Assembly (NCBI GenBank): GCA_963807965.1
Contig: CAWEDU010000017.1
Coordinates: forward strand, 207,452 to 271,451
Source of the DNA: an uncultured Thermoplasmatales archaeon
Lineage (GTDB): Archaea > Thermoplasmatota > Penumbrarchaeia > Penumbrarchaeales > Penumbrarchaeaceae
Direction of reading: 5' to 3'
DNA length: 64,000 nucleotides
Of this stretch, positions 1-64,000 are shown in pieces. A program made the position numbers and the translations under genes. How positions within the stretch are numbered: position 1 is the stretch's first letter; each line of letters opens with the position of its first letter. The notes beneath the pieces are model-generated. The model ran no database searches. It was given only the letters and a program-made list of their open reading frames with translations, and was not told where the DNA came from.

Positions 1-3000
1 TGGTCCGAGGTCTTTATGAAGGTATTTCCTATGACGTTAATATCTCCTATAGTGACATTCGAATAACTTGTCAGTGTGGAGGTCGTGTAATTTGTTCTGA
101 TCCCTTTCCCAGAATCGAATCTGTTATTGGTGATGACCAGATCATCAAAGACCACCTGTCCGGATGTCATCCCCTCTCCGATCATATCATGGTCGATGTC
201 CAGTCCGTAATCATGTGCACGAATGTCGTTTCTATCAATGGTCCAGATTCCCATACTCATCATAGTTGATCCATCAATCATATTACCAAATTTATGGTGT
301 GCATTGGACTCTATTGCTGAACCATTGGACCTGATGGAATTGCCACTTATACGGACTCCCTCGAACATTCCCTTGGAGGAATCCCTCGACTTGTGACCGG
401 TATCCTCTATACTTTTCAGGAACACTCCAGCACCTTCGGAAATAATGTCATTTCTCTCAATAGAAATAGTGCCTATTGCAGCATTGGCAGAACCGGTCAA
501 ATAACTGAAAGAGGTATGTAAGCTGTTCAATCCAACTCCTCTATTTCCCGAATCGATGGTATTTCCATCCATGGTAATATTTCCAAAGTACAATTCAGAA
601 TTTCCCGAATTGAAAACCCCAATGGACCATATGTTATCCAGGATCATTCCATCATCTTTGGAATTGACCGAGTTGTTATCCATATGGATGCCGTCAAATC
701 TGACCGTAGAGGCATCCTCCATCCAGATGCCCATTTCGAACACCTCGTTTAGGATGATCCCGGTTGAATTTGTCCTGACGATATTATTGCTCAGCGATAT
801 CGCCCCCATCGTGGAGGAGGAATCTCCGGATAATTGGGATCCCATACTTCCAATCCTCCGTATATGGATTCCTTCGGTTTCTGAGATAATGTCATTTCCA
901 TCGATCATAATATCTTCCATATTGAATGAGGCCCCTTCCATGAGGAAGGATCCAAAGGAGTTCAGAAAGTCAATATGGATACCCTGGTCATCAGATGAAA
1001 TGGAGTTCTTTGAAAGAATTACCGAGCCTCCTTGGAAAGAGGAGTTCTGTTCAAGATAAGACCCGAGTTCGATTATATATCCGAAATAGATTCCGATAAA
1101 TCTTGATTCGATCGAATTACCCATTACACTGATATCTTCCATGAAGAAACTGGCATTATCCATCAAGAAACAACCGAGATCATATACTTGTGAGAAGGAT
1201 ATGCCCGTTTCATTCGATCCAATATCATTATCTTTAATCATTATTGATCCCATGAAAAATGAGGCATCTTCGGAAAGGTAATTCCCCACTGTTGTCAGGC
1301 TGTCAATATAAATGCCGCTGTATTCCGATATTATCTCGTTATTTGAGATCTCTATGTTTTCCATTATAAAAGTTGCAAATCCTCCAATTTCAGTTCCGAT
1401 GTTAGAAATATATTCGATAATGATCCCCTCTTCCGATGCCCAGACGAAGTTTTCCCGAATGTCCAATGTTCCAAATACAAAGGAGGATCGTTCTGACATG
1501 AATACCCCCCAGGTATTGATCTGGTAGATGTTTATCCCCGCGCCTGAGGACCAGATATGGTTCTCAGAGATCACTATATCCATCATTGTCATTGATGATT
1601 TATCTGACATCTGGTAACCGAATTCCTCCAGATGATTGAGGAATATACCATCTCCGTGAGACCAGATCGCATTCTTCTTGATCCCGATCTCTCCGATCTG
1701 AACAGTTGAAGATCCGTGGATACTCCTACCGAATCCTGATAAGGTGTTCAGAGCTATTCCGATACTTTCCGACCAGATATTATTTTCAGATACATTGATC
1801 CCATTCATTGTGAACGATGACCATCCGTATAGTTCACATCCGAATTTCAGGAACTGAGAAAATCGGATCCCCTGGTATGCATGTATGTAGTTCCTAAGGA
1901 TCTTGAAGGTGCCTACCGATACACTTGAGTTATCACTGAGTTGATATCCTGCCTGATTCATATTCATTAAGATTCCATAGGCCGAGGAGTAGGACATATC
2001 GGCCTTCAGGCCATTTCCTGAAATGGTGATATTTCCCATGACGAAACTTGAGTTCTCGTGCATATCGTTGCCCATATTATAACAAGTCATCAATACCGGA
2101 ACCGCCGTACTATTGACAACATTCTTTGTGATAGTAATTTCTCCAATAGAACAAGTGGCATTCCCATATAATCCGGACACCTGGTTCAATTCGACATGGA
2201 TGCCGGTGCTGGAGTTCAGTATCCTGTTATTGATGATCGTTGTGCTCTGGGTGACCACCTTGGCATCGTCCTGGATATCACTCCCTGGTAACTGGAAATA
2301 GACAAAGATGCCCTCATTTTGAACATCGATCGTGTTATCACTGATCGTTAAATTCCCTGAAATGAAGGCTGAGTCATCATAGAAGCGGGTCCAAAGAGCA
2401 TATCCGGGTATGGTAATTCCAGAATCAGAATTGATTGAACTGACAAGATTGCTATGTATGATCAGCTCACCCATTCTTATGCTTGATGATCCATGGAGAT
2501 TGACTATGTCGTAATAATCCACATACAATCCCCTATCTCCAAAATCAGTGATGTTGTTGTTGGAGATTATTAGATCACCCACCGAACCATCCACATTCGT
2601 GAGCGTCTCAAGATCTGAATAGAAATATAGGCCCCTCCCTCCGCCTGACATGTTGTTATTAATTACCTGGAAATCTCCAACATCCAATGTTCCTCCCCCC
2701 ATGGAAAGAACATATAGAGAGAAATAGAAGAGATCACCAGATAATGAAGATGAAGTGAAATCATTCCCGGAAAGGATCACATCTCCTGTCTTGATATTAG
2801 TGCTATTCTCATTATCTGATAAAAGGCCTATATTTACTTCCATGCTGGATGACGTTGACGATCTCAATATGATGTTATCCTGGATCTGGATGCCGCTCGA
2901 TGACCAGGAAGTATGGATGTCATTTATATTGACATCAATAATCAAATCCCTTTGGTTGTCGGAAAAAACATTGTTAGTGATATTATGCCCATAATAGGTT

Positions 3001-3437
3001 GACTGGATAGCAACGTAATAACTCCTGATCATTAGGTCGGTTATTGTAACATTGTCCGCATTTAAAGTGAAGGCAACCGGGTTCATTTCAAGTGGGGGGA
3101 AAAGGGCTGAACCGTTTCCCATTATCCAGATCTCAGAAGTGATCATTACCGTTTCATAATATGTCTTGGGGGTCAGGAGGACGATATCACCATCAGATGC
3201 AGCATCCACTCCCTGCTGTATGGTGGTATAGTTGCCAGGTCCTGATCCACCAACGTAACGGATGGTTCCCGGATAGGAACCAATTTGATGGTCCATCACT
3301 TTGATCTCTGGAATGGTGATCCCTTGCTCATCAACAACAGGCTCTGCTTCGGTATTCAGAGAAAATGGGAGAAAGGATCCCATTGTTAATATCATAAACA
3401 ATAAACAGGCAGTCGCAGCATTTTTTCGAGTGAACAA
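1..3437 (-). CDS. Giant secreted parallel beta-helix (PbH1-repeat) surface protein. The N-terminal ~1145 aa lie in the window; the C-terminus is beyond the window start. A TTG start is inferred with signal peptide FTRKNAATACLLFMILTMGSFLPFSLNTEA.
   Basis: My own translation of the minus strand gives one uninterrupted frame from about 3437 to position 1. It was absent from the ORF track because the stop lies outside the window. Dozens of ~22-25 aa repeats follow the GxxIxxNxIxxNxxGIxL pattern typical of right-handed beta-helix (NosD/pectate-lyase-like) proteins. N-x-S/T sequon density is very high. A stop codon lies upstream of the signal-peptide-like N-terminus. Confidence 0.6.
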   Translation of the reverse strand, partial: MFTRKNAATACLLFMILTMGSFLPFSLNTEAEPVVDEQGITIPEIKVMDHQIGSYPGTIRYVGGSGPGNYTTIQQGVDAASDGDIVLLTPKTYYETVMITSEIWIMGNGSALFPPLEMNPVAFTLNADNVTITDLMIRSYYVAIQSTYYGHNITNNVFSDNQRDLIIDVNINDIHTSWSSSGIQIQDNIILRSSTSSSMEVNIGLLSDNENSTNIKTGDVILSGNDFTSSSLSGDLFYFSLYVLSMGGGTLDVGDFQVINNNMSGGGRGLYFYSDLETLTNVDGSVGDLIISNNNITDFGDRGLYVDYYDIVNLHGSSSIRMGELIIHSNLVSSINSDSGITIPGYALWTRFYDDSAFISGNLTISDNTIDVQNEGIFVYFQLPGSDIQDDAKVVTQSTTIINNRILNSSTGIHVELNQVSGLYGNATCSIGEITITKNVVNSTAVPVLMTCYNMGNDMHENSSFVMGNITISGNGLKADMSYSSAYGILMNMNQAGYQLSDNSSVSVGTFKILRNYIHAYQGIRFSQFLKFGCELYGWSSFTMNGINVSENNIWSESIGIALNTLSGFGRSIHGSSTVQIGEIGIKKNAIWSHGDGIFLNHLEEFGYQMSDKSSMTMMDIVISENHIWSSGAGINIYQINTWGVFMSERSSFVFGTLDIRENFVWASEEGIIIEYISNIGTEIGGFATFIMENIEISNNEIISEYSGIYIDSLTTVGNYLSEDASFFMGSIMIKDNDIGSNETGISFSQVYDLGCFLMDNASFFMEDISVMGNSIESRFIGIYFGYIIELGSYLEQNSSFQGGSVILSKNSISSDDQGIHIDFLNSFGSFLMEGASFNMEDIMIDGNDIISETEGIHIRRIGSMGSQLSGDSSSTMGAISLSNNIVRTNSTGIILNEVFEMGIWMEDASTVRFDGIHMDNNSVNSKDDGMILDNIWSIGVFNSGNSELYFGNITMDGNTIDSGNRGVGLNSLHTSFSYLTGSANAAIGTISIERNDIISEGAGVFLKSIEDTGHKSRDSSKGMFEGVRISGNSIRSNGSAIESNAHHKFGNMIDGSTMMSMGIWTIDRNDIRAHDYGLDIDHDMIGEGMTSGQVVFDDLVITNNRFDSGKGIRTNYTTSTLTSYSNVTIGDINVIGNTFIKTSD

Positions 3438-3554
3438 ACATAACCCCCCAGAATCGATCCCTACGTATTCAAGATACCTGGTCTTTTAAAAGGTTGTTCT
3501 TTTAATCTATATTATCTCAAACCCAGATCGATCCCTCCATTTACTCCTTTTTCA

Positions 3555-5860
3555 ATGAACGTTAGGGTCAAATATGGGGAACTGGATAACCAGACGGGAA
3601 AGATGAGGACCGATGCGGTAATACTGACGGTCCTGCTTCTGGCAGGACCCTTTTGGATCCTATTCGATCAGGGAGAGGGAATCCCTTCTCAGTTCGATGA
3701 AGATAAGGACCTCGGTATCTACATGGAAGAGGACCTTCCCATGGTGAGGTCCTCTGTTTCAGGGAACCTCACTGACCATGATCCGATAGTAATCAACAAT
3801 GAGACCGATCTTGAGGACCTCATGTTCAAAGAGAGCTGGCCCGGTAATGGGACAGAGGAGGATCCATACATAATTGAGGACCTTGAGATAGATGCCGAGG
3901 GAGAGAGTATGGCCATTTTCATGGGGAATACAAGTTCTTACATTCAATTCATTAACTGTGATATTTCAAATACCTCCTCAACTCATTCATTCAATATTGC
4001 CATATTCTTATGGAATGTATCGAATGTATCAATTGAATCATGCTTTATTCATAACAGCGAATATGGGGTCATGATAAGGGAGGCCCACTACCTGTATCTT
4101 AACAACATCAATTTCTCGGATTGTGATATTGGTTTTGGTAGTGGTTATTCGAAACCAGTATCAAGAATAACTGTTGACAATTGCACTTTCAGTCCTTCGA
4201 TATATGATGCAATTGAGATCGATACGGGTTCCTTCCTTTCAGTGGTTAACAGTTCCTTCACTTCAACCGGGAATGCTATTGATTTCAGAGTCTGTGATAA
4301 TATTACACTGTCTGGAAACGAATTCGATGATTGTGAAAATGCTATAAGGATCTCGTAGATAGTAAAGAAATTGATATTAGGAAGATACAAACATCATTAA
4401 TGACTCTTTCCAGAGCAATTTATCTTTCCAACGGTGAACATATCACCATTTCAAATATATCTTTCAGAAACAATCGCGGTGTGGATATTGATATCCGGCA
4501 ATCCAGTAATATTAAACTCTTAAACATAACTGGGCTAAATAGTTATAATGGGTGTTATATCTGGCTTGCCGGCATAATTAATTGCATATTTGATGGATTT
4601 TATGTCAATGTTCCAGTTTTGGTCTTTTTATTGAGGGTTCCATTAATGTAGTTTTCCAGAATTGGGATATCCAAACCTCTCCATACAATACATTAGGAGA
4701 TGTCCTCAGTATTTCCGGTTCAAATCATATAATGATAAGGAACTGCACAATACAAACACATTCCGAAAGAACTCTATTCATGAGTCTATCTTCGGATATT
4801 CAAGTTTTCAATGGCATTCATTTCACAACAGTCATGGCACAGTTGTTGAAATGCAAAGATCATATGATAACGAGTTTTTCGAAAATTCATTTGATCAGAG
4901 CGATTATGACCCGGATTATAATGATTATCATACCATAGTCGTTGGATACAACTCTAATAATAACTTATTTTTTAACAATACTCTAATCGGTTCTGGATTC
5001 ATATTTGTTATAATGAATAAAGATGATTACCGTGAACTAATTGACCAGACAATTGCGCAAAACAATACACTGAACGGGAAATCGGTTTACTATTTTACCG
5101 GACAAGACTTCATCATTTCGACATTCCTGATGGGAATCAATATTTCTTCGTGAATTGCTCCAATCTTAACAATTAAAGGATTGGGATTTCCATAACAGCA
5201 CTGATTTTTTATTGGTTCGATCTGGAAATGTAAGAATTGAGAATTGCAGTTTCTATACAAATAATTCTAATATTCCCTCATTCCTAATTGTTGAATGCAA
5301 CAATGTAACTGTTAAAGAATCAAAAATATAGTCTGTTAGTTCTGATTCGATTGTTCAGAAGATCCGAGGACGTAATATTGACAGGAAACACCTTTGAAAG
5401 ATATGTGAAAATCGAGGATTCAAATAATATCTCCATTCTGGAAATAACCATTACTTAGAACATAGACCAACATTTGAAAATCTACAAATAGTCACAATTA
5501 GGAATAATTACTTCTCTCAAGGTTTGTATATTGAGGTATCTGGAAGAAGTTAATATTATGGGAAATGAGATTCCTATTTTCAGAGGATTACGATTCAATA
5601 TATATTTACGATTCCTCGGATATTGAGATCAAAAATCAGAATTTGAGTTCTGAAAATTCCGGATTGGACTCTTATTCGGCAGATCGAAATCTCAATTATA
5701 GATTCGAATATCGAAATTGCACAATAGGTCTGGAAATCAGATTTTCCAATGATATTGTGGTTGGATAATAATGGATATCGAATTGCGAATGAGGGTAAAT
5801 TCCTGGTAGTAGTCTCAAGAAGGTGTAATTTCAAATAATATTATTATAAGATTGAAAGAA
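3555..5860 (+). pseudogene. Decayed paralog of the beta-helix surface protein. It has an intact N-terminal signal/TM segment (MRTDAVILTVLLLAGPFWILF) but its PbH1 repeats are broken into at least four frames with multiple stops. It may once have been the secreted N-terminal half of the downstream 5862..8129 gene.
   Basis: ORFs 3555..4358, 4400..4651, 4662..5153 and 5565..5768 all translate to beta-helix-like repeats (NxTxSxNxF, GNxI motifs) in different frames. The stretch 5150..5560 shows repeat-like peptides in all three frames, interrupted by TAA/TAG/TGA, and is AT-rich. Confidence 0.45.
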
Positions 5861-5861
5861 T

Positions 5862-8129
5862 ATGCAATTGAATCGAAGAAGGATCGAAAGAATTAATATC
5901 CATTCAAACTGCATTCTTGAGAACAACCAGGCAACCGGGAGTGTGTATGATACAAAAACAGCCCAGATAAAAGAAGAATCAGAGGATAATAATTATTTCT
6001 TGAAGGAAAAGGAAATCACTACTCCGAACACACATCTCCCGATGACGGATTTCGATGGTATAGTGGATGAGGAATATCTATTCCATGGAGTAGGGGAATC
6101 GGATCCTTATCCGCTGGTCAGGACCCCCATGCCAACCTTCGATGCACCCGAAATAATCTCTATCACCCCAGGGTCCTCCTCGGTTGTTCTCGAATGGACC
6201 GAACCTCAGAAAAGGTATGGAGGGGACCTCGATGGATATAAGATATATCAGAAAGAGGGGAAAGGTCCGTTCCAATTGAGGTTCGACATATCAGATACGA
6301 ACATGATGACCATTCGATCCCTTTCAAATGGAGAAGTCTACTCTTATATGGTATCTGCTTACAATGATATGGGAGAAGGTCTACTCTCCGCTCCAGCATC
6401 GACGGTTCCAGATGGTACAGGGCCCGAAATATTCATTCACACTCCCGTTGAAGGGTCCTTCCTCAATGATGAGATCATTGAGCTCCAGTGGTCATGCATC
6501 GATGTTGAAACGGGAGTTTCTCTCATGGAGATATCCGTGGATGGAGGGGAACCCATCGAGATCCCGGTAGGTTATGGTTCCTATGATCTGGAGGGCCTTT
6601 CAGAGGGGGATCACATCGTAAATATCTGGTCAGAGAACTCCATCTCATTATCAACCCAGGTTTCTGTCAATTTTACAGTAGACCGGACCTCTCCATACCT
6701 TCTTTTTGATCATTCCGGTCCATTATATTCCAACCTTGGGTCCTTCCCCATATCTTGGAACGCTTACGATAACCTCTCGGGACTTGATGACGGATTCACC
6801 ATTTTCATGGAGGATAGGGATCCCATTCAAACCGATAGGAGCGACTACGAGATAATTATCCTGGATGAAGGGGAATATTTAGTTCTCATCTCCTTCAAGG
6901 ACCTTGCAGGGAACTATGGTTTGGCGAGTTTGAAGGTCATTCTGGATCAGACCCCTCCTGAGATCACCATCACTCCGGAAACGGAGTCAATTTTAGATAA
7001 AGACAGTATCATCCTGGATTGGGTCTCGGATGGGACCGGAAGTCCGATCAGAACAGTAGAAATATCCATTGATCGGGGAAGGTCCGTAGTCCAATTGGAA
7101 GGTCCTATGGAGTATAAGGACCTTAAAGATGGATCCCATGTGGTCACATTCTACCTTGAGGATAAAGCGGGGAACTCCGCTTCCAAGGATGTCACTATTT
7201 TCATCGATACAATTTCGCCCAGGATCGATTACAAGGTCCCATCCGGAGATAAGGTTCCCCTTGACAGTGATATGGAGATCGTTTTCTCCGAGAATGTTTT
7301 CAAGGTATCGGTAGTGATAAACGGCATCGCTTTCCAGACAATTATTAGCGGGAACAAAGCATACATCACTCCGGTTCCTGCCTGGGAGATCGGGAAAATA
7401 TATTCCATCGATGTTTCAGCAGTGGACCTCGCAGGGAATCCCCTGGAGAATGGATCCTATGAGTTCACAACCGTAGGTCCTGGATCAGTAAGCGGCAGGA
7501 TCATGGATGCTGGAGGCCGTCCTGTTGTTGATGCTGCTATTACCTTAGAGGGAACAGAATACCGGTCAGATGAGGAAGGCAGGTTCTCCTTCACCGGACC
7601 TGAGGGTAACTGGACAATACTGATCAATGCAAAGGGATTCGTGGAGTTCAATACAACCATTTCTCTGGTTCCCGGAAAGGATGCCGATCTGGGGAATGTA
7701 ATACTCTTGAAGAAGGAAGGAGATGGAAAGGATATCTCCGGTATCCTCATCTTTCTTATGATTCTTCTTATATTGATCATTATCTCAGGTTCAATCGTAT
7801 TCTTTGTTCTAAGAAGAAAGAAGAGGGGTCTAGAATACCAGGACATGTCAGCTATGAAAGAGATCATGTCCGGATTTGGAATAAGAAGGTCTCCCAAGGA
7901 GATCAACTGTTATCAGATCCTCGATGTTCCAAGGAATGCCAATGCTTTGGAGATCAAGAAAGCTTATAGAAACCTTGCAGGGATCTATCATCCGGATAAG
8001 AATGCCCATGGAAATACAGATGTGGAATTCGATGAGAAGATAAGGGAGATCAATACTGCAAAGACAATACTACTGGACCCGGAAAAGAGAGAGGTCCACG
8101 ACAGGATGCTGAACCATTTCGAAGACTGA
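5862..8129 (+). CDS. Single-pass membrane protein: FN3 domain, about four Ig-like (Big-type, DxAGN motif) domains, a carboxypeptidase-regulatory-like beta-sandwich, a TM helix, and a cytoplasmic C-terminal DnaJ J-domain.
   Basis: The 755-aa ORF contains an FN3-like block (PEIISITPGSSSVVLEWTEP..YSYMVSAYNDMGEG) and repeated TSP/TPP..DxAGN modules. GSVSGRIMDAGGRPVVDAAITLEG..GRFSF matches the CarboxypepD_reg/prealbumin fold. The hydrophobic stretch ISGILIFLMILLILIIISGSIVFFVL is followed by RRKKRG. The C-terminal 70 aa, INCYQILDVPRNANALEIKKAYRNLAGIYHPDKN...REINTAKTILLDPEKREVHDRML, match the J-domain consensus including HPD. There is no N-terminal signal peptide; a TGA stop lies 9 nt upstream of the ATG. 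Confidence 0.8.
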   Translation: MQLNRRRIERINIHSNCILENNQATGSVYDTKTAQIKEESEDNNYFLKEKEITTPNTHLPMTDFDGIVDEEYLFHGVGESDPYPLVRTPMPTFDAPEIISITPGSSSVVLEWTEPQKRYGGDLDGYKIYQKEGKGPFQLRFDISDTNMMTIRSLSNGEVYSYMVSAYNDMGEGLLSAPASTVPDGTGPEIFIHTPVEGSFLNDEIIELQWSCIDVETGVSLMEISVDGGEPIEIPVGYGSYDLEGLSEGDHIVNIWSENSISLSTQVSVNFTVDRTSPYLLFDHSGPLYSNLGSFPISWNAYDNLSGLDDGFTIFMEDRDPIQTDRSDYEIIILDEGEYLVLISFKDLAGNYGLASLKVILDQTPPEITITPETESILDKDSIILDWVSDGTGSPIRTVEISIDRGRSVVQLEGPMEYKDLKDGSHVVTFYLEDKAGNSASKDVTIFIDTISPRIDYKVPSGDKVPLDSDMEIVFSENVFKVSVVINGIAFQTIISGNKAYITPVPAWEIGKIYSIDVSAVDLAGNPLENGSYEFTTVGPGSVSGRIMDAGGRPVVDAAITLEGTEYRSDEEGRFSFTGPEGNWTILINAKGFVEFNTTISLVPGKDADLGNVILLKKEGDGKDISGILIFLMILLILIIISGSIVFFVLRRKKRGLEYQDMSAMKEIMSGFGIRRSPKEINCYQILDVPRNANALEIKKAYRNLAGIYHPDKNAHGNTDVEFDEKIREINTAKTILLDPEKREVHDRMLNHFED

Positions 8130-8169
8130 TCTTCTTACTTTTTTTTTGAAATCAGTTATCAGCGATCAA

Positions 8170-9438
8170 TTAGTCCTCTCCATGGTTCAATTTCGCTATT
8201 ACTGCAAGGGCCAGTATGATCGCAATCATACCTGCTGCAAGAAGGATCAATATTATCAAGACTGTTCTTGTATTGTCCTTTTCCTTATCCTTTTCATTAT
8301 TACCTTCATCATCAGTGGTATCATCATCGGTTGTGGTATCGTCATCGTCTACAGGTGTGGGTTCCTCTATCTTCTCTGTCTTGAACTTGATCTGGATATC
8401 ATCTTTTATCTCCCTTCCCCAGATGTCCTTTGCTTCCTTTGAGATCTTCACCTTGTATTCTGTATCGGACCCCATTTCCTCATCCGGGATGAAGGAGAAA
8501 CTCCTCTCCATCCACCTGAAGGTCCCGTTGATCTCGGGTAGGATCGAGAACGCTTCTTCGACAGAAGCTCGGTCCATATCAGAGTTGAATGTGACATTTA
8601 TCATGATGGACCGAGGATGTCTTCCTCCGTCTGGAGTGGCCTCGGTCACCTCAGGAGGTGGAAGTACCCACTCGAATAGGTCCTGGATGTCATCATCTTC
8701 CATGACAGTGTCCATTATCAGAAGCTCATCAATGGTTCCGTTGAAGGCCTGGTCAGCATCGAAGCCTCCTCCGACCTCGTCTTGATCATTGCCAATTACA
8801 AAGGTACCTCCCCCCCTGATCGGATTCTCTACCGCAAGAATTCCGGAGAATTCCTCCTTGGCATCTTTGTATACTCTAAGGTCCCCATCAAGCACTCTCC
8901 ATGTCAACACGATATTGTGCCATTTTCCGTCATTGAAAGAGATATCCGTATCCCTTGTCAATCCTCTGATATGGACCTTCAGGTCCCCTGGATCTTCAAG
9001 CATGAACTCGTTTGTCTCGTAGATGTTCGCATATGAAATTGGGACCCTCCCTTCAATTGTCCAGGAAGTATTGATCCAGAAAGAGATGGTCATCTCGGAG
9101 GAGGGAAGGTCGAAATTCCTTACCATTGCCACATCATCATCCCCATCGAAATGGAGAGCTTCACCCTCGATGCCTTCGGTCCATTCAGGGTCCTCTTCCT
9201 CATCCGATGAAGAAGTCCCGAGGACCATTATCCTCCCTCCTGCCAGGTTAGTGCTGTTCTCGCCTTCTCCTTCGTCAAATGTCCAGTATCCAATAATGTC
9301 CTCATCATCGCCTGGAAGGTCCGAAAGGTCCTTGCCGGAGGCGAAGATGAATGTCAGCATGATCACAAGCGAGATCAGCTGGATCGAAAAGATCTTCAAC
9401 ATCCTTCTTCCCCGTTCCGCTCCTGTGCGGTATATCAA
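8170..9438 (-). CDS. Secreted/membrane-anchored LamG (concanavalin-A-like lectin) domain protein with an SbsA-like Ig domain, an acidic D/T-rich linker and a C-terminal TM anchor.
   Basis: Signal peptide MLKIFSIQLISLVIMLTFIFASG. The LamG_3-like block is GYWTFDEG...ALHFDGDDDVAMV...MTISFWIN...DGKWHNIVLTW...DGDLRVYKD...FNGTIDELLIMD. An Ig-like block begins ATPDGGRHPRSIMINVTFNSDM. The linker reads DDDDTTTDDDTTDDEG, followed by the TM segment TVLIILILLAAGMIAIILALAVIA. Confidence 0.8.
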   Translation of the reverse strand: MIYRTGAERGRRMLKIFSIQLISLVIMLTFIFASGKDLSDLPGDDEDIIGYWTFDEGEGENSTNLAGGRIMVLGTSSSDEEEDPEWTEGIEGEALHFDGDDDVAMVRNFDLPSSEMTISFWINTSWTIEGRVPISYANIYETNEFMLEDPGDLKVHIRGLTRDTDISFNDGKWHNIVLTWRVLDGDLRVYKDAKEEFSGILAVENPIRGGGTFVIGNDQDEVGGGFDADQAFNGTIDELLIMDTVMEDDDIQDLFEWVLPPPEVTEATPDGGRHPRSIMINVTFNSDMDRASVEEAFSILPEINGTFRWMERSFSFIPDEEMGSDTEYKVKISKEAKDIWGREIKDDIQIKFKTEKIEEPTPVDDDDTTTDDDTTDDEGNNEKDKEKDNTRTVLIILILLAAGMIAIILALAVIAKLNHGED

Positions 9439-9586
9439 TATTGGTGGAGAGGATAATATCCTTTACCTTTATTGTAATTGAAGATTTGATTAAAAATTCA
9501 CGTAAATTAAAAGGGGGCCGGAATTTGGGGAATAGAGAGTGGGGTTTGGTGTGGGATACCGGCCCCCGGGGGATTCAATATCAGAT

Positions 9587-10090
9587 TCAGGAGATCTTGA
9601 TCTCGTGTGTCTCCTTCTTCTTCGGGTGGACTTTGGGAAGCGTTACATGAAGAACACCTTCTTCCATCTTCGCTTCGACCTCTTCTCCCTGGACCTCAGC
9701 GGGAAGTCTTACGGACCTTTCACATTTGTAAGAGGATCTCTCCCTGAGAAGATAGTTCTTTTTCTCTTCCTTCTTCTCCTCATCAGAGTCCACACTGATG
9801 GTAAGAATGTCCTCATTGATCGAGAGTCTGATATCCTCCTTCTGTACTCCAGGCATCTCCACTGTCAGCATTAAATTCTCACCAACATCCTCCATGTTCA
9901 TGGGCATGTAGGTTGGTTGAGCTCTCACCCGGATGGGTCTCAGTGTGGTCCTCGCCCAGGGGTCAAAGAACATCCTGTCGATATCGCTTCTGAATATATC
10001 GAAAAGATCATCCACATCGCTCCGGAGACCGAAGGGAGAGAAACCTCTTCGGTCATGGTCCCTTATCGTCAACCTGTTGTCTTCGGTCAT
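9587..10090 (-). CDS. hsp20: Small heat-shock protein, Hsp20/alpha-crystallin family.
   Basis: The 167-aa ORF has an alpha-crystallin-domain-like core (ENLMLTVEMPGVQKEDIRLSINEDILTISVDSD...RSVRLPAEVQGEEVEAKMEEGVLHVTLPK). Confidence 0.85.
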   Translation of the reverse strand: MTEDNRLTIRDHDRRGFSPFGLRSDVDDLFDIFRSDIDRMFFDPWARTTLRPIRVRAQPTYMPMNMEDVGENLMLTVEMPGVQKEDIRLSINEDILTISVDSDEEKKEEKKNYLLRERSSYKCERSVRLPAEVQGEEVEAKMEEGVLHVTLPKVHPKKKETHEIKIS

Positions 10091-10122
10091 TTTTCATCAC
10101 CTCATTTACATGTTGCTTTCAT

Positions 10123-10162
10123 ACAGTTAACAACTGTGAGTTGTATAATATCACGGTGATAT
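10123..10162. promoter_or_regulatory. Two perfect palindromes (ACAGTTAACAACTGT and ATATCACGGTGATAT) next to A/T-rich TATA-like sequence, directly upstream of hsp20. Putative heat-shock repressor operator/promoter.
   Basis: Read directly from the sequence 33-72 nt upstream of the hsp20 ATG at 10090. acagtt/aactgt and atatcac/gtgatat are exact inverted repeats. TGTATAATA and TATAAAAA sit adjacent. Confidence 0.4.
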
Positions 10163-10343
10163 AAAAATTTTTTGTTTAGAATATTAGGGATGGGAACACC
10201 CCCACTTGGACCTGATCAATATCTTGATCGATTCAAAATCTGTCATAGAAAGATTGAATAATATGATAAAACAATAATAATTATCAAGAACTTGAAAGGA
10301 GTATGGTAATCTGAAGTCGATAAAGGTTCTATTTATCATTATT

Positions 10344-11186
10344 TTGATCTCAACCTCCCTGGGTTGTCTTTTTAATGAAACCCAAGATGAATTGGGTCCT
10401 GCTCCAGTAATATTCATCTCGGAAACATATCCAAAAGAAGGAGATAAGCTGATTTTCAGATGTGAAGGTTCCTTCGTTGATGGTTCAATCGAAACATACC
10501 AATGGAAGATCTTCAACGATGAAGATGAGGTTATTTTTACGAATGATAGCATTGATTTCTACTTCACATTTAAAGAGGCAGGGAGTTACAGAGCGGAATT
10601 GGTAGTGATAGATGAAAACGGAAGGACTGGAAATGCAACACAATCGATAGTGATCTCTTCCAAATTAACTTCCAAGGAATTCACTTTTGATATCTATCCC
10701 GGGACCTTTACATTCGAGATCAATGAAACCTTTGACAACGGGGATTTCAGATTCAATTATACTGGCTATATGATCAATGGAATATGGAACCCTGAGATCA
10801 GGATCACCCATATTATTATGAATAAAACCCTTGGAATATTTTGGAATTTTACAAAAGGATCCATGAATGCGGGATGGGGTTTCAGGTCAACAATTATTGT
10901 CCTTACCTCTGATTATGTGATGGTAGAGATCGAAGATATTGACCATACGAATTTTTTCGGTTATGGGATTTTTTACCAATTGAAAAACAACTCTACATTT
11001 GGTTTCCAATGTGGTCATACAATAAAATGGATAGCATATTTCCAGGAGAATGATACGGCCGAATTGGAGATTATAAAAGATGATCTCTCTTCCATCATGT
11101 ATGTGGAAAGGGTGAAAAATACGGTTGTTGGAACAATAACCATACGTGTGAAAAGTAAGGATATCATCATGTTCTTTCCACAGTAG
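10344..11186 (+). CDS. Secreted PKD-domain protein with a lipoprotein-like N-terminus; many N-glycosylation sequons.
   Basis: A PKD-like block (IFRCEGSFVDGSIETYQWKIFND..FTFKEAGSYRAELVVIDENGRTGNAT) is present. The upstream in-frame sequence KSIKVLFIIILISTSLGCLF is signal-like but has no ATG, so the true start may be a non-ATG codon near 10296-10340. Confidence 0.6.
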   Translation: MISTSLGCLFNETQDELGPAPVIFISETYPKEGDKLIFRCEGSFVDGSIETYQWKIFNDEDEVIFTNDSIDFYFTFKEAGSYRAELVVIDENGRTGNATQSIVISSKLTSKEFTFDIYPGTFTFEINETFDNGDFRFNYTGYMINGIWNPEIRITHIIMNKTLGIFWNFTKGSMNAGWGFRSTIIVLTSDYVMVEIEDIDHTNFFGYGIFYQLKNNSTFGFQCGHTIKWIAYFQENDTAELEIIKDDLSSIMYVERVKNTVVGTITIRVKSKDIIMFFPQ

Positions 11187-11197
11187 GAGAATTGGTC

Positions 11198-12037
11198 TTA
11201 ATAAACATCAAGGTCCTTGCCGAAAACAACCTTCCCATCGTATGATCCGTTGATCTCGGCCAGAAGGTCCTCCGGAGAGACTCCCCAGAGGAGTTGATGA
11301 TAGAGAACAGTCAATTCCGGACGAACCTCATTCAATATCTCTGAAAGCTCCTGAGAAGAGGTATGGGCATTCGAGTGATATCTCTTCCATCCCGGATCCT
11401 TTCCCTCAAAACCTCTGGTCGAATACACTTCATGAACAAGCAGGTCCAGGTCCCTGTAATTATCAACAAGGTCCTTTGTGGGGGCACAATCTCCCGAGAT
11501 AGCAATTACCCTGTCCGGGGTCCTTATCCGATATCCAAATGCATGTTCGAAGGATGTGTGCTTGACCCTGAAAGCATGAACTGAGATCCTATCATCCTTG
11601 TACACTGGTCCTTCCTCTATCTCTCTGACATAGACCCGGTGACCAGTTCCATTTGCATGTTCCAGTCCCTCAGTCCTTACCTTGATATCTTCCTTGAAAG
11701 CTTCGTGAATATGCTCCATCATCGATGAGGTCCCGGAAGGACCGATCACTTCCAGAGGATCACTTCTCCCCAGGACCCATGGTGCGAGCAGCAGGTCCGG
11801 TAATCCCGTTGTATGGTCAGAATGAAGGTGGGTTAGGAATACTCTGTTTAATCTGGGAAGTTCCAGTCCTTTGATACCACTTCTGCAGGCAGATTCTGCT
11901 CTTCTCACCAAACCAGGTCCGGCATCGAAGAGATAGGGGCGATCATCTACAATGACCGCAACACAGGACCCTGACCTTTCGGATTCGGAATTTGGTGTTC
12001 CTGTTCCAAGCAGGACAACCTTGGTTCTATCAGTCAT
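11198..12037 (-). CDS. MBL-fold metallo-hydrolase (RNase Z/beta-lactamase superfamily).
   Basis: HxHxDH motif THLHSDHTTG; typical size of 279 aa. Confidence 0.8.
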   Translation of the reverse strand: MTDRTKVVLLGTGTPNSESERSGSCVAVIVDDRPYLFDAGPGLVRRAESACRSGIKGLELPRLNRVFLTHLHSDHTTGLPDLLLAPWVLGRSDPLEVIGPSGTSSMMEHIHEAFKEDIKVRTEGLEHANGTGHRVYVREIEEGPVYKDDRISVHAFRVKHTSFEHAFGYRIRTPDRVIAISGDCAPTKDLVDNYRDLDLLVHEVYSTRGFEGKDPGWKRYHSNAHTSSQELSEILNEVRPELTVLYHQLLWGVSPEDLLAEINGSYDGKVVFGKDLDVY

Positions 12038-12041
12038 GAGA

Positions 12042-12698
12042 TCACCTGCTCTTACCGACCCCTACTCTCTCACAAATACCGTTCACTACACATTGTGAAC
12101 ACAATGGAGATACTGGTTTGCATATGTTCTGGCCCCATACGACTAGGAGATCGTTGATCTCGATCCAGAGGTCAAGGGGGAGCTTATTTCTCAAAGCCAT
12201 CTCCGTCTCATCCGGTGTTTTCGTTTCCACATAACCGAATCTGTTGGAGATCCGGTGGACATGGGTATCAACACAAATTCCGGGCTTATCATAACCCATG
12301 GTTATGACAAGGTTCGCTGTCTTTCTTCCAACACCTTTCATTGAAAGAAGGTCATCTAGCTCAGCAGGGACTTCTCCATCGAATCTGTCCAGAAGGTCCT
12401 TGCATACTGAATGGAGAGTTGAAGCTTTGTTCCTGTAGAAACCTACTGGATAGATAAGTTCCTGGATCCTGTCAGTGGTTAGAGCCAGTATACCCTCAGG
12501 AGTATCAGCTTCCTGGAACAACCTTTTTGATGCTTCTGATGTCACTTCGTCCTTTGTCCTGAGAGAGAGTATGGTCCCGATAAGGATCCTGAACGGGTCC
12601 TTTCTCTTCAGGATCATCTCTGATATTAGTGGGGGTCTGTACTTCGGGTATTCCTCTTTGATGATTTCGAGCGCCTTCGAGATACCCCGATCGTCCAT
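12042..12698 (-). CDS. nth: Endonuclease III (HhH-GPD DNA glycosylase with a 4Fe-4S cluster).
   Basis: HhH-GPD core ([22 protein letters not shown]) and a C-terminal CX6CX2CX5C cluster ([17 protein letters not shown]). Confidence 0.85.
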
Positions 12699-12741
12699 GT
12701 CCTGTGAATGAGCATTATGTTTTAAATCGGTTTGTTAGATC

Positions 12742-14415
12742 TCATTTCTCTCTTGGGTATGGCCAGGCCATGATGCCCCCTTCCATAACCAAAACATTGG
12801 TATAGCCAAGTGACTGGATGTATCTGGCACCTTCATAACCTCTGAGAGAGATCTTGCAATACGTTATGATCTCGGCATCCTTGTCCTTTGGAAGCTCGTC
12901 GATCCTCTTCCTCAATGCTCCCAGTGGGATGAGGACCTCTCCAATCCCCAGCCTCATTGCCTCGAACTCGTTGGGTCCTCTCATGTCGATCAAGAAGGGT
13001 TTCTCTCCGGCATCCAGTTTCTTCTTCACATCAATCGCTGAGATTCCATTCATCAATCCACGCATCTTGTTCTGGAGCACATGGGAGACTGCGATCATAT
13101 TGTCTATTGCAAGTGTGAAGGGAGGGGCGTAAGGGAGGTCGGCATTTACCATATCTTCCACTGTCATACCAGCCTTTACCGCTATTGCAGCTTGTGCGAC
13201 CTGCTTTGAAACATCCCCTGGTCCAAGGCACTGAAATCCAAGTATCCTCCCAGTCTTTCTATCGGCTGTCATCTTGCTGATAAGGAGGAGGCCACCCATG
13301 AATCCCGGTTTATCAGGTCCTGTCGATATCACGCTGATCGGATCGAAACCTGCTTCTTTTGCCTGTTTCTCGGAAAGACCTGTCGTGCCCGCCTGGTAAT
13401 TGAACACTTTGCAAACTCCTGTGAGTATTGTTCCCGGGAATCTTGCAACATTCCCTGAAATGACGTTCTCACCTGCGACCCTTCCCTCCAGGTTTGCAAG
13501 GTCCCCGTAGGGAGCCAGGACCTTCTTACCTGATACAAGGTTTGGGATCTCAATGCAGTCTCCGATGGCATACACACCAGGGATCGATGTTTCCATATGA
13601 TCATTGACCTTGATGCCCCCTGTCTGACCTATCTCGATCCCGGCGTTCCTTGCAAGGTCGACATTTGGCTTGACCCCAATTGAGACAACTGCAAGTTCGC
13701 ATGGGAGCTCAGTGCCGTTTGCCAACTTCACACCTGTGAGCTTTCCATCCTCTCCCAGGAATTCTGCCACCGCATTGTCGGTGATCACATTTGCGGCCCA
13801 GTTCTTGATATTGTTCTCCAGGATCTTTGCAAGTTGCCAGTCCAGGAACATCAGGATCTGGGGCATCATCTCAATGACAGTGATCTCAATTCCAGCAAGG
13901 TGAAGAGCCTCACATGTTTCGAGACCAATGAGACCTCCTCCCACAACAACAGCTTTCTTGATCTTTCCATCATCCCTGACCTTTCTCAGGTAGTCTGCAT
14001 CCCTGAGGGATTGAAGGGTTGTGATCCCTTCAAGGTCCAGACCTCTTACCGGGGGCATTCGTGGAACGGCTCCTGTTGCAATTATAAGCTTATCGTAGGA
14101 GATGGTCCCCTTTTCTCCCGTTTTCAGGTCTTTATAAGAAACCGATCTTCCTTCGATATCTATCCCTGTTGCCTCTGTATTCGTAATTGCCTTTATATCC
14201 TTGGCATTCTTGAAGAAATTCGGATCTCTGACGACTCCAGTGGGAGTACAGATAAGCTTGCTCCTTTCGTCAAAGACTCCTCCGACATAGTAAGGGTATC
14301 CGCAGGAAGCCATCGATAGGTCGTTCTCCTTCTGGATTATCGTGATCTCAGCTTCCGGATCGAGCCTTCTTGCCCTGGATGCAGCCTTGGGTCCCGCAGC
14401 CGAACCGCCGATCAC
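12742..14415 (-). CDS. CoA-disulfide reductase/NADH-oxidase-family pyridine-nucleotide-disulfide oxidoreductase with a C-terminal rhodanese domain. The annotated GTG start lacks the first beta-strand; the true start is probably the out-of-frame ATG at 14433-14435 across a poly-A indel.
   Basis: Dinucleotide-binding motifs (VIGGSAAG..ARRL; VVVGGGLIGLE), the redox-active Cys region, and a rhodanese-like C-terminus (FLIDMRGPNEFE...YCKISLRGYEGARYIQSLGY). Upstream in-frame codons encode ERKKIVVIGG with no ATG. ATGAGAGAAAG-AAAATAG is one A short of encoding MREKKIVVIGG. Confidence 0.8.
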   Translation of the reverse strand: MIGGSAAGPKAASRARRLDPEAEITIIQKENDLSMASCGYPYYVGGVFDERSKLICTPTGVVRDPNFFKNAKDIKAITNTEATGIDIEGRSVSYKDLKTGEKGTISYDKLIIATGAVPRMPPVRGLDLEGITTLQSLRDADYLRKVRDDGKIKKAVVVGGGLIGLETCEALHLAGIEITVIEMMPQILMFLDWQLAKILENNIKNWAANVITDNAVAEFLGEDGKLTGVKLANGTELPCELAVVSIGVKPNVDLARNAGIEIGQTGGIKVNDHMETSIPGVYAIGDCIEIPNLVSGKKVLAPYGDLANLEGRVAGENVISGNVARFPGTILTGVCKVFNYQAGTTGLSEKQAKEAGFDPISVISTGPDKPGFMGGLLLISKMTADRKTGRILGFQCLGPGDVSKQVAQAAIAVKAGMTVEDMVNADLPYAPPFTLAIDNMIAVSHVLQNKMRGLMNGISAIDVKKKLDAGEKPFLIDMRGPNEFEAMRLGIGEVLIPLGALRKRIDELPKDKDAEIITYCKISLRGYEGARYIQSLGYTNVLVMEGGIMAWPYPREK

Positions 14416-14670
14416 AACTATTTTCTTTCTCTCATTGATATTAACGCCTCCGATATTGATCCGGGAATATATTCATTGAATATAACTGTATAGCTACTGG
14501 ATAAAAAACATATAGCATGTGACTAACAATATGAATCAATGTTATTTTTCAGATCATTATTAGGTATATTTGTTACATGCGTTAGTCCAGGAAAAAATAG
14601 AAAATAAATGAGTCCCATCCCCAATGGTTCCTAAAGAGGTGTTGTTATAGCCCTGGATAGATTTGGCTAT

Positions 14671-15400
14671 ATGGATCTGGAGTTCGGACAGATCTTCGGA
14701 TCCTACAGAAGGGATTTCGTCCCTCTTGAAGCTGGCATCCTTATCAGCGATGGTAATGGAAAAGTGATCGACATAAGGGGAACCGAGTTCGATTTCGATG
14801 GGGAACTTGTTGTCAGAAAGAACTCTTGTGATTCTTTGGGGAATCCGATCGGGTTAGAGGAGAAGGTCTACAATCCATCACAGAAATGTTCCAAGTCCTA
14901 CGATCCAAGGTTCAGGATCTCCCATAAAGAGCGACAGGAGATAAGATCTATCGCCAAGAAGACTTTCAAAGCTCTGGGTGGTTTTTGTGAGGATGTTTTG
15001 GCGGAGCATGATCTGGAGGAAATGGTTTTCTACGGAGCGCAGGAGGACCTTAACCTTCTTATGAAAGCTGGAATGGATGTATCATCGATAAAGGTCAATG
15101 ACCTTCAAAAGGTATTGAGGAAGGAAGTGGGTCAGGACCTATCTCTGGACAAGATCTCTCTTGCCATGGGTTTTAAAACGGATGATACAAAGATCCTTTC
15201 ACACCATTTCCATTACGAACTACCCTCAGAGTCACAGTCAACATCTTGAACCACACATGGCTCTAGGCGATGTTGCGAGAATATTCCTTCTCCATAGAGA
15301 GATGGAGTTTCACAGGGACCATCTTATCTCATCTGCAAAGGACCTATTGGACAAGATAGAGAGCTACAGGAACAGTGATGAGGAGGTACCAATCTTTTAA
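14671..15400 (+). CDS. DEDD-type 3'-5' exonuclease-like (RNase H-fold) protein with degenerate motifs, split by a frameshift between 15161 and 15249.
   Basis: ORF1 carries an Exo-II-like FYGAQEDLNLL. ORF2, in a different overlapping frame, carries an Exo-III-like H-x-A-x-x-D-V (EPHMALGDVARIFL). The assignment is tentative. Confidence 0.3.
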
Positions 15401-15405
15401 GGTGT

Positions 15406-16582
15406 CTACTGGGCTCCTGTTGCTCTTGTAAGGTCAGTTACATTCGATCTGGTGAAGAATCCGTCAAAGTCTCCGTAACGGTGTATGTATTCGTTTACAA
15501 GGAAGGTATTCTTGCTTCCCTTGGTGAAGGTTTGCTTTAAGCCTTCCTCTAAAGATCCCACAAGCTCCAGATAGGAATTCCATTCCATCCTGAATGAGAC
15601 CCTCGTAGGTGTCCTCGATATTCTCTGTATGGAACGCTACATGATGGACCCTTGGTCCGTAGTTGTGAACATATTTTTCAGTCGGACCGCACTCCTCTAA
15701 GCTTGTGAAAGGTGAGATGCCAGTGGTGAATACCTGTGCATAGTCCTTATCCGAGAGCCTGGCAACGTTGGTGATCGAATTGAAGTTCTTAACATAAATG
15801 GCAAAATCGAACTTGTAATTGGTGAGTTCCATGAACTCTATGATCGCTGCATCCCGGTTCTGTGATTCCAATCTGGTTGCTGCATGATCAAGATATTTGA
15901 CGTTCTTCAGATAGTCCGATGTGGATTTCTCCAGACCAAGATCGATCTCCACATCATCATTGGAGATGTAGGTACCCTTCTTTCCTTTCCATTCGATGAA
16001 ACCGATCGAATTCCCCGTGAATGAAGAGGGGATGGTCTGAATGAAGGAATATTCATCCGTGTGAACAATATCTTCCGTAAGGAATCTTACACCTCTTTCC
16101 TTCTGGATCCCGAAATACTTCTCAATATCCAAGGTCTCGAAAACCAGTGTCTCCAGTCTGGAGTTCAGGAGGTCCTTTGTTTTTGGGGCTATGTTATAAG
16201 GTAAGAATGGGTTTTTTCCAGATCTTCTATATCTGACTATGAAATCCGCGGAATCATCTACCTTCAAAACAGCTTCTTTTTTACACTCGTTCTCATATGA
16301 TGAATGAAGATTTAGGCCTGTGAAGTCCAGGAGTTCTTTGACTGCTGAATTGAAATTAATTCCTTCTGTATTGATGATGACAGCATTGAGTCCCTTGACC
16401 AATCTGTCAAGACCGAATTCTCTTCGATTATCAATAGCCATGGGGACCGATCTCGAGAGAACCTCATCAGAGTTCTTGAAATCCTGTGGATCTAATGGTG
16501 TGGGACCACATTCTTCGAAATAAAAAGCATCGATCCTTTCAACATATTCCCTCATTATTTCGGGGCAGATCTGTTGACTCAT
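15406..16582 (-). CDS. VOC-superfamily dioxygenase, 4-hydroxyphenylpyruvate-dioxygenase-like, frameshifted near 15585-15600.
   Basis: VHHVAFHTENIEDTYEGLIQDGMEFL is a VOC/HPPD C-domain signature. The overlapping ORF 15406..15588 encodes an HPPD-like C-terminus (LKQTFTKGSKNTFLVNEYIHRYGDFDGFF resembles LLQIFTKP..FFEIIQRKGDDGFGEGNF). Confidence 0.5.
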
Positions 16583-16642
16583 TGTCGGTCACCCATCTCA
16601 AACTCTCAAAGGGATTGATATTTATTATTCTTTTCAAACGGA

Positions 16643-17242
16643 TCAAAGAGAGGTCAGGTAGATCTGCAAGATCAAAAAGAATAGAGCCTGCACAAAGAGA
16701 TAGTGTATTGCAAGGTCCGATCTGCACTTCAATCTCATCTTGAGGAACGAATAGGAAAAGACAGTAGCGATCAAGAACCAGGCCACGTAGTTCTGGATAG
16801 GAATGCTACCTCCTGACCAATTCCAGTAGTCAAGTTTGATCGCTACGGGTTCAAGGAAGAAATCGAATAGAGTGGATATACCTCCTCCAATGATGGATGC
16901 AATATAGATATTCGGCGAGATCTTATTTGCAATAATTACCGCACCCACCACCACAAGCACCCAGTTGAATCCGATCACCAGTGGGACCTCCAAGATCATG
17001 GGTCCCAATGTGGGACCGTATGTATACTCCCCAAAAACAGCTCCAGTGGCAACACCAATGGCTTCGATGGAGAAAGTGATGATATAGGTGATCGACACCC
17101 ACATCAGGAATCTAAGATCCCTCTTCACAATGGAGGGATGGATGATGAATATCCCCATGCCCAGGAGGAATATTGGTGTTAGGGATATCATGAGGTCATG
17201 GGTTTGGGGAATCCAATGTCCAATAATACCAACTGAGAACAT
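16643..17242 (-). CDS. Carotenoid-biosynthesis-associated polytopic membrane protein (DUF422/CruF-like family).
   Basis: The 199-aa protein has about 6 TM helices. It sits immediately downstream of crtB/crtI in the same orientation. The family assignment is tentative. Confidence 0.45.
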   Translation of the reverse strand: MFSVGIIGHWIPQTHDLMISLTPIFLLGMGIFIIHPSIVKRDLRFLMWVSITYIITFSIEAIGVATGAVFGEYTYGPTLGPMILEVPLVIGFNWVLVVVGAVIIANKISPNIYIASIIGGGISTLFDFFLEPVAIKLDYWNWSGGSIPIQNYVAWFLIATVFSYSFLKMRLKCRSDLAIHYLFVQALFFLILQIYLTSL

Positions 17243-17307
17243 GATGTAAATGATAGCAGGAGGTATGTATCCTTTCCATGCCTGGAAAGATTTTAAAGAA
17301 GACCGGT

Positions 17308-18132
17308 TTAAATCGTCAATTTCTTTCCGATCAGATTCCCCACGATCCTCAACTTTGATGGTTTCACCTTCTTTCTGTATATGACCATTGGATCCTTTCT
17401 GATCCTTCCCGCCGTCCAGTTGTACATATCAGATGCGTTCATGACCGGTATCCTGTATCTCTTCTCCAGTGCATCGAAACCCTTTTCCGCCTCTTTCTGC
17501 CAAACCTCATATCTGTCAAGTTGGGATCGGATGAATCTCCTGAAGGCATCCTTATCATTCTCGATGTCCTTAAACTTCAGACCCCTTAGACCTGACTTTT
17601 CTATCTCTTCTGTGGGGAGATACCTTCTACCAAGATGATTATCTTCCTCGATATCCCTTATGAAATTGATATACTGCATTGCCTTCCCAAGCGAACGTGC
17701 ATGCTTGAAGAAGCCCTCATCCACATCAAGTATCCTTGACATCATCAGGCCCACGACCTCTGCAGAGCCGTAAATGTATTCCTCGACCTCCGCCAGTGTG
17801 TCATAGGTGGATTTGGTAATGTCAAGCTCCATGGAATGGAGGAAAGCCTCAACCCATTCCTTTTCGAATTTCTTTCGATGTGCAAGGTTCGTGAAGCAGT
17901 CTAAGACCTCATCCCCGATCATCTCTCCATCCCATGAACGGCAGAAATCATCCTGGAATTTACAAAAATCATCCTTTCTCTGAGGGACCGCATCCACATG
18001 GTTATCAGCAACCCTTACGAAACTGTACAAGATAAAGACATCATCCCTTACCTTTGCAGGAAAGAATATTGAGTTGTAGAAGTAGGTCTTCGACCCCTTC
18101 TTGAAGATCTCATAGAACCTGTTTTTTTTCAT
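17308..18132 (-). CDS. crtB: Phytoene synthase (squalene/phytoene synthase family).
   Basis: Asp-rich motifs YSFVRVADNHVD and YINFIRDIEED; 274 aa; adjacent to crtI. Confidence 0.8.
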   Translation of the reverse strand: MKKNRFYEIFKKGSKTYFYNSIFFPAKVRDDVFILYSFVRVADNHVDAVPQRKDDFCKFQDDFCRSWDGEMIGDEVLDCFTNLAHRKKFEKEWVEAFLHSMELDITKSTYDTLAEVEEYIYGSAEVVGLMMSRILDVDEGFFKHARSLGKAMQYINFIRDIEEDNHLGRRYLPTEEIEKSGLRGLKFKDIENDKDAFRRFIRSQLDRYEVWQKEAEKGFDALEKRYRIPVMNASDMYNWTAGRIRKDPMVIYRKKVKPSKLRIVGNLIGKKLTI

Positions 18133-19586
18133 CTTTCAAGATCTCCTCGACAAGTATCTTTGATGATATCAACACCATTGGGACGCCGATACCTGGATGT
18201 GTATATTGCCCTGTATAATAAAGGCCTTTTACTCTTTTAGACCTGTGTGATGGCCTGAATATGGCAGTTTGGGTCAAGGTATGGGCAAGACCTAGTGCTG
18301 TTCCTTTATATGCATTATACAAATCAGAAAAATCCCTGTGGGTTACCACCCTTTTACTGATAATGTGGTCCTTAATTTTCTCCCCTAGAAGATCTTCCAG
18401 ATGTTCTATCGTTGCATTGAAGTATCTCTCCCTTATCTCATCAGTGTCATCCAGACCTGCAGCTACCGGGACTAGGAAGAAAAGGTTCTCACAACCTTCC
18501 GGAGCAACGGTAGGATCAGTTTTTGATGGACAGCAGATATAATAGGATGGATCCTCGGGCCAACCGGGTTTGTCGAAGATCGACTGGAAATGCTCATCCC
18601 AGGAGGGTGAAAGGAAAAGGTTGTGATGGGTCAGTCCCTCGATCCTCTTGTCCAAACCGATGTAGATAAGAACACAGGAGGGAGCGATCTTTTTCCTTTT
18701 CCAGTATTTTTCGCTGTAAGTTCTGTATTTCTTCTCCAGCAGATCGAGTTCGGCATGGGGGTAGTCAGCATTGATGATTACCAGATCTGATTTGAGTTCG
18801 CTCTTGGTTGTTTTTACCCCCTTCCCCCTTCCTTTTTCAACAATTATCTCCTTCACTTCCTCATTGAACCTGAATTCAACCCCCTGCTCCGTCCACAACT
18901 TCCTGAAGGATCGGGCAAGTTTCCCCATACCTTCTATCGGATACCAAACTCCCAGGTTGAAGTCCACATGCGACATCAGAGCATACATTGCCGGACTCTT
19001 GTTGGGGCTCCCCCAAGGAAGACAATGGTGTATTCCAGTATCTTTCTCAGGTCCTTATCCTTGATGAATCTCTTGGCATATGTGTCAAGGCTGTCGAATA
19101 CGTGGAGTTTCGTTCCCTCTATCATCAGCTTCTTACTGGCGAAATCGAAAATGGAGTTGTATTCCTTGTAAATGAACTCCCCCATGGCGATCTTGTATTG
19201 GTAAGCCGCAGAATCAAGATAATCCTGAAGCTTTCTGCCCCCCTCCTCCTCGATGCTGTCGAAGAGTTCCTTGTTTTTCTCCAGGTCAGCGCTGATATCC
19301 AGCCTTCGGTCATTGGAGTAGAAAACCCTGTAGTTTGGGTCCAGCCGTTTCAGTTCATAGTAATCGGTCACCTCTTTCCCGAATTCCCTAAAAAGGTCCT
19401 CGAACACCTCTGGCATCAGATACCATGAGGGACCCATATCGAATACGAACCCTTTGTCCCGATGAACAATGGCACGTCCCCCGGTTGATCGTTCTTCTCG
19501 ACAACCGTAACATCATGCCCTTCTTTCGCAAGCAGAGCTGCCGCGGTCATTCCTCCGAATCCAGCTCCCACTACAATGATCTTCAT
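18110..19586 (-). CDS. crtI: Phytoene desaturase, interrupted by two -1 frameshifts, each at a G5 homopolymer (about 19010-19014 and 19478-19482).
   Basis: The N-terminal frame gives [36 protein letters not shown]. It continues in ORF 18976..19437 ([13 protein letters not shown]...FLGGAP) and then in ORF 18110..18988 ([24 protein letters not shown]...). Adding one G at each run restores QPGGRAIVH and [16 protein letters not shown]. Confidence 0.8.
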
Positions 19587-19638
19587 GACTTCCCCAACAT
19601 TCCATAAAGATGTTAAAATATATAAAATCGAACAAATA

Positions 19639-20355
19639 CTATTCTTTCGAGGAAGATTTGGAGATCTTCTTGAATGATCTCACCGCTAGCAGGTATATGA
19701 ACAGATAAATTGTAAGAAGTGAGAAGTTATAGAAGAAATCCTCCAGAGGAATGGTGAAGAACCTTCCATTGAAAAGGCCGTCACCTCCCCAAATGTGTTG
19801 AGATGAATATTCGACGATGGGTATGGCAGTAAGCACCATGTTGAAGGTTGTAAACAGAACGAGGGTGATCATTGTGTATATCCAGAACCTTCTTGATGTA
19901 AAAAGAGACCCGTCTGGCAGGGAAATGATCATTATCATCAATGAGGTACAGATCAAGACCACGAAGGTATAACCCTGATCGATGAACAGGAAAGCAGAAG
20001 CCCCTATCAGAACTGCAGATCCTATGTAGATGAACCTGTTGAACGGGACCTTCCATTCCTTGAAATAATGCACGATCACTTCATAGGTAAAGAGACAGGC
20101 ATAGGGCACTGTTATAAAGAAAAGGAACTCCTCGAGAGGGATACCAAAAATCCAGATACCTGTCAGATGCTCCTTGTTGAAGGACCAGTGTCCAATTCGG
20201 TTACTATCGAATCCCATGTAATGAAGATTGCTCCCCGAGGATCATGGAAACAGCCAAGGTGATCGCCACCTTTTCCAAAAGGTGATCCTTCGGTCAAACG
20301 AGAGAATGAATGGAAAAAAAATCACAATGATATCGAATATCAGATAAGTATACAT
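19639..20355 (-). CDS. crtY: Fused lycopene cyclase domain protein (CrtYcd type), N-terminal region frameshifted.
   Basis: Two PxE(E/D)F motifs ([15 protein letters not shown] and [13 protein letters not shown]). An N-terminal piece [30 protein letters not shown] lies upstream (20266..20355) in another frame near an A8 run (20314-20321). Confidence 0.65.
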
Positions 20356-20356
20356 C

Positions 20357-21702
20357 TCAACCTCCGAACATTTTCACATATGGTTCCATATCAAATTTCC
20401 TCTCAAGACCCCTTTCGTTCATGTAACGGACTTTTCCGAATACTGGCCTTTTTTTCCAAGGTCTGTCATGCTTTCCAAAACACCAGGCCACACCGGCATA
20501 TGAGTTCGGGTCCCTTCCATCGAGGTTGTATTTGTTATTCAAGAAGATGGCCCTATCGAAAGCGTCTCGTGGGTCCATGGTCCATTCGAGGATCTTCTTC
20601 CCCCAGTACATTCCTCATGTAATTATGCATCTTTCCTGTAACCACCATCTCCTTCTGGGCCGCATTCCAGTAAGGATCATGTGTCTCGGCGTTCTCCATC
20701 TCCTCAATTGAATATGTATATTCTCTTTGATCAGATGAATGGTCCTCAAGAGTAGTAATTGCCCATTCGGGCAGACAATCGAACGTATCATAATGGGGAT
20801 TATAATGCGAGTGGTTCATGGCAAGCTCCCTTCTGACGATCAGTTCTTCCAGGAACGCATCTCCCCCCTCCCCACCATGATTCATGATCTTCATCGTTAA
20901 GAAAAGAGGAGATATCTGTCCAAAATGTAGGTAAGGTGACAGATCAGATTGGATGCCCTTCGATGGATCGTTTCTCTCACCTGAATACCTGTCAAGCTTG
21001 TTCACAATGAAGTTATGGAGCTTCAGATTTGCCTCTCCTCCACCCCCTATGAACATTTCCACAGGTTGTACAGAAACATCAATGTCCATATCCTTCAGTA
21101 TACTCCCTGGATAATTGATATCAATGGAATCGAACTCCAGATCAAGGGAATCTCGGGAAGGCCATAGCTCTCTAGGGACTACCAGGTGCTCATCCAGGTG
21201 TTCATGGATCCTGGGCCGGAGGACAGCTGCTGAATATGCTTCCTTGGGATATGCTTCTTCTACGGGAATAATTACATCCGACTCGACCATTTCAAGAAGG
21301 CATTTAGCGTGAGATGCCAGCTTCTCTCTCCACTCCTTTTGATGTCTGAGATAACCCATATCACATATCGTTATTGCCGCTTCCCTTGACATCTCTATGG
21401 CACCCATTTCAGGCTTGGCCTTCTTTACTACGAATTTTATACCCAGCTGCTGAAGGTCTTCTTCCACCTGCATCAAACCCTCCAGCATGAACATATGGTG
21501 TCTCAGATTGGATTCTGGGTATTGGTCAGTCAGTCCGAAATACACTACAAGTGGAAGATCTAGATTAATGGACCAGTATGATGCCCTTAAGAGCGCATGG
21601 TTGTAGTGTCACTCTCTGGGACTGCTGCATCCAGTATAGGACATATCTGCCATCCTGGATCGGATTCTCATTGAGCCTCCTGATCCTCGGATCTCCTGTC
21701 AT
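20357..21702 (-). CDS. phr: Class II CPD photolyase (deoxyribodipyrimidine photolyase), broken into three frames.
   Basis: N-terminus [31 protein letters not shown] (21564..21702). Middle ORF 20553..21545 ([13 protein letters not shown]-binding region). C-terminal ORF 20357..20611 ([14 protein letters not shown]...[21 protein letters not shown]...FGKVRYMN). At 20600, AGGAATG versus AGGATG restores [18 protein letters not shown]. Confidence 0.8.
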
Positions 21703-22673
21703 CACCAGAGCTCCCTGTCTCGCTTTTCATCGAATGATCGGATGAGTTCCACCGGGTATGGTTGGAAATAATACTGGTTTAAGAGATATTTCACATCGAA
21801 CCTTAAGATCCATGAGTTCATTATCGATATCAATGTTGTCAGTGGGATCCTGTCATCTCTGTATAGATCAAGTGAATCCATGAAAAATGACCTTTCCTTA
21901 TTGGTCAATTGTGAAGAGAAGTAGCCGAAACAGTGCATCAGCACATTGATATGGGATGTATATCGGGGCCCCTTTGAAAGGGCCGATCCAAGTAGACTAC
22001 CATACCTCTCCAAGGTGCTCTCGATACCGATCTCCTTCTGGTTCGAAACAATCCTTCCCATTTCTCTCATTGTGGTCTGGTTGTAGGCCATTAATAAGAA
22101 TTTTGACCTTGAATGGAATTCTATTAGGGATCTTGGAGATGGCTCATCTCTCACAATCCTGAAACGGGCGTTTGTGAACAATTTTGTTAGGAAATGGTCT
22201 CTGATCCTATCATCGGTCAACCGCTTCTCTGTTTCAACTGCAAGATGTGGGAATCTTTTGAGAACCTCCATACCAAAGAATCCGGATCCCATTCTTTTTT
22301 GCGTTCCTCTTTCCTTGGACCCGTAGATCTTGACATCATCCAATCCACATGATGGTGATTTTGCCTTCAGTATGAATCCATCCACCTCTTTGAGACCATC
22401 CAGCTTGTCATTGACAAAAGAGATCATCTTTTCTGTATGGTCCAGGTCTGTCGAGGTCTGATAAAGGTGATATCCCGAATCATCCTCATATACCTTCACC
22501 GGAGCTCTTGGGACTCCTAGACCTATTCCCATTTCCGGGCAATCGTGAATAATATCAGAGTGGCCCATGAGCTTCTTTACTATTTCAGAGCCAATGATGG
22601 AACCGTCATATCTGCAGTTTGCGTATTCCAAACATCTGCTGCAGTATACCTTAGGTTTTACTCCGTTCCCCAT
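21702..22673 (-). CDS. DUF523/DUF1722 two-domain protein (YbgA/TudS-like). Its stop overlaps the photolyase start in an ATGA arrangement.
   Basis: N-terminal Cys-rich DUF523-like region (KPKVYCSRCLEYANCRYDG) and a C-terminal helical DUF1722-like region. The same gene pair is ybgA-phr in E. coli. Confidence 0.55.
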   Translation of the reverse strand: MGNGVKPKVYCSRCLEYANCRYDGSIIGSEIVKKLMGHSDIIHDCPEMGIGLGVPRAPVKVYEDDSGYHLYQTSTDLDHTEKMISFVNDKLDGLKEVDGFILKAKSPSCGLDDVKIYGSKERGTQKRMGSGFFGMEVLKRFPHLAVETEKRLTDDRIRDHFLTKLFTNARFRIVRDEPSPRSLIEFHSRSKFLLMAYNQTTMREMGRIVSNQKEIGIESTLERYGSLLGSALSKGPRYTSHINVLMHCFGYFSSQLTNKERSFFMDSLDLYRDDRIPLTTLISIMNSWILRFDVKYLLNQYYFQPYPVELIRSFDEKRDRELW

Positions 22674-22770
22674 CAGACCTACCCAATGGTGATCGGTTCA
22701 ATAAATGATAATCCTATCTATCAATAAATGAAATAAGGGACAACAGGACTTAGAGGATAAGAGGTATTAG

Positions 22771-23208
22771 ATGGCGATACCACCTGAGAAATGGAGGGCA
22801 GCGGTCTGTTACGACTCTCCTTCGGTGACCAAAATGGTCAGAAAGACACTAGATGATCTGGGTTGGAAGTATGAACGGGATAGGGCCCTTCATCACTTCT
22901 CCAGATTAATGATAGTTATAGCAATTCCATCCAATTCCTATGTGTTCAGGTTTCTAGTGAAGGACCCAGTTGAGATCACCATCGATGTTTATAATGAAAG
23001 ACCCACACATGCCGGGGATATCCATTTCCTGGAAGTGGATGGGATCACCAGCAGGAATGCAAACCGTGTCAGGACCTTTCTGTTAGGTTTCTCTAAGAAC
23101 CTTCCCAGGAAACCTTACAGTTTCTTTCCGGTAGAGAGGTTCAAGGCAGGTTTTCTCAACAGACACCATATGACTGCGAAGCGGGAATGGTCCAGGTGGG
23201 GTGTCTAA
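22771..23208 (+). CDS. Hypothetical protein.
   Basis: 145-aa ORF with no recognisable motif. Confidence 0.35.
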   Translation: MAIPPEKWRAAVCYDSPSVTKMVRKTLDDLGWKYERDRALHHFSRLMIVIAIPSNSYVFRFLVKDPVEITIDVYNERPTHAGDIHFLEVDGITSRNANRVRTFLLGFSKNLPRKPYSFFPVERFKAGFLNRHHMTAKREWSRWGV

Positions 23209-23882
23209 TCCTCCCAACTGGAAGCTCCCGGTTTGAATCCCAATTTGGGAAATGGTCTGGACCCTGATGTAGCTATGTTGTCAAGGTGGCCTGCGATCCT
23301 GCGGAGGATCCTTGCGGTGATCAGAGAGCAGATGACCTCTTTTCTTGCCAGCTCTTTATCGCTCAACCTCTCCACCAGGGAATCGTATTCTTTCTTCAGG
23401 CCCCTTTCCCTCAATGTGACCTTGGTAGGGTATGTCTTCTCCATAACCACAAGAGAATCGCGAGCTTCCAGGAACATCATTGAAATGTGGTCCTTCATGG
23501 AGTTCAATCTATCACTGATGTCATGGGTAAATGGTTCAGTAAACTTGTATTCCTCTCTCAGGAGGGCAAGGTCCTTAGCATAATCTCCAATTCTCTCGTA
23601 ATCGATCACAAGGGATATCAGAGTTAGACCGCCATGGATATTCGGGACCGAGGAGAGTGAGAAGTATTCGAATACCTTTTTTCTCAACACCTGGACATTT
23701 TTATTGACCTCTTTATCCATCTTGACTATCTCATCGGCATCTATTCCTTGATCGATCAAAGCCCTCATTGAAAGAAGGAACATCTCTTGGGTCTGGTGCT
23801 GCAGCTGGTCCATTATCTCGTAGCTCTCATCTATGAGAGGATTCTTTCTCAATGCATCCCAGATGTTTTTGAACATCTCCAT
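23205..23882 (-). CDS. PhoU-like phosphate-transport regulator.
   Basis: 225-aa helical protein with PhoU-like repeats (ERIGDYAKDLA). It sits immediately upstream of a Na/Pi cotransporter gene. Confidence 0.6.
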   Translation of the reverse strand: MEMFKNIWDALRKNPLIDESYEIMDQLQHQTQEMFLLSMRALIDQGIDADEIVKMDKEVNKNVQVLRKKVFEYFSLSSVPNIHGGLTLISLVIDYERIGDYAKDLALLREEYKFTEPFTHDISDRLNSMKDHISMMFLEARDSLVVMEKTYPTKVTLRERGLKKEYDSLVERLSDKELARKEVICSLITARILRRIAGHLDNIATSGSRPFPKLGFKPGASSWED

Positions 23883-23910
23883 ATCTCCTTGAATATCTAT
23901 ATAGATGTAA

Positions 23911-25122
23911 TTATGATAATAATAACCTGTCGAAAAGTATCACGGCTCCCGGTATCACGAAGAATACCACTATCAGGAAGATGATCGCCATTTTCCTGTT
24001 TATGGAAATATATTTAGCCACTTTCCTTGCAAGGTAAATGGGTACCTTCTTGAATGGTAGAAGGAGTATAATTCCAGTCAGATTAAAATAGAGATGGACA
24101 AATGATATTGCGAGTGCATATTTTGAGCCTTCAGGATCGGCAAGGTCCTGACTAGCAATGGCTGCTAAAAGTGCAGTGACAGTTGTTCCGACGTTAGCTC
24201 CAAGGGTATAGGGGAATATCTGTTCAATGGACAGTATACCTCCCCCTACAAGGGGAACAGCAATGGATGTGGTGACAGAAGAGCTTTGAACGAACGCAGT
24301 GAGAAGCATGCCAAAGGTGAAAGATGTTGCAGTGTTCCTGAAAAGGACCTTGTCCACCAGTTCCTGGACCTTGCCGTCAATAGCCCTCCTTGCAGCTTTG
24401 GTGATGAAAGTGAGAGAAGTAAATAGAATAGCCAGGCCGATAGCTATCATTACCGTTTCCGGAAATATCCCTACATTTAGAATTCCCTCCTTGATCGGTT
24501 CAAGGACGGGGTCCAATATCCGGGAAATGAAGTCGAATTCCAGATTCCGATCCTCCCCCACCAATGTTGATGCAGTGGCTTCCCCCATCCTTTCAAGGAA
24601 ACCTTTCCCTGTCAAGATCCTTACCAGCCACTCCATGGGGAATATCAAAGAAGCGGATATAACATTGAAAAAGTCGTGGACCAGGGCCCCTCCAAAAGCT
24701 CTTCTGAAGGATGGAGGGTGCCTGATATGTCCCATGGAAACCAGGATATTGGTGACAGAGGTTCCTATGTTGGCCCCGATCACAATTGGGATGGCATTAG
24801 GAAAGAATGCAGGATTGGCCACTACCATTGCGACCACGGTAGATGTAGTAGCTGATGATGATTGAACAACAGCGGTAGCAAGGACTCCGATACACAGCCC
24901 CACAAGAGGATTCGATGTCGTCTCGATCAGGTCGTTGGCAAAATCATGGCCTAGCCCTTTGAAACCTGATCCCATTAGCTTGATACCGATAATGAAGAAA
25001 TATATGGAGATGGTAAAGATCATAAGATTGAACCATTGTTTCTGTTTTAGTCTGAAAAATAATCCTTTGGGCTTCCCGAAAGGATTGGTTTGGTTCTGAT
25101 CCTTCCCTTTTCTATTCTCCAT
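23911..25122 (-). CDS. Na+/phosphate cotransporter (NptA/type II Na/Pi family).
   Basis: Two internal repeats, each with the QSSSATT signature (VVQSSSATTSTVVAMV and FVQSSSVTTSIAVPLV). Polytopic membrane protein. Confidence 0.8.
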   Translation of the reverse strand: MENRKGKDQNQTNPFGKPKGLFFRLKQKQWFNLMIFTISIYFFIIGIKLMGSGFKGLGHDFANDLIETTSNPLVGLCIGVLATAVVQSSSATTSTVVAMVVANPAFFPNAIPIVIGANIGTSVTNILVSMGHIRHPPSFRRAFGGALVHDFFNVISASLIFPMEWLVRILTGKGFLERMGEATASTLVGEDRNLEFDFISRILDPVLEPIKEGILNVGIFPETVMIAIGLAILFTSLTFITKAARRAIDGKVQELVDKVLFRNTATSFTFGMLLTAFVQSSSVTTSIAVPLVGGGILSIEQIFPYTLGANVGTTVTALLAAIASQDLADPEGSKYALAISFVHLYFNLTGIILLLPFKKVPIYLARKVAKYISINRKMAIIFLIVVFFVIPGAVILFDRLLLS

Positions 25123-25226
25123 ACAACTCGAGCCAATATTGAGGTATATTCTTTAACTTTTCACTACATAAATTATAGTGGTCTATGTTTAATATATATT
25201 CTATATGTATTTGGTTTGATACTCCT

Positions 25227-25940
25227 TCATTTTGCCATCATTGCCCTGATCCTGTCAGCTGCATTTTCCGCTTTATCAGCAACCTGTCCCAGACGGTCAA
25301 CCACCTTGAGCATGTGAACGACTGAAATGGGATCCAATATATCTTGATCGATATTGAAGAGGTCTCTTGAAATTGAGAACTCCAGGATATCTGCCTCGTG
25401 CTCGAGAAGATGTACTTTTTTGATCATATCCTTTACCCGGTCTCTCTCAAGACCGCGGAAACTACTTTCAATTAGGTTTTCCATACTATCCATGATATCC
25501 TGGAATGCTTTTACACACTCAAGGACCTTTTTTGCTAGATCCCTCAATTTATTAGATATATTCTCAGGAAGGCAGGTCCTTTTCATAGTTAGAAGAACAG
25601 CCACATCCTCTGCATAGTCCAGGATAGAATCCGCATCATGAAGAAGCATATGGAAATGATCTTTGGGGACGGGCATGAATATGGATTTTGGTATGTGGGC
25701 TCTTATATTCGCTTTGATGAGATCTGCTTCATGTTCTGCTTTCGAAACCAATTCCTTATCCTTTTCCACTCTTTCAAAATCACATTCAAGATAATGGACC
25801 AGGCATTCTTTCATATGGAAAACACATTCATCCAGTTTATTTGAATGATAACCTAAACCCTCAAATGGATTCCTATATATTGTATTAAGGATAGGCACAC
25901 GAATATTGTCTAAGATAGATTCTTTTTCCATATTCACCAC
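25227..25940 (-). CDS. DUF47/PhoU-like protein associated with the Pit phosphate permease.
   Basis: 237-aa helical protein placed directly upstream of the PiT gene, the arrangement seen for the TIGR00153 family. Confidence 0.55.
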   Translation of the reverse strand: MVNMEKESILDNIRVPILNTIYRNPFEGLGYHSNKLDECVFHMKECLVHYLECDFERVEKDKELVSKAEHEADLIKANIRAHIPKSIFMPVPKDHFHMLLHDADSILDYAEDVAVLLTMKRTCLPENISNKLRDLAKKVLECVKAFQDIMDSMENLIESSFRGLERDRVKDMIKKVHLLEHEADILEFSISRDLFNIDQDILDPISVVHMLKVVDRLGQVADKAENAADRIRAMMAK

Positions 25941-25943
25941 CTT

Positions 25944-27271
25944 TCAAGCAAATTGTAAGGCTATGGCTCTAAATAGTAAATATATCCCACCTGTAGTTAG
26001 AGCGGAAATCGGTATTGTGAAAACCCATGATACGATAATATTCCTTATCACCCTCAGATCAATAGCTGTTATTCCTCCTGCCATTCCAACACCGATCACT
26101 GATCCTACGATTATCTGGGAGGTTGAAACAGGAATTCCAAATAAAGAACAGATAAGTACAGATGTGGCAGCACCGAATGATGCTGAGAATCCTCTGGTGG
26201 CGGTTATCTTTGTGATTCTTTTTCCGATGGTCTCCATCACCCTGTATCCCCAGGTTGATACCCCAACAACTATCCCAAGACCCCCAAGAAGCAAGATCCA
26301 TACAGGGATAGTAACGGTGGATGTGATATCTCCCCCGGTAAGGATCTGGAAAATTGCTGCCACTGGACCTATTGCATTTGCAACATCGTTGGCACCATGG
26401 GAGAATGCTACATAACAGGCAGTCAGGTACCTAGCAATCCTCCAAACATAGACTCAACCCTCTCCAGGGGATTTTGTCCTTTTCTCTGTTTAGAAATTTT
26501 TCTATTTCTTATCAAATGGAAGATGATGGTTATGAACAATGATAAGATCATGATAAAAATGACCTTCAACCAGATTATATCAAAGACCATATCCAGTAGT
26601 GTCCCTGGAAGGAATCCTTCCATCACGGTCCTTAGGTTCTTCAAACCACCTGAAAGACCAGCTAGAAGGAGAATGAATATTACGAGAAATATGAAGAAAT
26701 TGTTTACACTTTCCGCTCTTTTTTCCAACCTCTTCGATTCGAATATGGTTTTTTTTATTGAGAAGAAAATAAAAAAAGAGAGAATCCCCCCGAATAATGG
26801 GGATAGCACCCATCCAAGTGAAATCTTAATAATTGTTTCCAGGTTCAATGATGATGATGGTATGTCCCCTAAAATGATCGAAAGAGCTCCGAAACCTGCT
26901 ACCGATCCTACAATTGATTGACTGGTTGATATTGGGAGACTTTTATAGGTTGCAAGTGTAACCCAGAGAGATGCTGCCAAAAGCACCGCAAGCATTCCAG
27001 CAATGAAGAGATAGGTCTGTCCCTGGAAAGGAGCAGGATCGACGATCCCTGATTTCAGTGTCTTTGTAACATGAGCTCCAACAAGGAAAGCACCAAGGAA
27101 TTCGAAAACAACCGCGATAATAATGATCTTCTTCAAGGACATTGCTTTTGAGCCGAATACTGTTCCCATTGAGTTTGCGACATCGTTTGCACCGATGGTC
27201 CAGGCCATATAGAAGCCAAAAACTATAGTTACAAACAGGACAGCCAGACCACCCAGGGATAGACCGAACAT
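25944..27271 (-). CDS. pit: Inorganic phosphate transporter, PiT family, split by a single-base frameshift near 26400-26420.
   Basis: The N-terminal half has GANDVANSMG. The C-terminal frame reads RIARYLTACYVAFSHGANDVANAIGPVAAIF upstream of the annotated Met. Adding one G in TTTGGAGG restores MFGRIARYL. Confidence 0.8.
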
Positions 27272-27428
27272 TTCAAATGACCTCTTTTAAGGAACCTCTC
27301 GAATTGGAAGCGGAAAAACCAGATAGCAGCAAGGAAACCCCTATCATTTCTACCTTTTATGCTGAAGTTTAAAATCGGATATATAGATTATGTTTTAGAG
27401 ATCGATGTCATTAAGATACGATCCATCA

Positions 27429-28795
27429 TTACATATCAAATCCTTCCATCTCAGGCATCTGAAGTTGTTTCATCAGCTTCTTCCTCATCCTTCTGTTGGA
27501 AGTGAGCCCCTTAACAGCCTTTTGAGACATGTTGTAATATTTAAGAAGTGATCTGACCTCTTTCTGGTCCACACCAGAACCCCTGGCTATTCTCCGGATC
27601 CTGGAAGCTTTGATCTCCTTGGGATTCTCCAATTCGAACTGGGTCATTGATGACATTATGACCTTGAACTTCTTCAATCTCTGCTGGGTCTCCTGAGATG
27701 ACTGCTTGTCCATATTCATAGACTTCATTCCCCCGAAACCCTGGGGAAGCATCCCCATCAATTTATCCAGGGGGCCCATTTTCGAGAGCATTTCCATCTG
27801 GTCCTTCATATCCAGGAGGGTGAACTTCCCGGACATCATCTTCCTTGCCACAAGTTCAGCATCACCCTCATCCATGGATTCCTGGGCTTTCTCAAGGAGG
27901 GTCTGGAGGTCTCCCATACCAAGAAGTCTCGATATGAATCTGGGTGGATCGAACTTCTCAAGATCGTCTATATGTTCTCCCACACCTATGAAAGTAACAG
28001 GGGCTTTTGTTATTGAAACCGCAGAAAGTGCGCCTCCTCCCTTGGCTGTTCCATCAAGTTTGGTGATGATGACACCTGTTACTCCAACAGCATCATGGAA
28101 TGCCTGGGCCTGAGGACCTGCCTGCTGGCCCACTGAGGCATCCAGGACCAGGAACTTCTCATCAGGATTCGCAGCTTTTGAGATCCTCTTCATTTCATCG
28201 ATCAGATCGTTTTCAAGAGAGTGTCTCCCCGCCGTGTCTATGATGATCACATCTATACCCTTGTGAGTCTTCATTCCATTCTTCACAACTGCAACACCAT
28301 TACTGGCCTTTGGATTGCCATAGATGGGAACATTGATCTTTTCAGCCAACTGTTTGAGCTGGTCAAAGGCAGCAGGTCGATGGACATCAGCTGCAATCAA
28401 CCCCACCTTCAATCCCCTTTTCTGGAAAAACTTCGCCAGCTTGGCCGTTGTGGTGGTCTTTCCCTGGCCGTATAGACCAACCATCAAGATGACATGTTTT
28501 TTTAAGGAAACCTCACGTCCTTCTCCCAGGATCCTGACGAGTTCCTCGTAGATGATCCGGATCACATGCTCCCGCGACGACATGCCGGCAGGTGGCTTTT
28601 CTTCCAGGGCCCTTCTCTCCACTTCCTTGGTAATGGTCAGGACAAGTTTGACATTGATATCTGCCTGGAGGAGAGCCCGCTGGATATCTCGTACAACGTC
28701 CTTGATGACATCCTTGTCAATGTTGGATGCGTTTGCGATCTTCTTGAGGGTCCCTCTAAGGGACTCACCTAACGAATCTAGGACCGTGGTCCATC
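27429..28795 (-). CDS. srp54: Signal recognition particle protein SRP54. The N-terminal 58 codons are upstream of the track's internal-Met start, with a probable indel near 28780-28790.
   Basis: N domain (VLDSLGESLRGTLKKIANASNIDKDVIKDV...), G domain (GLYGQGKTTT, DTAGRH, TKLDG), and a Met-rich M domain. ATG 28793-28795 is +1 relative to the VLDSLG frame. Confidence 0.8.
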
Positions 28796-28992
28796 ACCGA
28801 CGCGCCATCAGGCTTTTTGCATATATAGATTATCTTATGAATTCCATAAGATCTCAAAGTATCAGAAGCAATTTTCAATGAAAATTCTAATTTCTCCCTA
28901 TATTAATGACCAAATTCAATGATGGATACGATTAATTAAAAAGCATTCAAAAAACCAATAATATATAAATTAATAATAATATATGGATATTC

Positions 28993-29691
28993 ATGAAAAG
29001 GTCTTGGTCCACACCATTTGTAGATACATTCGATGAGGCTTTTCACGGAATGAAAACCGACTACCAGAGGTCACCATATATCTTTCTTGATCGAATGGAT
29101 GTGGTGGCAGACCTCTATCATCGTATGAGGTCCCTTTTCATGATCCAGAGTGTCGAGACAGGAAGATTCACAATCGGAAAAGATGGAAGATGGAGGCAGA
29201 AAGGGATCGAAACTGGAGATATTGAAACAACACCGATCCATGTATCACTCGGTTTTGAAAAGGGGGATAAATCTCGAGCAGATCTCTGCTTCATTGACCT
29301 AAATTCCATGCAGTTTGCTGTTACAGCACGGTTTTCAAAGAAGAATCCAGGGTCCATCAGATCCTGGAGATTTACTTCAGGTGCAGCTGTCAGTATTGTC
29401 AAGAACTCTGAGGTCCAGTATTCAAAAAGACGCAACACCCAGACCGGGAGATTCTCAAAGACAGAAGGGATGAAGGAACTGGAAAAGGAAATACTAAGAG
29501 AGATATCCAACCTCCAGACATGGGAAAAATCGATACTTCTCATTGTTGATGACCATGGTCTGTTCACCAAGAACGAGCTTGAATATACATTCTCGAGGAA
29601 ATTGAATCCTTACACCATGAAGATATACTACCTCTCTCCCAGGTCAGGATTTTTCATTTCAGGAAAACGGAAGGTCAAAGAAGAAAATTAA
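28993..29691 (+). CDS. Hypothetical protein.
   Basis: 232-aa ORF, chosen over the overlapping antisense ORF on composition. Confidence 0.35.
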   Translation: MKRSWSTPFVDTFDEAFHGMKTDYQRSPYIFLDRMDVVADLYHRMRSLFMIQSVETGRFTIGKDGRWRQKGIETGDIETTPIHVSLGFEKGDKSRADLCFIDLNSMQFAVTARFSKKNPGSIRSWRFTSGAAVSIVKNSEVQYSKRRNTQTGRFSKTEGMKELEKEILREISNLQTWEKSILLIVDDHGLFTKNELEYTFSRKLNPYTMKIYYLSPRSGFFISGKRKVKEEN

Positions 29692-29797
29692 ATTCATCCA
29701 GTGAACTTTTAATCAATCATGTGTCCTATGATTAAAAATCAATATATACGTACTTCACCGTTCCATCAAATGGGGAATATGGAATCTCCGAGGAGCG

Positions 29798-30718
29798 GTG
29801 AGATTGGTAATTGGGAAGGCAAAACACAACAAGGGGGACCTTGCAGGCATATATGATACCTCGATCTGCCAGGTAAAGTTCAGAAATCCCCGGATCCTGA
29901 TGAAAAGGAAGAGGACCTTCGATCAGGACAGGGATCTCTCTTTCGATCATAATAGAAGGATCGATGTCAGACTCCAGGGAATCCTTTTCAGGAAGACCAA
30001 GGCCATCGGATTCAGGAATATCGGGGTTTCCAATCTTGAGGATATCGACAAGAGTGAGGACTGGCCGACAGTTGAACCAGCGAAGAGTCCTGAGTCCATG
30101 GTGATGGATAGGGATTCTGATTGGGAGCATACCTGGGGAATGGACCAGACATACGAGGAGATCTGGGGAACTGGACGGGATATGGAACATGATGCAATAC
30201 TTTTTCCAACGGACAGGTTGGAACCTCAACTTACATATTACTCCAAGCAGAAGCTGGTTAAGGATGATGATCCAATTTCGAGGAGATCCTCGAAAAGGCG
30301 GAACAAGGCAAAGGCCAAGAAGAAAATTGGACAAACCAATACTGCAAGAAAGATGCCATTCCTGGATTATGTCGAAGATCAGGACAGCAGTATAAGGACC
30401 AAGAACCCTGTCTACCAGGTGGCAGAGGAAGATAGCGAGCCGATCAATTCACCCCCATCCTCCAAAGATGTCAGGTTATGGTCCGAAGATGAAAGCTCAA
30501 ATATCTCATCCGAACAGGTACCAGTCAGTCCCAAGGATAGGAAGAGAGCTTACGCTTTCAATGAGTATGGTTTATCCCTCATGGAAAGCGGTCAATATGA
30601 TAGAGCAATGTCATACTTTCAGAAAGCAAAAGGCCTTGATCCAAATGAAAGGACCTATACCACCAACCAGAAGAGATGCCAGCAGTGGATGGATTATCAT
30701 TCAAGGAAGGGGGTTTGA
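29798..30718 (+). CDS. Hypothetical protein with a C-terminal TPR-like repeat.
   Basis: AYAFNEYGLSLMESGQYDRAMSYFQKAKGLDPNE is TPR-like. The basic, low-complexity middle may mean the true start is downstream. Confidence 0.35.
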   Translation: MRLVIGKAKHNKGDLAGIYDTSICQVKFRNPRILMKRKRTFDQDRDLSFDHNRRIDVRLQGILFRKTKAIGFRNIGVSNLEDIDKSEDWPTVEPAKSPESMVMDRDSDWEHTWGMDQTYEEIWGTGRDMEHDAILFPTDRLEPQLTYYSKQKLVKDDDPISRRSSKRRNKAKAKKKIGQTNTARKMPFLDYVEDQDSSIRTKNPVYQVAEEDSEPINSPPSSKDVRLWSEDESSNISSEQVPVSPKDRKRAYAFNEYGLSLMESGQYDRAMSYFQKAKGLDPNERTYTTNQKRCQQWMDYHSRKGV

Positions 30719-30721
30719 TCG

Positions 30722-31357
30722 ATGGACCTGCTACTTGTGCTCTACCTTGTTATCGGGATCGCCAGTTTTGTAATACTTCTTGTGATCATGCTTTTGGGAG
30801 GTCTGGACCTGGATCTTGACGGTGGGCCGGACATCGACCTGGACATAGGTGACATGGATATAGATATCGACGCAGGCGGGGGTCCAGGATTGTTCAGTCT
30901 TCCTGTGATGCTTTCCTTCACATCCTCGTTCGGGGGTTTGGGTGCTATTTTGACCTATTTTGGTGTGGACCCGGTCATAACCCCATTCATAGCGGCTTTC
31001 GCATCCCTGGTCTTCGCGGTGCTTCTCTTTCTTATAGTAAGGTATGCTTTCAAGGTCTTCTCATCAGATTCCACGGTGAAATATGGGAGCTTAATAGGAA
31101 AAAAGGCAACTGTCACAGTGCCACTCAATCCCGGAATGGAAGGACAGGTAACACTATTCACCGAACAGAGAGGGAGGACATTGATCCCTGCTGTCGCAGA
31201 TCGAAAATTCGGGAATAATGCAGATGTCATAATAACCAGGAACCTTGGCGACTCAGTGAAGGTCGTATCACCCTCGGATTGGAGGAAGACCAGATCCAGA
31301 TCAAAGAAAGGGGCAGGGAAGCCCCGAAAAAGAGAGGAGAATTTGAATAAGAGGTGA
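30722..31357 (+). CDS. nfeD: NfeD-like membrane protein (short form, OB-fold), the partner of SPFH/flotillin.
   Basis: N-terminal TM helices, then a beta-rich domain (GKKATVTVPLNPGMEGQVTLF...ADVIITRNLGDSVKVV). It is 6 nt upstream of flotillin. Confidence 0.65.
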   Translation: MDLLLVLYLVIGIASFVILLVIMLLGGLDLDLDGGPDIDLDIGDMDIDIDAGGGPGLFSLPVMLSFTSSFGGLGAILTYFGVDPVITPFIAAFASLVFAVLLFLIVRYAFKVFSSDSTVKYGSLIGKKATVTVPLNPGMEGQVTLFTEQRGRTLIPAVADRKFGNNADVIITRNLGDSVKVVSPSDWRKTRSRSKKGAGKPRKREENLNKR

Positions 31358-31363
31358 GAAAGA

Positions 31364-32909
31364 ATGGACATAGTATTGCTATTGATATTTGCGGTCCTGC
31401 TCCTTTTGGGAGTTGGGATAGTGGCGGTGATCATCTATGCTGCGAGGTACAAGAAGGTACCCCCGGACAGTGCGATGGTCGTCTATGGTAGAGGAGCAAA
31501 GAAGGGTGCAAGGGGTTACTCAGTTGTATCCGGAGGAGGCAAGTTCATCCTGCCAGTTGTGCAGGGTTTCGATTTTCTTCCTCTTGATGTCAGGACCCTG
31601 GAGATCTCGGTGACAGATATCGTTACGGATGTCGTGACATCCGGTGCCCAGATGAACATCAAGGCCGTTACCCAGGTCAAGATAGCATCAGATGAGGCAT
31701 CATTGTACACAGCAGCCGAACAGTTGTTGCACAAGACCGACAAAGAGATCAATGAGATCGCCCAGAAAACCCTTGAGGGACATGTCAGGGGGATCTGTGC
31801 GACGATGACCATCGAGGCCATCAACTCGGATAGAGATGCAGTAGCATCCCATGTTCAGTCCCAGGCCGCAAAGGACCTGAGGAACATGGGTATCGAGATC
31901 AGGTCCTTCGTAATTAGAGATATTGAGGACCAGTATGGATACATCAAAGCCCTGGGAAGAAAGAGGACCGCCGAGGTCAAGAGGGATGCAAGGATCGGTG
32001 AGGCCATTGCCAACAAGGAGGCGACAGTAAAGGAAGCAGGGGCGGCAAGGGAGGCCGAGAGGGCCAATTCCGAGGCTGAAGGTCAAGTGGCCATCTTCCA
32101 CAAGGAGAGAGATATCACTAAGCAGAATGCCGAGGCCGAGGTTGAGATCTCCAAGGCAAACAGATCCATCTCCTTCGATCTCCAGGACAAGAAACGGCGC
32201 CAGGAACTTATCAAGGAGCAGATCCAGATCGAGATAGAGGAAAAAGTCAAAAGGATCGAACTCCAGGAAAGGGAGATAGATAGGAAAGGCAAGGAGCAGG
32301 AAGCGATCCAGGTGGTCCCTGCCAAAGCTGCTGCAAATGCCAAGATTGCCGAAGCTGATGGTGAAAAAGGTAGGATCGAGAGAATAGCTGAGGCCGAAAA
32401 GATCAAGACGATAAGAGCAGCAGAGGCTACCCAGTCCCACCTCAAATTGACAGCAGACGGTGAAAGGGAGAAGCTTGAGAAACTGGCTGAAGGTCAAGCT
32501 GCCAAGATCCGTCAGGAAGGAACAGCTGAGGCCGAGGTTATCCAGTTGAAGGGACAGGCCGAAGCCGAAGCCATTAAGGCAAAGGGTCTGGCAGAAGCAG
32601 AGGCAATGGAGAAGAAGGCACTTGCGTGGAGAAAGTGACGGTGATGCTGCAATAACCCAGCTCATAGTCGATCAGCTGCCTAACATTGTGAAGGCAGCAG
32701 CCTCATCACTCGAAGGAGTGGATAAGGTCATAGTCATGGGCGACCAGGGACCTAACGGATTTGTCAGCAAGACCGTGGACATAGCCGCACAGATGCCTGC
32801 ACTGGTGGAATCTCTGACAGGTGTTGACGTGACCAAGCTGATAAGGAATGTCGTCACCACCAAGGAAGAATCCGGGCAGGTGGATGTGGAAGCAAAGGAC
32901 GCGAATTGA
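31364..32909 (+). CDS. floT: Flotillin (SPFH/band-7 family, FloT/YuaG-like), frameshifted near 32628-32640.
   Basis: N-terminal TM, SPFH domain, then a long A/E-rich coiled coil. ORF 32622..32909 encodes the conserved C-terminus (YGDAAITQLIVDQLPNIVKAAASSLEGVDKVIVMG). AAGTGACGG versus AAGTACGG joins AWRK-YGDAA. Confidence 0.75.
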
Positions 32910-32969
32910 TCTGATCCTGGTGAGGGGGGATAACTCCTCCCCCCTCTCTTTATCTATTGAGGTTCTCCC

Positions 32970-33692
32970 ATGAAAGGTTTGGATTCCGAAGGAATGGACA
33001 GGGCTCTTGCCCAGTTCATGATGACCTCGACCTCAAAGGATGCTCTCAGAATGATAAGAGAGGCGCGATCGATAGTGATCACTGTTGAAGGATCGGAAAA
33101 TGTATTGGTCTCTGATCTTGCCTCTGCTCATTATCATGACTGTCTGAAACTTCATGATGCTTGTCTTACCCTTGAAGCGGATCCGGAGATAGTCGGGAGG
33201 AATCTTACGGCCAGGATAATATCTGGAATATTTCCCCTTCTCAATTCAATAGAAGAATTCAGGTCATTCGAGGATAGAACGGTCTGGGACATGGTCATCA
33301 ACAGTCTAGGGATCGTTGCTGAGGTAGCAACCGCTACCCAGTACCTGGAAGCTACAAGACTATCTGCCAATGCACATTCCGAAAGTGCATTGGTCAAGAT
33401 AGAGGAGAGGTTGGTCCGGATCGCAAGGAATAATGAGGGAGATCTGGAGGAGCAGATATCACTTATCGAGGAATTCATGGATGAGGTAAGGGGGCTCAAC
33501 ATCAATCCAAGAAAGAAGTCCTTCATCCCCTTCATACTTTGGCTACTTATAAGCGTTATTTCATATAAACAGCTGAAAGATGTGATGGTACAATACGGTA
33601 CTATTCACCCACAACTGTTATTACATCCCTTCAAAATACCGGAACACTCATTCACAGGTGATGAAGATGACGGATGTACTTGCAGGACTTGA
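32970..33692 (+). CDS. Hypothetical protein.
   Basis: 240-aa ORF, mostly helical, with a C-terminal hydrophobic segment. Confidence 0.35.
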   Translation: MKGLDSEGMDRALAQFMMTSTSKDALRMIREARSIVITVEGSENVLVSDLASAHYHDCLKLHDACLTLEADPEIVGRNLTARIISGIFPLLNSIEEFRSFEDRTVWDMVINSLGIVAEVATATQYLEATRLSANAHSESALVKIEERLVRIARNNEGDLEEQISLIEEFMDEVRGLNINPRKKSFIPFILWLLISVISYKQLKDVMVQYGTIHPQLLLHPFKIPEHSFTGDEDDGCTCRT

Positions 33693-35109
33693 ACCCAAGC
33701 TTCTTTGGAAGCACTTTGACATGCTGAGACAGATCCCTCGTTGCTCCAAACATGAGGGCAAGGCGATAGATTACGTTATTGAGGTTGCAAAAAGGAACGG
33801 CCTTGATTGGAAGAAGGATGAGGCAGGTAATTGTGTTGTCAAGGTCCCAGCTTCTCCCGGTAAGGAGAAATCCCCTATTGTAGTTCTTCAGGGACATGTG
33901 GACATGGTTTGTGAGAAGAACAGGGATACGGAGTTTGATTTCTCCAAGGATCCCTTGAAGCTCAGGATGGTGGATGATTATCTCTATGCTACTGGAACCA
34001 CTCTGGGAGCGGACAACGGGATCGGTGTCTGCGCAGCCCTGGCATTGATGGAATCCAAGGATATCGTCCATGGGCCATTGGAATGTCTGTTCACGATCGA
34101 TGAAGAGACAGGCCTGACAGGGGCCTTTGCACTTGGCGGGGACATGCTGGAAGGAAGATTGTTCATGAACCTCGATACCGAAGAAGAGAGAGCCCTTTAC
34201 GTTGGATGTGCTGGTGGAGGGGAATCCGATATCAAGATGGCGATCCTCAAGGAGGATGCCACAGGGAAAGCTCTCAATATCAACTTCTCTGGTATGAAAG
34301 GGGGGCATTCCGGTGTGGATATCCATGAAGGCAAGGCCAATGCGATCAAGCTTCTTGCAAGGATACTGTGGAAGGTTGCCAGGGAGCATGAGTTCGGCTT
34401 CGGCCATTTCACCGCAGGGGACAAGCACAATGCCATCCCCAGGGAGGCTGAGGTTGTACTTATCACAAATGAGGATCTGATTCCTATCAAGAAAGAGATC
34501 ATGGAAGCCTTCGAAGAGATCAAATTCGAGTACAAGAGCATCGAACCTGGCATGACGATCGAATTGAAGGAAACATCCCTACCAGAGAGTATGATGACAC
34601 CGGAGGATTCCAGAAGGACCATCCATCTCATAGTATCACTGCCGCATGGTGTCTATAGGATGTCACCAGACATACCAGACCTTGTGGAGACCTCTACCTC
34701 AATGGCGAAGATCAGGACAGAGGAAGAGGTATACATTCAACTTGCATCCCGGTCCTCCTCCAACACCCAGTTGGAAGCCCTCAGGGACAAGATCGAGGCA
34801 ATATCGGTCCTTGCAGGTGCCGATGCCGAGAGGGGACAGGCCTATCCAGGATGGCTTCCCAATTTAGATTCCAAGGTCCTTGCCATCATGAAAGAAGGGG
34901 CGATCGAACTATGGGACAAGGACCCAGAGATAAAGGCGATCCATGCGGGATTGGAATGCGGCATCATCGGTGAGAAGTTCGAAGGTATGGACATGGCCTC
35001 TTTCGGCCCTCAGATAGAAAATCCCCACTCTCCTGACGAAAGGGTCAGGGTCCCATCCGTCAAGGATTTCTGGGACCTCCTCTCCCTCACCTTGAAGAAG
35101 CTGGCCTGA
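33658..35109 (+). CDS. pepD: Xaa-His dipeptidase (aminoacyl-histidine dipeptidase, M20C family).
   Basis: 483 aa. Signatures: LQGHVDMV, GTTLGADNGIGV, FTIDEETGLTGA. Confidence 0.85.
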   Translation: MMKMTDVLAGLEPKLLWKHFDMLRQIPRCSKHEGKAIDYVIEVAKRNGLDWKKDEAGNCVVKVPASPGKEKSPIVVLQGHVDMVCEKNRDTEFDFSKDPLKLRMVDDYLYATGTTLGADNGIGVCAALALMESKDIVHGPLECLFTIDEETGLTGAFALGGDMLEGRLFMNLDTEEERALYVGCAGGGESDIKMAILKEDATGKALNINFSGMKGGHSGVDIHEGKANAIKLLARILWKVAREHEFGFGHFTAGDKHNAIPREAEVVLITNEDLIPIKKEIMEAFEEIKFEYKSIEPGMTIELKETSLPESMMTPEDSRRTIHLIVSLPHGVYRMSPDIPDLVETSTSMAKIRTEEEVYIQLASRSSSNTQLEALRDKIEAISVLAGADAERGQAYPGWLPNLDSKVLAIMKEGAIELWDKDPEIKAIHAGLECGIIGEKFEGMDMASFGPQIENPHSPDERVRVPSVKDFWDLLSLTLKKLA

Positions 35110-35192
35110 TAGGTAGTACGATACGCTTAACCATTTGGACATTCATCAGATCCCGGAAAAAGTAATTTTAATCGTAGATCGATCGTTAGGTT

Positions 35193-36683
35193 GTGTTGTC
35201 AGAGTGTGGAGATGACGAGATCGACATCATAACTTGGTGGGCAGAACAGGAGCTTCCCGAATGGAAGAAATCCGGTAAGGTGTCCGCTCCCCGGACCTGT
35301 CTGGCAAAATTGCGGGAAGGAAAGGACATCAATAAGGTCAATGAATATCTTCAGAAGGTTCTACCTTGGTCGGGTACAGGATCTGATATCAAGTTTATTT
35401 ACAAAGGTGACTATGATTTCACTCTCACGATCCTTACCACGATCCTCCACCAGTTCGGAAGTGATGATACTGTTTTGTATCCGGAGACAAGGTCTTGGAT
35501 GCTCGATCACCTCATGACCCTTTCAGGTCGAAGAGGTAGCCTGAAGGTCCCTATCACATGCGGTCTTGTCGAAGAGACCGAGAACCACATACTGATGATG
35601 GAAGGTTCCAGATATCTCAAGAACAAGTGGCTGAAGGACCACGGTTCGAAGGAAGAAGTCCATGACAACCAATTGAACGGTCTTGGTTCATTCCTCACTT
35701 CATTCATTCGTGAGAAGAGGGAAAATGGTCTCGATGAATATAATTCCAAACCTTACATAGGCTACACCCTTACAGCCGTTTTAAACTTGCATGCCTTTGC
35801 TGACGGTGATGTAGGATCTGAGGCTACAAAGCTCATTGACAGGCTGAATGAGAAATACGCCTCAAGCTCCCTATCCTTCCGTAGATATCCTCCTTTTAGA
35901 AGGAGGCTCGATCATGCAAGGGAGGAGGAACTGGACCAGGATTATCAAACGTGGATGATGAAGGTCTGGTCCAGCAAGAACAAGAAAATGATGGTAAAGG
36001 ATGGATCTCATGCAAAAGAACATTGTCTTATGGCCGCAGTGATCCCTTATGATCTCCCAGGGGAAGTTCAGGATATTCTGAGGAGAGAAGATGAGGAATA
36101 TGTTCTAAGGATCGGACATGGAAAGGGCAGATCCTCGGAGATCTATTCCAATGGTCCCGGTTATCTGATAACAGCGGGAGGTTCCAGATCGAGACTCTTC
36201 ACCATTGAAGTGACCAGACCCATCACATTGATCCTGAATGATGGAGCAGTGGTCTTGAGAGATGTTCTGCATATGGGAAATATATATCATAGATGCAGGG
36301 GCCGAAACCAGACCGGAGTAGCCAAAAGGTTCGCGGTGTCACGAGGACCTCTGAATATTCCAAAAGGTTGGATCCCCCAATCCACCAAAGGGAACTGGAT
36401 TCTCTTTGTTAGAGGTAAGATAGCAATAATCACCTATTCATCAAGGCAAATGGCTCTCTTTGCACTTTTTCCTGGTGAGGATCCAGAGGGTCTTCTCAAG
36501 AGGGTTGTAATGTCCAATCCGGATGAGAGAGGACTAAAGACTGCATTTGTAACTCCAAGCGGACAAGAATATTCTTACGACCTTGAATCCCCTATGAACA
36601 GGTATATGATGAGATCCATCGATGGAAGACCATTTGACAGGGATATCCACGATTGGTCCTACTGGGATCGAGCTTTAGAATAG
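35193..36683 (+). CDS. Large conserved hypothetical protein (496 aa) of unknown function.
   Basis: Long uninterrupted ORF with ordinary composition and no recognisable motif. Confidence 0.45.
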   Translation: MLSECGDDEIDIITWWAEQELPEWKKSGKVSAPRTCLAKLREGKDINKVNEYLQKVLPWSGTGSDIKFIYKGDYDFTLTILTTILHQFGSDDTVLYPETRSWMLDHLMTLSGRRGSLKVPITCGLVEETENHILMMEGSRYLKNKWLKDHGSKEEVHDNQLNGLGSFLTSFIREKRENGLDEYNSKPYIGYTLTAVLNLHAFADGDVGSEATKLIDRLNEKYASSSLSFRRYPPFRRRLDHAREEELDQDYQTWMMKVWSSKNKKMMVKDGSHAKEHCLMAAVIPYDLPGEVQDILRREDEEYVLRIGHGKGRSSEIYSNGPGYLITAGGSRSRLFTIEVTRPITLILNDGAVVLRDVLHMGNIYHRCRGRNQTGVAKRFAVSRGPLNIPKGWIPQSTKGNWILFVRGKIAIITYSSRQMALFALFPGEDPEGLLKRVVMSNPDERGLKTAFVTPSGQEYSYDLESPMNRYMMRSIDGRPFDRDIHDWSYWDRALE

Positions 36684-36834
36684 ACTAATGGCTGGGATGA
36701 GGATAATAGAGTTCTATCATTGACTTGTTAAAGCACATTCAAAGCGTTTTTCCGTACTATGATTGGGAACGTTCTCTCAAAATCGAGGACCTATCGGAAC
36801 AGTCTTTTATACTATTGGAAGTTTCAAGATATAG

Positions 36835-37443
36835 ATGTCTCCCTTCATCGTGGTAGAGGGTATTGACGGCAGTGGAAAAGGGACCCAGGCCAAAGCTTTG
36901 AAAGAAAGACTTTTGGACCTGGGTAAGAGTGTTTTACTTACATGTGAACCAACCAAGGGACCTACTGGCAGGTTGATAAGAGAACACCTGTCCGATCCCT
37001 TCCTCGATGATGAGGCCCTTGCACTGCTATTTGCGTCTGACAGGATAGAACACCTTGAAAAGGAGATCAGGCCCGCGCTTGATTCAGATAAATTCGTGAT
37101 CTCCGATCGATATGTATACTCATCCATCGCCTATCAGGGGCAGAAGGTGGATATGGAGTGGGTCGGAGATATCAACAAATATGCCGATAAACCGGACCTT
37201 GCCATTCTTCTGGACATCGACCCGAAGATCTCGGAAAGAAGGATGAAGGACAGGGGAGGGGACCTTGAATATTTCGAGATGGACAGGACCTTCCAGGGAG
37301 ATGTCAGAAAGACCTTCCAGAGACTCTCAAGAGGTCAGGTCCAGCCAGAGAGCTTGAAGACAAAATGGCTGGTAGTGGATGCCTCTCTCGGCAAGAGCGA
37401 GGTCCAGGACAGGATCTGGGATAAGGCCATGGAACTGTTGTAG
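36835..37443 (+). CDS. tmk: Thymidylate kinase.
   Basis: P-loop IVVEGIDGSGKGTQ, the DRY motif region, and typical size of 202 aa. Confidence 0.85.
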   Translation: MSPFIVVEGIDGSGKGTQAKALKERLLDLGKSVLLTCEPTKGPTGRLIREHLSDPFLDDEALALLFASDRIEHLEKEIRPALDSDKFVISDRYVYSSIAYQGQKVDMEWVGDINKYADKPDLAILLDIDPKISERRMKDRGGDLEYFEMDRTFQGDVRKTFQRLSRGQVQPESLKTKWLVVDASLGKSEVQDRIWDKAMELL

Positions 37444-37491
37444 GGGACCCTCCATCGTAAACTATGTATACATTGTAGACAATTTATATCC

Positions 37492-37776
37492 ATGTCTGTT
37501 GTATCAACCCGGATCAACGATGAGCTCGAAAGGGAGCTCGAACTCTTCATTGAGGAGGAGCAGATAGAGAGAAGTGGAGGAGTACGGAAGCTCCTGATCA
37601 CCGGACTAGAGGAATGGAGGAAGAGGAAGGCCCTTCACCTTCTTTCCGAAGGGCAGGTCACCTTCAACAGGGCAGCAGAGATCGCAGGTATGGATATCTG
37701 GGATTTCAATGGACTTGTAAAGAAGACCCATACGGTATGGGTGGATGAGGAGTGGTCAGGGGAGGACCTTGAATAA
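37492..37776 (+). CDS. UPF0175-family antitoxin.
   Basis: 94-aa protein. It overlaps the downstream DUF3368 gene at TAATGA, the canonical UPF0175/DUF3368 pair. Confidence 0.6.
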   Translation: MSVVSTRINDELERELELFIEEEQIERSGGVRKLLITGLEEWRKRKALHLLSEGQVTFNRAAEIAGMDIWDFNGLVKKTHTVWVDEEWSGEDLE

Positions 37777-38315
37777 TGAATCTTCTTATAATCGACTCTA
37801 CTCCATTGATCCACCTCGGGAAAGCGGACATTCTCGATAAAATATCCGAACTTGAATACAATGTTATCGTGCCAATGTCCGTGTTCGAAGAGGTGGTGAA
37901 TAATGGGAAAAGGAGGGGTCTTACAGATGCGTTGAAGATTGAAAGAATAATTCGATCGAAACCATTTAAGGTAGTGGATGTAAAAAAAGGAGATATCCAT
38001 GACCTTTTCAAAGAGAATCTTAGTTTATCAGATGCTGATAAGGATGTATTAGAAGCTGCAAGGAGAAATAATGGTATTGCGATATTAGATGAAAGTTACG
38101 GAAGATCCATTTGTGAAGTGGAAGGGATCAGACATAAAGGAAGTCTCTGGATCTTAAAGGAAATGATCATTTATCGAGCAATAACTCCGGAACAGGCAAG
38201 AAATGCACTTGACAGGATGATAGAGGGCGGATGGTTTTGCTCTACAGTTTTGTATTCCAGAGCTTTGAGAATGATCGATGAGAAAGAATACAGAACGAAA
38301 AGAAGTAAATCGTAA
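37776..38315 (+). CDS. DUF3368-family PIN-like toxin.
   Basis: The N-terminus (LLIIDSTPLIHL) resembles PIN strand-1 with an acidic residue. Translationally coupled to the upstream UPF0175 gene. Confidence 0.55.
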   Translation: MNLLIIDSTPLIHLGKADILDKISELEYNVIVPMSVFEEVVNNGKRRGLTDALKIERIIRSKPFKVVDVKKGDIHDLFKENLSLSDADKDVLEAARRNNGIAILDESYGRSICEVEGIRHKGSLWILKEMIIYRAITPEQARNALDRMIEGGWFCSTVLYSRALRMIDEKEYRTKRSKS

Positions 38316-38519
38316 ACTCATTTCACCCAGGGTATATACTGGGTGGCGACTTGGACGCAATGTACAAAACTTAAAAATTACATATAAACCTTTACAGTTA
38401 AATCGCAAAGATCGATTAGATCTCTTCATTTGGAATGAAAGGTATGAAGAATAATTCAAATAATATAACTTGAAAACGACCTTTTCACTCCACTTGCGAT
38501 TGCATTTCTTAAGACGATC

Positions 38520-40677
38520 CTACTCGATCCTTACTCTACAGTCAACTGCAACAGCTCCTTTCTCTGATATGAAAAGCGGATTGATCTCGATATCGGTGAT
38601 CTCATCAACCTGAAGCATCACATCACCCAGAGCCTTCAGTGTTATTGCGATCTTTGACCTATCGGCTTCCTTCTTTCCCCTGAATGCCCCGAGTAGTGCC
38701 TTGCCCCTTATCTCGTCCATCATCTCCCTGGCATCCATCTCAGAGATGGGAGCAACCCTGAACGAGACATCGTTCATGGCCTCTACCATGACCCCACCGA
38801 CACCGAACATCACCGCAGGTCCGAACACCCTGTCCCTGATCGAACTGGCAATGACCTCCCTTCCTGTCAACTGGTCCATGACGATTATCTTCTCTGACAT
38901 GGGTTCCAGCTTCTCATAAGCCTCCACCAGTTCCTCTATGTTGTCAATATCAATGATGACACCACCCCTTTCGGTCTTGTGGATAAGGTCAGGGGAAGAA
39001 CCCTTCAGGACCACCGGGAAACCGATCTTCCTTGCAGCCTTAACGGCTCCGTCAATAGAATCGACCACCGAATATTCACACATCTCAATTGGTCCTGATT
39101 TTAGGAATTCCAGTGATGTTTCCAGGTCCATGAAATTGTGACCTGCCTTTCTTGTCCTGTCTATCAGCTTTTTTATCGCTTTCAGGTCCCATTTCTCCAT
39201 GGGAGGAAGGTCCAGTTCCCTGGTGTTCTTGAACCGCTTGTATCTGTAGAGGACCTCCAGAGATGAGACGGATTCCTCGGGGAAATAGAAGGCAGGTAAC
39301 CCTGCCTCGTTGAAGGCCCTGATCTGGACATCCGCATCCCGACCACCGATGTAGCACAGAACAAGTGGTTTCTTGGGGTCCTTCATGGCCTCTATCAGGT
39401 CTTTTGTGAACTTCTCCACATCGATCCCTGAAACAGCTCCATATATGCCAATGACCGAACCGATGGTTGGTTCGTTCATTGCCTCTTTAAGGCATTGGAT
39501 ATAGTTTTCCGGGGGAGTTTGTGCAGTGATATCCACGGGATTTGAAAGTGATGCAAATGGTGGAAGGAGAGGGCCGAGTTTCTCTGCGATCCATTCAATA
39601 TTATAGAATAAGAGGAAGCCCTGACATTCCCAATTCATCTATTGCGAGTATACCGAAACCACCACCGTTCGTTATCACAAGGCATTCTTCCAGCTCCGGA
39701 AGTGGAAGATCGTTCAAAGCCCTTGTCCAGTCTATTGCTTCTCTAAGTGTGGGGGCTCTTATAGCACCCGCCTGTCTGAATGCAGCATCGAAAAGTGAAT
39801 CCGCTCCTGCAAGGGATGCTGTGTGGGATGCAACTGCCTTGGCCCCTGCTTTGGATCTTCCGGATTTCAGGATGATAACTGGTTTGATCCTAGAGACCTT
39901 CTTGACCTTCTTTATAAACTCCCTTCCATCTTTGAGGCCCTCGATATACATCAGAATGATCTTGGTATTCTCGTCACCACAGAGGAAATCAAGGATCTCC
40001 TCGTCTGAGAGGTCCGCCTTGTTACCCACGGATGTAAGGGCGGAAACACCGATCCCCTCCTGAAAGACCCGGTCCATAAGGGCGATGCCCAGGGATCCTG
40101 ATTGAGTGATAATGGCAACATTCCCCTTAAGGACCATCTCGTTTCCGAACTGGGCATTGAGGTTTACGGGGGTATAGATCATCCCGAAGACATTGGGACC
40201 CAGGATCCTGATGTTCTGTTCCATTGCGGTCCTTTTGATCTCTTCTTCCAGATCGTAGTTTCCTATCTCTTTGAATCCGGATGAGATAATAACAACGAAT
40301 GGAACTCCCTTTTTTCCGCATTCGATGAGTTCCTGATTGACGTACTGTGCCGGGATACATATGAGGGCCAGATCGATCTCCACAGGAACATCTCCAATGT
40401 CCTTGTATCCCTTCTGTCCGCAGACATCTTCCCCCTCACGATTGATAGGGAACATGCCTCCCTCAAACCCTCCATTGACCATATTGTTGAATGTCTTGAA
40501 GCCAATTTTCTTGGGATTATCCGATGCTCCGATGACAGCTACATTGCGGGGTCTGAAGAACCTCTCCAGATCTGGAACCTTACAGGAATCTTCTTCCATG
40601 ACCGGGGAATGGTATGGTATTTTATAAAGAGATTGCAGGGGTACTGACCAAGTAGTGTCTGCTTTTGATCGTGACAT
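38520..40677 (-). CDS. acd: Fused alpha/beta ADP-forming acetyl-CoA synthetase (NDP-forming acyl-CoA synthetase), frameshifted near 39601-39640.
   Basis: ORF 39601..40677 has the CoA-binding and succinyl-CoA-synthetase-like domains (VAVIGAS, GVPFVVIISSGF). ORF 38520..39638 continues with a ligase-CoA region and an ATP-grasp beta domain. The two ORFs overlap by 38 nt in different frames. Confidence 0.75.
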
Positions 40678-40804
40678 TGGCCAGGAAAGGCCGGTATAAG
40701 GAACTTGAAAACAGCATGACTTCTCCCTTAATCGGAGATAGTGAGGAGTGATACATTTTCAAGTGCAAGAAATGTTTCGTTAATATTTATAAACTCAAAT
40801 CATT

Positions 40805-43800
40805 TTGATTGATATGAGTGCGTTGATAACAAAGACGTTTTGCCTTTGGGTGGCGATCTTTCTGGCCTTTCTGGCCGGAATGACCCCCTCAGGTACGGCG
40901 TCAACGGGAGCAGGTCCCTGGACCGAAGAAAAGGTCCTTGAGGAGGGACTTGACCAGGAACCTGCTCCCAGAAACATGTCACGGGGGGACCTTCTTCTTG
41001 CAGAAAGTGAGGAGGTTACCATCCATGGTAATCTGACCTACCGGAGGGCATTGTTGGGGAAGGATTCCATTCTGAACCTTGAAGATTGTAATCTTACCCT
41101 AATAGGGGACGGGAATGAGATACCCTCAATAACCGGTCACCCTTCCACTCTTGCACTCATCAATTCAAGCATAATCCTATCAGGAATGGATGGATCCTCA
41201 AAGATAAGGAGCGCTGGTTCCAATGTCTCATTTGATCTGAATGTCACATCATCCTTCGAAATGCTCAATTCCTCCATCTATCTCAGAGGAGGTGAAGGAT
41301 GGACTAAAAGTGATCCTGGAGCTCCGTTTTCGACTTCGCTTTCAGGTTTCGAATTTTCGGGAGGCAATTCAAGCTTCACTCTCCTTGGTGAAATTTCAAC
41401 CAACATAACAATAGTGGATTCCTCAATAGAGTTGTACGGAGGTTATGGAGGAGATGCTGCCGACGGAGAGGACCTGGATTCCGATGATTTCCATCTGTCC
41501 GGTGGTTATACCACCGGTGCAAATCTATCAGGTAAGGTGGGTTCCGGAGGGGGAGTCTCCATGTCATTCAATGCCCCGGGAGCTGTCATGTACCTCTCGA
41601 ATTCCAGTTTCTGGCTTGAGGGTGGATGGGGAGGGATGGCTGGCAATGCAGGGGGTGTTGTCTGGGATGGGGAAAAGACATACACCCATCCCACGACTTC
41701 AGGAGGATACTCCTCGGGAGGATGGAGCGAAGGAGAACCCTTTGATCCGGGGACTGTTAGCGGTGATGTAGGGTCTGGCGGTCATACTTCACTGGAGATC
41801 CTTGTTGATGATCTAACAATGATGGGATGTCGCCTGTCCCTTGGTTCAGGTGGAGGGGGAAGATCCGGAGAAGGGGGATATTGCATCTCTGATGTGACCG
41901 GAAACCCCGGGACAGCTACCAATACCCTGGGAGGTGGAGGAGGGGGCAGTTATGCAGGAGGATATGGTGGTTATCAGATGATCATTGAGTGGGACGGAGG
42001 GGATGGTGGTAAGATCATGGACCGTGTCGCCAGAGGTGGTGATTCCGAGGTAATGATAAACTGTACCAGATGCATCTGGATGGAGGATAATTTCATTGGA
42101 TGCGCGGGTGGTTCAGTATGGAACCCGAACAGAGGAGGTGCAGGGGGTGGTGATTTGTCATTGGTTATTGATGGAGGTGGTGGAGGAGGATCCGGATATT
42201 CTGGTGGAGGCGGTGCTTCCGCAGAAATGCTTTGTACAATTCAATGAAAGGAGGATCTCCTGGCTGGATCGGCCCTGATGTTGGAGATGCCGGTGATTAC
42301 AAGGTCAAACTTACAGCTCCAATGGTAATGGCCAGGGGGAGAACTGAGAAATATCTCTACGGCGGGATCTCGACCGGTACCTCAGATGTAAACGGGAAGA
42401 GCGGTGAGGTGTCCGCCATGACAGAATATCAGGGGGGAGAAGGAGGAACCGGTTTGGAAAAGGGAAAAAGGGATGGAAGTGGAACATACAGAGGTCCTCT
42501 ACCCGCACCATTTCCGATCTATCCGTTGGATGGTGAGATCATCACGGATCTTTCCGAACCATTCGAATGGTGCCCCCTGGATACAGGCTATTATCCTGCT
42601 TCAGGAAATGAGTTCACCTTCAGATTGACAGGATCTTTGAATATCAATGATGTTATCCAGGAGTTCAATGTAACATCGCTTTCAACTTCCCTGATGGATG
42701 AGATCGAGGATGGTCACTATTACTGGACTATCAAACCCCACAAGGGAAATGCAGTAACCACCTGGATGAAACCCCAGCTTTTCACAGTCGACCGTACAGC
42801 TCCGGTAGTTCTTTCAGGTCCGGTATTTCCATGGGTTCCCTCCTCGGATCCGGTTTGTAATGTGAGATACATCGAGAACTTGACAGGTCTGGATCCGGAT
42901 TCGGTAATGGTAAGGTACGGTCCCCTTGAGGGGCCATTCGGGGAATGGTTCTCAGCAAATACCATTGAAGAAGGAAATGGAATTCATTCCGTTGAGGTGG
43001 TCCTCCCCTCAGAAGAGAGCAATTATACCTTCTATGTCAAAGCTTCGGACTGGGCAGGAAACGGTCCTATCCTTGCAGGTCCTTATTTCATCGGAGTTGA
43101 CGGATCACCTCCTTTGATAGAGGACCTTACACCTTCTGGCTGGACCAATACTTCATTCCATCTCTCTTTCAGATCCTCGGACCGTTTATCAGGTCTTTCC
43201 CGTAACTTCACATTGAATATTCAAGGTCCTTTTGGAAGCACCATCAAAGATATCCTTCCAGAGGAATATGAGGGGGGCCTTTTCAGAACCATTGGGTCTT
43301 TTCAACTTGAAGAAGGTAACTATACCTTCGAGCTTGTCACAAAAGATGCTGTCGATAACCTCGGAACATCCGGACCGCTTTCGGTCCTTGTTGATGGGAG
43401 CTGTCCGATATTGATGGCTTACACTCCAGCTGATGGGGCTATATTCAACGATCCCTTACCGGCACCCTTGATCAAGGTTGTGGATAGATTGAGCGGTCCT
43501 CTGATGATGGAGTATCATCTGGAAGGGCCTTCAGGAATATTCGATCTGAGGTACTTCGATCTGCTTGATACCGTTGACGTGAACATAGGCCAGCCTCTTT
43601 CCGAGGGGAATTACACCTGGTATGCGAATGCATCTGACCAGGTTGGGAACAGAATGTCCGCAGGTCCTTTCCATTTCATGGTGGATATGACACCGCCGAT
43701 CGTCGAGGTTTTAGGAATCGAAGAAGAAAACACCATTATGATCCACAGTAATGATATTCTCACCGGATTGGAAGAGGCCGAGGTCAGATGCGAGATACCG

Positions 43801-45279
43801 GGAAAGAACGGATGGATAGAGGTCTGGAAGGAGACCATGGACCTCATTCCGGGACCTCCACAAAGTGACTATTCATTGAATATTGAACATACCATTCCTG
43901 GACCAGTCTGCTACCTGTCAGTCAAAGGTACGGACCAAGCGCAGAATATTGGTGATTGGTCCTCCCGGACCAGGATAAACGGACCCGGTTCTGAACTGAA
44001 CATTTATATTGAGATCCCAAGTGTGGTCGGAGCAAATCCGCTGTTAGAGGTCAAGATGGACCTGCCTCTGGGGGTGGACATCTCATCAGTTTCCATGAAG
44101 CTCGAACCCGGCCTTGGTACCATAGCGGTCCTTAAACCAAGATCATTGGAGGTCCTGACCAATTCAACTCCGATCCAGGGATCCGATCTCCTGGTCCCAT
44201 CGAGGGTCAAAGCAGCATTTCAGGTCCCGTTCGATGAAGGTGTATTCGAGGCCTGGATAACATTCAGGGATGGATTGCCACTTCCGGTCGAGAGGATATG
44301 GGGTCCTCATTCCCTTACAGTTGACGGGGAATCACCTCTCATCGATCTGGAGGCAGACCCCTTCTATACAGAGGTCCCCGCAAGGGTGACCTTCGATGCA
44401 AGCGATAAGACATCCGATATATCCATGATGGAGATCTCTGTTGGCGGGGGGGAATTCGGACCTTTCGATCTGCCAGGAGCTCCGTCACTGCATCTAAATG
44501 AAGCTGGGAGTTCATGGATCATGGTGAATTTCTCGTACGGACCCGAAACCGAAATAATTGTAAGGGTCCTCGATGAAGCAGGAAATATGGCAGAAGGATC
44601 GGTGACCACCAGGGCAACGAGACCTCCTTTCGTGAGCATCGAGAGGTCATATACAGGAACAGTAGTTTCCGGAGAGGAATTTCAGCTCACTGCGGACTGC
44701 CAGGACCCTGAGGGTGATATCCTTTCATTTTCATGGTATGTGGATGATGTCCCTGCAGGTACAGGAGAGGTCCTCTCCCTGGTCCTTGAGAACGGGACCC
44801 ACCGGATCGTCCTGAACTGTTCAGATGGAGACCTTTTCGTCCAGAAAGAGATGATGATCATTGCAGAAGGACCTGCAATTGAATTGGAGGAGAAACAGGG
44901 TTCACAGGAGAAGGGTCCTGCTTTTCTCCTAGTTGCAGGTATGATCGTTTCCATTCTTGTCATGGCTATGATCTCAGTGATCCTGGTCCTCTGGAGGAGA
45001 GGGGATAGATCTGATGGCGATGAAGAGGATGAGGAAGTTTGGGGTGATGGGGACTCGGTCAAGACAGGGAGGACCGGTGAAGGTCTTCAAGATGACATCA
45101 GTAAATCGAACGGGGAAGATATCGGTATCCACTGTGATATCTGCCTGAGAAGGTTATCAGGAAGCTCCAGGACCGTGAAATGTAGATGCGGAGCACAATT
45201 CCACAGAGCCTGCGCTTCCAGGGAAGGGGAATGTCCCGAATGCGGAAGGGAGATAATGCTCCCATCCGATGGCATATAG
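40805..45279 (+). CDS. Giant (~1490 aa) single-pass surface protein: signal peptide, beta-helix-like NxS/T-rich region, Gly-rich region, multiple Ig-like (DxAGN) domains, a PKD-like domain, a TM helix, and a cytoplasmic C4HC3 zinc-finger-like tail. One frameshift lies near 42235-42247.
   Basis: Signal peptide MSALITKTFCLWVAIFLAFLAGMTP. GG(Y/S)GG-rich region from 41400 to 42450. The second ORF starts at TTG with an open upstream frame, so it is treated as a continuation. Repeated TxP..DxxGN modules. The TM segment AFLLVAGMIVSILVMAMISVILVLW is followed by RRGDR. The tail reads HCDICLRRLSGSSRTVKCRCGAQFHRACASREGECPECG. Confidence 0.7.
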
Positions 45280-45297
45280 AATGGAAACGGTTTTATC

Positions 45298-48200
45298 ATG
45301 ATCATGTATCTCCGGGAAAGAACAGGGGGGATGAAAACGGGAAAACGAACCACCTTGGTGATATCACTCGTAATCATGTTATCTTCACTTTCAGGTCTAT
45401 TTCTCATTTCAGAGGGGGTTGAAGGTGTATCCAGAAGCAGCTCTGCTATTCATGATGCTGGCAATTTCACAATAGAGATCGATGATGATGGCGGAGCCTC
45501 CGCTTGGTCATAGATTGGAATTCCCGAAGGGAGCTGACAGGCTGTGATAATGCATATTTCGGGATCGGGACCGGTCCAGATTCTGTCGATTTCGGAGAAC
45601 ATGATGAATTCCATACCCTTGATCCTCTTAACATCTCCATCCCCGGGAACTACACTGATGAGGAAGGATACTGCTCCTTCACAGGCTGGAACGGTGAGGA
45701 TTTCGAGGGGGTCAACATCACACAGAGGACCTTTGTAAATCGTTATATCGAGAATACCAGGGGAAACACAGGGAGATGGATGGTCATAGACTACGAGATT
45801 GATTCACCCGTTGAATACCTCTCTCCTATCTACATTATCCAGACAATGAACGTGGACCTCGGAGCTTCCGCAACTGATGACAAGTTCTCCTTCATTCCGG
45901 AAATAAACACGACCGTCATATCCGACGGGACCACATTCGTGGGTCTCGGCTTCTTTGACCTATCAGGTTCTTCCTACTTCAACGGGCATAATGCTGGTGT
46001 TTACGGTCCCGGGGTATATTCAGGTGAGAATGAGGTCTGGGATCAGATGTCAACACCCAACAATCAGACCTCCTCGGTCACAGGACAGGACTGGTACATG
46101 GATATCTCGGCCAAGGTCCCTGAAAATGAGACCGGCAATCCTTTCCATGTGTCCTTTGCGGTCCTTGTAGGTTCTTCAATATTCGATATCAAAGCCGCTT
46201 ACAACGATGCGGTTAACGGCCTCAAAGGATTCTGGACAGGACCATGGCTTCCAAACTGGTCGACCGGAATGGTTGAAATGGAGTTCTCCTACGAAGGTCC
46301 TTTCTTCCCCCCTGCCTCAATGGATCTGAACCTCCAAAAAAAGGAAGGTGGAGGACCATGGGAGAATATCGGCATCGTCCACCCCAATATCATACCAGGA
46401 TCCCTAAATGCCTCATACTTGCTGAATACGACCGAACTCATACCGGATTGGGGTTCTATCTCATGGACCATGGATTCCAATTCCAGGTTCGGTTTCAGAG
46501 ATATGAACGATTCAGGCATATTCAAGGTCGATAACAAGGGCCCTGACACCTCAATGCTTGCCATCAATGACGATCCGACTGGAACCCTTACCATCCTGAC
46601 CAACGCCGGGGACAGGGGAGGGTCGGGGTTATATTCCACATTCATGTCGGTGGACGGTATCTACTTCATTCCATCCCAGCAAATGGAATTATTCGATGAT
46701 GGAACCGATTTCGATTTCTTTGCTTACACCGTGGACATAGCAGGAAATCAGGGTCCAACGGTCTCACTGATCGATCAGGTGAATGACGGAACAGCCCCCC
46801 AGATCAATCGGTTCACCTTGGAACCCCTTGAGATCGACGAGAACACAGATGTTCCGGCCACAGTGATATTGAAAGCTTCCGATGCAACTTCCGGAATAGA
46901 TACTTCCTCTGCGAAGATGAGGTATGGCATCACCACACCTACTTCTGAATGGATCCAGATGGACCTTCTCGAAGGCAATTTCACTTCTTCCATAGACCTT
47001 GATTGGGATGCCCTGCAAGGATCTGAACTTGCAGTCAAGGTAATGATCTCAGATATGCCTAGGAAATTCCAAGGATATGACGATCAAGGAACTGATAGAT
47101 CCGTTGAACGATCCTCCTGAATTCTCGATATCCCTCTCTGGAGAAAGATGGTCCTCAGAAGATATCGGAATATCACTTGAAGGGGCGGATCCGGACGGTG
47201 ACGATGTCACCTTCTCTTTCGATTACAAACTCGGGAACGGGAACTGGAAGGATGTCCCTCCTACCTCACTTGAAGAGACCGATCCATATCATTTCCTTAT
47301 TGACGTCCCCAGGGAGGATTTCGAGGGACTTCTGCAGATCCAATGCACTGTGGATGATGGAACAGACCAGGTTCCATTGCCAGTCGTTTCCAGGGATATC
47401 GATATGAAACCCCCATCAATAGAGGTCACAGGGCATCCGGGAACGGGTTGGACGACATCAAAACCAAGATTGAAGATAAACTCAACGGACAGTGGTTCCG
47501 GTATTTCGATCATGGGATTCATGGTTGAAAAGAAAGGAGATTTCGAGTTCATACCTGGAAATGAGATCGGTCTGAACACCGAGGGTCAGTTCAATGTAAC
47601 GGCAATGGTCGAGGACAAGGCTGGAAACACCAGGTCCATTGCTCTCGACCCGATGAGGATCGACCTCCATTCTCCTGTTATAAGCAATATTACACTTCCT
47701 GTGAAGGACAAAGCTCCCGGAGATGACCTATCCATTGAATTCAAGGTTTCCGACACATTGGGTTTCGATCTGGTAAAGGTGGTGCAGGACCCGTCTCTCT
47801 ATATCACATCCTATATCCTGTCCGGGGGAACGGTCCTTTCCACAGGATCAATAATTCCGATCCAAGAGTAATTCATTCGAAGCCTTCTTCGAAGATCCAT
47901 TCACAACTGAGATCAAGGAATATTCTGTCAGGATAGATGTAACAGATGAGGCAGGCAACAAGGATGAATATGAGTCCCCCAAGACTGAATGTTTCGACCC
48001 CTTTCATCGAGGAAGAACCCCCCTTCGATATCGAATTCCCGGAAAAAGTGGTCCTGGCCGAGGATCTCAAGATAAACATCACCTGGGAAGGTCCTCTGGT
48101 CCTGGAGGCAATGTATCCAGGCACACTCATATCCTGGATCATCACGGCTGAGAGGACCTCGGGGAATGAAAGGACCTACGATCTTCCAGGGACATATTCG

Positions 48201-48773
48201 AACGGTGATATTCAGTTCAAGGTCCATTATGGTGAAGCTGGATCAGATGAGGTCAATATGACCTATCCCTCGGATTGGTATCGTATCAATGTTACAGGAT
48301 GGATCGATTCTGACGGGGACCTGCTTTCCAACGCCTTCGAGTCCAGACATGGTTTGGACCCCTTCGTCCTGGATGATATCGAAGAAGATGAAGACGGAGA
48401 TGGTCTGAACCTTCTGGAGGAGATGTACAACCTGACCGATCCCGATGAAAAGGATTCCGATGGGGATGGGATCAACGATGGTTGGGAAGCCGAGATGGGG
48501 ACCCTCCCATTCAGGAACGACAGGAATGAGGATCCAGATTCTGATGGTTGGTTCAATTTCAAGGAATTCGATGGTGAGACCGATCCCAGGGACCCCGAGG
48601 ACCATCCCGAGGAACCTCCGGCAACCCAATGGTACTGGATACTCCTTATCGTGTTGGTCCTTCTGGGGATCATTGGATATTTCCTCTGGCAGACAATAAA
48701 CCGACGGAAGCTGGAGGACGACCTTGAAGCAATGGATGAGGAGATGAGCTGGGACCTCTCGAAAGGAAGATGA
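45298..48773 (+). CDS. Second giant surface protein: signal peptide, Ig-like DxAGN domains, Asp-rich Ca-binding-type repeats, and a C-terminal TM anchor. It is disrupted by at least 4 frame changes (near 45500, 47050-47110, 47871, 47930-47990); it is either frameshifted or a pseudogene.
   Basis: The chained ORFs are 45298..45513 (signal peptide MKTGKRTTLVISLVIMLSSLSGLFLISEG), 45504..47120, 47077..47871, an unlisted Met-less frame 47873..48150 (VRIDVTDEAGNKDE), and 47946..48773 (DSDGDLLSNAFE...DEKDSDGDGINDGWEAE...DPDSDGWFNFKEFDGETDPRD, TM WYWILLIVLVLLGIIGYFLW). Each piece opens where the previous one closes. Confidence 0.5.
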
Positions 48774-48927
48774 ACAGGATGATCAAGATTCCAAAAATGA
48801 TCCAATGAAAGAATTCGGGAGGCTAGTTATTTAATCAGACATGGATCCCGAATACAGGTCTAAAAATGAAAATAAGCAAAATATAATATCTATCAAGTAA
48901 TACCATCGATACAAGAGGTCCATTCCA

Positions 48928-49944
48928 ATGCCACAGAACGACCAGGAGTTCATGCAGATCCTGAATATAATCCGGAGAGGTCAGAAGCTTGTCCTCCAAG
49001 CAAAGAAGGAGGGAGCCGAGATCCAAATGGCAGAGGAACTCATCAACGAGGCAAAATACGCCTTGAAGATCGACAAGAGGGAGGAGGCCGTTGACTATGC
49101 CAAGAAGTGCATAGTCGAGGTCATCAGGGCAAAGAGGGAGATGGATACCGAGAATTTGACCCATGAGGGTGCCCTTGAGAAGCTCACAAAGGAGGAGCTC
49201 AGGCAGAAGTGCAAGGAGCTCGGCCTGGAATCCCTTGGACTCAAGTCTGATCTGGTGGAAAGGATCAAGGAACGGCTTGTGGAGATGAAAGGAACTCCAC
49301 CACCGATCAATGAAGAGAAGGTTCTGGAGGAGGTCTTGCCCCCTGAACCGGAACCAGAGGTACCTAAAAAGACCGTTCAGGATAAGGCCGCCCCAACCCC
49401 TCCTGCCAACGGTGAGGTAACCGATGGTGTGGAAGCTCTCACCAAGAATGCTTGGAATCCAAAAAAGGCGGCAAAGGAGCTGACACCGGGTCTCTCATAT
49501 CTGATAGAGGAGAAAAGACCAGAACGGCTCTTTCACATTTACAAGGCCCTGAAGGAGATGGGAATGGAGGGAATAATTATCTCCAGGACCAACTCGAAGA
49601 TCCTTGCGAGGACATATGGTGTCAACGAGAAAGAGACAGTATGGCTGACCGGCAAGGAGATCGAAGGTGAGATCCGATCTGTCCTTCCGATCCTGGAATT
49701 CATCATGTCCATTTACGAGGAGTTCATGGAAACCACCGGTAACGGGGTCATTCTCCTTGATGGTCTCGAATATCTGCTCACAAACAACAAGTTCAATTCC
49801 GTTCTTAGGTTTATCAGGCAGCTTGTGGACAATATCTCACAGACAGAATGCATCCTCATGGTTGCACTTTCACCGGACGCACTGGATTCCACAGAAGTGA
49901 CGCTTCTTGAGAAGGACCTTCTCCCGATGAACTACATCGAGTAG
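48928..49944 (+). CDS. SAP-domain protein with a C-terminal DUF835-like domain.
   Basis: SAP motif LTKEELRQKCKELGLESLGLKSDLVERIKERL. An acidic/Pro linker follows, then a region that fits DUF835 from memory (tentative). Confidence 0.5.
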   Translation: MPQNDQEFMQILNIIRRGQKLVLQAKKEGAEIQMAEELINEAKYALKIDKREEAVDYAKKCIVEVIRAKREMDTENLTHEGALEKLTKEELRQKCKELGLESLGLKSDLVERIKERLVEMKGTPPPINEEKVLEEVLPPEPEPEVPKKTVQDKAAPTPPANGEVTDGVEALTKNAWNPKKAAKELTPGLSYLIEEKRPERLFHIYKALKEMGMEGIIISRTNSKILARTYGVNEKETVWLTGKEIEGEIRSVLPILEFIMSIYEEFMETTGNGVILLDGLEYLLTNNKFNSVLRFIRQLVDNISQTECILMVALSPDALDSTEVTLLEKDLLPMNYIE

Positions 49945-50690
49945 TATCCTACATTCTGAAGGAAAGCCTTCTCAAAGGACCCATATATCTCTTTGATATT
50001 CACTGTATTATCAGTTATCATTACTTTGCCTTTGTTGATGATGGCTACTCTGCCACAGAGCTCCTCAGCGAGTGACAGGATATGGGTGGATAGAAGGATA
50101 GTACCTCCATTTCGGGCATATTCCAGAAGATGGTCCTTCACCTTTCGTTGATATATGGGGTCCAGATTGATGAATGGTTCATCAAGAAGTAGTAGCGGAG
50201 GCTTATGGATGAATGCAGATGACAGCATCAGCTTCTGCCTGGTTCCCTTTGACATATTCTTCGCAATGGTCTGTCTATAGGATCCCAGATCGAAGAAGTC
50301 CACCCATTCTCTCTTTTCGTCCTCATCCTTTTCCCTTCTTCTGGTATCCATGACGAAATCAAGGAACTCATCAAGTTTGAGGAAAGATGGGGGTGTTTCA
50401 GATTCGGGAACATATCCCGTGAAAGATTTTATCCTCAAACTTTCGGTGGAAGGGTCCATTCCAAGGATGCCGATCCTTCCCCGATCCGGTCTTTCAGTTC
50501 CGATCAGGGATCTCATCAATGTAGATTTTCCGGCACCATTGGGGCCTATCAATCCGAAGATCTCTCCTCTTTCAACCTGAATGTTCACATCGTCCAGTGC
50601 CTTCAATTGGCCGAAGGACTTGGATATACCTTTTACAGAAACGGCAGGGCCGTCCCTTTCGGGAGGATCCCATCTGCCTCCGTTGACCAA
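49932..50690 (-). CDS. ABC transporter ATP-binding protein with no adjacent permease gene. Its start abuts the stop of the C11 peptidase gene.
   Basis: Walker A GPNGAGKST, ABC signature LSKGTRQKL, Walker B LLLLDEP, H-loop STH. Confidence 0.8.
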   Translation of the reverse strand: MVNGGRWDPPERDGPAVSVKGISKSFGQLKALDDVNIQVERGEIFGLIGPNGAGKSTLMRSLIGTERPDRGRIGILGMDPSTESLRIKSFTGYVPESETPPSFLKLDEFLDFVMDTRRREKDEDEKREWVDFFDLGSYRQTIAKNMSKGTRQKLMLSSAFIHKPPLLLLDEPFINLDPIYQRKVKDHLLEYARNGGTILLSTHILSLAEELCGRVAIINKGKVMITDNTVNIKEIYGSFEKAFLQNVGYYSM

Positions 50691-52490
50691 TTATTCATTC
50701 CTCCCCCGGAATATTACAACTCCCAGGATAAAGGCAGCGGCAATGATCAGGATCAAGAACGCACTGATGAACCATTGAGGTATCTTGAAGTCCTCTGCAT
50801 CGCTCCTTTCTCCCCCCTGGATGGTTATCTCAGTATGAACAATGCTTGTGGACTTACCCACATTCCCGCCAGTATCTGATACAGGTCTATCGAAAGCTCT
50901 TACCTCAATGCGGTGGGTCCCCAGTCCCAGTAATTCGGAATTCATCTGGTGGAGGAAAGGTATCTTTCCCTGTCCGGATATACCTGGCATGGTGGTCCAT
51001 TCTCCGTTGTCAACTCTTACCTCGACACGGTCGACCATCTCCCTATCGTAGGCGACACCCCTCAGGATTATTGTACCTTCATCAAGAGGGAAGGTCGTAT
51101 TGAACTGAGGGCTGGTTATTGTTACCGTGGGATCTGAATCTTCTATTGGGTCTATTCCATAGTAGGAATGGAGGAATTCATCCCACAGATGCTCCCTTGC
51201 ATAGGATGTCTCCTCGTAGGAGAGGAGATAATTGGTCGGGAGTTGAGTAATGGAAAGGGAATCCTCATCCTTGTTTGGAAAATACATGGAAAGTCCATTT
51301 GCCTCCGGATGCCATTGATCCGCTTCGGATGCAAACATGAATCCCTCTCCCGGAATGTCACTGGTGATGGTTTCCCTCACTTTTGCAGTGAGTTCCTGGA
51401 TCATATTGTTCTTGGGGAAAGCATCTGCAATGTACTGGTCAAGGTATTCTGTGAAATCAATGATATCATAGAGGGGATAGCCAGTCAGATCATAGACGAA
51501 AACATTTGCCATATCGTATGAGTTGCAGTTCTTCCTGGCCTGATATATCTGAAGAAGGTATTCCAATCCCCCGAGGGGGCCCTTAGAACCGAGTTCTTCC
51601 GAGAACTCGTCCAGTACTGCTACGACCTCGTCCATGAGTTCGAGATCGAACGCTGCCTGGGTGACCATTGGGTAATCCTGCGGGTCCTGCTGCTTGTTGT
51701 TATAGGAGTAGATGTATTCATGGACTATTATTGCTGCAAATTCCTTCTCATCCATTCCGGGCTTCTCCGTCAATGGTCCCAGGACCTCATCATAGGGCCA
51801 ACCGTCACCGGGCTCATTGTAACCTGAGCCAACACCGACTTTAACGAAATCCTTGAGCTCATACATGACAGCTACCTGTGCCATAAGACAGGCATCGAAT
51901 CCCCAAAGGTCCATCTTACGATTTCCCAGGACCTTGTAGATCTCTTCAGCAGCATAGTTCACATCCGACATGTTCAGGGCATCATACTCTCCTTCGGGTA
52001 GATCAGGGACAGTATCATCAAAGCATACACCTCTGAAAGCTCCACCATGGTTCCATAATATCAAGGCATATTTCTGTGCGGGATAGTTCTTGACGGACCA
52101 GGAAACAAAATCGATCAACGTTTCAGGGTCGCCCATATTCACTTCACCGAGCCTTCCCTGTTCAGGAGAAGTGATGGTGTCCCTGTCGAGGTCCTTTTCT
52201 ATGTAGAATCTTCGGCAATCATCCCAGTCCCCATTCGTGGAATCATAATCCCTTATCCGGTCCATCTGGACAACAATGTTCACATCATCCGTGGAACCGA
52301 ACTCCTCCATTTCGTTCATATCATCGATCCCTGCAGCCTCCAGATTGTTGTCGGCATCCAGGTAGACCATGAAAGTCCATTTGGGGAGCTCATCCTGCCC
52401 TTGGGTTGGTTCCAGGAAGGGAACCATGGATAGAAAGAAAAGTGAAACGGCGAATATCGAGATAAGCGAAGTTGCCTTCAATGGGTGCAT
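50691..52490 (-). CDS. Clostripain-family (C11) cysteine peptidase with a signal peptide, an Ig-like domain and a C-terminal TM anchor.
   Basis: FMVYLDADNNLE, His region ILWNHGGAFRG, catalytic Cys region WGFDACLMAQ. Signal peptide MHPLKATSLISIFAVSLFFLSMV. C-terminal TM segment WFISAFLILIIAAAFILGVVIF. Confidence 0.8.
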   Translation of the reverse strand: MHPLKATSLISIFAVSLFFLSMVPFLEPTQGQDELPKWTFMVYLDADNNLEAAGIDDMNEMEEFGSTDDVNIVVQMDRIRDYDSTNGDWDDCRRFYIEKDLDRDTITSPEQGRLGEVNMGDPETLIDFVSWSVKNYPAQKYALILWNHGGAFRGVCFDDTVPDLPEGEYDALNMSDVNYAAEEIYKVLGNRKMDLWGFDACLMAQVAVMYELKDFVKVGVGSGYNEPGDGWPYDEVLGPLTEKPGMDEKEFAAIIVHEYIYSYNNKQQDPQDYPMVTQAAFDLELMDEVVAVLDEFSEELGSKGPLGGLEYLLQIYQARKNCNSYDMANVFVYDLTGYPLYDIIDFTEYLDQYIADAFPKNNMIQELTAKVRETITSDIPGEGFMFASEADQWHPEANGLSMYFPNKDEDSLSITQLPTNYLLSYEETSYAREHLWDEFLHSYYGIDPIEDSDPTVTITSPQFNTTFPLDEGTIILRGVAYDREMVDRVEVRVDNGEWTTMPGISGQGKIPFLHQMNSELLGLGTHRIEVRAFDRPVSDTGGNVGKSTSIVHTEITIQGGERSDAEDFKIPQWFISAFLILIIAAAFILGVVIFRGRNE

Positions 52491-52665
52491 CCTCCTTTTA
52501 TTGATTACAACTCCGGTAATGATATAATCTTTATGGTCATGGGTATGAACAGTTACTCCTGAATATCAAAGAAATCCGAACATTAGATATACGTGTGTAC
52601 GATGAAGGTAAAAAAGAACAGGAGGGAGTCCCCTGGAAGAAGCAATCTGCCATATCGAGATAAGC

Positions 52666-52815
52666 ATGGAGGACGATGAGATCGTTGCAAAGCTCCAGAG
52701 TGACCTTGGAGGGATCAGGGAGTTCAGGTCATTGACCTATGAGCAGGTCCTGAAATTGGTGGTCAATGAGCTTCAGGAAGAGCTGGAGTTCAATACAGAA
52801 CATGAGGTCGAGTGA
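52666..52815 (+). CDS. Possible small acidic protein (49 aa) in the 16S leader region.
   Basis: ATG-to-TGA ORF reading MEDDEIVAKLQSDLGGIREFRSLTYEQVLKLVVNELQEELEFNTEHEVE. It is below the track's size cutoff and has no further support. Confidence 0.2.
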   Translation: MEDDEIVAKLQSDLGGIREFRSLTYEQVLKLVVNELQEELEFNTEHEVE

Positions 52816-52852
52816 GCATATCTGGACAGTCCTCTGTTCCATTCGGAAATGT

Positions 52853-52947
52853 TTTTATATCAAATCAATATTAGCAGGTTTCCCCCAGGGGGTCATTGAC
52901 CCATCTGTGGGGAACTTGACCTCACTTATAATAAGGGTTATATATTC
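52853..52947 (+). promoter_or_regulatory. Candidate archaeal TATA-box promoters for the 16S rRNA gene.
   Basis: GAAATGTTTTTATAT (52847-52861), then CTTATAATAAGGGTTATATATT (52925-52947), about 225-320 nt upstream of the mature 16S 5' end. The stem-loop CCCCCAGGGGG sits between them. Confidence 0.35.
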
Positions 52948-53112
52948 GACCTTGTTTAAGGGGGTCTTACCCGCAGCCATTTGCGTTGTTCCGTGAGACG
53001 GTGTATTGCCTCAGATGATCGGAACCATCCAGGCCCGCGGACATATGAAAGGGGTTGGAGAAACCCGGAGAAATCCGTGACCTCTCCTATCCGACATACG
53101 ATGAAAGTGATA

Positions 53113-53131
53113 CTTGAGCGAATCGAACGTT
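53113..53131 (+). other. 5' half of the 16S processing stem (pre-rRNA excision helix, BHB-type). It pairs with 54683..54700.
   Basis: CTTGAGCGAATCGAACGTT is nearly perfectly complementary to AACGTTCGGTCGCTCAAG at 54683-54700, bracketing the 16S. Confidence 0.55.
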
Positions 53132-53169
53132 GTGTGCAGGAAGATGGAAAGTATATTTCTCATCTGCCA

Positions 53170-54647
<1,478 letters not shown>

Positions 54648-54682
54648 AAGAAATTAACCTTATTGGATCCCTACGATCCATT

Positions 54683-54700
54683 AACGTTCGGTCGCTCAAG
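54683..54700 (+). other. 3' half of the 16S processing stem.
   Basis: Complementary to 53113-53131. Confidence 0.55.
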
Positions 54701-54717
54701 CACTTAATTCATCGTAT

Positions 54718-54744
54718 GCCGGAATGAAACCCCTTTCTTTTTTC
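54718..54744 (+). terminator. CGGAATGAAACCC motif followed by a T-run; a putative rRNA terminator or processing element (copy 1).
   Basis: GCCGGAATGAAACCCCTTTCTTTTTTC. The same core recurs at 54941-54966. Confidence 0.35.
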
Positions 54745-54940
54745 TTTGATTTACAAAAGAATCAATATGAGATTCGTAAATCAAAGTGCGCTTAATGAGA
54801 TGTAGAATTGTCGGTCTAATTAAGTTGGACCTTCACATCTGTGATGTGGAGGGCAGGAAAAAACCGAAACTGAAAGTTGTTTTTTCCTATGATCTCGAAC
54901 TTCTGATTCAATGAATTATTAACGAGAAGGAGTTACGAGG

Positions 54941-54966
54941 CCGGTCGGAATGAAACCCTTTTTTTT
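54941..54966 (+). terminator. CGGAATGAAACCC motif followed by a T-run (copy 2).
   Basis: CCGGTCGGAATGAAACCCTTTTTTTT, 220 nt after copy 1. Oligo-T is the archaeal termination signal. Confidence 0.35.
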
Positions 54967-55011
54967 ATTTAATAAGAAAAGGTCCTTCATTGATACTTCG
55001 TATCAAGATAT

Positions 55012-56025
55012 TCACCTACCTTTTATAATAATCACTATCATCGCTATAATCAGAATTGCTATGATTATCAATGAAACAAGGATGAGGATCAATATGATCC
55101 TCTCACCACTTTTTTCAACCTCATAGCCGTTCCTTTCAGGGTCCTCGGGATAGTTATCCAGTTTCAACCCGGTCCTGGAATCATCCATGTCCCTTCCATC
55201 GTTCCAGCGGTTGGGATATCCGTCTCCATCGATATCGACACTTGCGGCCCAGTCATCGGGAAACGCATCCAAAGAATCCTCGACATTATCGTAATCTCTA
55301 TCATTAAAATATATATATTTTTCAAGGATCTCGATCTTTCGAGAGATTTTTTCCGTCTCGAAATCACCATCACTGACCCACATTGAAACACTCTTGAATC
55401 CTTTCTTTGAATATGTGTGGGTAACGTTCATGCCAGTAGTGGTGGCTCCATCACCGAAGTCCCAGAAGTAGGTCAATCTATCATCATCAGGGTCCTTTAC
55501 ACTGGAAACGGAGAACTCGATCTCGTCACCCTCATATAGATCCGTGGACGGATCGGGGTAAATGTAGAATCTATCAGGTTTTTCCGGAGGGCTGTTTTCA
55601 ACTGTAACAATGATCACCAGTTGAACATCATCGATCCTTGTCGAGTTCTCCACTCTCAAGGTGAGATTGCAGATTCCCCAGGTATCCTCCCACACCTCAA
55701 CAGATGCTATCCACCGGTCCTCTATTCTGAGTATATTCAGGTTGAAGAAATCCATCTTAATGAAGGACTGCCATCCATTGATGTATTCATTGAAGATCAT
55801 GATAGAATAGATTTTGCCGATACTTCCGTTGAACATTCCCTTCGGTCCTGTTAAATAGAATTCAATTTCTCCATCCCTGTCCCGGATCAACGGAGGACCT
55901 TCCCAGTCGGAACTGATCGAAATTCTATTCTCGGTAGACTCCTCAGTTCCTTCCGAACCTCCTGTGAAAATTATTGAGATCGATCCAATATTAAGAAGTA
56001 CCGAGATTGCGATTTCTCCTCTCAT
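55012..56025 (-). CDS. Secreted PKD-domain protein with a C-terminal TM anchor.
   Basis: PKD block TYFWDFGDGATTTGMNVTHTYSKKGFKSVSMWVSDGD. C-terminal hydrophobic segment IILILILVSLIIIAILIIAMIVIII. Confidence 0.75.
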   Translation of the reverse strand: MRGEIAISVLLNIGSISIIFTGGSEGTEESTENRISISSDWEGPPLIRDRDGEIEFYLTGPKGMFNGSIGKIYSIMIFNEYINGWQSFIKMDFFNLNILRIEDRWIASVEVWEDTWGICNLTLRVENSTRIDDVQLVIIVTVENSPPEKPDRFYIYPDPSTDLYEGDEIEFSVSSVKDPDDDRLTYFWDFGDGATTTGMNVTHTYSKKGFKSVSMWVSDGDFETEKISRKIEILEKYIYFNDRDYDNVEDSLDAFPDDWAASVDIDGDGYPNRWNDGRDMDDSRTGLKLDNYPEDPERNGYEVEKSGERIILILILVSLIIIAILIIAMIVIIIKGR

Positions 56026-56249
56026 TCGCCCACCTTGATGAATTTATCAAGGTTAACAATATTAATGGATTATCTACAATCGTGTTAGCTTTGAGTCATT
56101 CGATCATTGACATATTATAAGAAGAAGAACTTGAAATTATTTTTTGGATTCAATCATTATTTTATAAAATATTGCTGAATTAATAGAAAAAAAGCAAAAT
56201 AACAGCCCCCCAACCCGAACAAGGAAATTATACAAGAATCATATTCAGT

Positions 56250-56735
56250 ATGGGTATGAAGATCGGAAAGGCATTGAGCGAGAAGAAAGCCGCTCAAAAC
56301 GCATTATCCCGCCTCATGACCCTCCGAGAGAAGACCATGTTCCATGAGGAAGATAAGGAACCCGAATTGGTCTTTTCTGAACTCGAGGACCTGATCGACC
56401 AGAAGATAAGGATGATAAAGGATCTGAAACTCAGGATCATCTACACCAACTGCAATCACCGGTTGGAGAATGAGATGATGCTTCAGGAGGCGATTATCAA
56501 CATAGGTGACCTCAGATCCGAACTTAAAGCATACAACTCTCTTCTGGACAAGGAACCAGGTGGAAGATCATATTTTGGTTCATCCAGGGATACTGATAAG
56601 GAATATCTCTCTCAGATCTCAAAAAGGGAGATCATGGATAAGATCGAGAAACTGGAAAGTGAAAAGAACGAGCTGGATTCACTGATAGCCAGAGCGAATA
56701 ACACCGTTGATATCGTGGATGAGGTTCCGGGATAA
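56250..56735 (+). CDS. Hypothetical coiled-coil protein.
   Basis: 161-aa ORF, charged/helical composition. Confidence 0.35.
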   Translation: MGMKIGKALSEKKAAQNALSRLMTLREKTMFHEEDKEPELVFSELEDLIDQKIRMIKDLKLRIIYTNCNHRLENEMMLQEAIINIGDLRSELKAYNSLLDKEPGGRSYFGSSRDTDKEYLSQISKREIMDKIEKLESEKNELDSLIARANNTVDIVDEVPG

Positions 56736-57134
56736 AGTAGGTTAAAGGTGATTCCATTTGGGAGTTGTTACCGATATGCCACCCTCTGCAGGAGAGAACC
56801 GCTTCAATGATCACAGATCTTTTGACCAAGGTTCAATTGCTCAATAGTCAAATATCATCCTTTCGTATAAGTCCTCTCTCGAATGAGTTCACCGACCTTA
56901 TACCTTATCTTGGACTATTAAGACCATTGATCGGACCATTACTGACCCTATAAATATGGAGTTAAGGTCACCATCAGAAGGAACAAAATGACGTTCTATC
57001 TTCTCATTATCCCACATTGATTAGTTCATGAAGGAAGACAATATTTTTGGATCATTTCCAACCGTGTCAGGTCCGAGTCAATATAGAAGTCATGTTGGAA
57101 ACGATGATCCAAAACCAAAATTTATTATATTCAT

Positions 57135-57704
57135 ATGCATCTGTATGAAAATATGATACAACTGTATCAAAATATCAATACACTTAAGGTCCTCAGCCAT
57201 TTCTTCAAGGATCCATACACTGGATATTATCTCCGGGAGCTTGCCAGGCTGCTAGATATGGATCCAATGACAGTTAAGAGAGCACTCGATTTACTGGTAA
57301 ATGATGGTTACCTTGAAAAATATGAAGAAAAGAATCTGCTCCTTTACAGAGCGGATATGAATAATCCCCATTTCACTTTCGCCAAGGTCTCCTACAGTTT
57401 ATCGATAATATATGATCAGAAAGTGGTAGAACATATAATGGAGAAAGTGTCCGGTTTGATCTGCATTGTTTTATATGGAAGTGTATCAAAGGGAGAGGAT
57501 GGTACGGAAAGCGATCTGGACCTTCTCATTATTGGTGGATCATTGGGTGACACCTTGGATTCATTTGATCTACCTTGGGAATTCAATCTTGTTTTCATGA
57601 CACTTGATGAATGGGATGATACATACCATAAAAACAGGGGTTATTACGATGAGATAATCAGGACAGGGATTAATCTCCATGGAATTTTGCCGGTGATCGA
57701 TTGA
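57135..57704 (+). CDS. Minimal nucleotidyltransferase (MNT) with an N-terminal wHTH; antitoxin-type partner of a HEPN protein.
   Basis: NTase motif LYGSVSKGEDGTESDLDLLIIG. 4-nt ATGA overlap with the downstream HEPN gene. Confidence 0.65.
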   Translation: MHLYENMIQLYQNINTLKVLSHFFKDPYTGYYLRELARLLDMDPMTVKRALDLLVNDGYLEKYEEKNLLLYRADMNNPHFTFAKVSYSLSIIYDQKVVEHIMEKVSGLICIVLYGSVSKGEDGTESDLDLLIIGGSLGDTLDSFDLPWEFNLVFMTLDEWDDTYHKNRGYYDEIIRTGINLHGILPVID

Positions 57705-58141
57705 GACTTGATGAATGTTACAAGAAGAGATTCCTTAGGAGAATTAAACCGGATATGAATAAATCGGAAAAATCTCTAAAAATGGCGGAGGAGAAATTGT
57801 TAAAAGCAATTGAACTGAAATCTTCCGGATTCAATGAGGAATGTCTGGTGGCGTCCTATTCTGCCATGCTTATGGCTGCAAGGGGTCTATTATTTTCCGA
57901 TGGTGTGATGGAGAAAAATCATTATTGTGTTATTTTATACTTGAAAGAGAATTATCTGAATGAGATCGGTCAGGGTCCGATATCCTGGCTTGATGTTTAT
58001 CGTAGTGAACGGCATCAATGGTTCTATGGATTAGATAGCCTTTCCACTTCGGAGAAAGGATCAAAAAATGCCGTTGATCGTGCAACCAGGTTTATTGATA
58101 TCGTCAAGGTGCTGCTGAAAGGTGACGAATCTGAAGAATAA
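57701..58141 (+). CDS. HEPN-domain protein (toxin-type partner of the MNT).
   Basis: 146-aa helical protein with an R-x(3-4)-H-like motif (YRSERHQ), coupled to the MNT gene. Confidence 0.55.
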   Translation: MRLDECYKKRFLRRIKPDMNKSEKSLKMAEEKLLKAIELKSSGFNEECLVASYSAMLMAARGLLFSDGVMEKNHYCVILYLKENYLNEIGQGPISWLDVYRSERHQWFYGLDSLSTSEKGSKNAVDRATRFIDIVKVLLKGDESEE

Positions 58142-58155
58142 TACCTATTATCTTT

Positions 58156-59271
58156 TCATGATAAACTTGGCTTCCCATTCGCAATGGATTCATATTCCTT
58201 TATAAGTTCCTCTATCAATTCCTTAACATGGACCAGCTTTTTCACCTTGTACACATTCTTACCCGCAAAGGCAAAACCACGATCCAGGTTACCCTCCTTT
58301 GCATTACTAAGTGCCTCGGCAATGCAGTATGGGGCATCTTTGAAATCGCAGGTCCTGAGACATCTCCAGGAGCAGATGAAGGGCTTCTTGTTCCCATCGG
58401 AAACATCTTCAAGGAATTTGTTCTTAATCGCCCTTCCTGGCATTCCCACGGGACTCTGGATGATCATCACATCATCTTCCTTGCAGTTGATGTATGAATC
58501 CTTGAAAATGATGGATGCATCGCATTCGTGGGTTGCCACGAATCTTGTTGCCATCTGAACACCGGAGGCTCCCATCTCGATGAACCTGTAGATGTCCTCT
58601 CCTGTGTAGATTCCGCCCGCTGCGATGACTGGTATGTCCTTGTTGTATCTTTCCCTGAAAGGAATTATTGCCTCTATTACAGAAGGAATTATACCTTCGA
58701 GCATATTCTCATCCTTTTCAAGATCCTCTTTATGGAAACCAAGGTGGCCGCCTGCCATCGGTCCTTCAACAACAACTCCGTCCGGGATATGATCGTAGTT
58801 CTTCGCCCAGTAATTGAACATTATTGTTGCACCTTTGGCGTTGGAGACTATTGGGACTATCTTGGTATTCGAACTTTTGATGTTCTCAATATCTATGGTA
58901 TCGGGTAATCTGAGAAGGAGACCGGCTCCAATGAATATCACATCCACTTTCTCCTCGATCGCCGTATTGATGAGGACATCATAATTCGATAGAGCCATCA
59001 TGATATTGACCCCGATGACACCATCTGACATCCTTCTGGCCTTTCGAACCTCCTTTCTTAGGGCCCTGATATTTGCTTCACCATAATTTGTCTTCAGGTC
59101 AGGTTCATCAGCTCCGATGCCTGCTGTTCCAATAACTCCGATCCCACCCGCATTGGCCACAGCGGATGCCAATCCTGACAGGGAAATACCCACGCTCATT
59201 CCTCCTTGGATTATTGGGACATGGGCTTTTAAGTCATCCATAACGAGTTCCGGGATCTTTCTAAAGTTCAT
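58156..59271 (-). CDS. Nitronate monooxygenase/2-nitropropane-dioxygenase-family FMN oxidoreductase (FabK-like TIM barrel).
   Basis: IIQGGMSVGIS, GGIGVIG, PVIAAGGIYTGED; 371 aa. Confidence 0.7.
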   Translation of the reverse strand: MNFRKIPELVMDDLKAHVPIIQGGMSVGISLSGLASAVANAGGIGVIGTAGIGADEPDLKTNYGEANIRALRKEVRKARRMSDGVIGVNIMMALSNYDVLINTAIEEKVDVIFIGAGLLLRLPDTIDIENIKSSNTKIVPIVSNAKGATIMFNYWAKNYDHIPDGVVVEGPMAGGHLGFHKEDLEKDENMLEGIIPSVIEAIIPFRERYNKDIPVIAAGGIYTGEDIYRFIEMGASGVQMATRFVATHECDASIIFKDSYINCKEDDVMIIQSPVGMPGRAIKNKFLEDVSDGNKKPFICSWRCLRTCDFKDAPYCIAEALSNAKEGNLDRGFAFAGKNVYKVKKLVHVKELIEELIKEYESIANGKPSLS

Positions 59272-59505
59272 TTAAAAAACCCCGATATTTCCCTGATTTT
59301 TTCCAAAAATTCAATCACACACCTATGGTCCAGAGGGTCCAATGATCCCCCTGGAGGAATTTTTTGATCCAAGTCTACGGAATTGATTCACATTATTAAC
59401 CGTTTCGGAGGATTTGTTACAAATCTCATAGCTTTTTAGGTCCTTCTTCAGGTAAAATTTTCAGAATATCCATCAGAAATCGGATCGCGGGCTTCATCCC
59501 TTTGA

Positions 59506-60618
59506 TCAGAACCCGGTATCGAAATCCCAATCAAGGTCCCACCTTTTCAGATCGTCCTCCAGGACCTTTTCCTCCCCTATATCGCCGGGACTCCCAAATT
59601 CAATGGCCCGGAGCCTTCCTTTGAGCACTGCCCTTTCATATCTGGAAGGTCCCCTCAAAGGACTCATTGACCAGAGTCTCCTGGGAGGGTCCTTCATTTC
59701 CTCGCTATCATCCCCTGATCCGATCTTCCTTATCAAGCCAAGTGATAAGACTATCAATATCAGGAGGATCAGGATGATCACAATGAAAAATGGGATTTTC
59801 GACCCATTATCACTTTCAGATTTCTTAGGCTGAGTGGTCGCGTTATCTGTCGACCCATTGATATCAGCCTTTGTTTCCTCCACTGGAAGCACCTCGAGGA
59901 CCGACGTCCTCCTGTCTGTCAGGTTCCCATCATCGACAATAAGCGTGATCGTATGTGTGCCGGGTTGGGAAATTGTTGTGATGAGGACCTTACCTGTACC
60001 CTCTGTTACGCTATCCAGTTCCCATGTGATCTCAAGATAATCCATGTCAGGATCCGAGATCATGCCTGCTGAGATGGATACTTCCTCACCCACTCTGATC
60101 TTTCCTGATGGGATCAATATTGGGTCCTTTATATTTGGTCGATCGTTAATATCGATCAAAGAGATGGTCACTGTTTCTAGGTCCTGGGTCCCATTATAAA
60201 TACATAGGAATGCGAGGGTAATCGTAACATTATCCATCATGCTCTTGCCATCATGCCAGATCATCTGATCGTCAAGGGTAATATTCAACTCCAGGCCCCA
60301 GTCGTTCCTGATGAACTGGTTTTCCCCGAAGTATTGTGTAACAAAGGGTAGCTGATCCGAGATCGGAGGTATTCCCTTCACCCATGCATTCGAATTTGTG
60401 ACAATTGTTACGTCTTCCATTCGAAGAGTATTATTCAGCAGGACCCGGAGATCCAAGTTGTCATATTGATAGTATACTTGCTGATAGTCGTTCACAGAGA
60501 TCAGGTCCTGTTCAATTGTGGATGGAATGTCCTCCCCTGAAAGATTATAAGGGACGAAATTCAATAAGATTAAGATCGAAGCTATCAAACCAATTCCAAT
60601 GTTCATCGATCTCTTCAT
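59506..60618 (-). CDS. Membrane-anchored protein with an extracellular PKD/Ig-like domain and a cytoplasmic tail.
   Basis: Signal peptide MKRSMNIGIGLIASILILLNFVP. LEITWELDSVTEGTGKVLITTISQPGTHTITLIVDDGNLTD. TM segment IPFFIVIILILLILIVLSLGLI. Confidence 0.6.
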   Translation of the reverse strand: MKRSMNIGIGLIASILILLNFVPYNLSGEDIPSTIEQDLISVNDYQQVYYQYDNLDLRVLLNNTLRMEDVTIVTNSNAWVKGIPPISDQLPFVTQYFGENQFIRNDWGLELNITLDDQMIWHDGKSMMDNVTITLAFLCIYNGTQDLETVTISLIDINDRPNIKDPILIPSGKIRVGEEVSISAGMISDPDMDYLEITWELDSVTEGTGKVLITTISQPGTHTITLIVDDGNLTDRRTSVLEVLPVEETKADINGSTDNATTQPKKSESDNGSKIPFFIVIILILLILIVLSLGLIRKIGSGDDSEEMKDPPRRLWSMSPLRGPSRYERAVLKGRLRAIEFGSPGDIGEEKVLEDDLKRWDLDWDFDTGF

Positions 60619-60918
60619 AATTCAGGCCACTTCCGTCACTAATGTATCACCTCATCCTCCATTTAATCGTTCTCCTTTAAAACAGGTCTTGGATGTAAAT
60701 CGATCCTCAGATCTGCTGTATCAATTGATCGTCCCAATTACCAAATCGATAATGTAAGTTGACATCCTTTCCTCGTTCATGAGGTCCTTCAGGATCAGGA
60801 AGATACTGACTGATGGTAGTATCAAAATAGATACCAGGGGACCTTAAGAGAGATAACATCAGAATATATTTCGATTGATACCGGATGGTCCAGGGAACCC
60901 CTGGACCTTGGATATGTA

Positions 60919-61272
60919 TTGTTCGAACCCGATGATAAGTGGATAGAGACCTTTTATTTTGACAAATGGTATAATATCTTCAGGATCGCCTCGGGAAAGG
61001 GTGAACTCAAGGGTTTCTACATAAATATTACCAAACCTCCGATCATCGGATCTGATACCATCGATTGGGAGGACCTTGCAATCGATATTTGGGTGAGGCC
61101 GGATGGGTCCTATTTGGTACTGGACGAGGATGAGTTTGAGGACCTTGTTATAGATCAAAATATTCGTATTGGAGCCCTGGAAGCATTGGAAACCGTTAAG
61201 GAAATTGTAAGAAAGAAGGACATAAGCGTGTTTGATTTCCCTTGGTATTCCCAACTTTTAAAATATGATTGA
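60919..61272 (+). CDS. Small DUF402-like protein (tentative).
   Basis: 117-aa ORF. The upstream frame is open, so the start is uncertain. Confidence 0.3.
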   Translation: MFEPDDKWIETFYFDKWYNIFRIASGKGELKGFYINITKPPIIGSDTIDWEDLAIDIWVRPDGSYLVLDEDEFEDLVIDQNIRIGALEALETVKEIVRKKDISVFDFPWYSQLLKYD

Positions 61273-61287
61273 TACCATATTTTTTTC

Positions 61288-62871
61288 ATGGTTTGGAAGG
61301 GATTCTTCAATCTGCATGTGATTATATTTTTCATTCTGATGGTCTTCCCCCTGATTCCTCTCCTTGAGAATAGGTCGGATGGAGATTCAACTAAGGGGAT
61401 CGTAGATGATCATCTGGATATTCAAAAAAATGATTGGATTATCGATTCGAAAGATTTCGAATCGAACCTGGGAGGGATGAATCAATCCCAAAATGATTTT
61501 AGAGGGATAGATAAAAATGCTGATGAAGGAAGAGTAGATACTAAATCAAACATCAAGGAAACCGTTCCTCTGAATGCATACGAAGGACCGAAGTATTCAA
61601 ATAAAGATCATAACAAAATTGAATTGGATACTGGAGATCTTAGATCCGGGTCCGATTGGACATTGATGGTCTATCTTGATGGGAATCACAATCTTTGCAC
61701 TCACGGTTCAAGCGACATGGCTGAGATAAACGCATCCTTTGCCACGAATGTGGATGTCCTTGTCCTGAAGGATGACGATAGCGAAGATGGAAATGACACA
61801 AGGATGTACTACGTGAACGGAGGGATCTCGGCAGAGATACATCCCAATTGGCTCGATGATGAGGAGAACATGGGGGATGGAGATAATCTCTATGACTTCG
61901 TCAATTGGACCCTCTCGAACTATCCCTCCGACAGGACAATGTTGCTTTTTTGGGACCATGGTTCAGCTTACTGGGGATGCTGCCGTGACGAGGATACTGG
62001 ACCGGATTTCATTGAAGATGAAGATTCCCTGAGGATAATGGAAATCAGGGATGCTCTTGACAGAGCCATTTCTCCCGGTGATAAGCTCGATATCATGGCA
62101 TTTTGCGCTTGCAGCATGGCCAATACCGAGGTTTGCTACTGCATGGCAGATTATGCAGATTATCTGCTCGCATCCGAACAGTCCGGCTGGCTCACAGAGT
62201 CGGAAGGATTCAATTGGGATTTCACATTGATAATAAATGAGATGAATTCGAACGACGATCCCGTTGATCTGTGTGAGTATATTGTCGATACGACGATGGT
62301 GAACTCGGAAAATGTCCAAGCCCACAGATCTCATACCTGGAGTGTTATCGATCTGAGTGAAATGGAGGACCTCAAGGATAGACTCGACTGGTTCTCATAT
62401 GAATTGATGGAAGCATTCCCTGAATATTATTATGAGATATCCCAAGCAAGGTTGGCAACAGAGGAGTATAAAAGCGGAGTTCGGCCTGATTTGTACCACT
62501 TCGCCCAGAATATTAAGAATCATGGAAATCTACCTTCTGACCTGAAGAATGCGGCAAGCACATTGACGAGCGGGGTAAATAATGCTGTAATTTATGAGGA
62601 CCATAGAACAGGAGATGATGTTGTCACATCCGGTTTGTACGACCCAGCGATCACTAGCAGATCAGATAAAATCGCAACGGAGGACAAGGACAAGACTCAT
62701 GGACCCGTTGACAACGCCCATGGTTTGACGGTTTACTTTCCTGTAAACCATTCCGGAGAGAGTCTTTGGTATTACAGAAGTTCCACCCATGATAAAGTAC
62801 TTTACAGATCGATCCGTTTGGGACGAATGGCTCGAGATCTATACGGATTTCATATATGTAGACGACAGTAA
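61288..62871 (+). CDS. Second clostripain-family (C11) cysteine peptidase. It very likely continues by a +1 frameshift near 62795 into the beta-helix domain annotated next.
   Basis: LMVYLDGNHNL, LLFWDHGSAYWG, MAFCACSMANTE. Signal peptide-like VIIFFILMVFPLIPLL. Confidence 0.75.
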   Translation: MVWKGFFNLHVIIFFILMVFPLIPLLENRSDGDSTKGIVDDHLDIQKNDWIIDSKDFESNLGGMNQSQNDFRGIDKNADEGRVDTKSNIKETVPLNAYEGPKYSNKDHNKIELDTGDLRSGSDWTLMVYLDGNHNLCTHGSSDMAEINASFATNVDVLVLKDDDSEDGNDTRMYYVNGGISAEIHPNWLDDEENMGDGDNLYDFVNWTLSNYPSDRTMLLFWDHGSAYWGCCRDEDTGPDFIEDEDSLRIMEIRDALDRAISPGDKLDIMAFCACSMANTEVCYCMADYADYLLASEQSGWLTESEGFNWDFTLIINEMNSNDDPVDLCEYIVDTTMVNSENVQAHRSHTWSVIDLSEMEDLKDRLDWFSYELMEAFPEYYYEISQARLATEEYKSGVRPDLYHFAQNIKNHGNLPSDLKNAASTLTSGVNNAVIYEDHRTGDDVVTSGLYDPAITSRSDKIATEDKDKTHGPVDNAHGLTVYFPVNHSGESLWYYRSSTHDKVLYRSIRLGRMARDLYGFHICRRQ

Positions 62872-64000
62872 TTCTGGTTTCCAGGGAGGATGCATAAAAT
62901 ATCCCTATCAGACCATCGGACAAGCTCTTGATGTGGCAGATGATGGTAATACGATAAGAATTTTCTCGGGTACCTATGCCGAGAACTGCATTGTTCCTTT
63001 AAAGATCAACCTGACCGGTAACGGAACATCATTGTCACCGGAATCCCATATTGTTCCTTCTTCTGGAATCCCGGTCAATATTACATCTGGCAATGTTGGC
63101 CTTTCTCTACTAGATATTCACACCAGCTCGTCAAATCCAGAGAGCAATATAGTAGTTGATGGCCGATATGTCACGATCAGGAACTGCACCGTGGGTGAGA
63201 CAGGTGGTTACGGAATACATTTTTTAAACACATATTCATGCATTATCGACAATTGCACCATTTTCGATTCGGTAGATGCAGGGATCTTTCTTGACAATAC
63301 CTATTTGACAACTGTCTCCTTCTGTGAAATTTTCGACAACAACGACGGTCTTTCAATGGATTCTTCCATTTATGAGACAATAACAGATTGTAAAATTCAT
63401 GACAACTCGGATTACGGTATCAATATCAGGGATTCTGATCATATTGTGATAAATGATTGTGATATCTATGACTGCATCGATTACGGTCTATATGCCGACA
63501 CCAAATCGAACGACATCGATGGCAGATTCAATTACTGGGGTGATATCACTGGACCGGGAGGATGGGGGCCAGGAAATGGGGCCGAAATATTCCATACTGT
63601 AGAATATTCACCTTGGCTGGGAAACTGGGTCGGTACAGAACCCAACCAGGAGTATTTCGTGGATTACTCAGGTTCAATCCAGGCTGCTGTGGATCACTCG
63701 ACTCCGGATGATATCATATATGTATATTATTCGGTTTACAAGGAACAAGTGGTAATTGATAAAACCCTTTCATTGTATGGGTTGGTGGAAATCCCCCCCT
63801 ATCCAATAATCTATTCAAACCAGGGTGTTGATGCTGTCCAGATCCTTGCCCAGGATGTAATAATACAGAATTTCAACATCACAACATCGGGTCTTTCCGG
63901 GAACGGTATCCTTGTGGGAATGGGCGACATAGAGGCGGATGGAACTTCTATCAAACAATGCAATGTAACAAATGTCGGAGACAATGGAATCCATGTTGAT
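62789..64000 (+). CDS. Right-handed parallel beta-helix (NosD/pectin-lyase-like) domain, 3' partial. It is probably the C-terminal extension of the C11 peptidase.
   Basis: My own translation of the +1 frame is open from 62750 to the window end. DGSxxxPYQTIGQALDVADDGNTIRIFSGTY is the classic beta-helix N-cap, followed by PbH1-type repeats (NCTI, DNSDYGINIRDSDHIVINDCDI). The first 20 aa (TDRSVWDEWLEIYTDFIYVDD) are homologous to the paralogous C11 peptidase (AREHLWDEFLHSYYGIDP). Confidence 0.6.
   Translation, partial: MIKYFTDRSVWDEWLEIYTDFIYVDDSNSGFQGGCIKYPYQTIGQALDVADDGNTIRIFSGTYAENCIVPLKINLTGNGTSLSPESHIVPSSGIPVNITSGNVGLSLLDIHTSSSNPESNIVVDGRYVTIRNCTVGETGGYGIHFLNTYSCIIDNCTIFDSVDAGIFLDNTYLTTVSFCEIFDNNDGLSMDSSIYETITDCKIHDNSDYGINIRDSDHIVINDCDIYDCIDYGLYADTKSNDIDGRFNYWGDITGPGGWGPGNGAEIFHTVEYSPWLGNWVGTEPNQEYFVDYSGSIQAAVDHSTPDDIIYVYYSVYKEQVVIDKTLSLYGLVEIPPYPIIYSNQGVDAVQILAQDVIIQNFNITTSGLSGNGILVGMGDIEADGTSIKQCNVTNVGDNGIHVD

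Follow-up and report, generated by a model that had tools for sequence, protein, structure and literature searches.

Our favored reading, which we consider reasonably probable, is that the minus strand of positions 1–3437 of the window (the whole 64,000-nucleotide stretch of DNA analyzed here) encodes the distal 60% of a 1898-aa, type-I anchored rod of a Thermoplasmatota archaeon with a spacer or envelope role. As judged from its sequence, the protein likely serves as a rigid spike or adhesin of the envelope and is probably glycosylated. The kind of protein is ordinary and its format, with wide coils of 37 residues, uncommon; it does not represent a novel type of system.

The reading frame at the window edge is a real gene

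Direct translation of positions 1–3437 on the minus strand yields 1145 codons with zero stops. This part, the N-terminal and membrane-distal 60% of the protein, is identical to the public full-length protein P0001, which comprises 1898 aa counted from the TTG codon and from which the remaining 753 aa beyond window position 1 are known. The TTG start codon lies at 3437–3435, with an in-frame stop 17 codons upstream, and is common to an ortholog of 69% identity (locus L001; 1898-aa ORF). Comparison with this ortholog gave a dN/dS of 0.23 with zero indels, and a dN/dS of 0.22 for the first 31 codons alone. The gene is real, as shown by the stop-free frame, the identical full-length protein in public data, and the dN/dS and lack of indels in the ortholog comparison. 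A preliminary description of this DNA had proposed a continuous frame of more than 1140 codons from a TTG start and had named stops seen on re-reading as a refutation; the frame and start were borne out and no stop was found in the 1145 codons. Its account of the missing entry in the ORF list as an edge artifact also holds, as the list has no minus-strand entry here and leaves out ORFs that run off an end.

The features assigned to the gene and its upstream region are as follows.

3..3437, minus strand: coding sequence, residues 1–1145 of the 1898-aa protein; stop-free, 100% identical to P0001
3345..3437, minus strand: TTG start and signal peptide, aa 1–31, MFTRKNAATACLLFMILTMGSFLPFSLNTEA, with the mature protein beginning at EP; start and peptide conserved in L001
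2373..3275, minus strand: predicted membrane-distal head, aa 55–355, combining a NosD-like N-terminal cap (VGGSGPGNYTTIQQGVDAASDGDIV..TYYE) with the first coils; from hhalign, the conservation profile and the model
1821..2372, minus strand: wide beta-helix coils of 35–41 aa with small compensating indels, aa 356–539
156..1820, minus strand: fifteen coils in exact 37-aa register, aa 540–1094; from autocorrelation, the unit table, DSSP and pLDDT of 95–98
3..155, minus strand: last window-encoded coils, aa 1095–1145
3444..3449, minus strand: GGGGGG, putative Shine-Dalgarno-like element 6 nt ahead of the TTG; from sequence, identical in L001
3484..3491, minus strand: TTTTAAAA, putative TATA-box-like element; kept in the L001 intergenic region

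The TATA-box-like TTTTAAAA sits within a conserved CTTTTAAAAG, approximately 50 nt upstream of the start. Public gene calls place the start at the first ATG, 14 codons further on, and thus truncate the signal peptide.

Predicted secretion and membrane topology

The N-terminus follows the n/h/c scheme typical of signal peptides, with a hydrophobic core scoring 1.87 on the Kyte-Doolittle scale, in line with the classical signal peptide recognized earlier; the alignment of more distant orthologs begins at residue 5. Over its full length, the protein begins with the signal peptide and a beta-helix of ~1240 aa, followed by an Ig-like stalk, a TM helix and an acidic tail. The helix runs on to approximately aa 1240, outside the window, and the part beyond the window further comprises a short run of narrower coils, 5–6 Ig-like domains and a CarboxypepD_reg-like domain. 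A single TM helix (aa 1849–1867; Kyte-Doolittle 3.51) is followed by a highly acidic cytoplasmic tail of 29 aa, 20 of them acidic, and the ectodomain is likewise very acidic (D+E 229 vs K+R 86). No PGF-CTERM signal was found in the full-length protein, and neither a TPS domain nor a C-terminal beta-barrel translocator is present, the C-terminus consisting of Ig-like domains and the one TM helix. Based on the plain C-terminal TM helix and acidic cytoplasmic tail, the full-length protein is predicted to be an integral type-I membrane protein. Together with the archaeal 16S rRNA carried by the window, the signal peptide and the 1898-aa length with a TM anchor agree with the original proposal of a giant secreted archaeal surface protein, which may, as also proposed there, be associated with an S-layer or glycocalyx.

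A 37-residue repeat predicted to form wide beta-helix coils

BLOSUM autocorrelation of the protein peaks only at 37, 74 and 111 aa. The register is exactly 37 aa in approximately 15 units (aa 540–1094), and some 27 coils measure 33–41 aa, with the head coils becoming wider from about aa 160. The repeat length of 22–25 aa given in the preliminary description therefore has to be replaced by a period of 37 aa, as autocorrelation has no peak at 22–25, whereas the PbH1-like motifs it listed are present in the form I-x-I-x-x-N-x-I-x-S-x-x-x-G-I-x-I. The consensus of the unit is [SA]-S-F-x-M-G-x-I-x-I-s-x-N-x-I-x-S-x-x-x-G-I-x-[IL]-n-x-[IL]-x-x-phi-G-x-phi-L-s-g-x. Mapping DSSP from the predicted model onto this register suggests five strands per coil (positions 2–5, 8–11, 14–17, 22–30 and 33–34); in each coil a beta-structured stretch of ~15 residues interrupts the PbH1 core motif, which would account for the five strands. 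Asn13 forms a stacked Asn ladder in the turn that precedes the final core strand, being found in 15/15 units with a conservation of 0.93 among orthologs. We also considered two coils per 37-aa unit and rejected this arrangement, since each strand type occurs once per unit and lag 18–19 gives no genuine autocorrelation. DNA-level tandem repeats are absent from the array, which argues that it is old rather than the product of recent expansion or an assembly artifact.

The AlphaFold2 model (pLDDT 91.4, pTM 0.86) is all-beta, with strands recurring at strictly regular intervals, albeit built on 8 sequences only and with the coil geometry taken from the DSSP string, and AlphaFold is prone to predicting beta-solenoids for repeats (10.64898/2025.12.04.691947). 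The predicted fold superimposes on solved right-handed beta-helices. At the level of sequence profiles, hhalign against canonical NosD/PbH1 proteins, using as target an alignment of proteins with strong NosD/Beta_helix hits, gave a probability of 99.3% (E = 1.9e-20; 30% identity over aa 50–318), and several relatives with the 36/37-aa period carry Pfam NosD/Beta_helix hits. Family HMMs were blank: searching the 1145 aa with Pfam (PF13229, PF05048) and NCBIfam gave no beta-helix family match even at E ≤ 1, and the single match of any kind to the window protein, YARHG at E = 0.2, is noise. The beta-helix HMM hit named beforehand as a check, whose lack was to count against the fold, is thus missing in Pfam and NCBIfam. 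Family HMMs likewise had no match to the helix part of P0001–P0006, Pfam had none to the array in any of the scanned orthologs, Foldseek against the PDB returned zero matches at E ≤ 0.001, and phmmer against PDB sequences zero at E ≤ 1. AlphaFold2 and hhalign nevertheless favor the parallel beta-helix body of the preliminary description, with its 22–25-aa coil exchanged for one of 37 aa and five strands.

Relationship to known beta-helix proteins

The protein is arguably a sub-variant of the known beta-helix kind. With the NosD/PbH1 ('CASH') proteins (PF05048, PF13229; 7o0y) it has in common an N-terminal cap motif, VGGSGPGNYTTIQ...DGD.V...G.Y.E.V, as well as the Asn ladder and the motif G-I-x-I ... 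I-x-I-x-x-N-x-I. It differs from them in its coils (37 aa and five strands, compared to 22–23 aa and three strands), in the extent of the beta-helix (~1240 aa, compared to 402 residues for the solved NosD chain 7o0y_A), and in its fusion to an Ig-like stalk and TM anchor. NosD proper, a periplasmic protein of N2O-reductase maturation, has ~400–450 aa as opposed to the 1898 aa here, and a nosZ/nosF/nosY context was not found, the neighbors being surface-protein genes.

Bacterial beta-helical adhesins (PfbA 3zpp/4mr0, EtpA 8vba, pertactin 1dab, Fap2 9qe7) have another coil type, and phmmer against PDB sequences detected no sequence similarity to them. They rely on a sortase LPXTG anchor or on type V/TPS secretion, whereas anchoring in the archaeal host would proceed through a Sec signal peptide and C-terminal TM helix. 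Phage tailspikes and depolymerases (cyanophage Pam1 tailspike 7eea; K1/K64) are only 12–14% identical to the window protein. Tailspikes are trimers that act as enzymes or bind receptors, and their coils are irregular, unlike the regular 37-aa sequence repeat encoded by this chromosomal, syntenic gene. Among membrane-anchored archaeal surface glycoproteins, the haloarchaeal S-layer glycoprotein csg and the Thermoplasma major membrane glycoprotein resemble it in type-I topology, acidic ectodomain, N-x-S/T sequons and membrane-near Ig-like domains; they are not known to be beta-helix rods, while the window protein is a predicted beta-helix rod without PGF-CTERM signal.

Conservation suggests a scaffold role, with rival readings less likely

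Conservation is highest in the head, where nearly all of the invariant polar residues are located (H151, D164, D208, D219, D298, D307, Y309 and D354). In the array, core positions are conserved at 0.47 compared to 0.19 for surface positions, the invariant polar residues are structural Ser/Thr only, and coil number is kept without indels at 38–40% identity. From this pattern, and because no catalytic family matched in Pfam or NCBIfam, the array appears to be a scaffold rather than an enzyme.

We weighed this against a carbohydrate-active enzyme (a polysaccharide lyase, a hydrolase or an epimerase) anchored at the surface, with its catalytic groove in the head and the array as spacer, which we judge unlikely. 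The invariant head residues cluster and could form a catalytic site, the best structural neighbors are mostly enzymes (tailspike depolymerases, alpha-1,3-glucanase, AlgE4, RbmB, PL6 lyases), and the EX4484-6 lineage is described as heterotrophic and polymer-degrading (PMC12220078). The enzyme structures, however, share just 9–16% identity with the protein, and most invariant columns are Gly or Asn, that is, structural. Head and array match no Pfam or NCBIfam family, hence none of the CAZyme type, and lack any signature or HMM match of the PL1/3/6/9, GH28, GH87 and AlgE/AlgG beta-helix enzymes; the sequence-level link found by hhalign leads instead to NosD-like non-CAZyme proteins.

Were the rods to make lateral contacts, the protein might be the main S-layer protein of the archaeon, arranged in a two-dimensional lattice. 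A signal peptide with a C-terminal membrane anchor (a TM helix, no PGF motif), an excess of acidic residues, conserved sequons, and a single conserved ortholog with constant coil number and synteny are all compatible with this proposal. We find it doubtful, as conserved lattice contacts are at odds with the poorly conserved array surface, Pfam and NCBIfam find no known S-layer domain, and the term 'S-layer' does not occur in the lineage paper (PMC12220078). A virus-derived tailspike-like or otherwise mobile gene, as opposed to a host envelope gene, is very improbable: viral matches are generic (TM 0.1–0.4), synteny on the chromosome is kept from 69% down to 27% ortholog identity, the GC content is similar to that of the rest of the window, and the protein carries a signal peptide, Ig-like stalk and TM anchor.

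In the favored spacer or envelope reading, ~31 coils at ~4.8 Å each would form a rigid rod of ~15 nm, which the Ig-like stalk would hold away from the membrane. The rod itself would serve as a structural spacer or envelope element, and the conserved distal head would be the likeliest ligand contact, probably for glycan or matrix.

N-glycosylation sequons

The 1145 aa contain 24 N-x-S/T sequons, or 1 per 48 aa, so that the density of one every 15–20 residues stated in the preliminary description was overstated 2.5–3-fold. When set against background, as had been suggested, the 2.1 sequons per 100 aa are ~3 times the window ORF background (0.75), but not above what composition predicts: composition-preserving shuffles gave 19.1 ± 3.8 sequons, with a fraction of 0.13 reaching the observed count, so the N/S/T-rich composition accounts for the number in the helix. 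Similar or higher densities occur in several further secreted proteins that the window encodes. Beyond the window edge, the Ig-like region exceeds its compositional expectation (10 sequons vs 4.7 ± 2.0; fraction 0.01). Orthologs keep the sequon position in 64% of cells, as opposed to an expected 28% and to 42% when the mirror motif is scored; 9/24 are kept in all four orthologs scored, and retained sites show S/T swaps and variable middle residues. Archaeal orthologs have 21–26 sequons each, and a bacterial relative has 4. Some conserved sequons, NYT 69 and NVT 129, double as structural motifs of PbH1 proteins from bacteria. Collectively, the pattern of retention suggests that N-glycans are probably attached to a conserved subset of the 24 sequons.

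Host lineage, gene neighborhood and wider family

The host is an archaeon of the lineage EX4484-6, also called 'Ca. Penumbrarchaeia', within the Thermoplasmatota. A genome scan with this single protein identified one genome locus, with a Thermoplasmatota EX4484-6 MAG as the closest genome match; close homologs all come from Thermoplasmatota MAGs, and other named homologs from Thermoplasmatota/Thermoplasmata MAGs. The orthologs (27–69% identity) have in common a gene cluster in which they are flanked on either side by another giant surface protein, the region past the window edge being inferred from the ortholog loci. One is a convergent DUF7948/SBBP (beta-propeller)/fn3 protein conserved in L001–L005, and the other a divergent, canonical beta-helix/fn3/DnaJ (J-domain) protein conserved in L001–L003. 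Most likely, the window protein would act together with these two flanking giants.

Members of the ortholog cluster are called 'hypothetical protein' or 'Ig-like domain-containing', and their beta-helix part has no name, because standard HMMs miss the 1240-aa helix. Wide-coil relatives form at least 120 clusters (50% identity, E ≤ 1e-10) with members of up to 4830 aa. We entertain, as a tentative and rather unlikely extension, that the 36/37-residue, five-strand wide-coil helix defines a distinct, largely Thermoplasmatota-centered family which, with the two syntenic giants, makes up the principal 'Ca. Penumbrarchaeia' envelope; the envelope may then consist of membrane-anchored rods and not of a conventional S-layer.

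While no new mechanism is revealed, these data correct an annotation gap, namely the unnamed beta-helix part of the ortholog cluster and the signal peptide clipped in public calls. The clean 37-aa signature could seed a repeat or domain model for more than 100 giant archaeal surface proteins, and the conserved cluster of three giant genes provides a starting point on the envelope make-up of an uncultured sediment lineage.

Reading frame, start codon and domain order

Translation of the reverse complement of window positions 1-3437 gives 1145 codons with no stop. The ORF listing has no minus-strand entry there and states that off-end ORFs are omitted, so the preliminary description was right to treat the missing entry as an edge artefact. 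The gene opens with TTG (3437-3435), preceded by an in-frame stop 17 codons before. This start is supported because the same TTG opens the 1898-aa ORF of the ortholog at 69% identity (P0002), alignments of more distant orthologs begin at residue 5, and dN/dS is 0.22 over the first 31 codons.

Elements preceding the TTG, conserved at the ortholog locus
3449-3444, minus strand: GGGGGG
3491-3484, minus strand: TATA-like TTTTAAAA

Public gene calls for P0002 and for P0001, a full-length copy on a 353-kb contig, begin at the first ATG, 13-14 codons past the conserved TTG (window 3395-3437, minus strand), and thereby lose the charged n-region of the signal peptide. P0001 (1884 aa as annotated, 1898 aa counted from TTG) is 100% identical to the window-encoded part. 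Its helix extends to about aa 1240, followed by Ig-like domains (Big_13, Big_3_3 and others), a CarboxypepD_reg-like domain, a single strong TM helix (aa 1849-1867; mean hydropathy 3.51) and a C-terminal tail of 29 aa, 20 of them acidic. The ectodomain, too, is strongly acidic (D+E 229 vs K+R 86). From a domain order ending in a TM helix and acidic tail, the product is predicted to be a type-I membrane-anchored surface protein, the window-encoded part forming its membrane-distal end.

A 37-residue repeat

BLOSUM autocorrelation of the 1145 aa gave a clear signal only at 37, 74 and 111 aa, strongest from residue 480 onward, with no period at the 22-25 aa initially proposed. Laid out in 37-aa rows, the sequence stays in phase between about aa 281 and aa 1094, and exactly so across the 15 units of aa 540-1094 (the array). 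The unit consensus is [SA]-S-F-x-M-G-x-I-x-I-s-x-N-x-I-x-S-x-x-x-G-I-x-[IL]-n-x-[IL]-x-x-phi-G-x-phi-L-s-g-x, with Asn13 conserved in 15/15, Gly21 in 14/15 and Gly31 in 13/15 units. No DNA-level tandem repeat was found in the array, which is therefore ancient.

Four consecutive coils carry Trp at unit position 16 (W555, W592, W629 and W666; aa 555-666, window 1440-1775, minus strand), and orthologs at 40% identity keep W or Y there in two or three of the four. If position 16 faces outward, as its alternation with conserved Ile15 and Ser17 suggests, the series may form a ladder of exposed aromatic residues, possibly a stripe that binds ligand.

Fold and coil geometry

Pfam and NCBIfam scans detected no beta-helix family in the 1145 aa, nor in the helix region of orthologs P0001-P0006. 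Comparison of the family with canonical archaeal NosD/PbH1 proteins by hhalign gave a probability of 99.3% (E 1.9e-20, aa 50-318), with long gaps on the canonical side from about aa 160, indicating that the coils studied here carry insertions. The AlphaFold2 model, built from a shallow 8-sequence family alignment, is all-beta and strictly periodic (mean pLDDT 91.4, pTM 0.86), with the caveat that AlphaFold readily predicts solenoids for repeats (10.64898/2025.12.04.691947). DSSP on this predicted model places strands at unit positions 2-5, 8-11, 14-17, 22-30 and 33-34, and Asn13 in the turn separating the second and third.

In our reading of the sequence and DSSP string, each unit would be a single coil, its PbH1 core (G-I-x-I ... 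I-x-I-x-x-N-x-I-x-S) interrupted by about 15 inserted residues that would stretch one strand to nine residues and add return strands. Beta-solenoids lie towards the short end of the 5-40 residue range of solenoid repeats (PMC3851330), which makes a regular beta coil of 37 aa an extreme case. Good superposition of the model on a 645-residue tailspike domain implies that wide coils are structurally not unprecedented. The preliminary description had made its assignment depend on a beta-helix HMM hit, and the empty scans, taken literally, go against it; membership in the superfamily holds by homology and fold but not by HMM detection or coil length, and the protein is classed with a known superfamily, in an unusual, regular wide-coil format.

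Conservation and sequons

Against P0003, P0005 and P0006, conservation in the array is 0.47 at core and 0.19 at other positions. The most conserved stretch is aa 60-135, and invariant polar residues are almost confined to aa 30-354 (H151, D164, D208, D219, D298, D307, Y309, D354); those of the array are structural Ser/Thr only. Because the coils remain colinear one for one in orthologs of 38-40% identity, and the 69% ortholog has zero indels, the pattern fits a rigid spacer of fixed length with a functional distal head (aa 55-355).

The 1145 aa contain 24 sequons, about one in every 48 aa, a count reached by a fraction of 0.13 of composition-preserving shuffles (19.1 +/- 3.8), and the very high sequon density originally described is not borne out. 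Density is 2.1 per 100 aa vs 0.75 in the window's other ORFs, and other secreted proteins there reach 2.5-4.5. Of the ortholog cells, 64% keep the sequon position (expected 28%, mirror motif 42%), as at site 890 (NST/NLT/NET/NGT/NST/NRT), and archaeal orthologs carry 21-26 sequons each vs 4 in a bacterial relative. This is suggestive of real N-glycosylation, although some of the conserved sites double as structural PbH1 motifs.

Gene neighbourhood

In each of the ortholog loci L001-L005 (L001 carries the 69% ortholog) the directly adjoining, convergent gene encodes a DUF7948/SBBP beta-propeller/fn3 protein (about 1460-1490 aa), and in L001-L003 the divergent neighbour encodes a canonical beta-helix/fn3/CarboxypepD_reg/DnaJ protein (1529-1572 aa). 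Farther out lie a 450-aa protein without assignment, a MamF_MmsF protein and an ABC-2 transporter. Given this conserved order, the surface-protein cluster appears vertically inherited, not mobile.

In the window, the divergent neighbour (3534-8126, plus strand) is a decayed copy of that gene, which also encodes Ig domains: tblastn recovers the N-terminal 276 aa at 50% identity and the C-terminal 845 aa at 74% identity, with 35 stops between 4356 and 5853 and 31-38% GC across 3900-5900. A pseudogene or a fault in the assembly could explain this. In the giant protein of this gene, beta-helix, fn3 and Ig-like N-terminal and middle parts are joined to a C-terminal DnaJ J-domain (E 4e-18).

J-domain fusion protein, kept in three ortholog loci (L001-L003), with coordinates for the window, L001 and L002
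Window 5862-8129, plus strand
L001 5195-9913, minus strand
L002 5241-9830, minus strand

Beta-helix, fn3 and Ig-like domains are usually extracellular, and it is unusual for a surface protein to end in a tail that is presumably cytoplasmic and Hsp70-recruiting. A comparable case is the 1015-aa protein encoded at 42232-45279 (plus strand), which has Ig-like domains and, at its C-terminus, a weak match to the Prok-RING_1 zinc finger; it too is of surface type, with a domain that is putatively cytoplasmic. The window is also rich in putative secreted proteins, most with high sequon density (1.2-3.6 per 100 aa).

Genes for secreted-type proteins with LamG/pentaxin, Big_5 or PKD domains
8170-9438, minus strand
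10344-11186, plus strand
55012-56025, minus strand
59506-60618, minus strand

A clostripain-family (C11) peptidase is encoded at 61288-62871 (plus strand; E 2.6e-38), in agreement with a published account of extracellular C11 peptidases in this lineage's sediment families (PMC12220078).

Proposed function

Overall, the preliminary description was partly confirmed in what it observed and partly supported in its interpretation. We favour, with some reserve, an envelope spike or adhesin that is anchored in the membrane and probably glycosylated. About 31 coils at roughly 4.8 A would form a rod of about 15 nm, carried on the Ig-like stalk, with the conserved head as contact site. A surface-anchored glycan-active enzyme is unlikely: the list of structural neighbours is rich in enzymes and the head has conserved acidic residues, but no Pfam/NCBIfam match, hence no catalytic-family signature, was obtained. 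A true S-layer lattice protein is a slightly weaker candidate still. Viral or mobile origin is highly improbable, as the viral matches are generic and the conserved synteny contradicts it.

Host and family

The closest genome match is a Thermoplasmatota EX4484-6 MAG, of a lineage described as 'Ca. Penumbrarchaeia', rare sediment heterotrophs (PMC12220078); 'S-layer', 'adhesi', 'beta-helix' and 'glycosyl' are absent from that paper, where 'surface' refers to sediments and waters. The window holds a complete archaeal 16S rRNA gene (53170-54647, plus strand; 1334 bits), with no 23S/5S match elsewhere in it, including the 9.3 kb downstream, and no tRNA in the whole 64 kb; the rRNA genes appear unlinked.

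At E <= 1e-3 an exhaustive phmmer search returned 1113 representatives, of which 120 pass <= 1e-10 and 61 pass <= 1e-30, with lengths of up to 4830 aa. Among about 140 relatives no shorter than 300 aa, 36 or 37 is the best period in 102. The members that carry a name come from Thermoplasmatota MAGs ('hypothetical', 'Ig-like domain-containing', 'parallel beta-helix repeat protein'); the one bacterial relative is from an Anaerolineales MAG. Some relatives with the 37-aa period, P0016 (4830 aa), P0020 (3720 aa), P0025 (3282 aa) and P0019 (3176 aa), are two to three times longer and, if single rods, would have far more coils than the protein described here.

Follow-up and report, generated by a model that had tools for sequence, protein, structure and literature searches.

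A giant beta-helix/J-domain surface protein gene of a Thermoplasmatota archaeon, fragmented by frame-changing indels within a deeply diverged cassette

In the assembled genome of an uncultured Thermoplasmatales archaeon, two annotated proteins (P0028, 267 aa; P0001, 755 aa) flank a stretch in which beta-helix-like coding sequence is scattered over several reading frames. The locus raises the question of whether we are looking at two genes, at the remains of one gene under decay, or at one gene whose sequence is broken for another reason. It lies in the window (the whole 64,000-nucleotide stretch of DNA that was analysed, to which all coordinates refer unless stated otherwise), which also carries an archaeal 16S gene at 53170-54647.

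Positions 3555-8129 almost certainly represent a single gene of ~1520 codons that encodes a type-I membrane surface protein, to which both annotated proteins should be assigned. Its predicted order (N to C) is a signal anchor, a long NosD-like right-handed beta-helix ectodomain, fn3 and Ig-like domains, CarboxypepD_reg, one TM helix and a cytoplasmic J domain. Taking a profile score above the curated gathering cut-off as the criterion of Pfam membership, the upstream ORF (3555-4358), which opens with a K/R-flanked hydrophobic anchor, belongs to Beta_helix (PF13229, 43.7 bits, cut-off 25.9) and NosD (PF05048, 30.9 bits, cut-off 23.6), and the stitched N-terminal half described below scores 81.6 and 49.4 bits, respectively, again over both cut-offs. 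The downstream ORF (5862-8129) has no N-terminal hydrophobic segment or signal peptide and carries fn3, Ig-like, CarboxypepD_reg, a hydrophobic 26-mer followed by RRKKRG, and DnaJ (PF00226, 65.7 bits at aa 682-747 of this ORF, HPD at nt 7989-7997). Read from the positive-inside rule only, the TM helix would place the J domain in the cytoplasm.

Scanning genomes with the 755-aa protein gave a single relative (81% identical), from a Thermoplasmatota MAG of lineage EX4484-6 that was assembled with SPAdes from Illumina reads (PMC12220078). Its locus (L003) holds an uninterrupted ORF that begins with the anchor MRTDALILTVLLLAGPFWILFDQGEGIP and continues through ~750 aa of Beta_helix/NosD, fn3, Ig-like, CarboxypepD_reg, TM and DnaJ. 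The surrounding synteny is kept (upstream, a divergent 1898-aa surface gene; downstream, LamG/pentaxin, HSP20, metallo-beta-lactamase-fold and HhH-GPD genes), and the two genes are 89% identical at the N-terminus (aa 1-90) and 85% identical over the C-terminal 694 aa. By sequence and gene order, the window gene is thus the syntenic ortholog of the 1572-aa L003 surface/J-domain gene: the two share synteny, signal anchor, a domain order ending in TM and J domain and a low-GC beta-helix module, whereas the L003 gene is a single open frame with a cassette that is ~55 aa longer and only 17-40% identical. An equal architecture was observed in a more distant protein (P0003, ‘NosD domain-containing protein [Thermoplasmatota archaeon]’, 1069 aa, 32% identity). 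In P0002 (55% identical) the contig ends inside the beta-helix and the frame stays open to the final base; the Illumina contig L001 terminates within the equivalent beta-helix module. None of the relatives examined splits the gene in two. Since the L003 ortholog is intact, P0003 has the same architecture and P0002 is open to its contig end, the ancestral arrangement is one giant gene, and 3555-6044 is its N-terminal (5') half. The sequence-only reading, which had proposed a former single giant gene and had seen in the fragments, as a possibility, the N-terminal half that the J-domain protein had lost, is borne out on both counts (by the intact L003 ORF with P0003, and by colinearity with L003), as it is in noting an intact anchor at the 5' end and the want of a signal peptide in 5862-8129. 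Searches for a close intact copy of the cassette gave distant matches only with the 267-aa ORF, and no matches with the stitched cassette or in the metagenome scans.

In this assembly no continuous open frame runs through the beta-helix repeats. Beta-helix coding sequence at 3555-6044 is distributed over all three plus-strand frames, as had been noticed before and is now corroborated by Pfam, by the tiling of open segments (which overlap end to end in alternating frames over 4337-5893; Table 1) and by codon usage. We threaded these segments with a codon-usage dynamic programme (DP) in which frameshifts were permitted, and the resulting path had 12 shifts, no in-frame stop and a score of -5.7, as compared to -109.5 +/- 19.6 for dinucleotide shuffles (maximum -30.3, ~22 events) and -93.6 for the reverse strand; the frame-broken coding signal is therefore far above chance. 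On 17 control genes the programme placed no internal events, and the events seen in three of them, at gene ends only, were forced by its end constraint. Stitching at the 12 junctions yielded 1518 aa, as against 1572 aa in the ortholog. An independent, ortholog-guided protein-to-DNA alignment followed the same frame path and added a compensated pair inside the 755-aa ORF, bringing the total to 12-15 frame-changing indels (~13), every one of them within 4344-6044. No frame events were found by ortholog-guided alignment in 6045-8126 (85% identity) or in the 3.4-kb upstream surface gene (70% identity). The numerous TAA, TAG and TGA codons that had been read as interruptions are present, but they are off-frame results of the frameshifts: there is no in-frame stop in ~510 stitched codons (507 counted).

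The frame 2 segment at 5108-5173 is entered via a clean 1-nt deletion near 5100-5112. The weak tblastn match at 4612-4710 (L003 aa 435-469) is not collinear with the match at 4827-5108 (aa 435-520). Damage that had been thought to end at 5860 in fact extends into the annotated 755-aa ORF, as far as ~6044. At ~6003-6043, frame 2 holds the conserved cap motif GNHYSEHTSPD, which L003 has unchanged, whereas the annotated ORF reads LKEKEITTPNTHLPM there (codons ~47-61), an out-of-frame version of the conserved GKGNHYSEHTSPD. The second lesion of this pair is a single extra G (CCCGAT[G]ACGGAT, compared with CCCGATACGGAT in L003).

Table 1. Features of the gene at 3555-8129 of the window and of its intact ortholog (frame 2 denotes a coordinate that modulo 3 equals 2; F0, F1 and F2 are the plus-strand frames)
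Feature	Position	Strand	Evidence
5' part still open (267-aa ORF): N-terminus, signal anchor, beta-helix N-cap, first coils	3555..4358	+	Pfam matches; 89% identical to L003 ortholog, aa 1-90
True frame departs F0 at ~4344-4356	within 3555..4358	+	
Signal peptide/signal anchor AVILTVLLLAGPFWILF, K/R residues before	3615..3665	+	one residue differs from L003
NosD-like beta-helix cassette, low GC, deeply diverged	3930..6035	+	17-40% aa identity to ortholog vs 85-89% in flanks
Zone of all 12-15 frame-changing indels, no in-frame stops when stitched	4344..6044	+	codon-usage DP, open-segment tiling, ortholog-guided DP, DNA alignment
Open segments, part 1	F0 3502-4355, F2 4337-4648, F1 4594-4935, F0 4647-5150, F2 5045-5173, F1 5170-5328	+	tiling
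Open segments, part 2	F2 5309-5455, F1 5428-5550, F2 5492-5623, F0 5535-5765, F1 5728-5835, F2 5813-5893, F0 5856-8129	+	tiling
Beta-helix coils, frame 2	4346..4618	+	tblastn to L003 aa 298-363; weak Pfam Beta_helix match on ORF 4400-4651
Beta-helix coils, frame 1	4621..4839	+	codon-usage path; weak tblastn to L003 aa 435-469 at 4612-4710, E=0.054
Frame 0 segment with conserved motif QNNTLNGKSVYYFTGQD	4842..5107	+	tblastn to L003 aa 435-520
Frame 2 segment HHFDIPDGNQYFFVNCSNLNN	5108..5173	+	80% identical to L003 aa 521-540
Frame 1 segment LKDWDFHNSTD...	5176..5328	+	L003 aa 542-592
Short coils F2/F1/F2, 2-4 shifts; least certain stretch of path	5330..5581	+	codon-usage DP, tiling, ortholog-guided DP
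Frame 0 coils (EDYDSIYIYDSSDIEIKNQ...IGLEIRFSNDIVV)	5583..5762	+	codon-usage DP, ortholog-guided DP; resemble start of P0002
Coils, frame 1 then frame 2 (GYRIANEG...; GVISNNIIIRLKEYAIESKK)	5764..5881	+	align with P0002 GVIWSNIFMRCEGYAIENDG
Annotated 755-aa ORF; ATG and first ~7 codons off ancestral frame	5862..8129	+	GVISNNIIIRLKEYAIESKK coil in frame 2 to ~5885
Compensated indel pair	6000..6044	+	ortholog-guided DP, DNA alignment
Conserved intact C-terminal half	6045..8129	+	85% identical to L003, no frame events, dN/dS 0.17
C-half domains	fn3 6144-6404; Ig-like 7101-7472; CarboxypepD_reg 7485-7700; TM 7734-7811; J domain 7905-8102	+	Pfam/sequence
Intact ortholog (MAG ‘Thermoplasmatota archaeon isolate Protein_d157_A_EX4484-6’)	contig CBDDUX010000029.1, L003 7505-12223		single ORF, 1572 aa

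The breaks had been attributed to genuine erosion, partly on the grounds that the region is AT-richer. GC does fall to 0.31-0.36 across the damaged region, but the intact L003 module is equally AT-rich (GC 0.29-0.39, GC3 0.26-0.33), and we discarded low GC as evidence for decay. If substitutions outnumber indels by 5-10 to one, 12 indels should be accompanied by 2-6 in-frame stops in codons as AT-rich as these (probability of none, 0.002-0.11). All lesions fall in the first 45% of 4344-8129, with none in the 2.1 kb downstream (6045-8129); on the premise that translation would be lost from the first break (4344) through to 8129, uniform decay with 11-13 lesions would produce such confinement with a probability of 0.449^10 to 0.449^12, i.e. 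~3e-4 to 7e-5 (P ~1e-4). Furthermore, codon usage in the stitched frames reaches 0.15-0.21 bits/codon, compared with 0.13-0.145 in the intact L003 cassette, and their GC1/2/3 and amino-acid composition match those of that cassette. The C-terminal half has a dN/dS of 0.17, with neighbouring genes at 0.05-0.20, and a relative-rate test with L001 as outgroup counted 35 replacements unique to the window gene versus 33 unique to L003. Among the criteria for pseudogenes, disruption of an ORF that is intact in the orthologue is present, whereas a mixed lesion spectrum and relaxed constraint are absent. As GC is native, the spectrum indel-only, the lesions confined to the cassette and the downstream half unrelaxed, we infer that the breaks do not reflect long-term decay, and the notion of genuine erosion is not supported. 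The Beta_helix score of the stitched translation, which is about half that of the intact ortholog (81.6 versus 171 bits), may reflect some real amino-acid erosion or imperfect stitching.

The cassette is set apart by divergence as well as by damage. Identity to L003 along the gene drops from 89% (aa 1-90) to 17-40% (~aa 130-820) and returns to 85% beyond. Synonymous sites are saturated within the cassette (pS 0.70-0.81), compared to a dS of 0.23-0.50 in the flanks, and identical residues share their codon in 47% of cases as against 76-78%. As the portion of the cassette that is still open (aa 131-263) has diverged as much as the broken one, this divergence is not a product of decay. The window gene and L003 carry anciently separated beta-helix alleles (two alleles, one from each, being those seen), with a cassette far older than the rest of the gene by its synonymous divergence; an old allele within younger flanks implies replacement by recombination. 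Moreover, given saturation in the cassette next to a dS of 0.2-0.5 in the flanks, co-occurring strains are likely to carry alleles that cannot be aligned with one another, and the termination of L001 inside the beta-helix module is consistent with a strain-variable locus.

Breaks of a similar kind are found elsewhere in the window. An ADP-forming (ACD-type) CoA ligase is split in two ORFs, one corresponding to residues 7-320 and the other to 329-689 of the fused enzyme 8wzu_A, a flotillin gene is broken by an apparent single extra G, the frame is broken in a surface gene at 40805-45279 whose length in five relatives is 1432-1481 aa, and another surface gene, at 45349-48773, lies in 3-4 pieces. 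Single breaks outside the cassette were placed at ~32636, ~39609, ~42230 and ~47078. Two further candidates were set aside: the CrtI-like split (18976-19437 / 18110-18988) is probably natural, with the same 292-aa ORF in L003, and the ORF pair 29798-30718 / 30722-31357 is merely two adjacent genes. The density of breaks is ~one per 10 kb outside the cassette and one per 130 nt inside it. Over ~20 kb of syntenic flanking genes, lengths are exactly as in the ortholog and frame events are absent, so that the consensus is generally good. Long homopolymers are not linked to the junction intervals of the cassette, in which homopolymer density is ordinary, and no DNA repeats able to cause collapse or mis-assembly were detected. 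When the lesions were compared for a common motif, a G in T_ACG accounted for three extra bases that can be inferred, but the lesions of the cassette do not share it.

How, then, did the frame come to be broken? Assembly error, which the sequence-only reading had raised as its own caveat, is now the leading explanation, and we hold it somewhat probable that the breaks are indel noise left over from consensus building or assembly in a strain-variable cassette of a gene that is intact in vivo. Neither short-read polishing nor homology-guided correction may have reached such a cassette, and the gene would then be whole in the organism. The saturated cassette alleles, the break of L001 within the module and the isolated breaks in other conserved genes make this a plausible source of error, and it would explain why the lesions are all indels and sharply confined, why coding statistics are intact and the C-terminal half is unrelaxed, and why sporadic breaks occur elsewhere. 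Incompletely polished or error-prone long-read assemblies contain frameshift-fragmented genes, and the window resembles them in its indel-only lesions, preserved coding statistics and sporadic single breaks; it differs in that its lesions are not concentrated in long homopolymers and that a ~20-kb flank is clean. A technical origin is weakened by these same clean flanks and missing homopolymer link, by the lack of DNA repeats, by the halved Beta_helix score, by how very unusual it would be for a contig of Illumina reads alone to carry a cluster of 13 indel errors, and by the several giant surface genes broken in the window, which could be a biological pattern. The principal competitor is a real and very recent pseudogenisation, in which the giant gene was inactivated in this lineage, the cassette gained ~13 small indels and the 267-aa stub and 755-aa ORF are leftovers. 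We consider it a serious possibility, albeit a doubtful one. The existence of an intact ortholog (which makes the broken state derived), the clean flanking genes (which speak against a general indel problem), the independence of lesions from homopolymers, the weaker Beta_helix match and the other broken surface-protein genes are all in its favour; yet there is not one nonsense codon in the stitched reading, the C-terminal half, which would go untranslated and lacks its own signal peptide, is nevertheless free of lesions, its evolution is unaccelerated and the stitched coding statistics are undiminished, so that a cassette-specific, indel-only mutational burst would be required.

The age of the cassette, with its implied recombination, and the ending of the lesions at the 3' boundary where conservation returns (~6003-6045) would also fit real breaks in a cassette that was imported defective, or that represents the switched-off state of an exchange system varying the exposed beta-helix while the conserved ends are kept. 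This appears improbable to us: no silent donor cassettes or repeats were found in the window, searches of public data gave none, just two alleles have been seen and long silence should also have left nonsense codons. Seen more broadly, it is unlikely, if not far-fetched, that the breaks are real and belong to an archaeal surface-variation system, with an exchangeable, anciently polymorphic low-GC cassette, silenced or defective here, between a conserved signal-anchor end and a conserved fn3/Ig/TM/J-domain end, and a cytoplasmic J domain that would couple the giant ectodomain to Hsp70 at the membrane. That the locus comprises two functional genes (a short secreted beta-helix protein at 3555-4358 and a separately expressed J-domain membrane protein at 5862-8129, with a dead spacer between) is very improbable, in spite of both ORFs being open and publicly annotated as separate proteins and of purifying selection on the C-terminal half over the whole divergence. 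The 755-aa product would have ~620 residues of extracellular-type domains without a signal peptide ahead of a positive-inside TM helix that leads to a cytoplasmic J domain, its start codon and residues ~47-61 are off the ancestral frame (scrambling a conserved motif), and the split occurs in no relative. The initial suggestion of a decayed paralog (duplicate) of the divergent upstream surface gene (1-3437, minus strand) now seems scarcely credible. Both proteins are N/I/S-rich, repeat-containing surface proteins, and in L003 they share a C-terminal Ig-like/CarboxypepD_reg/TM type of architecture, but no significant similarity joins them (tblastn, none; BLASTP, best E=0.52), the upstream protein has no Pfam Beta_helix/NosD match and the region is colinear with the N-terminal half of the L003 ortholog instead. 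This, then, is an ordinary fragmented gene, most probably broken by an assembly artefact and otherwise a young pseudogene.

With respect to known systems, the ectodomain belongs to the NosD/PbH1 beta-helix family (PF05048, PF13229) by Pfam matches over the gathering threshold and by an N-cap (GNG..PY.I..L.ID) and a C-cap (SPD.D.DGIVDE.Y) common to P0003, P0010 and P0012; the window frame differs in being broken 12-15 times, and the likeness is one of fold family only and does not point to a function related to copper or N2O reductase. The HPD J domain, predicted to lie at the cytoplasmic face of the only TM helix, recalls Escherichia coli DjlA, DjlB and DjlC, which count among the TM-anchored members of the very heterogeneous class C J-domain proteins with their diverse extra domains (PMC8215388). 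In contrast to these, the J domain of the window protein would form a short cytoplasmic tail on an extracellular beta-helix/Ig-like part of ~1400 residues, and the organism is archaeal. From its domain order we would place the protein among the class C membrane-anchored J-domain proteins, in which a J-domain tail on a giant archaeal ectodomain is an unusual combination. By analogy, the ectodomain may act on an extracellular polymer, binding or processing it, and the J domain may recruit Hsp70 at the membrane.

The low GC and frame breaks at this locus should thus not be taken as ancient decay, and if the breaks are technical, the surface-protein repertoire of this MAG is under-called. The gene points to a small family of giant surface proteins in Thermoplasmatota that combine a beta-helix with a terminal, predicted cytoplasmic J domain. 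Its beta-helix cassette is an old allele that has been exchanged between genes closely related in their other parts.

Two further surface-protein genes of the window appear to carry interrupted frames (coordinates of all features are collected in the table). The RING-finger pair of ORFs looks like a single giant surface gene, in which a signal peptide is followed by a Gly-rich region, Ig-like domains, a TM segment and a C-terminal prokaryotic RING finger; the second of the ORFs (1015 aa) aligns to five full-length relatives (1432-1481 aa) starting at residue ~450-490. Directly downstream, a large surface gene, whose product has acidic repeats as well as Ig-like domains and ends in a TM segment, appears to be fragmented into 3-4 ORFs. 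Isolated frame breaks were also observed in conserved genes. In the ADP-forming acyl-CoA synthetase the break falls within the Ligase_CoA_2 domain, the two ORFs covering residues 7-320 and 329-689 of a fused 698-aa enzyme (8wzu_A). The Band_7/flotillin gene appears to carry a frameshift near 32636, where the removal of one G from AAGT[G]ACGGTGAT would give the reading ...KKALAWRKYGDAAITQ. Within the only three frame breaks whose extra base is inferable (6043, 32636 and 47078), this base is a G in a T_ACG context (giving TGACG), and the TGACG motif would coincide with the break intervals by chance with a probability of about 0.03; either a systematic error or a mutational hotspot might underlie these G insertions.

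Coordinates of the features discussed (window positions unless another locus is named)
Feature	Coordinates	Strand	Remark
RING-finger surface gene, two ORFs	40805-42247 and 42232-45279	+	frame break near 42225-42240
Large surface-protein gene, 3-4 ORFs	45349-48773 (45504-47120, 47077-47871, 47946-48773)	+	
ADP-forming acyl-CoA synthetase, two ORFs	38520-39638 and 39601-40677	-	
Band_7/flotillin gene, two ORFs	31364-32638 and 32550-32906	+	
CrtI-like amine oxidase, two ORFs	18976-19437 and 18110-18988	-	
PKD-domain gene	10344-11186	+	low GC (0.35-0.38)
Archaeal 16S rRNA gene, complete	53170-54647	+	
UPF0175 and DUF3368 proteins	37513-38315	+	apparent toxin-antitoxin pair
Nucleotidyltransferase/HTH and HEPN proteins	57135-58138	+	apparent toxin-antitoxin pair
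J-domain family, window member	5862-8129		
J-domain family, L003 member	7505-12223		
J-domain family, L002 member	10001-13210		
J-domain family, L001 member	20-2371		

The apparent split of the CrtI-like amine oxidase, which is followed by phytoene synthase (17308-18132), is conserved and probably natural, since the same 292-aa ORF (spanning profile positions 191-442 only) is found in the syntenic locus of a Thermoplasmatota (EX4484-6) MAG (L003). The PKD-domain gene, flanked by HSP20 and a metallo-beta-lactamase-fold gene, is missing from the syntenic position in L003 and is therefore a lineage-specific insertion. Neither a 23S gene nor tRNA genes were detected across the 64-kb window; the 16S and 23S rRNA genes are unlinked.

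Giant beta-helix/Ig-like surface proteins with a terminal TM helix and a predicted cytoplasmic J domain constitute a small Thermoplasmatota family, whose members were recovered from the window, L003, the locus of a more distant relative (L002) and an Illumina contig that ends inside the beta-helix (L001). The L002 member is one of four beta-helix giants in a tandem array, with a Fic gene adjoining. Synonymous divergence between the low-GC beta-helix cassette of the window gene (~3930-6035) and its L003 counterpart (~7925-10140) is saturated (pS 0.70-0.81), against a dS of 0.23-0.50 in the flanks of the gene, which implies that the cassette is an ancient allele exchanged between close relatives through recombination.

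Follow-up and report, generated by a model that had tools for sequence, protein, structure and literature searches.

Genes and lesions in the window

The window analysed here, a stretch of 64,000 nucleotides (GCA_963807965.1 CAWEDU010000017.1:207452-271451), lies on a 353-kb contig from an uncultured member of the Thermoplasmatota. Twelve of its protein genes, otherwise well conserved, are broken by about 24 lesions of one base each, more than a preliminary description of the same sequence had listed. Roughly 16 of the lesions in coding sequence were insertions and 8 were deletions, and the consensus error density was roughly 1 single-base indel per 2.5 kb. The frame breaks were truly present in the deposited sequence, and gene calling or public annotation turned the 12 genes into about 36 fragments, which stand as separate proteins in the public record. 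About 29 minimal one-base edits made every long ORF stop-free. The lesions were patchily distributed, with none at 21.7-26.4, 26.5-32.6, 32.7-39.6 or 48.9-52.6 kb, 8 in the carotenoid and photolyase cluster, and the highest density in the surface proteins, whose content varies between relatives. Lesions added here were at 15233, 15570, 20194, 20230, 20255, 20261 and 21610, together with three at about 4345, 4620 and 4815 (4.3-4.8 kb) that fall outside the range first described. Two related Illumina MAGs, independent and SPAdes-assembled, served as references.

A conserved gene to which no function was assigned (14671..15400, plus strand, 242 aa) was one ORF in the relatives L001 and L002. The window sequence switched frame at 15224/5 with an extra C at 15233 (GTCAC, relative GTAC), leaving 192-aa and 47-aa fragments in the public record, and dN/dS downstream was 0.079. 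On the minus strand, a 393-aa gene (15406..16582) was one base too long at about 15568-15572, where its coding strand reads CCTATCTGG as compared to CCTG-CTGG, and had a dN/dS of 0.048 over 54 codons downstream of the break. The phytoene desaturase gene crtI (18110..19586, minus strand, 500 aa in relatives) lacked a base at 19009 and another at 19480. Its three window frames had 93-94% amino acid identity to one L001 ORF, dN/dS was 0.03-0.06 in all three pieces, and the Amino_oxidase profile was split into 26-173 and 176-442. The gene had been described as interrupted twice at G5 runs that should be G6, and both splits do lie in coding-strand G5 runs. The sixth G did not hold up; nucleotide alignments gave GGGGG in the window and GGAGGG or GGGAGG in all relatives, so that the lost base was probably an A.

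The lycopene cyclase gene (19675..20355, minus strand) had four lesions inside 70 nt with a net change of zero, one base missing at 20194 and 20230 and one added at 20255 and 20261, as placed by three-way DNA alignment. The garbled stretch holds an in-frame stop through which the tblastn alignment runs, and four edits restored a 27-residue stretch close to that of L002. The photolyase gene (20357..21726, minus strand, 455 aa in relatives) had gained a T at 20612, at a distance of 3 nt from GTAC, where AGGAATG was seen for AGGATG as originally reported, and carried a second, previously unlisted lesion, an extra C at 21610, where the window has GTCAC and L001 GTAC (GTGAC and GTAC on the other strand, with GTGC in L002). 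dN/dS was 0.03-0.12 across its three pieces, and the public annotation includes the 84-aa fragment.

The PiT/PHO4 phosphate transporter gene (25944..27271, minus strand, 440 aa in relatives) had extra bases at 26427 and 26432 that flank GTAC, with TGTACT in the relative and GGTACC in the window. The PHO4 profile was matched at 1-201 and 200-349 in two frames, and the gene was intact in L045 and in the Logan relative P0159 (440 aa). This split had been attributed to one G missing from TTTGGAGG; the split stands but the cause does not, since the TTTGGAGG stretch is identical in the relative. In the flotillin gene (31364..32909, plus strand, 514 aa in relatives) the reported AGTGACGG for AGTACGG was found as an extra G at 32637 (GTGAC, relatives GTAC). 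Its Band_7 and Flot domains are separated into two frames, amino acid identity to L045 was 98%, the gene was intact in L042 and L045, and the public record has 424-aa and 95-aa fragments. The lesion placed near 39620 in an acetyl-CoA synthetase was located as one extra base at about 39612-39620 in a gene better labelled ADP-forming acetyl-CoA synthetase (38520..40599, minus strand, 692 aa in relatives). The domains were divided between two frames with dN/dS of 0.03 and 0.06, and L042 and L045 were intact.

Two surface-protein genes follow on the plus strand. The first (40805..45279, about 1490 aa) lacked one T in the T run 42231-42233, which abuts the GTAC at 42234, and its frame switched between 42172 and 42232; orthologues in L042 (1477 aa) and L051 (1487 aa) were intact and dN/dS was 0.15 and 0.19. 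The second (45298..48773, 1139-1156 aa in relatives) had extra bases at 45509, about 45550, 47054/5 (preceding CTAG), 47867 and 47984. The intact P0164 (1156 aa) aligned to it in frames 1,2,3,1,2,3, the nucleotide gaps against L051 agreed, and the distant homologues P0123 and P0124 gave the same switches. dN/dS of the long pieces was 0.11-0.22, and five deletions produced an ORF of 1137 aa. Junctions of a giant protein had been listed at ~42240, ~45500, ~47100 and ~47940; one lesion was found in the first gene and five in the second, but at 45279/45298 two separate genes truly meet.

Two further plus-strand genes encode beta-helix proteins. One (3555..5153), for a beta-helix surface protein, is split over four frames and lacks three bases, one each at about 4340-4350, within T runs at 4609-4625, and at 4808-4820. 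Beta_helix Pfam matches fell in three consecutive overlapping ORFs, the region was read in three frames, and three single-base insertions gave a stop-free ORF of 533 aa. The other, a C11 peptidase/beta-helix protein (61288..64000), continues beyond the window end and had gained a base somewhere in 62747-62868, most plausibly in AAAGTAC at 62793-62800. The C11 and Beta_helix/NosD matches occupy successive frames, and joining these carried the end of the C11 match from 307 to 357 on the 359-position profile. The lesion earlier placed near 62795 is borne out by Pfam only.

The 16S rRNA gene (53170..54647, plus strand) may carry the same damage. In Rfam alignments one base was missing at about 53788, 2 nt after GTAC, leaving a helix with 7 nt facing 8; the 530 loop was also short of a base, at about 53647, and the universal GUCGUAACAAGG had an A-to-C change at about 54606/7. 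At 1334 bits the gene scored 150-180 below two archaeal 16S genes from Illumina data (1515 and 1488), and it had 17 window-unique indel columns versus 2, which is suggestive of the same kind of damage, the references not being close relatives. The presence of a 16S gene in a 353-kb MAG contig itself suggests long-read origin.

Orthologues, selection and start regions

For 10 of the 12 broken genes the orthologue was a single intact ORF in one or both Illumina MAGs. Pfam matches and reading frame were the basis for the remaining two, namely the C11/beta-helix gene and the beta-helix gene at 3.5-5.2 kb, neither of which had a relative. No frame break was found in either Illumina relative over the orthologous regions compared (about 48 kb in one MAG and 35 kb in the other), and the breaks in the window are therefore beyond chance. 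No lesion was shared with any relative among the orthologues compared.

dN/dS past the breaks was 0.03-0.22 in every measurable segment (dS 0.2-1.1), matching intact neighbours, and relaxed selection with dN/dS moving toward 1 past disabling mutations was seen in no measurable segment. As dN/dS was unchanged, the lesions are either too recent to have left a trace or artefacts. Every gene found broken is plausibly dispensable, and because the broken protein genes are non-essential, selection alone leaves real mutations possible.

Same-population contigs from run ERR11523668 matched the window at 99.6-100% identity over 5.9 kb, and the sole length difference was the window's extra base at 12701. 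This intergenic insertion (12699..12702, CATGTCCTG) is the only lesion covered by a same-population contig; it is absent from L001 and from the Logan contig L050 of that run, which is otherwise 99.6% identical to the window over 3.1 kb. At this site the window reads GTCCTG, the same-population contig GTCTG and L001 GCCTG. Exact-protein look-ups with neighbouring genes yielded no contig that spans a coding lesion.

Two start regions previously described as damaged are undamaged. The CoA-disulfide reductase start (14415..14450, minus strand), said to be one A short, had equal length in the Illumina relative L001, which differed by substitutions only, and was identical in L050; GGAGG, 7 nt and an in-frame ATC are conserved in the window, L001 and L002. 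The SRP54 start (28770..28800, minus strand), said to contain an extra G, had the same arrangement in L042 and L045, GGTGATGGAC[C/A]ACGGTCCT, with the C/A change synonymous in the SRP54 frame. SRP54 is likewise called as a 397-aa protein in L045, and its body lies in one frame at 91-98% identity. Both arrangements are conserved features whose sequences resemble non-AUG starts, and their presence in short-read genomes means that neither calls for "correction". With SRP54 and CoA-disulfide reductase undamaged and no essential protein gene found broken, the argument that essential genes are affected too falls.

Sequence context of the lesions

Eight lesion sites, about a third of all lesions, lay within 3 nt of the palindrome GTAC (P = 1e-9). 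When only alignment-placed lesions were counted, 5 of 16 sites were within 3 nt versus 1.2% expected (P = 8e-7). GTAC alone of the 16 four-base palindromes was enriched. The window has 75 GTAC sites, most of them clean and about 10% affected; 4 of the 33 GTAC sites of the relatives bear a window indel, and an observed/expected ratio of 0.62 indicates moderate depletion of the motif. The changes were strand-symmetric, from GTAC to GTSAC or GGTACC: GTCAC and GTGAC are one change on opposite strands, and in GGTACC both flanks of GTAC have gained a base. In our reading of the alignments at least 14 of 17 resolvable insertions adjoin the transition partner (binomial P 0.0014). No methyltransferase gene was found in the window.

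The lesions had been described as mostly homopolymer length changes. Only 2-4 of about 24 alter a run of 3 or more bases (42233, T4 to T3; probably 4620; possibly 62795 and 20194), and about 20 others do not. This excludes flow-based chemistry and indicates context- or modification-dependent long-read errors.

Origin of the single-base lesions

The one-base indels are almost certainly long-read assembly errors, a matter of data quality without biological meaning. This core of the preliminary description is upheld by orthologues that are unbroken in two short-read MAGs, by undiminished purifying selection downstream of every break, by a motif-specific and strand-symmetric error signature and by a same-population contig that lacks the one window-specific indel it covers; its appeals to flow-based chemistry, essential genes and homopolymers are not upheld, and several of its coordinates and individual diagnoses (PiT, the sixth G in crtI, the single giant protein) were off. 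The lesions, intact orthologues, selection signature and motif enrichment, all demonstrated here, are best explained, with a probability of about 0.8, by a long-read, incompletely polished consensus with errors partly from modified GTAC; we infer a probable nanopore platform and a putative modification of GTAC. The 353-kb contig would have been built from error-prone long reads and incompletely polished, and a base modification in GTAC would disturb base calling on both strands, which the strand symmetry of the changes fits. One class of error, at or within 3 nt of this rare palindrome, comprises insertion of a central C or G (GTSAC), doubling of a base on each side (GGTACC), or miscounting of an adjacent short run. 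In a second class a purine is dropped or added beside the other purine, as in GGAGG read as GGGGG. Most inserted bases adjoin their transition partner, as would be expected if two competing calls for one position were both kept, and local clusters, such as the four lesions within 70 nt and the five of the second surface-protein gene, may reflect poor consensus, possibly with strain differences.

Nanopore consensus errors, in which methylation motifs predominate, include systematic ones linked to modification, for example at Dcm CCWGG or Dam GATC sites (Wick et al. 2019, PMC6591954). In the vicinity of motifs, A/G miscalls become more frequent with methylation (bioRxiv 10.64898/2026.01.14.699587), and methyltransferases making m4C or m6A in GTAC occur widely among archaea (PMC10609329, PMC11033074). 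For a modification of GTAC in this lineage, the spread of these enzymes and the observed/expected ratio of 0.62 are indirect support. Like the errors of Wick et al. 2019, those in the window affect one short palindromic motif on both strands, survive into the consensus and occur alongside short-run miscounts in otherwise accurate sequence. They differ in the motif (GTAC, in an uncultured archaeon, with modification and platform presumed), in affecting about 10% of sites and in being mainly 1-nt insertions rather than substitutions. That published methylation-linked nanopore errors are mostly substitutions counts against our explanation, and so do the patchiness of the lesions, the many clean GTAC sites with only moderate depletion, the absence of a methyltransferase gene from the window and the non-essential nature of the broken protein genes. 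Adjacent same-strand fragments matching one orthologue are also seen in unpolished long-read MAGs (IDEEL-type fragmentation; Sereika et al. 2022, PMC9262707), and the window is a typical case with no essential difference. Homopolymer errors of 454, Ion Torrent and early nanopore sequencing similarly fragment genes by single-base indels, and a few window lesions are in T/A runs (4620, 42233, possibly 62795), but many insertions are of a different base in non-repetitive context, which flow chemistry does not make.

An artefact could also arise from strain mixture instead of modification, with the consensus keeping both alleles of a SNP in tandem (+1) or neither (-1), and lesions would then cluster in strain-variable genes. 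We regard this as a possible but rather doubtful account. It is consistent with the three-way readings at 21610 (window GTGAC, L001 GTAC, L002 GTGC) and 12701, with a polymorphic population (0.3-0.4% differences between the window and L050), with the concentration of lesions in surface proteins that differ among relatives and with our count of transition-partner insertions. On its own, however, strain mixture leaves the GTAC enrichment and the symmetric GGTACC unexplained, and flotillin, where 98% identity to L045 predicts low polymorphism, was also hit at GTAC. The two accounts overlap, and both causes may act together. Programmed ribosomal frameshifting or other recoding across the breaks draws on nothing more specific than the conservation of both gene halves, and is effectively refuted by the plain single ORFs of the available orthologues in relatives at every site. 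The sites also have no slippery heptamer in common, the shifts go in both directions with a 2-nt change at one site, and in the lycopene cyclase stretch the shifted frame runs into a stop.

Genomes truly rich in pseudogenes include those of Mycobacterium leprae and of recent host-restricted symbionts. The window shares their high density of frameshifted genes but not relaxed selection, lesions shared with relatives, accompanying deletions or in-frame stops outside shifted stretches. A real and very recent pseudogene burst, confined to dispensable genes that are light-related or encode a second phosphate transporter or surface proteins, would agree with the non-essential nature of the broken protein genes, the intact SRP54 and CoA-disulfide reductase and the 8 lesions of the carotenoid and photolyase cluster. 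GTAC cutting or base excision followed by inaccurate repair could contribute; a one-base insertion at the GT^AC centre is the expected scar of an imprecisely rejoined blunt cut, and the lineage moderately avoids GTAC. Such a burst is nevertheless very unlikely, as it needs 12 of about 55 genes freshly broken with no lesion shared with relatives and dN/dS unchanged even in genes with 4-5 lesions. Other causes would be required for lesions that lie beside GTAC rather than in it and for the many lesions away from it; the one checkable site (12701) is absent from the same-population contig, and the single 16S gene looks damaged as well.

With a long-read consensus error as the preferred reading, pathway or pseudogene inference from this contig is unsafe until polishing, and a rule to fix homopolymers would miss most lesions. 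Its public annotation presents about three dozen fragments instead of 12 genes and invites unsafe inferences such as the lack of functional crtI, photolyase, PiT or acetyl-CoA synthetase, or the existence of a giant protein. The motif signature of the errors hints at GTAC modification in this uncultured lineage. It is highly improbable that the GTAC lesions are real, a GTAC nuclease or glycosylase (RsaI or PabI type) having attacked its own incompletely protected chromosome with inaccurate repair, the one-base scars destroying sites and very recently inactivating a dozen dispensable genes. If that were true, the window would capture a wild population of archaea in the act of restriction-driven mutagenesis and motif purging.

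Frame breaks in the deposited protein genes

Colinear loci were found in two SPAdes short-read MAGs using a phytoene-synthase query. Contigs L001, L045 and L051 of the closer MAG (GCA_965234725.1, ~2000x coverage on one of its contigs) aligned to window positions 6337-25769, 23653-40644 and 40756-54903, respectively, at 85-91% nucleotide identity, and contigs L002 and L042 of a second, more distant MAG spanned ~12-47 kb of the window. The window itself has 45% G+C and derives from an uncultured Thermoplasmatota archaeon. ORFs of these relatives were translated against the window and combined with DNA alignment. The preliminary description had claimed that many genes in the window are split by single-base indels and this was borne out, as the orthologues were single ORFs in the relatives and the window changed frame at isolated 1-nt gaps. 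Single +1 lesions were detected in a 242-aa gene (15233), a 393-aa gene (15570), flotillin (32637) and the ADP-forming acetyl-CoA synthetase (~39612), and photolyase carried two (20612 and 21610). Lycopene cyclase had four lesions within 70 nt and an in-frame stop in the window. The double interruption described for crtI was confirmed as -1 lesions at 19009 and 19480, although in both deletions the lost base was more likely the A between G runs (GGAGG) than a sixth G. PiT was likewise frame-broken (26427 and 26432, +2 in total), but not inside TTTGGAGG as had been proposed. Lesions were also present in the region described as one giant protein; that reading was rejected, as a true stop codon and a new start, located at 45279/45298 and shared with the relatives, separate two surface-protein genes, one of ~1490 aa (-1 at 42231-33) and one of ~1140 aa (+1 at each of 45509, 45550, 47054/5, 47867 and 47984).

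Pfam profile positions continued from fragment to fragment in crtI, PHO4, acetyl-CoA synthetase and flotillin. Two further genes were assessed without a relative. One is a beta-helix gene lying in four frames across 3.5-5.2 kb. The other is a C11/beta-helix gene, and here joining the frames at ~62795 brought the C11 match to 357 of the 359 profile positions, up from 307. A C11 paralogue within the window gave no alignment across this 62.8-kb junction. The total came to ~24 lesions in 12 of ~55 genes with a few more between genes (12701, 32935, 38486), and minimal one-base edits at the lesion sites rendered every long ORF stop-free again. The window proteins, fragments included, were present in the public protein collection, all on one 353,290-bp contig, and the lesions therefore belong to the deposited assembly, where the pieces are annotated as separate genes.

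Several other features of the window were observed. The stretch at 4000-6000, which contains the broken beta-helix gene, is AT-rich (33.5% G+C compared to ~45% elsewhere); it may represent an island that is foreign or varies between strains. A 240-aa ORF (32970-33692) has orthologues of 203-207 aa and continues for 33 codons beyond their stop, overlapping the gene that follows. Its altered end at 33585-33692 (GGTACAATACGGTAC in place of GGTTTAATA--GAGGTA) differs in length by 2 nt, includes two GTAC sites and may be another consensus error. Gene content varied among the relatives around the surface-protein genes, with an extra PKD-domain ORF in the window (10190-11197), an additional 1261-aa DUF7948/SBBP/fn3 protein in the close MAG (L045 14898-18683), and an IS1595 transposase and additional Band_7 gene in the distant MAG (L042 8456-9391 and 19133-19792). 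Two likely toxin-antitoxin pairs were intact, UPF0175 with DUF3368 (37492-38315) and a nucleotidyltransferase with HEPN (57135-58141).

Start regions of SRP54 and CoA-disulfide reductase

Two of the lesions in the preliminary description were start-region indels, an extra G in SRP54 and a missing A in CoA-disulfide reductase, and neither was upheld by the comparison. The SRP54 start region (28770-28800, minus strand) read GGTGATGGAC[C/A]ACGGTCCT in the window, L042 (~3560-3630) and L045 (~5080-5140), the single substitution being silent in the SRP54 frame. This frame also encodes the N domain, where only synonymous differences occur, and the body of the gene is a single frame at 91-98% identity. 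No ATG, GTG or TTG was present at the N terminus in any of the three genomes, and the conserved N domain begins directly after an in-frame TGA. Gene callers shorten SRP54 to 397-423 aa because the canonical start codon is missing. In all three genomes an ACG precedes VLDSLGESL, 5 nt after a Shine-Dalgarno-like GGTGAT, and this conserved near-cognate ACG is likely where SRP54 begins.

A similar arrangement was seen in CoA-disulfide reductase (14415-14450, minus strand; ~13690-13730 in both L001 and L002). The region is the same length in L001. The gene has no canonical start ahead of its conserved Rossmann strand KIVVIGG, and all three genomes share GGAGG, 7 nt and an in-frame ATC, suggesting from sequence conservation that AUC may be the start codon. 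An out-of-frame ATG/GTG just downstream led the earlier reading astray. As both starts are conserved in Illumina genomes they are not assembly errors, and the argument that damage to essential genes such as srp54 speaks against biology disappears with them.

Possible indels in the 16S rRNA gene

The 16S gene (53170-54647) scored 1334 bits against the archaeal model, compared to 1515 and 1488 for two short-read archaeal 16S genes, and had 17 unique indel columns compared to 2. One base was missing 2 nt past a GTAC, leaving 7 nt facing 8 in a helix, and an A-to-C change was present within the universal GUCGUAACAAGG. A metagenome scan anchored on the suspect helix returned a sole match, a 16S gene 76-78% identical, which agreed with the Rfam consensus. 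These features are at most suggestive of similar damage in the rRNA gene. This evidence is limited because the 16S of the close relative is unexpectedly divergent and hence cannot serve as a reference. In the comparison of window 53170-54903 with L051 13520-15243, the 16S genes matched at just 82.8%, compared to 90-96% in the flanks (upstream spacer 94-96%, neighboring genes 90-93%), and synteny stops just after the 16S. The mismatch would reflect either a chimeric assembly at the rRNA gene, likelier in the short-read MAG, or replacement of the rRNA gene.

Sequence context and origin of the lesions

The lesions had been described as mostly length changes in homopolymers, typical of long-read or flow-based errors. 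This did not hold, as the majority lie outside runs, and flow-based homopolymer errors were rejected on that ground. Instead, eight lesion sites fell within 3 nt of a GTAC, a motif with 75 occurrences in the 64 kb. Among alignment-placed lesions 5/16 were near GTAC compared to 1.2% expected (P = 8e-7; P = 1e-9 for all lesions), and the remaining 15 four-base palindromes showed no enrichment. GTAC sites of the relative carried a window indel in 4/33 cases. The changes were strand-symmetric (GTAC to GTCAC or GTGAC three times, TGTACT to GGTACC once) and miscounts also occurred in short runs abutting GTAC. Inserted bases lay beside their transition partner in at least 14 of 17 resolvable cases by our own count from the alignments (binomial P = 0.0014). 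GTAC was moderately depleted (observed/expected 0.62 in the window, 0.67 in relatives) and formed with CTAG (0.54 and 0.44) the pair of most avoided 4-nt palindromes; GATC was frequent at 10.5 per kb. The lesion at 47054/5 is a C inserted directly before a CTAG.

Archaea widely encode GTAC m4C or m6A methyltransferases (PMC10609329, PMC11033074). Errors in nanopore consensus sequences arise predominantly at methylation motifs (PMC6591954), and methylation increases A/G miscalls (bioRxiv 10.64898/2026.01.14.699587). On the simplest account, modified GTAC and purine ambiguity would produce indels in an unpolished long-read consensus, the platform and the modification being inferred. Strain mixture may worsen indel formation, and at 21610 and 12701 the window resembles two alleles retained in tandem; strain variation in the sampled population was ~0.3% overall (window compared to L050, a Logan contig from run ERR11523668). 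A 5-mismatch patch relative to L050 (14827-14846) is real strain variation because the window agrees with L001 there.

Programmed frameshifting was rejected as the orthologues are single ORFs. That the lesions are real recent mutations would fit with no essential protein gene being affected, but was judged very improbable given the selection and same-population data. We calculated dN/dS by Nei-Gojobori against the close MAG in the frame used after each shift. Wherever a segment beyond a break could be measured, the value was within 0.03-0.22 (dS 0.2-1.1), like the 0.02-0.18 of intact neighbors, with no relaxation of selection even in genes with four or five lesions, and no frame breaks were detected in the relatives across the regions compared. 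Three short Logan contigs from ERR11523668, together covering one lesion, which is intergenic, matched 5.9 kb of the window at 99.6-100% identity, and their sole length difference was the extra window base at 12701, also +1 compared to L001. Exact-protein look-ups for same-strain contigs over lesions mostly had no match, and a chimeric query of 19 corrected 110-aa segments for break-spanning proteins of the same population returned one irrelevant match, low-complexity words having swamped the candidates. Together these data support the earlier preference for errors over gene decay, and we consider the lesions a property of the deposited sequence, an artefact rather than the biology of the organism, with a probability of about 0.8; that GTAC modification plays a part has roughly even odds. 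As a finding on data quality it is a routine one, with a motif signature that is slightly unusual.

Follow-up and report, generated by a model that had tools for sequence, protein, structure and literature searches.

Gene organization at the locus

The window analyzed in this work is a 64,000-nt stretch of DNA from an uncultured Thermoplasmatales archaeon most closely related to a MAG of class EX4484-6 ('Ca. Penumbrarchaeia'). Two plus-strand ORFs in different frames, 40805..42247 (480 aa) and 42232..45279 (1015 aa), were found where a preliminary description had placed them, overlapping by 16 nt. The first opens with TTG at 40805, and the ATG at 40814 (MSALITK...) agrees with the orthologue start. 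That both ORFs belong to one gene (40805..45279, plus strand), as first proposed, is strongly supported by sequence comparison: a single-ORF orthologue of 1443-1487 aa is present at six related loci (sizes given: 1487, 1481, 1480, 1475 and 1443 aa), and one of these loci, L001, is 87.3% identical to the window across 11.2 kb (blastn). Against the closest orthologue, the lesion that splits the gene is an insertion of two bases rather than the 1-nt indel first suggested, with an equal effect on the frame, and deleting 42229-42230 gives a single 1490-aa ORF reading ...GGGGASAEILYNSMKGG... where the orthologue reads ...GGGGASAELLYNSMKGG.... Features of the gene, and of one gene downstream, are collected in Table 1.

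Table 1. Positions in the window of the features of the putative adhesin gene and of a downstream neighbour
Feature	Coordinates	Strand	Basis or description
Start and signal-peptide-like N-terminus	40805..40903	+	Judged from sequence and orthologue start
Predicted right-handed beta-helix, residues about 60-560	40982..42486	+	Spans the frame break
Two extra bases relative to the orthologue	42229..42230	+	GAAAT[GC]TTTGTAC vs GAACT--TTTGTAC; splits the gene into two ORFs
About seven Ig-like modules, ~100 residues each	42499..44610	+	Pfam Big_13 (E 5.1e-9), Big_3_3 (3.3e-7), DUF7743 (0.008)
PKD-like module, membrane-proximal	44680..44865	+	Pfam PKD and PKD_4, weak (E 0.018-0.026)
Predicted single TM helix AFLLVAGMIVSILVMAMISVILVLW, residues 1372-1396	44920..44994	+	Hydropathy scan, 2.84
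Acidic, predicted cytoplasmic linker, 33% D/E	44995..45132	+	Conserved Trp in EEDEEVWGDGD, plus G-R-T-G patch
RING-like C4HC3 finger, 37 residues	45133..45243	+	C-x2-C-x12-C-x-C-x4-H-x2-C-x6-C-x2-C
Conserved C-terminal extension G-R-E-I-M-L..., then stop codon	45244..45279	+	
SAP and DUF835 (inactivated KaiC) protein	48928..49944	+	Pfam DUF835 (E 4e-26), SAP (7e-9)

The simplest and most likely reading of the frame break is an assembly error, since at least eight further breaks hit three other genes of the window, for a total of nine in four genes. The gene is therefore probably intact in the cell, and split ORFs in this stretch of the assembly are not to be taken as separate genes. Fairly unlikely, in our estimate, is a real break that makes the gene of this strain a recent pseudogene or the source of a secreted 480-aa beta-helix fragment, with no tail made. 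The public record has the break too, with a 100%-identical 1011-aa protein called from the second ORF only, and the 2-nt lesion in a non-repetitive context is unlike a classic homopolymer error. The breaks are also unevenly spread, seven of the nine falling within 38.5-48.8 kb and five in a single neighbouring surface-protein gene; the latter cluster is suggestive of decay, and the unevenness could reflect local strain heterogeneity or true decay of surface-protein genes. Conserved metabolic genes of the same window are broken as well, however, among them an ADP-forming acetyl-CoA synthetase gene (intact at locus L007, 692 aa) and a CrtI-like desaturase gene that is read in three frames, and wherever a break could be set against a reference, it is the window that has an additional base. 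Purifying selection in both halves of the gene (dN/dS vs the orthologue, 0.15 upstream and 0.19 downstream of the break), together with orthologues that are intact without exception, likewise argues against a real break. Three further explanations were rejected: two separate genes, as the conserved Gly-rich stretch of beta-helix in which the break lies runs uninterrupted through all orthologues; programmed ribosomal frameshifting, as 42170..42247 holds no X XXY YYZ site and all orthologues are in frame; and phase variation, as no repeat lies at the lesion.

Ectodomain and membrane topology

The product is predicted to be a type-I membrane glycoprotein with a cytoplasmic tail, an assignment strongly supported by hydropathy and inspection of the sequence, which give a signal, one TM helix on the C-terminal side and basic residues after it. 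The signal peptide of the preliminary description corresponds to a hydrophobic, signal-like N-terminus with its core at residues 11-26 (40835..40882). N-x-S/T sequons number 24 against 8.7 expected, and every one lies in the ectodomain, before the TM helix. The tail is placed in the cytoplasm because RRGDR follows the helix (positive-inside rule) and no sequon lies beyond it; the helix and the acidic tail behind it are as originally described.

The N-terminal region is sequon-rich first, and its G content then lies at 20-38% between about 41402 and 42456 (residues about 200-550). Its structural model (pLDDT 80.8) matched beta-helix adhesins as a parallel beta-helix, in agreement with the earlier reading of a beta-helix-like, sequon-rich N-terminus; the Gly-rich region was rightly noted, and lies inside the predicted beta-helix rather than forming a region of its own. 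Polysaccharide lyases and phage tailspikes share the fold, so that a role in adhesion is suggested by the fold rather than read from it directly. Residues 565-1350 form about eight 100-residue modules, including the PKD-like one, whose DPEGD...W...DG...G pattern is kept in orthologues. The module count agrees with the roughly eight DxAGN-type Ig-like modules proposed earlier; DxAGN-like motifs end five of them (DWAGN, DAVDN, DQVGN, DQAQN and DEAGN, at residues 748, 847, 944, 1043 and 1256, with ~100-residue spacing).

Sequence and predicted fold of the C-terminal finger

RING fingers are chiefly associated with eukaryotic ubiquitin ligases, of which they are the hallmark; what is known of their prokaryotic relatives comes mainly from sequence analysis. 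The tail of the present protein reads HCDICLRRLSGSSRTVKCRCGAQFHRACASREGECPECG, with ligand codons at 45133, 45142, 45181, 45187, 45202, 45211, 45232 and 45241. The ligand pattern reported in the preliminary description was confirmed; it is unique in the window by six-frame scan, and its eight ligands plus thirteen non-ligand residues are invariant among seven orthologues. The finger is far beyond chance, since 154 of the 198 fingers found in relatives share exactly its ligand spacing. Among orthologues the tail is 56-90% identical, vs 29-84% for whole proteins, and dN/dS is 0.09 for the finger and 0.32 for the linker. The acidic-Trp motif of the linker was found in 17 of 85 TM-class finger proteins, essentially the orthologous group; G41, R42 and E43 of the extension are invariant in all seven orthologues, and the wider family keeps G in 69%, R/K in 58% and L/I in 63%.

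The tail was predicted to fold as a beta-hairpin plus helix (pLDDT 81.8), in agreement with the cytoplasmic, zinc-finger-like tail of C4HC3 order first described. The best 50 Foldseek matches of the model were all RING structures (TM-score 0.55-0.69), with PHD structures ranking lower. Prok-RING_1 and zf-RING_2 were the top Pfam profiles for all seven orthologue tails (Prok-RING_1 best E 2.6e-6). Prok-RING_1 (PF14446) scored 26.9 bits with the tail and 26.5 bits with the 51-aa finger, below the curated cut-off of 29.1, which four relatives pass (P0062, 34.0 bits; P0128, 33.0; P0018, 40.1; P0030, 50.9); its alignment runs just from position 3 to 41 of the 54 in the profile, leaving the last zinc loop of six residues unmatched. 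NCBIfam holds no model for the tail. A RING-superfamily fold, with a predicted cross-brace and two predicted zinc sites, is strongly supported by these models and profiles.

The PHD/RING-CH class proposed at first was not borne out. RING-CH fingers have C-x-C-x7-H and a last loop of 11-25 residues, vs C-x-C-x4-H and six residues here. In PHD fingers the Cys pair ahead of the His is spaced C-x(2-4)-C, the last loop spans 12-46 residues and a conserved Trp precedes ligand 7, where the present finger has C-x1-C, six residues and E-G-E; the C4HC3 ligand order is shared with PHD fingers, as are the four residues that separate the fourth Cys from the His. It is highly improbable that the tail is instead a nucleic-acid-binding zinc ribbon tethering DNA or RNA to the membrane. 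The name of one cluster member in IMG, 'predicted nucleic acid-binding Zn-ribbon protein', is an automatic annotation, and the finger does contain nine Arg/Lys; its net charge is nevertheless only about +2, behind a strongly acidic linker, and the predicted fold is a cross-brace RING.

Distribution of finger-tailed surface proteins

Relatives of the finger were collected by exhaustive HMMER search; a word-indexed protein search returned nothing from the 139-aa tail and nothing from an alignment of 58 fingers. At least 240 clusters (50% identity) were obtained at E<=1e-3, and wherever members are named, their source is a Thermoplasmatota or Thermoplasmata MAG. Of 149 representatives, 85 have the finger behind a TM helix (median gap, 41 residues), and in 59 of these 85 it forms the extreme C-terminus. 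Ectodomains of the finger-tailed proteins include PKD, Big_13, cohesin, CARDB, LamG, NosD/beta-helix, cadherin-like and FG-GAP domains. Among the 50 soluble relatives, the partners fused to the finger are FHA, TPR, LacI-HTH and zinc ribbons; certain soluble matches may be eukaryotic RING-H2 proteins and not relatives (P0035). Current labels of members are 'hypothetical', 'PKD' or 'DUF2341'.

A family of surface proteins with intracellular tails, as the preliminary description envisaged, is thus represented by a large set with the same tail. The companion that it named, a J-domain protein at 5862..8129, is real and combines Ig-like domains with a TM helix and an HPD-bearing DnaJ domain. Of the suggested novelty in archaea, the part concerning the domain class fell away, as the prokaryotic C4HC3 RING class has been known since 2011 and is not new to archaea. 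The part concerning architecture and abundance stood: in the literature on prokaryotic or archaeal RING fingers, no description was found of this architecture or of its abundance in Thermoplasmatota. A RING subfamily of fixed spacing is a common cytoplasmic tail of surface proteins across an archaeal phylum, and standard annotation mostly misses it (Pfam score under the cut-off, no NCBIfam model).

Assessment of ubiquitin-ligase function

A true RING E3, recruiting an E2-like or other Ubl carrier and tagging itself or neighbouring membrane proteins, is quite unlikely, and we infer that the finger is not a ubiquitin ligase. The predicted fold is nearest to RINGs solved in complex with E2 (RNF125, TRIM21, TRAF6 and RNF165), and two sequence features point the same way: an Ile/Val two residues past the first Cys, invariant in the orthologous group and kept in 87% of the family, and a Pro after the seventh ligand, kept in 89%. 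At the third E2-contact position, in the helix, the orthologous group has instead an invariant Glu; we take this position to be that of the E2-contacting Trp408 of c-Cbl in canonical RINGs. Only six residues separate ligands 6 and 7, and the 'linchpin' position directly after the last Cys is Gly.

The order of ectodomain, TM helix and RING parallels that of eukaryotic TM-RING ligases (PA-TM-RING, ZNRF3/RNF43, MARCH), and some prokaryotic RING families are found in operons that contain E1, E2, JAB and Ubl genes (PMC7159879). Here, however, no E1, E2, Ubl or JAB gene adjoins the finger genes among the called genes of related loci or the scanned neighbours in the window, and tblastn with UBE2D2 and ubiquitin gave no match in the window plus ten related loci (about 170 kb; best E 0.22). 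Ubiquitin-system domains are likewise absent from the 50 soluble relatives, and the tagging for which Thermoplasmatota are known is of the E2-independent SAMP/UbaA type.

Proposed role and candidate partner

The explanation that we prefer, to which we assign roughly even chances as a whole, is a membrane adhesin with a cytoplasmic, zinc-stabilized docking finger, possibly with a DUF835 partner. The layout itself is strongly supported: outside the cell, a predicted beta-helix 'head' of a kind known from bacterial and fungal adhesins sits on a stalk made up of about eight Ig/PKD-like modules; one helix anchors the protein in the membrane, and the acidic linker leads to the RING-fold finger inside. 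The finger is most likely a zinc-stabilized docking module common to many surface proteins of the phylum, through which the cytoplasmic end of the adhesin would bind a soluble partner, and this binding would either couple surface events to the cell interior or hold the adhesin in place. A signalling or partner-recruitment device, as suggested in the preliminary description, is in keeping with this proposal.

More speculatively, the partner may be an inactivated-KaiC (DUF835) protein, for which the SAP-DUF835 protein encoded two genes downstream is a candidate. This gene holds the same position relative to the adhesin gene in five loci (the window, L001, L005, L008 and L010), and in three relatives (P0065, P0123 and P0128) the ectodomain and TM helix are followed by the finger, a zinc ribbon and DUF835, in that order. 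These belong to one fusion family only, so the fusion of finger and DUF835 is probably one evolutionary event. Synteny around the adhesin gene also extends to unrelated opposite-strand flanks (ABC ATPase, C11 peptidase) and may therefore reflect general conservation of gene order, not an operon. A general rule of finger-DUF835 neighbourhood was rejected, as L006, a locus of a finger-tailed protein, has no DUF835 neighbour. Extension of the proposal to a hitherto undescribed outside-in signalling or anchoring system of Thermoplasmatota, in which unrelated ectodomains share one C4HC3 RING plug that docks on DUF835 adaptors, some with a DNA-binding SAP motif, is considered unlikely.

We think it similarly doubtful that the fingers bind each other, with soluble tandem-finger proteins cross-linking the tails into a cortical lattice that would cluster or immobilize the surface coat of a cell that has hardly any wall or none. 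RING domains often dimerize. A six-frame motif scan found no tandem-finger gene in the window, however; the conserved surface of the finger could equally bind a non-finger partner, and the soluble proteins on which the lattice would depend may include eukaryotic RING-H2 matches such as P0035.

A docking role for the finger, if true as in the preferred explanation, would offer a way to study how these little-known, uncultured sediment archaea link their surface coat to the cell interior, and would present an 'ectodomain-TM-RING' layout outside eukaryotes and outside any ubiquitin system. Docking on DUF835 proteins, if true, would mean that archaea use, independently of ubiquitin, a receptor-TM-RING layout that is otherwise familiar from membrane E3s of eukaryotes.

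Comparison with known systems

The predicted beta-helix matches the adhesins EtpA, HMW1, FHA, pertactin, Vag8 and Candida Awp1/3 in fold, at sequence identities of 7-14%. To our knowledge, the two-partner or autotransporter secretion apparatus is absent from archaea. Prok-RING_1 (PF14446), reportedly the prokaryotic RING finger family 1 described by Burroughs, Iyer and Aravind in 2011 (Mol Biosyst 7:2261), shares the C4HC3 order and is the best profile for all seven orthologue tails; the adhesin finger differs in scoring below the cut-off, in lacking nearby ubiquitin-system genes and in forming the tail of a giant surface protein. The C4HC3 ligand order is typical of prokaryotic RINGs (review, PMC11354881). 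The RING E3 of the Caldiarchaeum subterraneum ubiquitin operon (C3H2C3) is likewise an archaeal RING-fold finger, a small soluble RING-H2 protein whose gene is accompanied by those for Ub, E1, E2 and a deubiquitinase (PMC11354881); the adhesin finger has another ligand order, a membrane tether and no such operon.

DUF835 is an inactivated KaiC and a response-regulator output domain in Methanomicrobia and Thermoplasmata (Galperin et al. 2018, PMC5847659). In comparison with these signalling proteins, three relatives are membrane receptors whose cytoplasmic side combines the finger with DUF835, whereas the adhesin itself contains no DUF835 domain. Eukaryotic TM-RING E3s (RNF13, GRAIL, ZNRF3/RNF43 and MARCH) have the same order of signal peptide, ectodomain, single TM helix and cytoplasmic RING, and ZNRF3 is among the weak sequence matches of the tail (E 0.025). 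MARCH fingers have the C4HC3 ligand order in common with the adhesin finger, which lacks their RING-CH spacing, and we know of no E2 in the archaeal lineage of the adhesin. The ectodomains are unrelated, and the likeness to eukaryotic TM-RING E3s is one of layout only and is not taken as common descent of the architecture.

Reconstruction of the RING-tailed gene

The surface-protein gene appears in the window as two ORFs in different frames that share 16 nt; their coordinates, like the spacing of the tail finger, agreed with the preliminary description. The two ORFs are one gene, as had been proposed there: every related locus fetched from genomes and metagenomes holds a single unbroken ORF, of 1487 aa (L001 and L002), 1481 aa (L004), 1480 aa (L005), 1475 aa (L008 and L009) or 1443 aa (L007). 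Both ORFs are likewise spanned by the longer relatives P0002 (1487 aa, 84% identity), P0003 (1475 aa, 52%) and P0007 (1443 aa, 29%), and a public protein of 1011 aa matched the second ORF at 100% identity. In an 11.2-kb alignment of the window with L001 (87.3% identity), the frame break corresponded to two extra window bases, GAAAT[GC]TTTGTAC against GAACT--TTTGTAC; the lesion, initially taken for a 1-nt indel, thus has the supposed effect on frame but a different size. Deletion of 42229-42230 gave a 1490-aa ORF reading ...GGGGASAEILYNSMKGG... where the orthologue has ...GGGGASAELLYNSMKGG.... Against the orthologue, dN/dS was 0.15 before the break, 0.19 after it, 0.32 in the TM helix plus linker and 0.09 in the finger. 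A programmed frameshift was ruled out because no slippery heptamer was found at the break site and the shift is not conserved in orthologues.

Nine frame breaks were found in the window, across four genes. Besides the RING-tailed gene these are the next gene downstream, encoding a second giant surface protein (its L001 orthologue has 1156 aa and, besides TSP3 repeats, a TM helix and an acidic stretch as a short tail); the divergent upstream gene for ADP-forming acetyl-CoA synthetase, a single 692-aa protein in L007; and a CrtI-like phytoene desaturase gene whose GxGxxG N-terminus, middle and C-terminal Amino_oxidase part occupy one frame each. The spread of the breaks is uneven (7 of 9 lie at 38.5-48.8 kb, and the genes at 48928..52490 are unbroken), as might be produced by strain heterogeneity in this region or by genuine decay of the surface-protein genes, an explanation we consider improbable. 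Two of the four genes encode conserved enzymes and all breaks comparable with a reference are insertions on the window side; assembly error is therefore the simplest reading of the break at 42229-42230.

Features of the window and of related loci
Feature	Locus	Position	Strand	Remarks
DnaJ-tailed surface protein	window	5862..8129	+	755 aa
Squalene/phytoene synthase	window	17308..18132		intact; adjoins CrtI-like desaturase
CrtI-like phytoene desaturase	window	about 18110..19600	-	three frames
Band_7	window	31364..32638		424 aa
ADP-forming acetyl-CoA synthetase	window	38520..40677	-	ORFs 39601..40677 and 38520..39638; one extra base near 39609
RING-tailed protein, first ORF	window	40805..42247	+	480 aa
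RING-tailed protein, second ORF	window	42232..45279	+	1015 aa; other frame than first ORF
TM helix	window	residues 1372-1396		followed by RRGDR
Acidic linker	window	44995..45132	+	33% Asp/Glu
Second giant surface protein	window	45298..48773	+	four ORFs; single extra bases at 45509, 45550, 47068, 47867, 47984
SAP + DUF835	window	48928..49944	+	two genes downstream of RING-tailed gene
SAP + DUF835	L001	9278..10294
SAP + DUF835	L005	10448..11461
SAP + DUF835	L008	9654..10667
SAP + DUF835	L010	6884..7903
Clostripain-family (C11) peptidase	window	50691..52490	-	Big_7 domain
Stretch of ~2.5 kb	window	52490..55012		no ORF of at least 150 aa
Band_7/SPFH	L005	6198..6857		219 aa
Band_7/SPFH	L008	5408..6067		219 aa

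Anatomy of the rebuilt protein

The rebuilt protein has a signal-like hydrophobic core at residues 11-26 and 24 N-x-S/T sequons (8.7 expected), all N-terminal to the TM helix. Residues 1-473, modelled with AlphaFold2 from eight homologues, were all-beta from residue 61 (pLDDT 80.8, pTM 0.77), and the Gly-rich stretch (residues about 200-550, 20-38% Gly, invariant columns mostly glycines) is, by this model, part of a predicted beta-helix. About eight modules of ~100 residues fill residues 565-1350, five of them closed by a DxAGN-like motif, with Pfam matches to Big_13 (E 5.1e-9), Big_3_3 and, weakly, PKD. The acidic linker contains a single conserved Trp in its Glu/Asp run, plus a G-R/S-x-G patch. 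The Trp motif was present in 17 of the 85 relatives in which a TM helix precedes the finger (the TM class) and is kept throughout the orthologous group, which has both motif and patch; most other finger-tailed proteins are without them.

Fold and family of the finger

The pattern C-x2-C-x12-C-x-C-x4-H-x2-C-x6-C-x2-C lies within the final 50 residues and occurred once in 64 kb in a six-frame regular-expression scan. The top Pfam profile for the tail was Prok-RING_1 (PF14446; E 4.6e-6), at 26.9 bits under a curated cut-off of 29.1 bits, followed by zf-RING_2, and the ranking was the same for 7/7 orthologue tails; PDB sequence searches returned weak RING-H2 matches only (e.g. RLIM, EL5, Pirh2). 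Structure prediction supported a RING fold, for which two zinc ions per chain would be expected; the outcome that would have refuted the preliminary description, a tail with no predicted zinc-binding fold, thus did not occur. The preliminary description had seen in the tail the ligand order of PHD/RING-CH fingers; a RING-type zinc-finger fold is indeed predicted, but the spacing fits neither PHD nor RING-CH, judged against the consensus patterns of these two classes.

An exhaustive profile search with the finger against 1.84 billion representative proteins gave 240 clusters at E<=1e-3, of which 33 reached E<=1e-10, and architectures were counted in the 149 top-ranking representatives in which a finger could be detected. 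In 85/149 the finger comes after a TM helix (median gap 41 residues), and in 59 of the 85 it forms the extreme C-terminus. Lengths range from 91 to 4891 aa, with several fingers in 16. The ectodomains of the TM class include PKD, Big_13, cohesin, CARDB, Big_7, LamG, NosD/beta-helix, cadherin-like and FG-GAP domains. The TM helix was missing in 50/149. Other domains of soluble members comprise FHA, TPR, LacI-type HTH and further zinc ribbons; P0018, P0030, P0035, P0011 and P0058 carry tandem finger arrays (up to five copies, as detected with the orthologue profile) or a finger joined to FHA (P0011) or LacI-type HTH (P0058), although P0035 may instead belong to the eukaryotic RING-H2 proteins and not be a true relative. 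Spacing was identical to that of the studied finger in 154 of 198 family fingers, with the consensus [KR]-C-x-[IV]-C-[LFM]-G-x-[IV]-K-x-G-x3-[VI]-[KR]-C-x-C-G-x2-[FY]-H-x2-C-A-x-R-[VE]-G-x-C-P-x-C-G-[RK].

A search for the same tail in other Thermoplasmata had been suggested, and many surface proteins do carry it; all source-named members come from Thermoplasmatota or Thermoplasmata MAGs, where they are labelled as hypothetical, PKD-domain or DUF2341 proteins, and no NCBIfam model for the tail was found. Narrow patterns located four genome loci, every one of them from Thermoplasmatota; the closest is a MAG labelled EX4484-6. For this class the name 'Ca. Penumbrarchaeia' has been put forward, and its members are described as degraders of protein in sediment that have extracellular C11 peptidases (PMC12220078, a study that also describes protein-amended enrichments); the C11 peptidase gene of the window agrees with that account.

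Function of the finger

No part of the protein is more tightly constrained than the finger, in which 13 non-ligand residues are invariant among orthologues with an overall identity of only 29-84%, a pattern that fits a specific binding surface. Invariant residues of the tail include R21, F26, R28, E34, G35 and G41-R42-E43. Action as an E3 ubiquitin ligase would be compatible with the predicted fold, with Ile/Val at position three, conserved in 87% of the family and without exception in the orthologous group, and with Pro after ligand 7, the seventh Cys/His ligand (89% of the family). However, no E1, E2, Ubl or JAB gene adjoins the RING-tailed gene in those related loci for which genes were called, nor is there one among the scanned window neighbours, no E2 or ubiquitin match was obtained in about 170 kb, and ubiquitin-system domains were fused to the finger in 0/101 relatives. 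The finger also has Gly at the linchpin position, a very short last loop and, in the orthologous group, an invariant Glu at the helix position that corresponds to the Trp with which c-Cbl contacts E2. From this evidence against ligase activity, together with the constraint on the finger, a ubiquitin-independent docking role is therefore favoured, at about even confidence; we infer that the finger would offer a docking surface to a specific partner.

One candidate partner is a DUF835 protein. The membrane receptors P0065, P0123 and P0128 have the order ectodomain-TM-finger-zinc ribbon-DUF835, and the SAP-DUF835 gene occupies an equivalent place with respect to the RING-tailed gene at five loci (window, L001, L005, L008 and L010). 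DUF835 is an inactivated KaiC domain that serves as a response-regulator output domain in Methanomicrobia and Thermoplasmata (PMC5847659). The lead is concrete but weak, because the fusion is known from a single family, the synteny also keeps unrelated opposite-strand genes, and L006, the locus of another finger-tailed gene, has no DUF835 neighbour. In L005 and L008 a Band_7/SPFH gene lies between the RING-tailed and second surface-protein genes; it is missing from that position in the window, which has a longer Band_7 gene elsewhere.

Comparison with known systems

The suggestion in the preliminary description that surface proteins carry folded effector tails in the cytoplasm holds in the window for two different tails, since the DnaJ-tailed protein combines ectodomains (fn3, Big_13, Big_5, CarboxypepD_reg), a TM helix, then RRKKR, and at its C-terminus a DnaJ domain that has HPD. 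Its ORF as assembled lacks a signal peptide; the upstream sequence is AT-rich (GC 0.335 in 4001-6000) and stop-laden. In the literature we found no description of the fixed-spacing finger subfamily, of how abundantly it forms the cytoplasmic end of surface proteins in Thermoplasmatota, or of a link between the finger and DUF835. The domain class itself, prokaryotic RING, is already known, and C4HC3 order is typical of it (PMC11354881); the tail is, on the predicted structure, a RING-fold finger close to Prok-RING_1 yet outside its cut-off.

Follow-up and report, generated by a model that had tools for sequence, protein, structure and literature searches.

A C11 peptidase/beta-helix gene for a probable surface protein, likely split by an artefactual extra base in an uncultured Thermoplasmatales archaeon

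Results and Discussion

A C11 peptidase frame runs into an overlapping beta-helix frame

We analysed a 64,000-nt stretch of DNA from an uncultured Thermoplasmatales archaeon (hereafter the window), which carries two clostripain-like C11 peptidases, C11-1 and C11-2. C11-2 lies at the end of the window as a forward-strand ORF of 527 aa (61288..62871) that terminates at a stop codon at 62869-62871. A second frame, +1 relative to this ORF, is open from 62747 to the window end and holds a single ATG, at 62789. Both boundaries agree with an earlier sequence-only reading of this DNA, which had the C11 ORF stopping at 62871 and the +1 frame open from ~62750. The features of the locus are as follows.

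60919..61272, + strand: DUF402 gene directly upstream of C11-2; the same neighbour occurs in the related locus L001
61288..62790, + strand: in-frame part of C11-2, codons 1-501 of the C11/beta-helix gene; Pfam Peptidase_C11 match from 61669
61303..61365, + strand: N-terminal hydrophobic segment FFNLHVIIFFILMVFPLIPLL, a putative signal peptide or signal anchor read from the sequence
61957..61959, + strand: codon of catalytic His224 (WDHG), aligned to the HG motif of 6n9j and 6mzo and invariant in alignment A1
62104..62112, + strand: codons of Cys273-Ala274-Cys275; Cys275 is the catalytic Cys and Cys273 occupies the S1 Asp position
62791..62797, + strand: frameshift zone, frame 1 to frame 2, located by the tblastn junction (62790/62792) and a DNA alignment with L001
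62798..62842, + strand: frame-2 segment YFTDRSVWDEWLEIY, the final conserved stretch of the C11 domain; WDEW is invariant in a four-protein alignment
62798..62871, + strand: out-of-frame tail (24 aa, VLYRSIRLGRMARDLYGFHICRRQ, from 62797) and stop codon 62869-62871
62849..63517, + strand: first beta-helix module, with N-cap FIYVDDSNSGFQGG..YPYQTIGQALDVA..G.Y and then PbH1-type coils (Pfam, AlphaFold2, Foldseek)
63518..63622, + strand: inter-module motif DGRFNYWGDITGPGGWGPGNG......YSPWLG, found after each module in orthologues
63650..64000, + strand: start of the second beta-helix module; the ORF continues past the window end

The Pfam matches are divided between the two frames. The 527-aa ORF matches Peptidase_C11 with 132.9 bits (cut-off 25.8) over profile positions 1-307 of 359 only, and the second frame matches Beta_helix (PF13229; 69.4 bits), NosD (58 bits) and DUF1565. 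In the merged translation, the Peptidase_C11 match lengthens to positions 1-357 of 359 and the beta-helix profiles follow after the junction. The merged translation is also colinear with C11-1 through the junction, with YFTDRSVWDEWLEIY opposite YAREHLWDEFLHSY; formal alignment thus upholds the earlier proposal that the +1 frame encodes a segment homologous to the post-catalytic region of C11-1. The beta-helix N-cap and PbH1 repeats that had been read up to the window end are recovered as well, both by the Beta_helix, NosD and DUF1565 profiles and by the structural model described below.

Orthologues carry both parts in a single frame

At locus L001, the orthologue is a single uninterrupted ORF of 1682 aa that encodes C11 and beta-helix parts. 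tblastn placed its residues 1-494 on 61288-62790 in frame 1 (69% identity) and its residues 495-897 on 62792-64000 in frame 2 (68% identity). Within the frameshift zone, the window is one base longer than L001 (catgATAAAg vs catg-tcgag). The frame-1 alignment ends at 62790, and the out-of-frame tail has no match to the L001 orthologue. PKD and DUF402 neighbours at L001 match those in the window, and we consider the two loci orthologous because they share the DUF402 neighbour upstream. L001 was the sole locus returned by a scan of species-representative genome contigs, a set that excludes the window's own genome.

Four database proteins likewise have C11 and Beta_helix/NosD domains in-frame (P0002, 1377 aa and complete within its own contig; P0003, 1317 aa; P0149, 1692 aa; P0151, 1731 aa), and the two domains also occur together in P0160 (763 aa). 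Conservation across the junction is strong in the alignment, with the consensus FP.N....F..(D/S)..WDEW.....(F/Y)I(F/Y)VDDS..(G/K)F..G..KYP. The sequence-only reading had taken a protease/beta-helix fusion to be the real product. The same fusion in L001, P0002, P0003, P0149 and P0151, as single ORFs of 1317-1731 aa, and the frame switch at 62790/62792 support this view: the two frames derive from a single ancestral gene that encoded a C11 protease/beta-helix fusion. Because of the additional base at 62791-62797, gene callers predict a "C11 peptidase" of 527 aa whose last 24 residues are a nonsense tail, and the beta-helix part remains as an orphan frame; the 527-aa database protein P0001 corresponds to the whole ORF (61288..62868), with the 501 in-frame codons identical.

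A metagenome scan yielded 29 C11 loci. L009, the one apparent C11/beta-helix fusion among them, was rejected, since it encodes C11, Ig and dockerin domains and its beta-helix protein is a separate next gene. A homologue search with the beta-helix part gave two weak matches only and did not recover P0002 or P0003, so the missing 100% match for the downstream ORF is uninformative.

The frame is most likely broken by a consensus error

The break in C11-2 is one of many in this DNA. At least seven further frame-breaking indels occur in the window, in genes that are colinear with a single Pfam profile or intact in relatives: a phytoene desaturase, a PHO4 transporter, an acetyl-CoA synthetase and two giant surface proteins. 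The phytoene desaturase matches Amino_oxidase profile positions 26-173 and 176-442 in two frames, with the break at a G5/C4 run, and the PHO4 transporter matches positions 1-201 and 200-349, also in two frames. The ADP-forming acetyl-CoA synthetase, split in the window, is one 685-aa gene in L003. L002, a related MAG contig whose C11-1 is 95% identical to that of the window, has intact genes of 1156 aa and 1487 aa that correspond to five open frames in the window; the window has one additional nucleotide relative to L002 at each of 47068, 47867 and 47984. Further break sites of the window lie at about 19010, 26440, 39620 and 42230-42391. A CCAAG motif abuts four of the break sites.

The 16S rRNA gene is anomalous too. 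Compared with L038, an independent assembly of the same strain, it has 58 differences in 340 nt, and the flanks are 99.8% identical. Random sequencing noise was rejected as the origin because the window 16S retains the universal motifs and has compensatory changes in 28 pairs, which is better explained by a foreign or mis-polished consensus. Given the other frame-breaking indels in the same 64 kb and the 16S disagreement, the extra base is most likely a consensus or assembly error rather than biology. Overall, we consider it likely that C11-2 and the second frame are one C11/beta-helix surface-protein gene, split by an artefactual extra base in an indel-prone metagenome assembly.

Three other accounts of the locus were weighed. 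We think it rather unlikely that the extra base is real and that a frameshift recently inactivated or split the gene in this strain, an event that would leave a secreted C11 peptidase cut off within its last conserved segment, together with a beta-helix remnant that is cytoplasmic or not translated at all. The break is present in the deposited assembly, where P0001 is the 527-aa call on a 353-kb contig, and its site is no obvious error hotspot: several of the other indels lie at long homopolymers or CCAAG motifs, and this one does not. Surface-protein genes are often inactivated, and large genes of this kind also contain the majority of the other indels. However, frame 2 stays open for more than 400 codons, and identity to L001 is virtually the same on either side of the break, so any inactivation would have to be very recent. 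The PHO4, acetyl-CoA synthetase and phytoene desaturase genes carry the same kind of single break, and the 16S is not that of the strain as independently assembled; breaks in housekeeping-type genes together with the 16S mismatch point to poor consensus quality. The same strain is present in sequencing run ERR11523668; no independent assembly of it spanning the junction was found.

It is very improbable that the locus comprises two independent genes, one for a complete C11 peptidase of 527 aa and one for a beta-helix protein with its own start at 62789. An ATG does exist there, and the unrelated locus L009 has C11 and beta-helix proteins encoded by separate adjoining genes, but the 527-aa ORF stops short of the final conserved C11 segment, which is encoded in frame 2. 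A product from that ATG would start inside the C11 domain, with neither a signal sequence nor a hydrophobic N-terminus, and the orthologues are single ORFs. Programmed +1 ribosomal frameshifting that joins both frames is extremely improbable. Its sole support is that shifting by +1 in the region of 62791-62797 would yield the complete protein, yet L001, P0002, P0003, P0149 and P0151 are all in-frame, so the shift is not conserved; furthermore, 62785-62800 contains no slippery or stall/stop-adjacent motif, and there is no in-frame stop at the site, frame 1 continuing for 26 codons.

The catalytic dyad is conserved but the S1 Asp is replaced

His224 (WDHG) and Cys275 (ACS) of C11-2 line up with the HG and AC motifs in the solved C11 proteases 6n9j and 6mzo, and both are invariant in the four-protein alignment. 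The dyad corresponds to His133/Cys179 of PmC11 from Parabacteroides merdae. By its profile match and its His-Cys dyad, C11-2 is a member of Peptidase family C11 (PF03415). It resembles PmC11 and clostripain in scoring well above the PF03415 threshold, in a dyad that aligns with 6n9j, 6mzo, 3uws and 4yec, and in a helical C-terminal subdomain that is present once the frames are merged. It differs from these known enzymes, which are ~370-530 aa long and have no beta-helix array, in the S1 pocket as well.

Clostripain and PmC11 prefer Arg or Lys at P1. The S1 Asp of PmC11, Asp177 (Asp229 in clostripain), has been described as conserved through family C11 (PMC4850288). Two residues before the catalytic Cys, where this Asp would lie, C11-2 has Cys273, and the other fusion proteins have Cys (L001), Thr (P0002), Ser (P0003), Ala (P0149 and P0160) or Gly (P0151). 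C11-1, unlike C11-2, keeps the S1 Asp (FDAC). Since Cys, Ser, Thr, Ala or Gly takes the place of the Asp throughout the clade, P1 specificity may differ from Arg/Lys; the replacement is predicted to affect specificity and to leave the catalytic machinery intact.

Beta-helix modules probably form part of a surface protein

By profile match and fold, the second frame encodes a right-handed parallel beta-helix. The AlphaFold2 model is a beta-helix of stacked short strands (pLDDT 78.8), with pLDDT mostly 85-97 over 62849..63517 and low over the inter-module motif at 63518..63622. RFNYWG, GPGG, GPG and YSPWL within this motif are invariant in the alignment. Six Beta_helix stretches were found in L001, and orthology predicts about 400-800 further residues beyond the window. 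Foldseek returned the AlgE4 epimerase, alginate and pectate lyases, phage tailspikes and the PfbA adhesin, with E-values down to 3e-7; these matches are at the level of the fold only (TM 0.2-0.45, 10-15% identity), and all are generic beta-helix proteins that carry no functional assignment over to C11-2. The gene thus resembles polysaccharide-active and surface beta-helix proteins in its Beta_helix, NosD and DUF1565 matches and modelled fold, and differs from known ones in having up to four helix modules placed after a protease. The carbohydrate-binding role proposed earlier derives only from the generic beta-helix fold, which does not establish it. Identity with NosD was rejected, L001 scoring 158.4 bits against the cut-off of 300 for TIGR04247; the neighbours scanned (PKD, DUF402 and cation-efflux genes) included no nos genes (nosZ/F/Y).

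The position of the N-terminal hydrophobic segment is conserved in L001, P0002 and P0003. L001 and P0003 end in a C-terminal hydrophobic membrane segment, and P0002 ends without one. The sequence-only reading had described a secreted enzyme. An extracytoplasmic product agrees with this, but the C-terminal segments of L001 and P0003 make cell-surface anchoring more likely than free secretion; judged from orthologue C-termini, the product is probably membrane-anchored. No PGF-CTERM sorting model (NCBIfam) matched the C-termini of P0151, P0149, P0003, L001 or C11-1 at E <= 1. By eye, P0151 has a PGF tripeptide.

We propose that the DNA from 61288 to the window end and beyond encodes one large surface protein of ~1300-1700 aa. 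It would begin with a hydrophobic signal or anchor, followed by an acidic linker of low conservation, a C11 cysteine peptidase of clan CD that has the His224/Cys275 dyad, and an unbroken chain of right-handed beta-helix modules, each closed by RFNYWG..GPGG.GPG....YSPWLG; in two orthologues (L001 and P0003) a C-terminal hydrophobic membrane segment completes the chain. With the modules as a rigid stalk or binding surface, the protease may be displayed on the outside of the cell. Its role might be extracellular protein degradation or surface-protein processing, as has been suggested for C11 enzymes from sedimentary Thermoplasmatota.

C11 peptidases predicted to be extracytoplasmic are reported to be common in Thermoprofundales (MBG-D) and other Thermoplasmatota (PMC6461988, PMC9585477). 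An Archaeoglobales MAG is the source of globupain, which is reported as an archaeal C11 enzyme studied experimentally (PMC10104074). The present genes are likewise archaeal: L001 comes from an uncultured Thermoplasmatales archaeon, and homologues of C11-1 are named Thermoplasmatota or Thermoplasmata. Those reports differ in presenting C11 genes by annotation, with neither a multi-module beta-helix fusion nor loss of the S1 Asp, and a full-text literature search for clostripain, beta-helix and archaea found no paper. Extracellular C11 peptidases are believed to allow sedimentary and aquatic Thermoplasmatota to live on proteins, and the C11-2 gene adds to them a rare architecture that combines an altered S1 pocket with repeated beta-helix modules. 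The finding matters mainly for annotation and quality control. The "truncated C11 peptidase" should be joined with the orphan beta-helix frame into one surface-protein gene, and because the contig has numerous single-base indels and a 16S gene at odds with the strain, pseudogene counts, 16S-based taxonomy and protein lengths taken from this assembly call for caution.

C11-1 is paired with an ABC ATPase that has no adjacent permease

The second C11 locus of the window comprises the following features.

50691..52490, - strand: C11-1, a 599-aa C11 peptidase with canonical FDAC and a Big_7 Ig-like domain (Pfam)
49932..50690, - strand: ABC-2/DrrA-like ABC ATPase of 252 aa, immediately downstream of C11-1 (Pfam ABC_tran)
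48928..49944, + strand: SAP and DUF835 gene, convergent, part of the same conserved block

C11-1 matches Peptidase_C11 with 163.3 bits over profile positions 1-358, and also Big_7. Its hydrophobic segments lie at residues 8-26 and 570-594, the latter and Big_7 fitting the TM anchor and Ig-like domain attributed to it earlier. The ABC ATPase has intact Walker A, Walker B and H-loop motifs by inspection, with MSKGT at the signature position. It scores below every NCBIfam family cut-off, with the best similarity to DrrA, GldA and NodI-type families. It resembles ABC-2/DrrA-type ATPases in these motifs and in its ABC_tran match, and differs from them in being paired with a C11 peptidase, with no adjacent ABC-2 permease, in the window and in L002-L006.

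There is no permease near the ATPase in the window: the downstream gene is the convergent SAP/DUF835 gene, and multi-TM ORFs of the window belong to other families or lie far away. The locus is thus not a complete ABC transporter but an ATPase domain without a cognate permease gene beside it, as the sequence-only reading had noted. The pair is seen again in five related loci that come from four further sources, at 45-100% identity. The same C11-1 to ATPase order is found in L002 (95%), L003 (61%), L004 and L005 (49%), L006 (45%) and, from the same strain, L038 (100%), and no permease lies within 5-10 kb of the ATPase in L002-L006.

Whether C11-1 and the ATPase form a functional unit, in which ATP would drive export, activation or regulation of the membrane-anchored protease through an unlinked permease or the two hydrophobic segments of C11-1 itself, is doubtful. 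The recurring gene order, the lack of a permease within 5-10 kb and the intact ATPase motifs are consistent with such a unit. However, the whole block is syntenic (16S, C11-1, ABC ATPase, SAP/DUF835 and giant surface proteins), so the adjacency may be inherited gene order, and C11-1 relatives at 40% and 33% identity lack the pairing. ABC_tran is found in no C11 homologue among those listed (nine examined in one set of 150), and the cytoplasmic tails of C11-1, at ~6 residues, are too short for a coupling helix. The export/processing partnership hinted at earlier is not established by synteny that is lost in distant relatives of C11-1.

A broader proposition, in which the C11-2 clade would be an undescribed class of surface protease and the C11-1/ABC pair a new ATP-coupled module for protease control or export, strikes us as quite improbable as a whole. 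For its first part, the C11-2 clade may, judging from its S1 Asp loss, combine a new P1 specificity with a catalytic head on a stalk of up to four beta-helix modules; for its second, the C11-1/ABC pair may be loosely analogous to FtsEX-type mechanotransmission. The conserved pair of a C11 gene and an orphan ABC ATPase gene is open to experiment. Stop-codon read-through fusing C11-1 to the ATPase was considered because the two genes share a frame in the window and in L002, and was rejected, the frames being different in L003 and L006 and no homologue being fused; the intergenic gaps range from -4 to +62 nt across the recurring loci.

C11-2 and the Beta-Helix Frame Belong to a Single Gene

The C11-2 peptidase ORF (61288..62871, +) encodes 527 aa up to a stop codon at 62869-62871 and matches Pfam Peptidase_C11 over profile positions 1-307 of 359 only. 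The next frame, which stays open between 62747 and the window end, has its sole ATG at 62789 and matches Pfam Beta_helix, NosD, and DUF1565. A sequence-only reading had proposed that this second frame begins with the lost end of the C11 domain, i.e., that the real product is a protease/beta-helix fusion. We found that the merged translation is colinear through the junction with C11-1, a C11 paralog in the window (50691..52490, -), and that its Peptidase_C11 match lengthens to 1-357 of 359, confirming the homology.

Among species-representative genomes, our search identified a single orthologous locus, L001 (uncultured Thermoplasmatales MAG), whose upstream neighbors match those of the window: a DUF402 gene and, on the opposite strand, a PKD protein. 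The L001 region is a single unbroken ORF of 1682 aa; by tblastn, its residues 1-494 align to window positions 61288-62790 in frame 1 (69% identity) and residues 495-897 to 62792-64000 in frame 2 (68% identity). At the DNA level, the window has one extra base (catgATAAAg versus catg-tcgag in L001). C11 and Beta_helix/NosD also lie within one protein in the database homologs P0002 (1377 aa, complete within its contig), P0003 (1317 aa), P0149 (1692 aa), P0151 (1731 aa), and P0160 (763 aa). The proposed fusion thus has the same single-protein architecture in relatives. The junction itself ranks among the best-conserved stretches of a four-protein alignment (...FP.N...F..D..WDEW....(F/Y)I(F/Y)VDDS..(G/K)F..G..KYP...).

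We rejected a reading as two independent genes because the product of ATG 62789 would start within the C11 domain and lack a hydrophobic N-terminus, and because the homologs are single proteins. Programmed frameshifting was rejected as well, since the shift is missing in all homologs examined and there is no shift motif at the site.

The Frame Break Is Probably a Consensus Error

We consider the C11-2 frame break to be probably an assembly artefact. A genuine recent frameshift in the gene is an unlikely explanation: frame 2 runs for 418 codons without a stop and matches L001 at the same identity as the upstream part, so a real inactivation would have to be very recent. The rest of the 64-kb window suggests that the consensus is prone to indels: breaks similar to that of C11-2 occur in three of its other genes, and two surface-protein genes are fragmented.

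Broken genes in the window
18113-19512 (-), Amino_oxidase (phytoene-desaturase-like), profile positions 26-173 and 176-442 in successive frames
25947-27286 (-), PHO4 phosphate transporter, profile positions 1-201 and 200-349 with a frame break between
38523-40758 (-), ADP-forming acetyl-CoA synthetase, split in the window and a single 685-aa gene in the related locus L003
40793-48773 (+), a pair of giant genes for Ig-like surface proteins, intact in L002 and split into five or more open frames in the window

The Amino_oxidase break is located at a G5/C4 run near 19010. In L002, a related MAG contig (C11-1 95% identical; DNA ~87% identical overall), the intact surface-protein genes encode 1487 aa and 1156 aa; relative to it, the window has one extra nt at each of 47068, 47867, and 47984, and a net gain of 2 nt near 42230-42391. 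Four of the best-placed indel sites (47068, 47867, 47984, and ~19010) adjoin a CCAAG/CTTGG motif, in two cases at CCCCCAAG. Because this motif occurs only 134 times in 64 kb, these indels look systematic, not random; a recurrent basecalling or polishing error, possibly linked to DNA modification, may be the cause. The C11-2 indel site is not at CCAAG/CTTGG.

The 16S rRNA gene (53170..54647, +) is a further sign of poor consensus in this assembly. The gene is full-length and archaeal, with universal motifs intact, and has a lower Rfam score (1334 versus ~1515 bits). Its identity to the 16S of L002 and of the related loci L004 and L006 reaches only 81-83%, against 94-95% among those three, and the DNA flanking it is ~88-96% identical to L002. 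We also compared L038, an independent Logan assembly (run ERR11523668) of essentially the same strain. L038 and the window agree at 99.8% identity across 50103-53170, yet 58 positions differ within the first 340 of the 16S gene, where L038 equals L002 over the first ~300. The likeliest reading is that the window 16S is foreign or a mis-polished consensus, in which case a 16S-based taxonomy of the contig would be wrong. The 16S leader (52500-53000) is 96% identical to L002, better conserved than coding DNA.

Elsewhere in the window, a carotenoid gene cluster (16646-19512, -) comprises Caroten_synth (PF04240), a phytoene/squalene synthase, and the frameshifted phytoene desaturase (the Amino_oxidase gene above). 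At 29732-32638 (+), three contiguous frames (a TPR protein, an unknown, and a Band_7/SPFH protein) share one reading frame and are parted by single stops.

Anatomy and Predicted Function of the Repaired C11-2 Protein

The repaired protein has the following parts.

Parts of the C11-2 protein
61303-61365 (+), N-terminal hydrophobic segment
~100 aa after the hydrophobic segment, acidic linker, weakly conserved
61669 to ~62842 (+), C11 domain
from 62849 (+), first beta-helix module, an N-cap then PbH1-type coils
63518-63622 (+), motif DGRFNYWG..GPGGWGPG......YSPWLG, after the first beta-helix module
from 63650, past the window end (+), second beta-helix module

His224 and Cys275 align to C11 proteases of solved structure (6n9j and 6mzo; for His224, also 3uws/4yec), and this catalytic pair is invariant in the four-protein alignment. 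The S1 Asp, two residues before the catalytic Cys (PmC11 Asp177, clostripain Asp229), is described as conserved through the family (PMC4850288). In C11-2 this position is Cys273 (codon 62104-62106). The other fusion proteins have Cys, Thr, Ser, Ala, or Gly there, and across the C11-2 clade, where this Asp is absent throughout, Met also occurs; the homologs P0152 and P0153 instead have an Asp directly before the catalytic Cys. C11-1 retains FDAC. By profile and catalytic dyad, C11-2 is assigned to family C11, with a deviation at the S1 Asp, and the altered residue suggests a P1 preference other than Arg/Lys.

An AlphaFold2 model of the beta-helix part has a mean pLDDT of 78.8, with most of the helix core at 85-97. 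Its likeness to the AlgE4 epimerase, alginate/pectate lyases, tailspikes, and the PfbA adhesin is that of a generic fold (TM-score 0.2-0.45), and Foldseek returned nothing beyond such generic beta-helix neighbors. Beta-helix repeats make up the C-terminal part, which is not NosD. L001 has four beta-helix modules. At the C-termini of L001 and P0003, basic residues come after a hydrophobic segment; those of P0149 and P0151 are similar as judged by eye, and none of these four matched the PGF-CTERM model.

From these features, C11-2 is probably an extracytoplasmic, membrane-anchored cysteine endopeptidase. The protease would sit on or next to a rigid array of beta-helices and would serve protein scavenging or the processing of surface proteins; clostripain-type peptidases of Thermoprofundales and related Thermoplasmatota have been assigned a matching role (PMC6461988, PMC9585477). 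Carbohydrate binding by the beta-helix, judged from the fold alone, is possible.

Among the closest homologs, C11 is commonly joined to other extracellular domains (Ig-like, PKD, CARDB, and dockerin); hence the beta-helix fusion is an architecture of known kind, if a rare one. A full-text literature search on clostripain, beta-helix, and archaea returned no paper reporting such a fusion. The sole metagenomic candidate, L009 (113-5070 of a contig of higher GC), was rejected since its C11 and beta-helix are separate genes: a C11, Ig-repeat, and dockerin-like protein is followed by a beta-helix protein with a signal peptide and the same dockerin-like C-terminus. This pair is the unfused counterpart of the window's fusion.

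C11-1 and the ABC ATPase Are Conserved Neighbors

C11-1 is one of a large family of proteins (~560-630 aa) that have C11, frequently Big_7, and hydrophobic segments at the termini; a homolog search gave 2138 matches at E <= 1e-10, many from sources named Thermoplasmatota. The adjacent ATPase (49932..50690, -) is an ABC-2/DrrA-like nucleotide-binding protein that falls under every NCBIfam family cut-off. Both lie in a conserved block (48928-54647) that runs from the 16S gene through the divergent C11-1, the ABC ATPase, and a convergent SAP+DUF835 gene to the giant surface proteins (~1130-1156 aa and 1430-1490 aa across relatives). The block is kept, whole or in part, in L002 (C11-1 95% identical), L003 (61%), L004 and L005 (49%), L006 (45%), and the same-strain L038 (100%), with gaps of -4 to +62 nt between C11-1 and the ATPase. 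There is no permease candidate near the ATPase within the window, nor a permease within 5-10 kb in L002-L006. The adjacency without a permease, on which the sequence-only reading had remarked, is therefore real and clade-conserved.

That reading also hinted at a functional partnership, which we regard as plausible but less likely than not. The gene order kept across L002-L006 and L038 is consistent with a putative partnership, but the pairing is missing in C11-1 relatives at 40% and 33% identity, and the cytoplasmic tails of C11-1 are too short for coupling to an ATPase. Nor is there an ABC_tran domain among the C11 homologs listed (precomputed Pfam, plus 9 of 150 scanned from another set). 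Read-through between C11-1 and the ATPase was rejected on a frame comparison across L002, L003, and L006.

At 57135-58141 (+), an HTH-nucleotidyltransferase gene (Polbeta/NTP_transf_2) is followed by a HEPN-domain gene, and the two look like an MNT-HEPN toxin-antitoxin pair. This pair and a DUF6847 gene (56250-56735) are absent from the gene calls of the matching stretch of L002. The large Ig-like surface protein fragment (42232-45279, +) ends in a transmembrane segment and a cytoplasmic Prok-RING_1 zinc-finger-like tail, an unusual combination.
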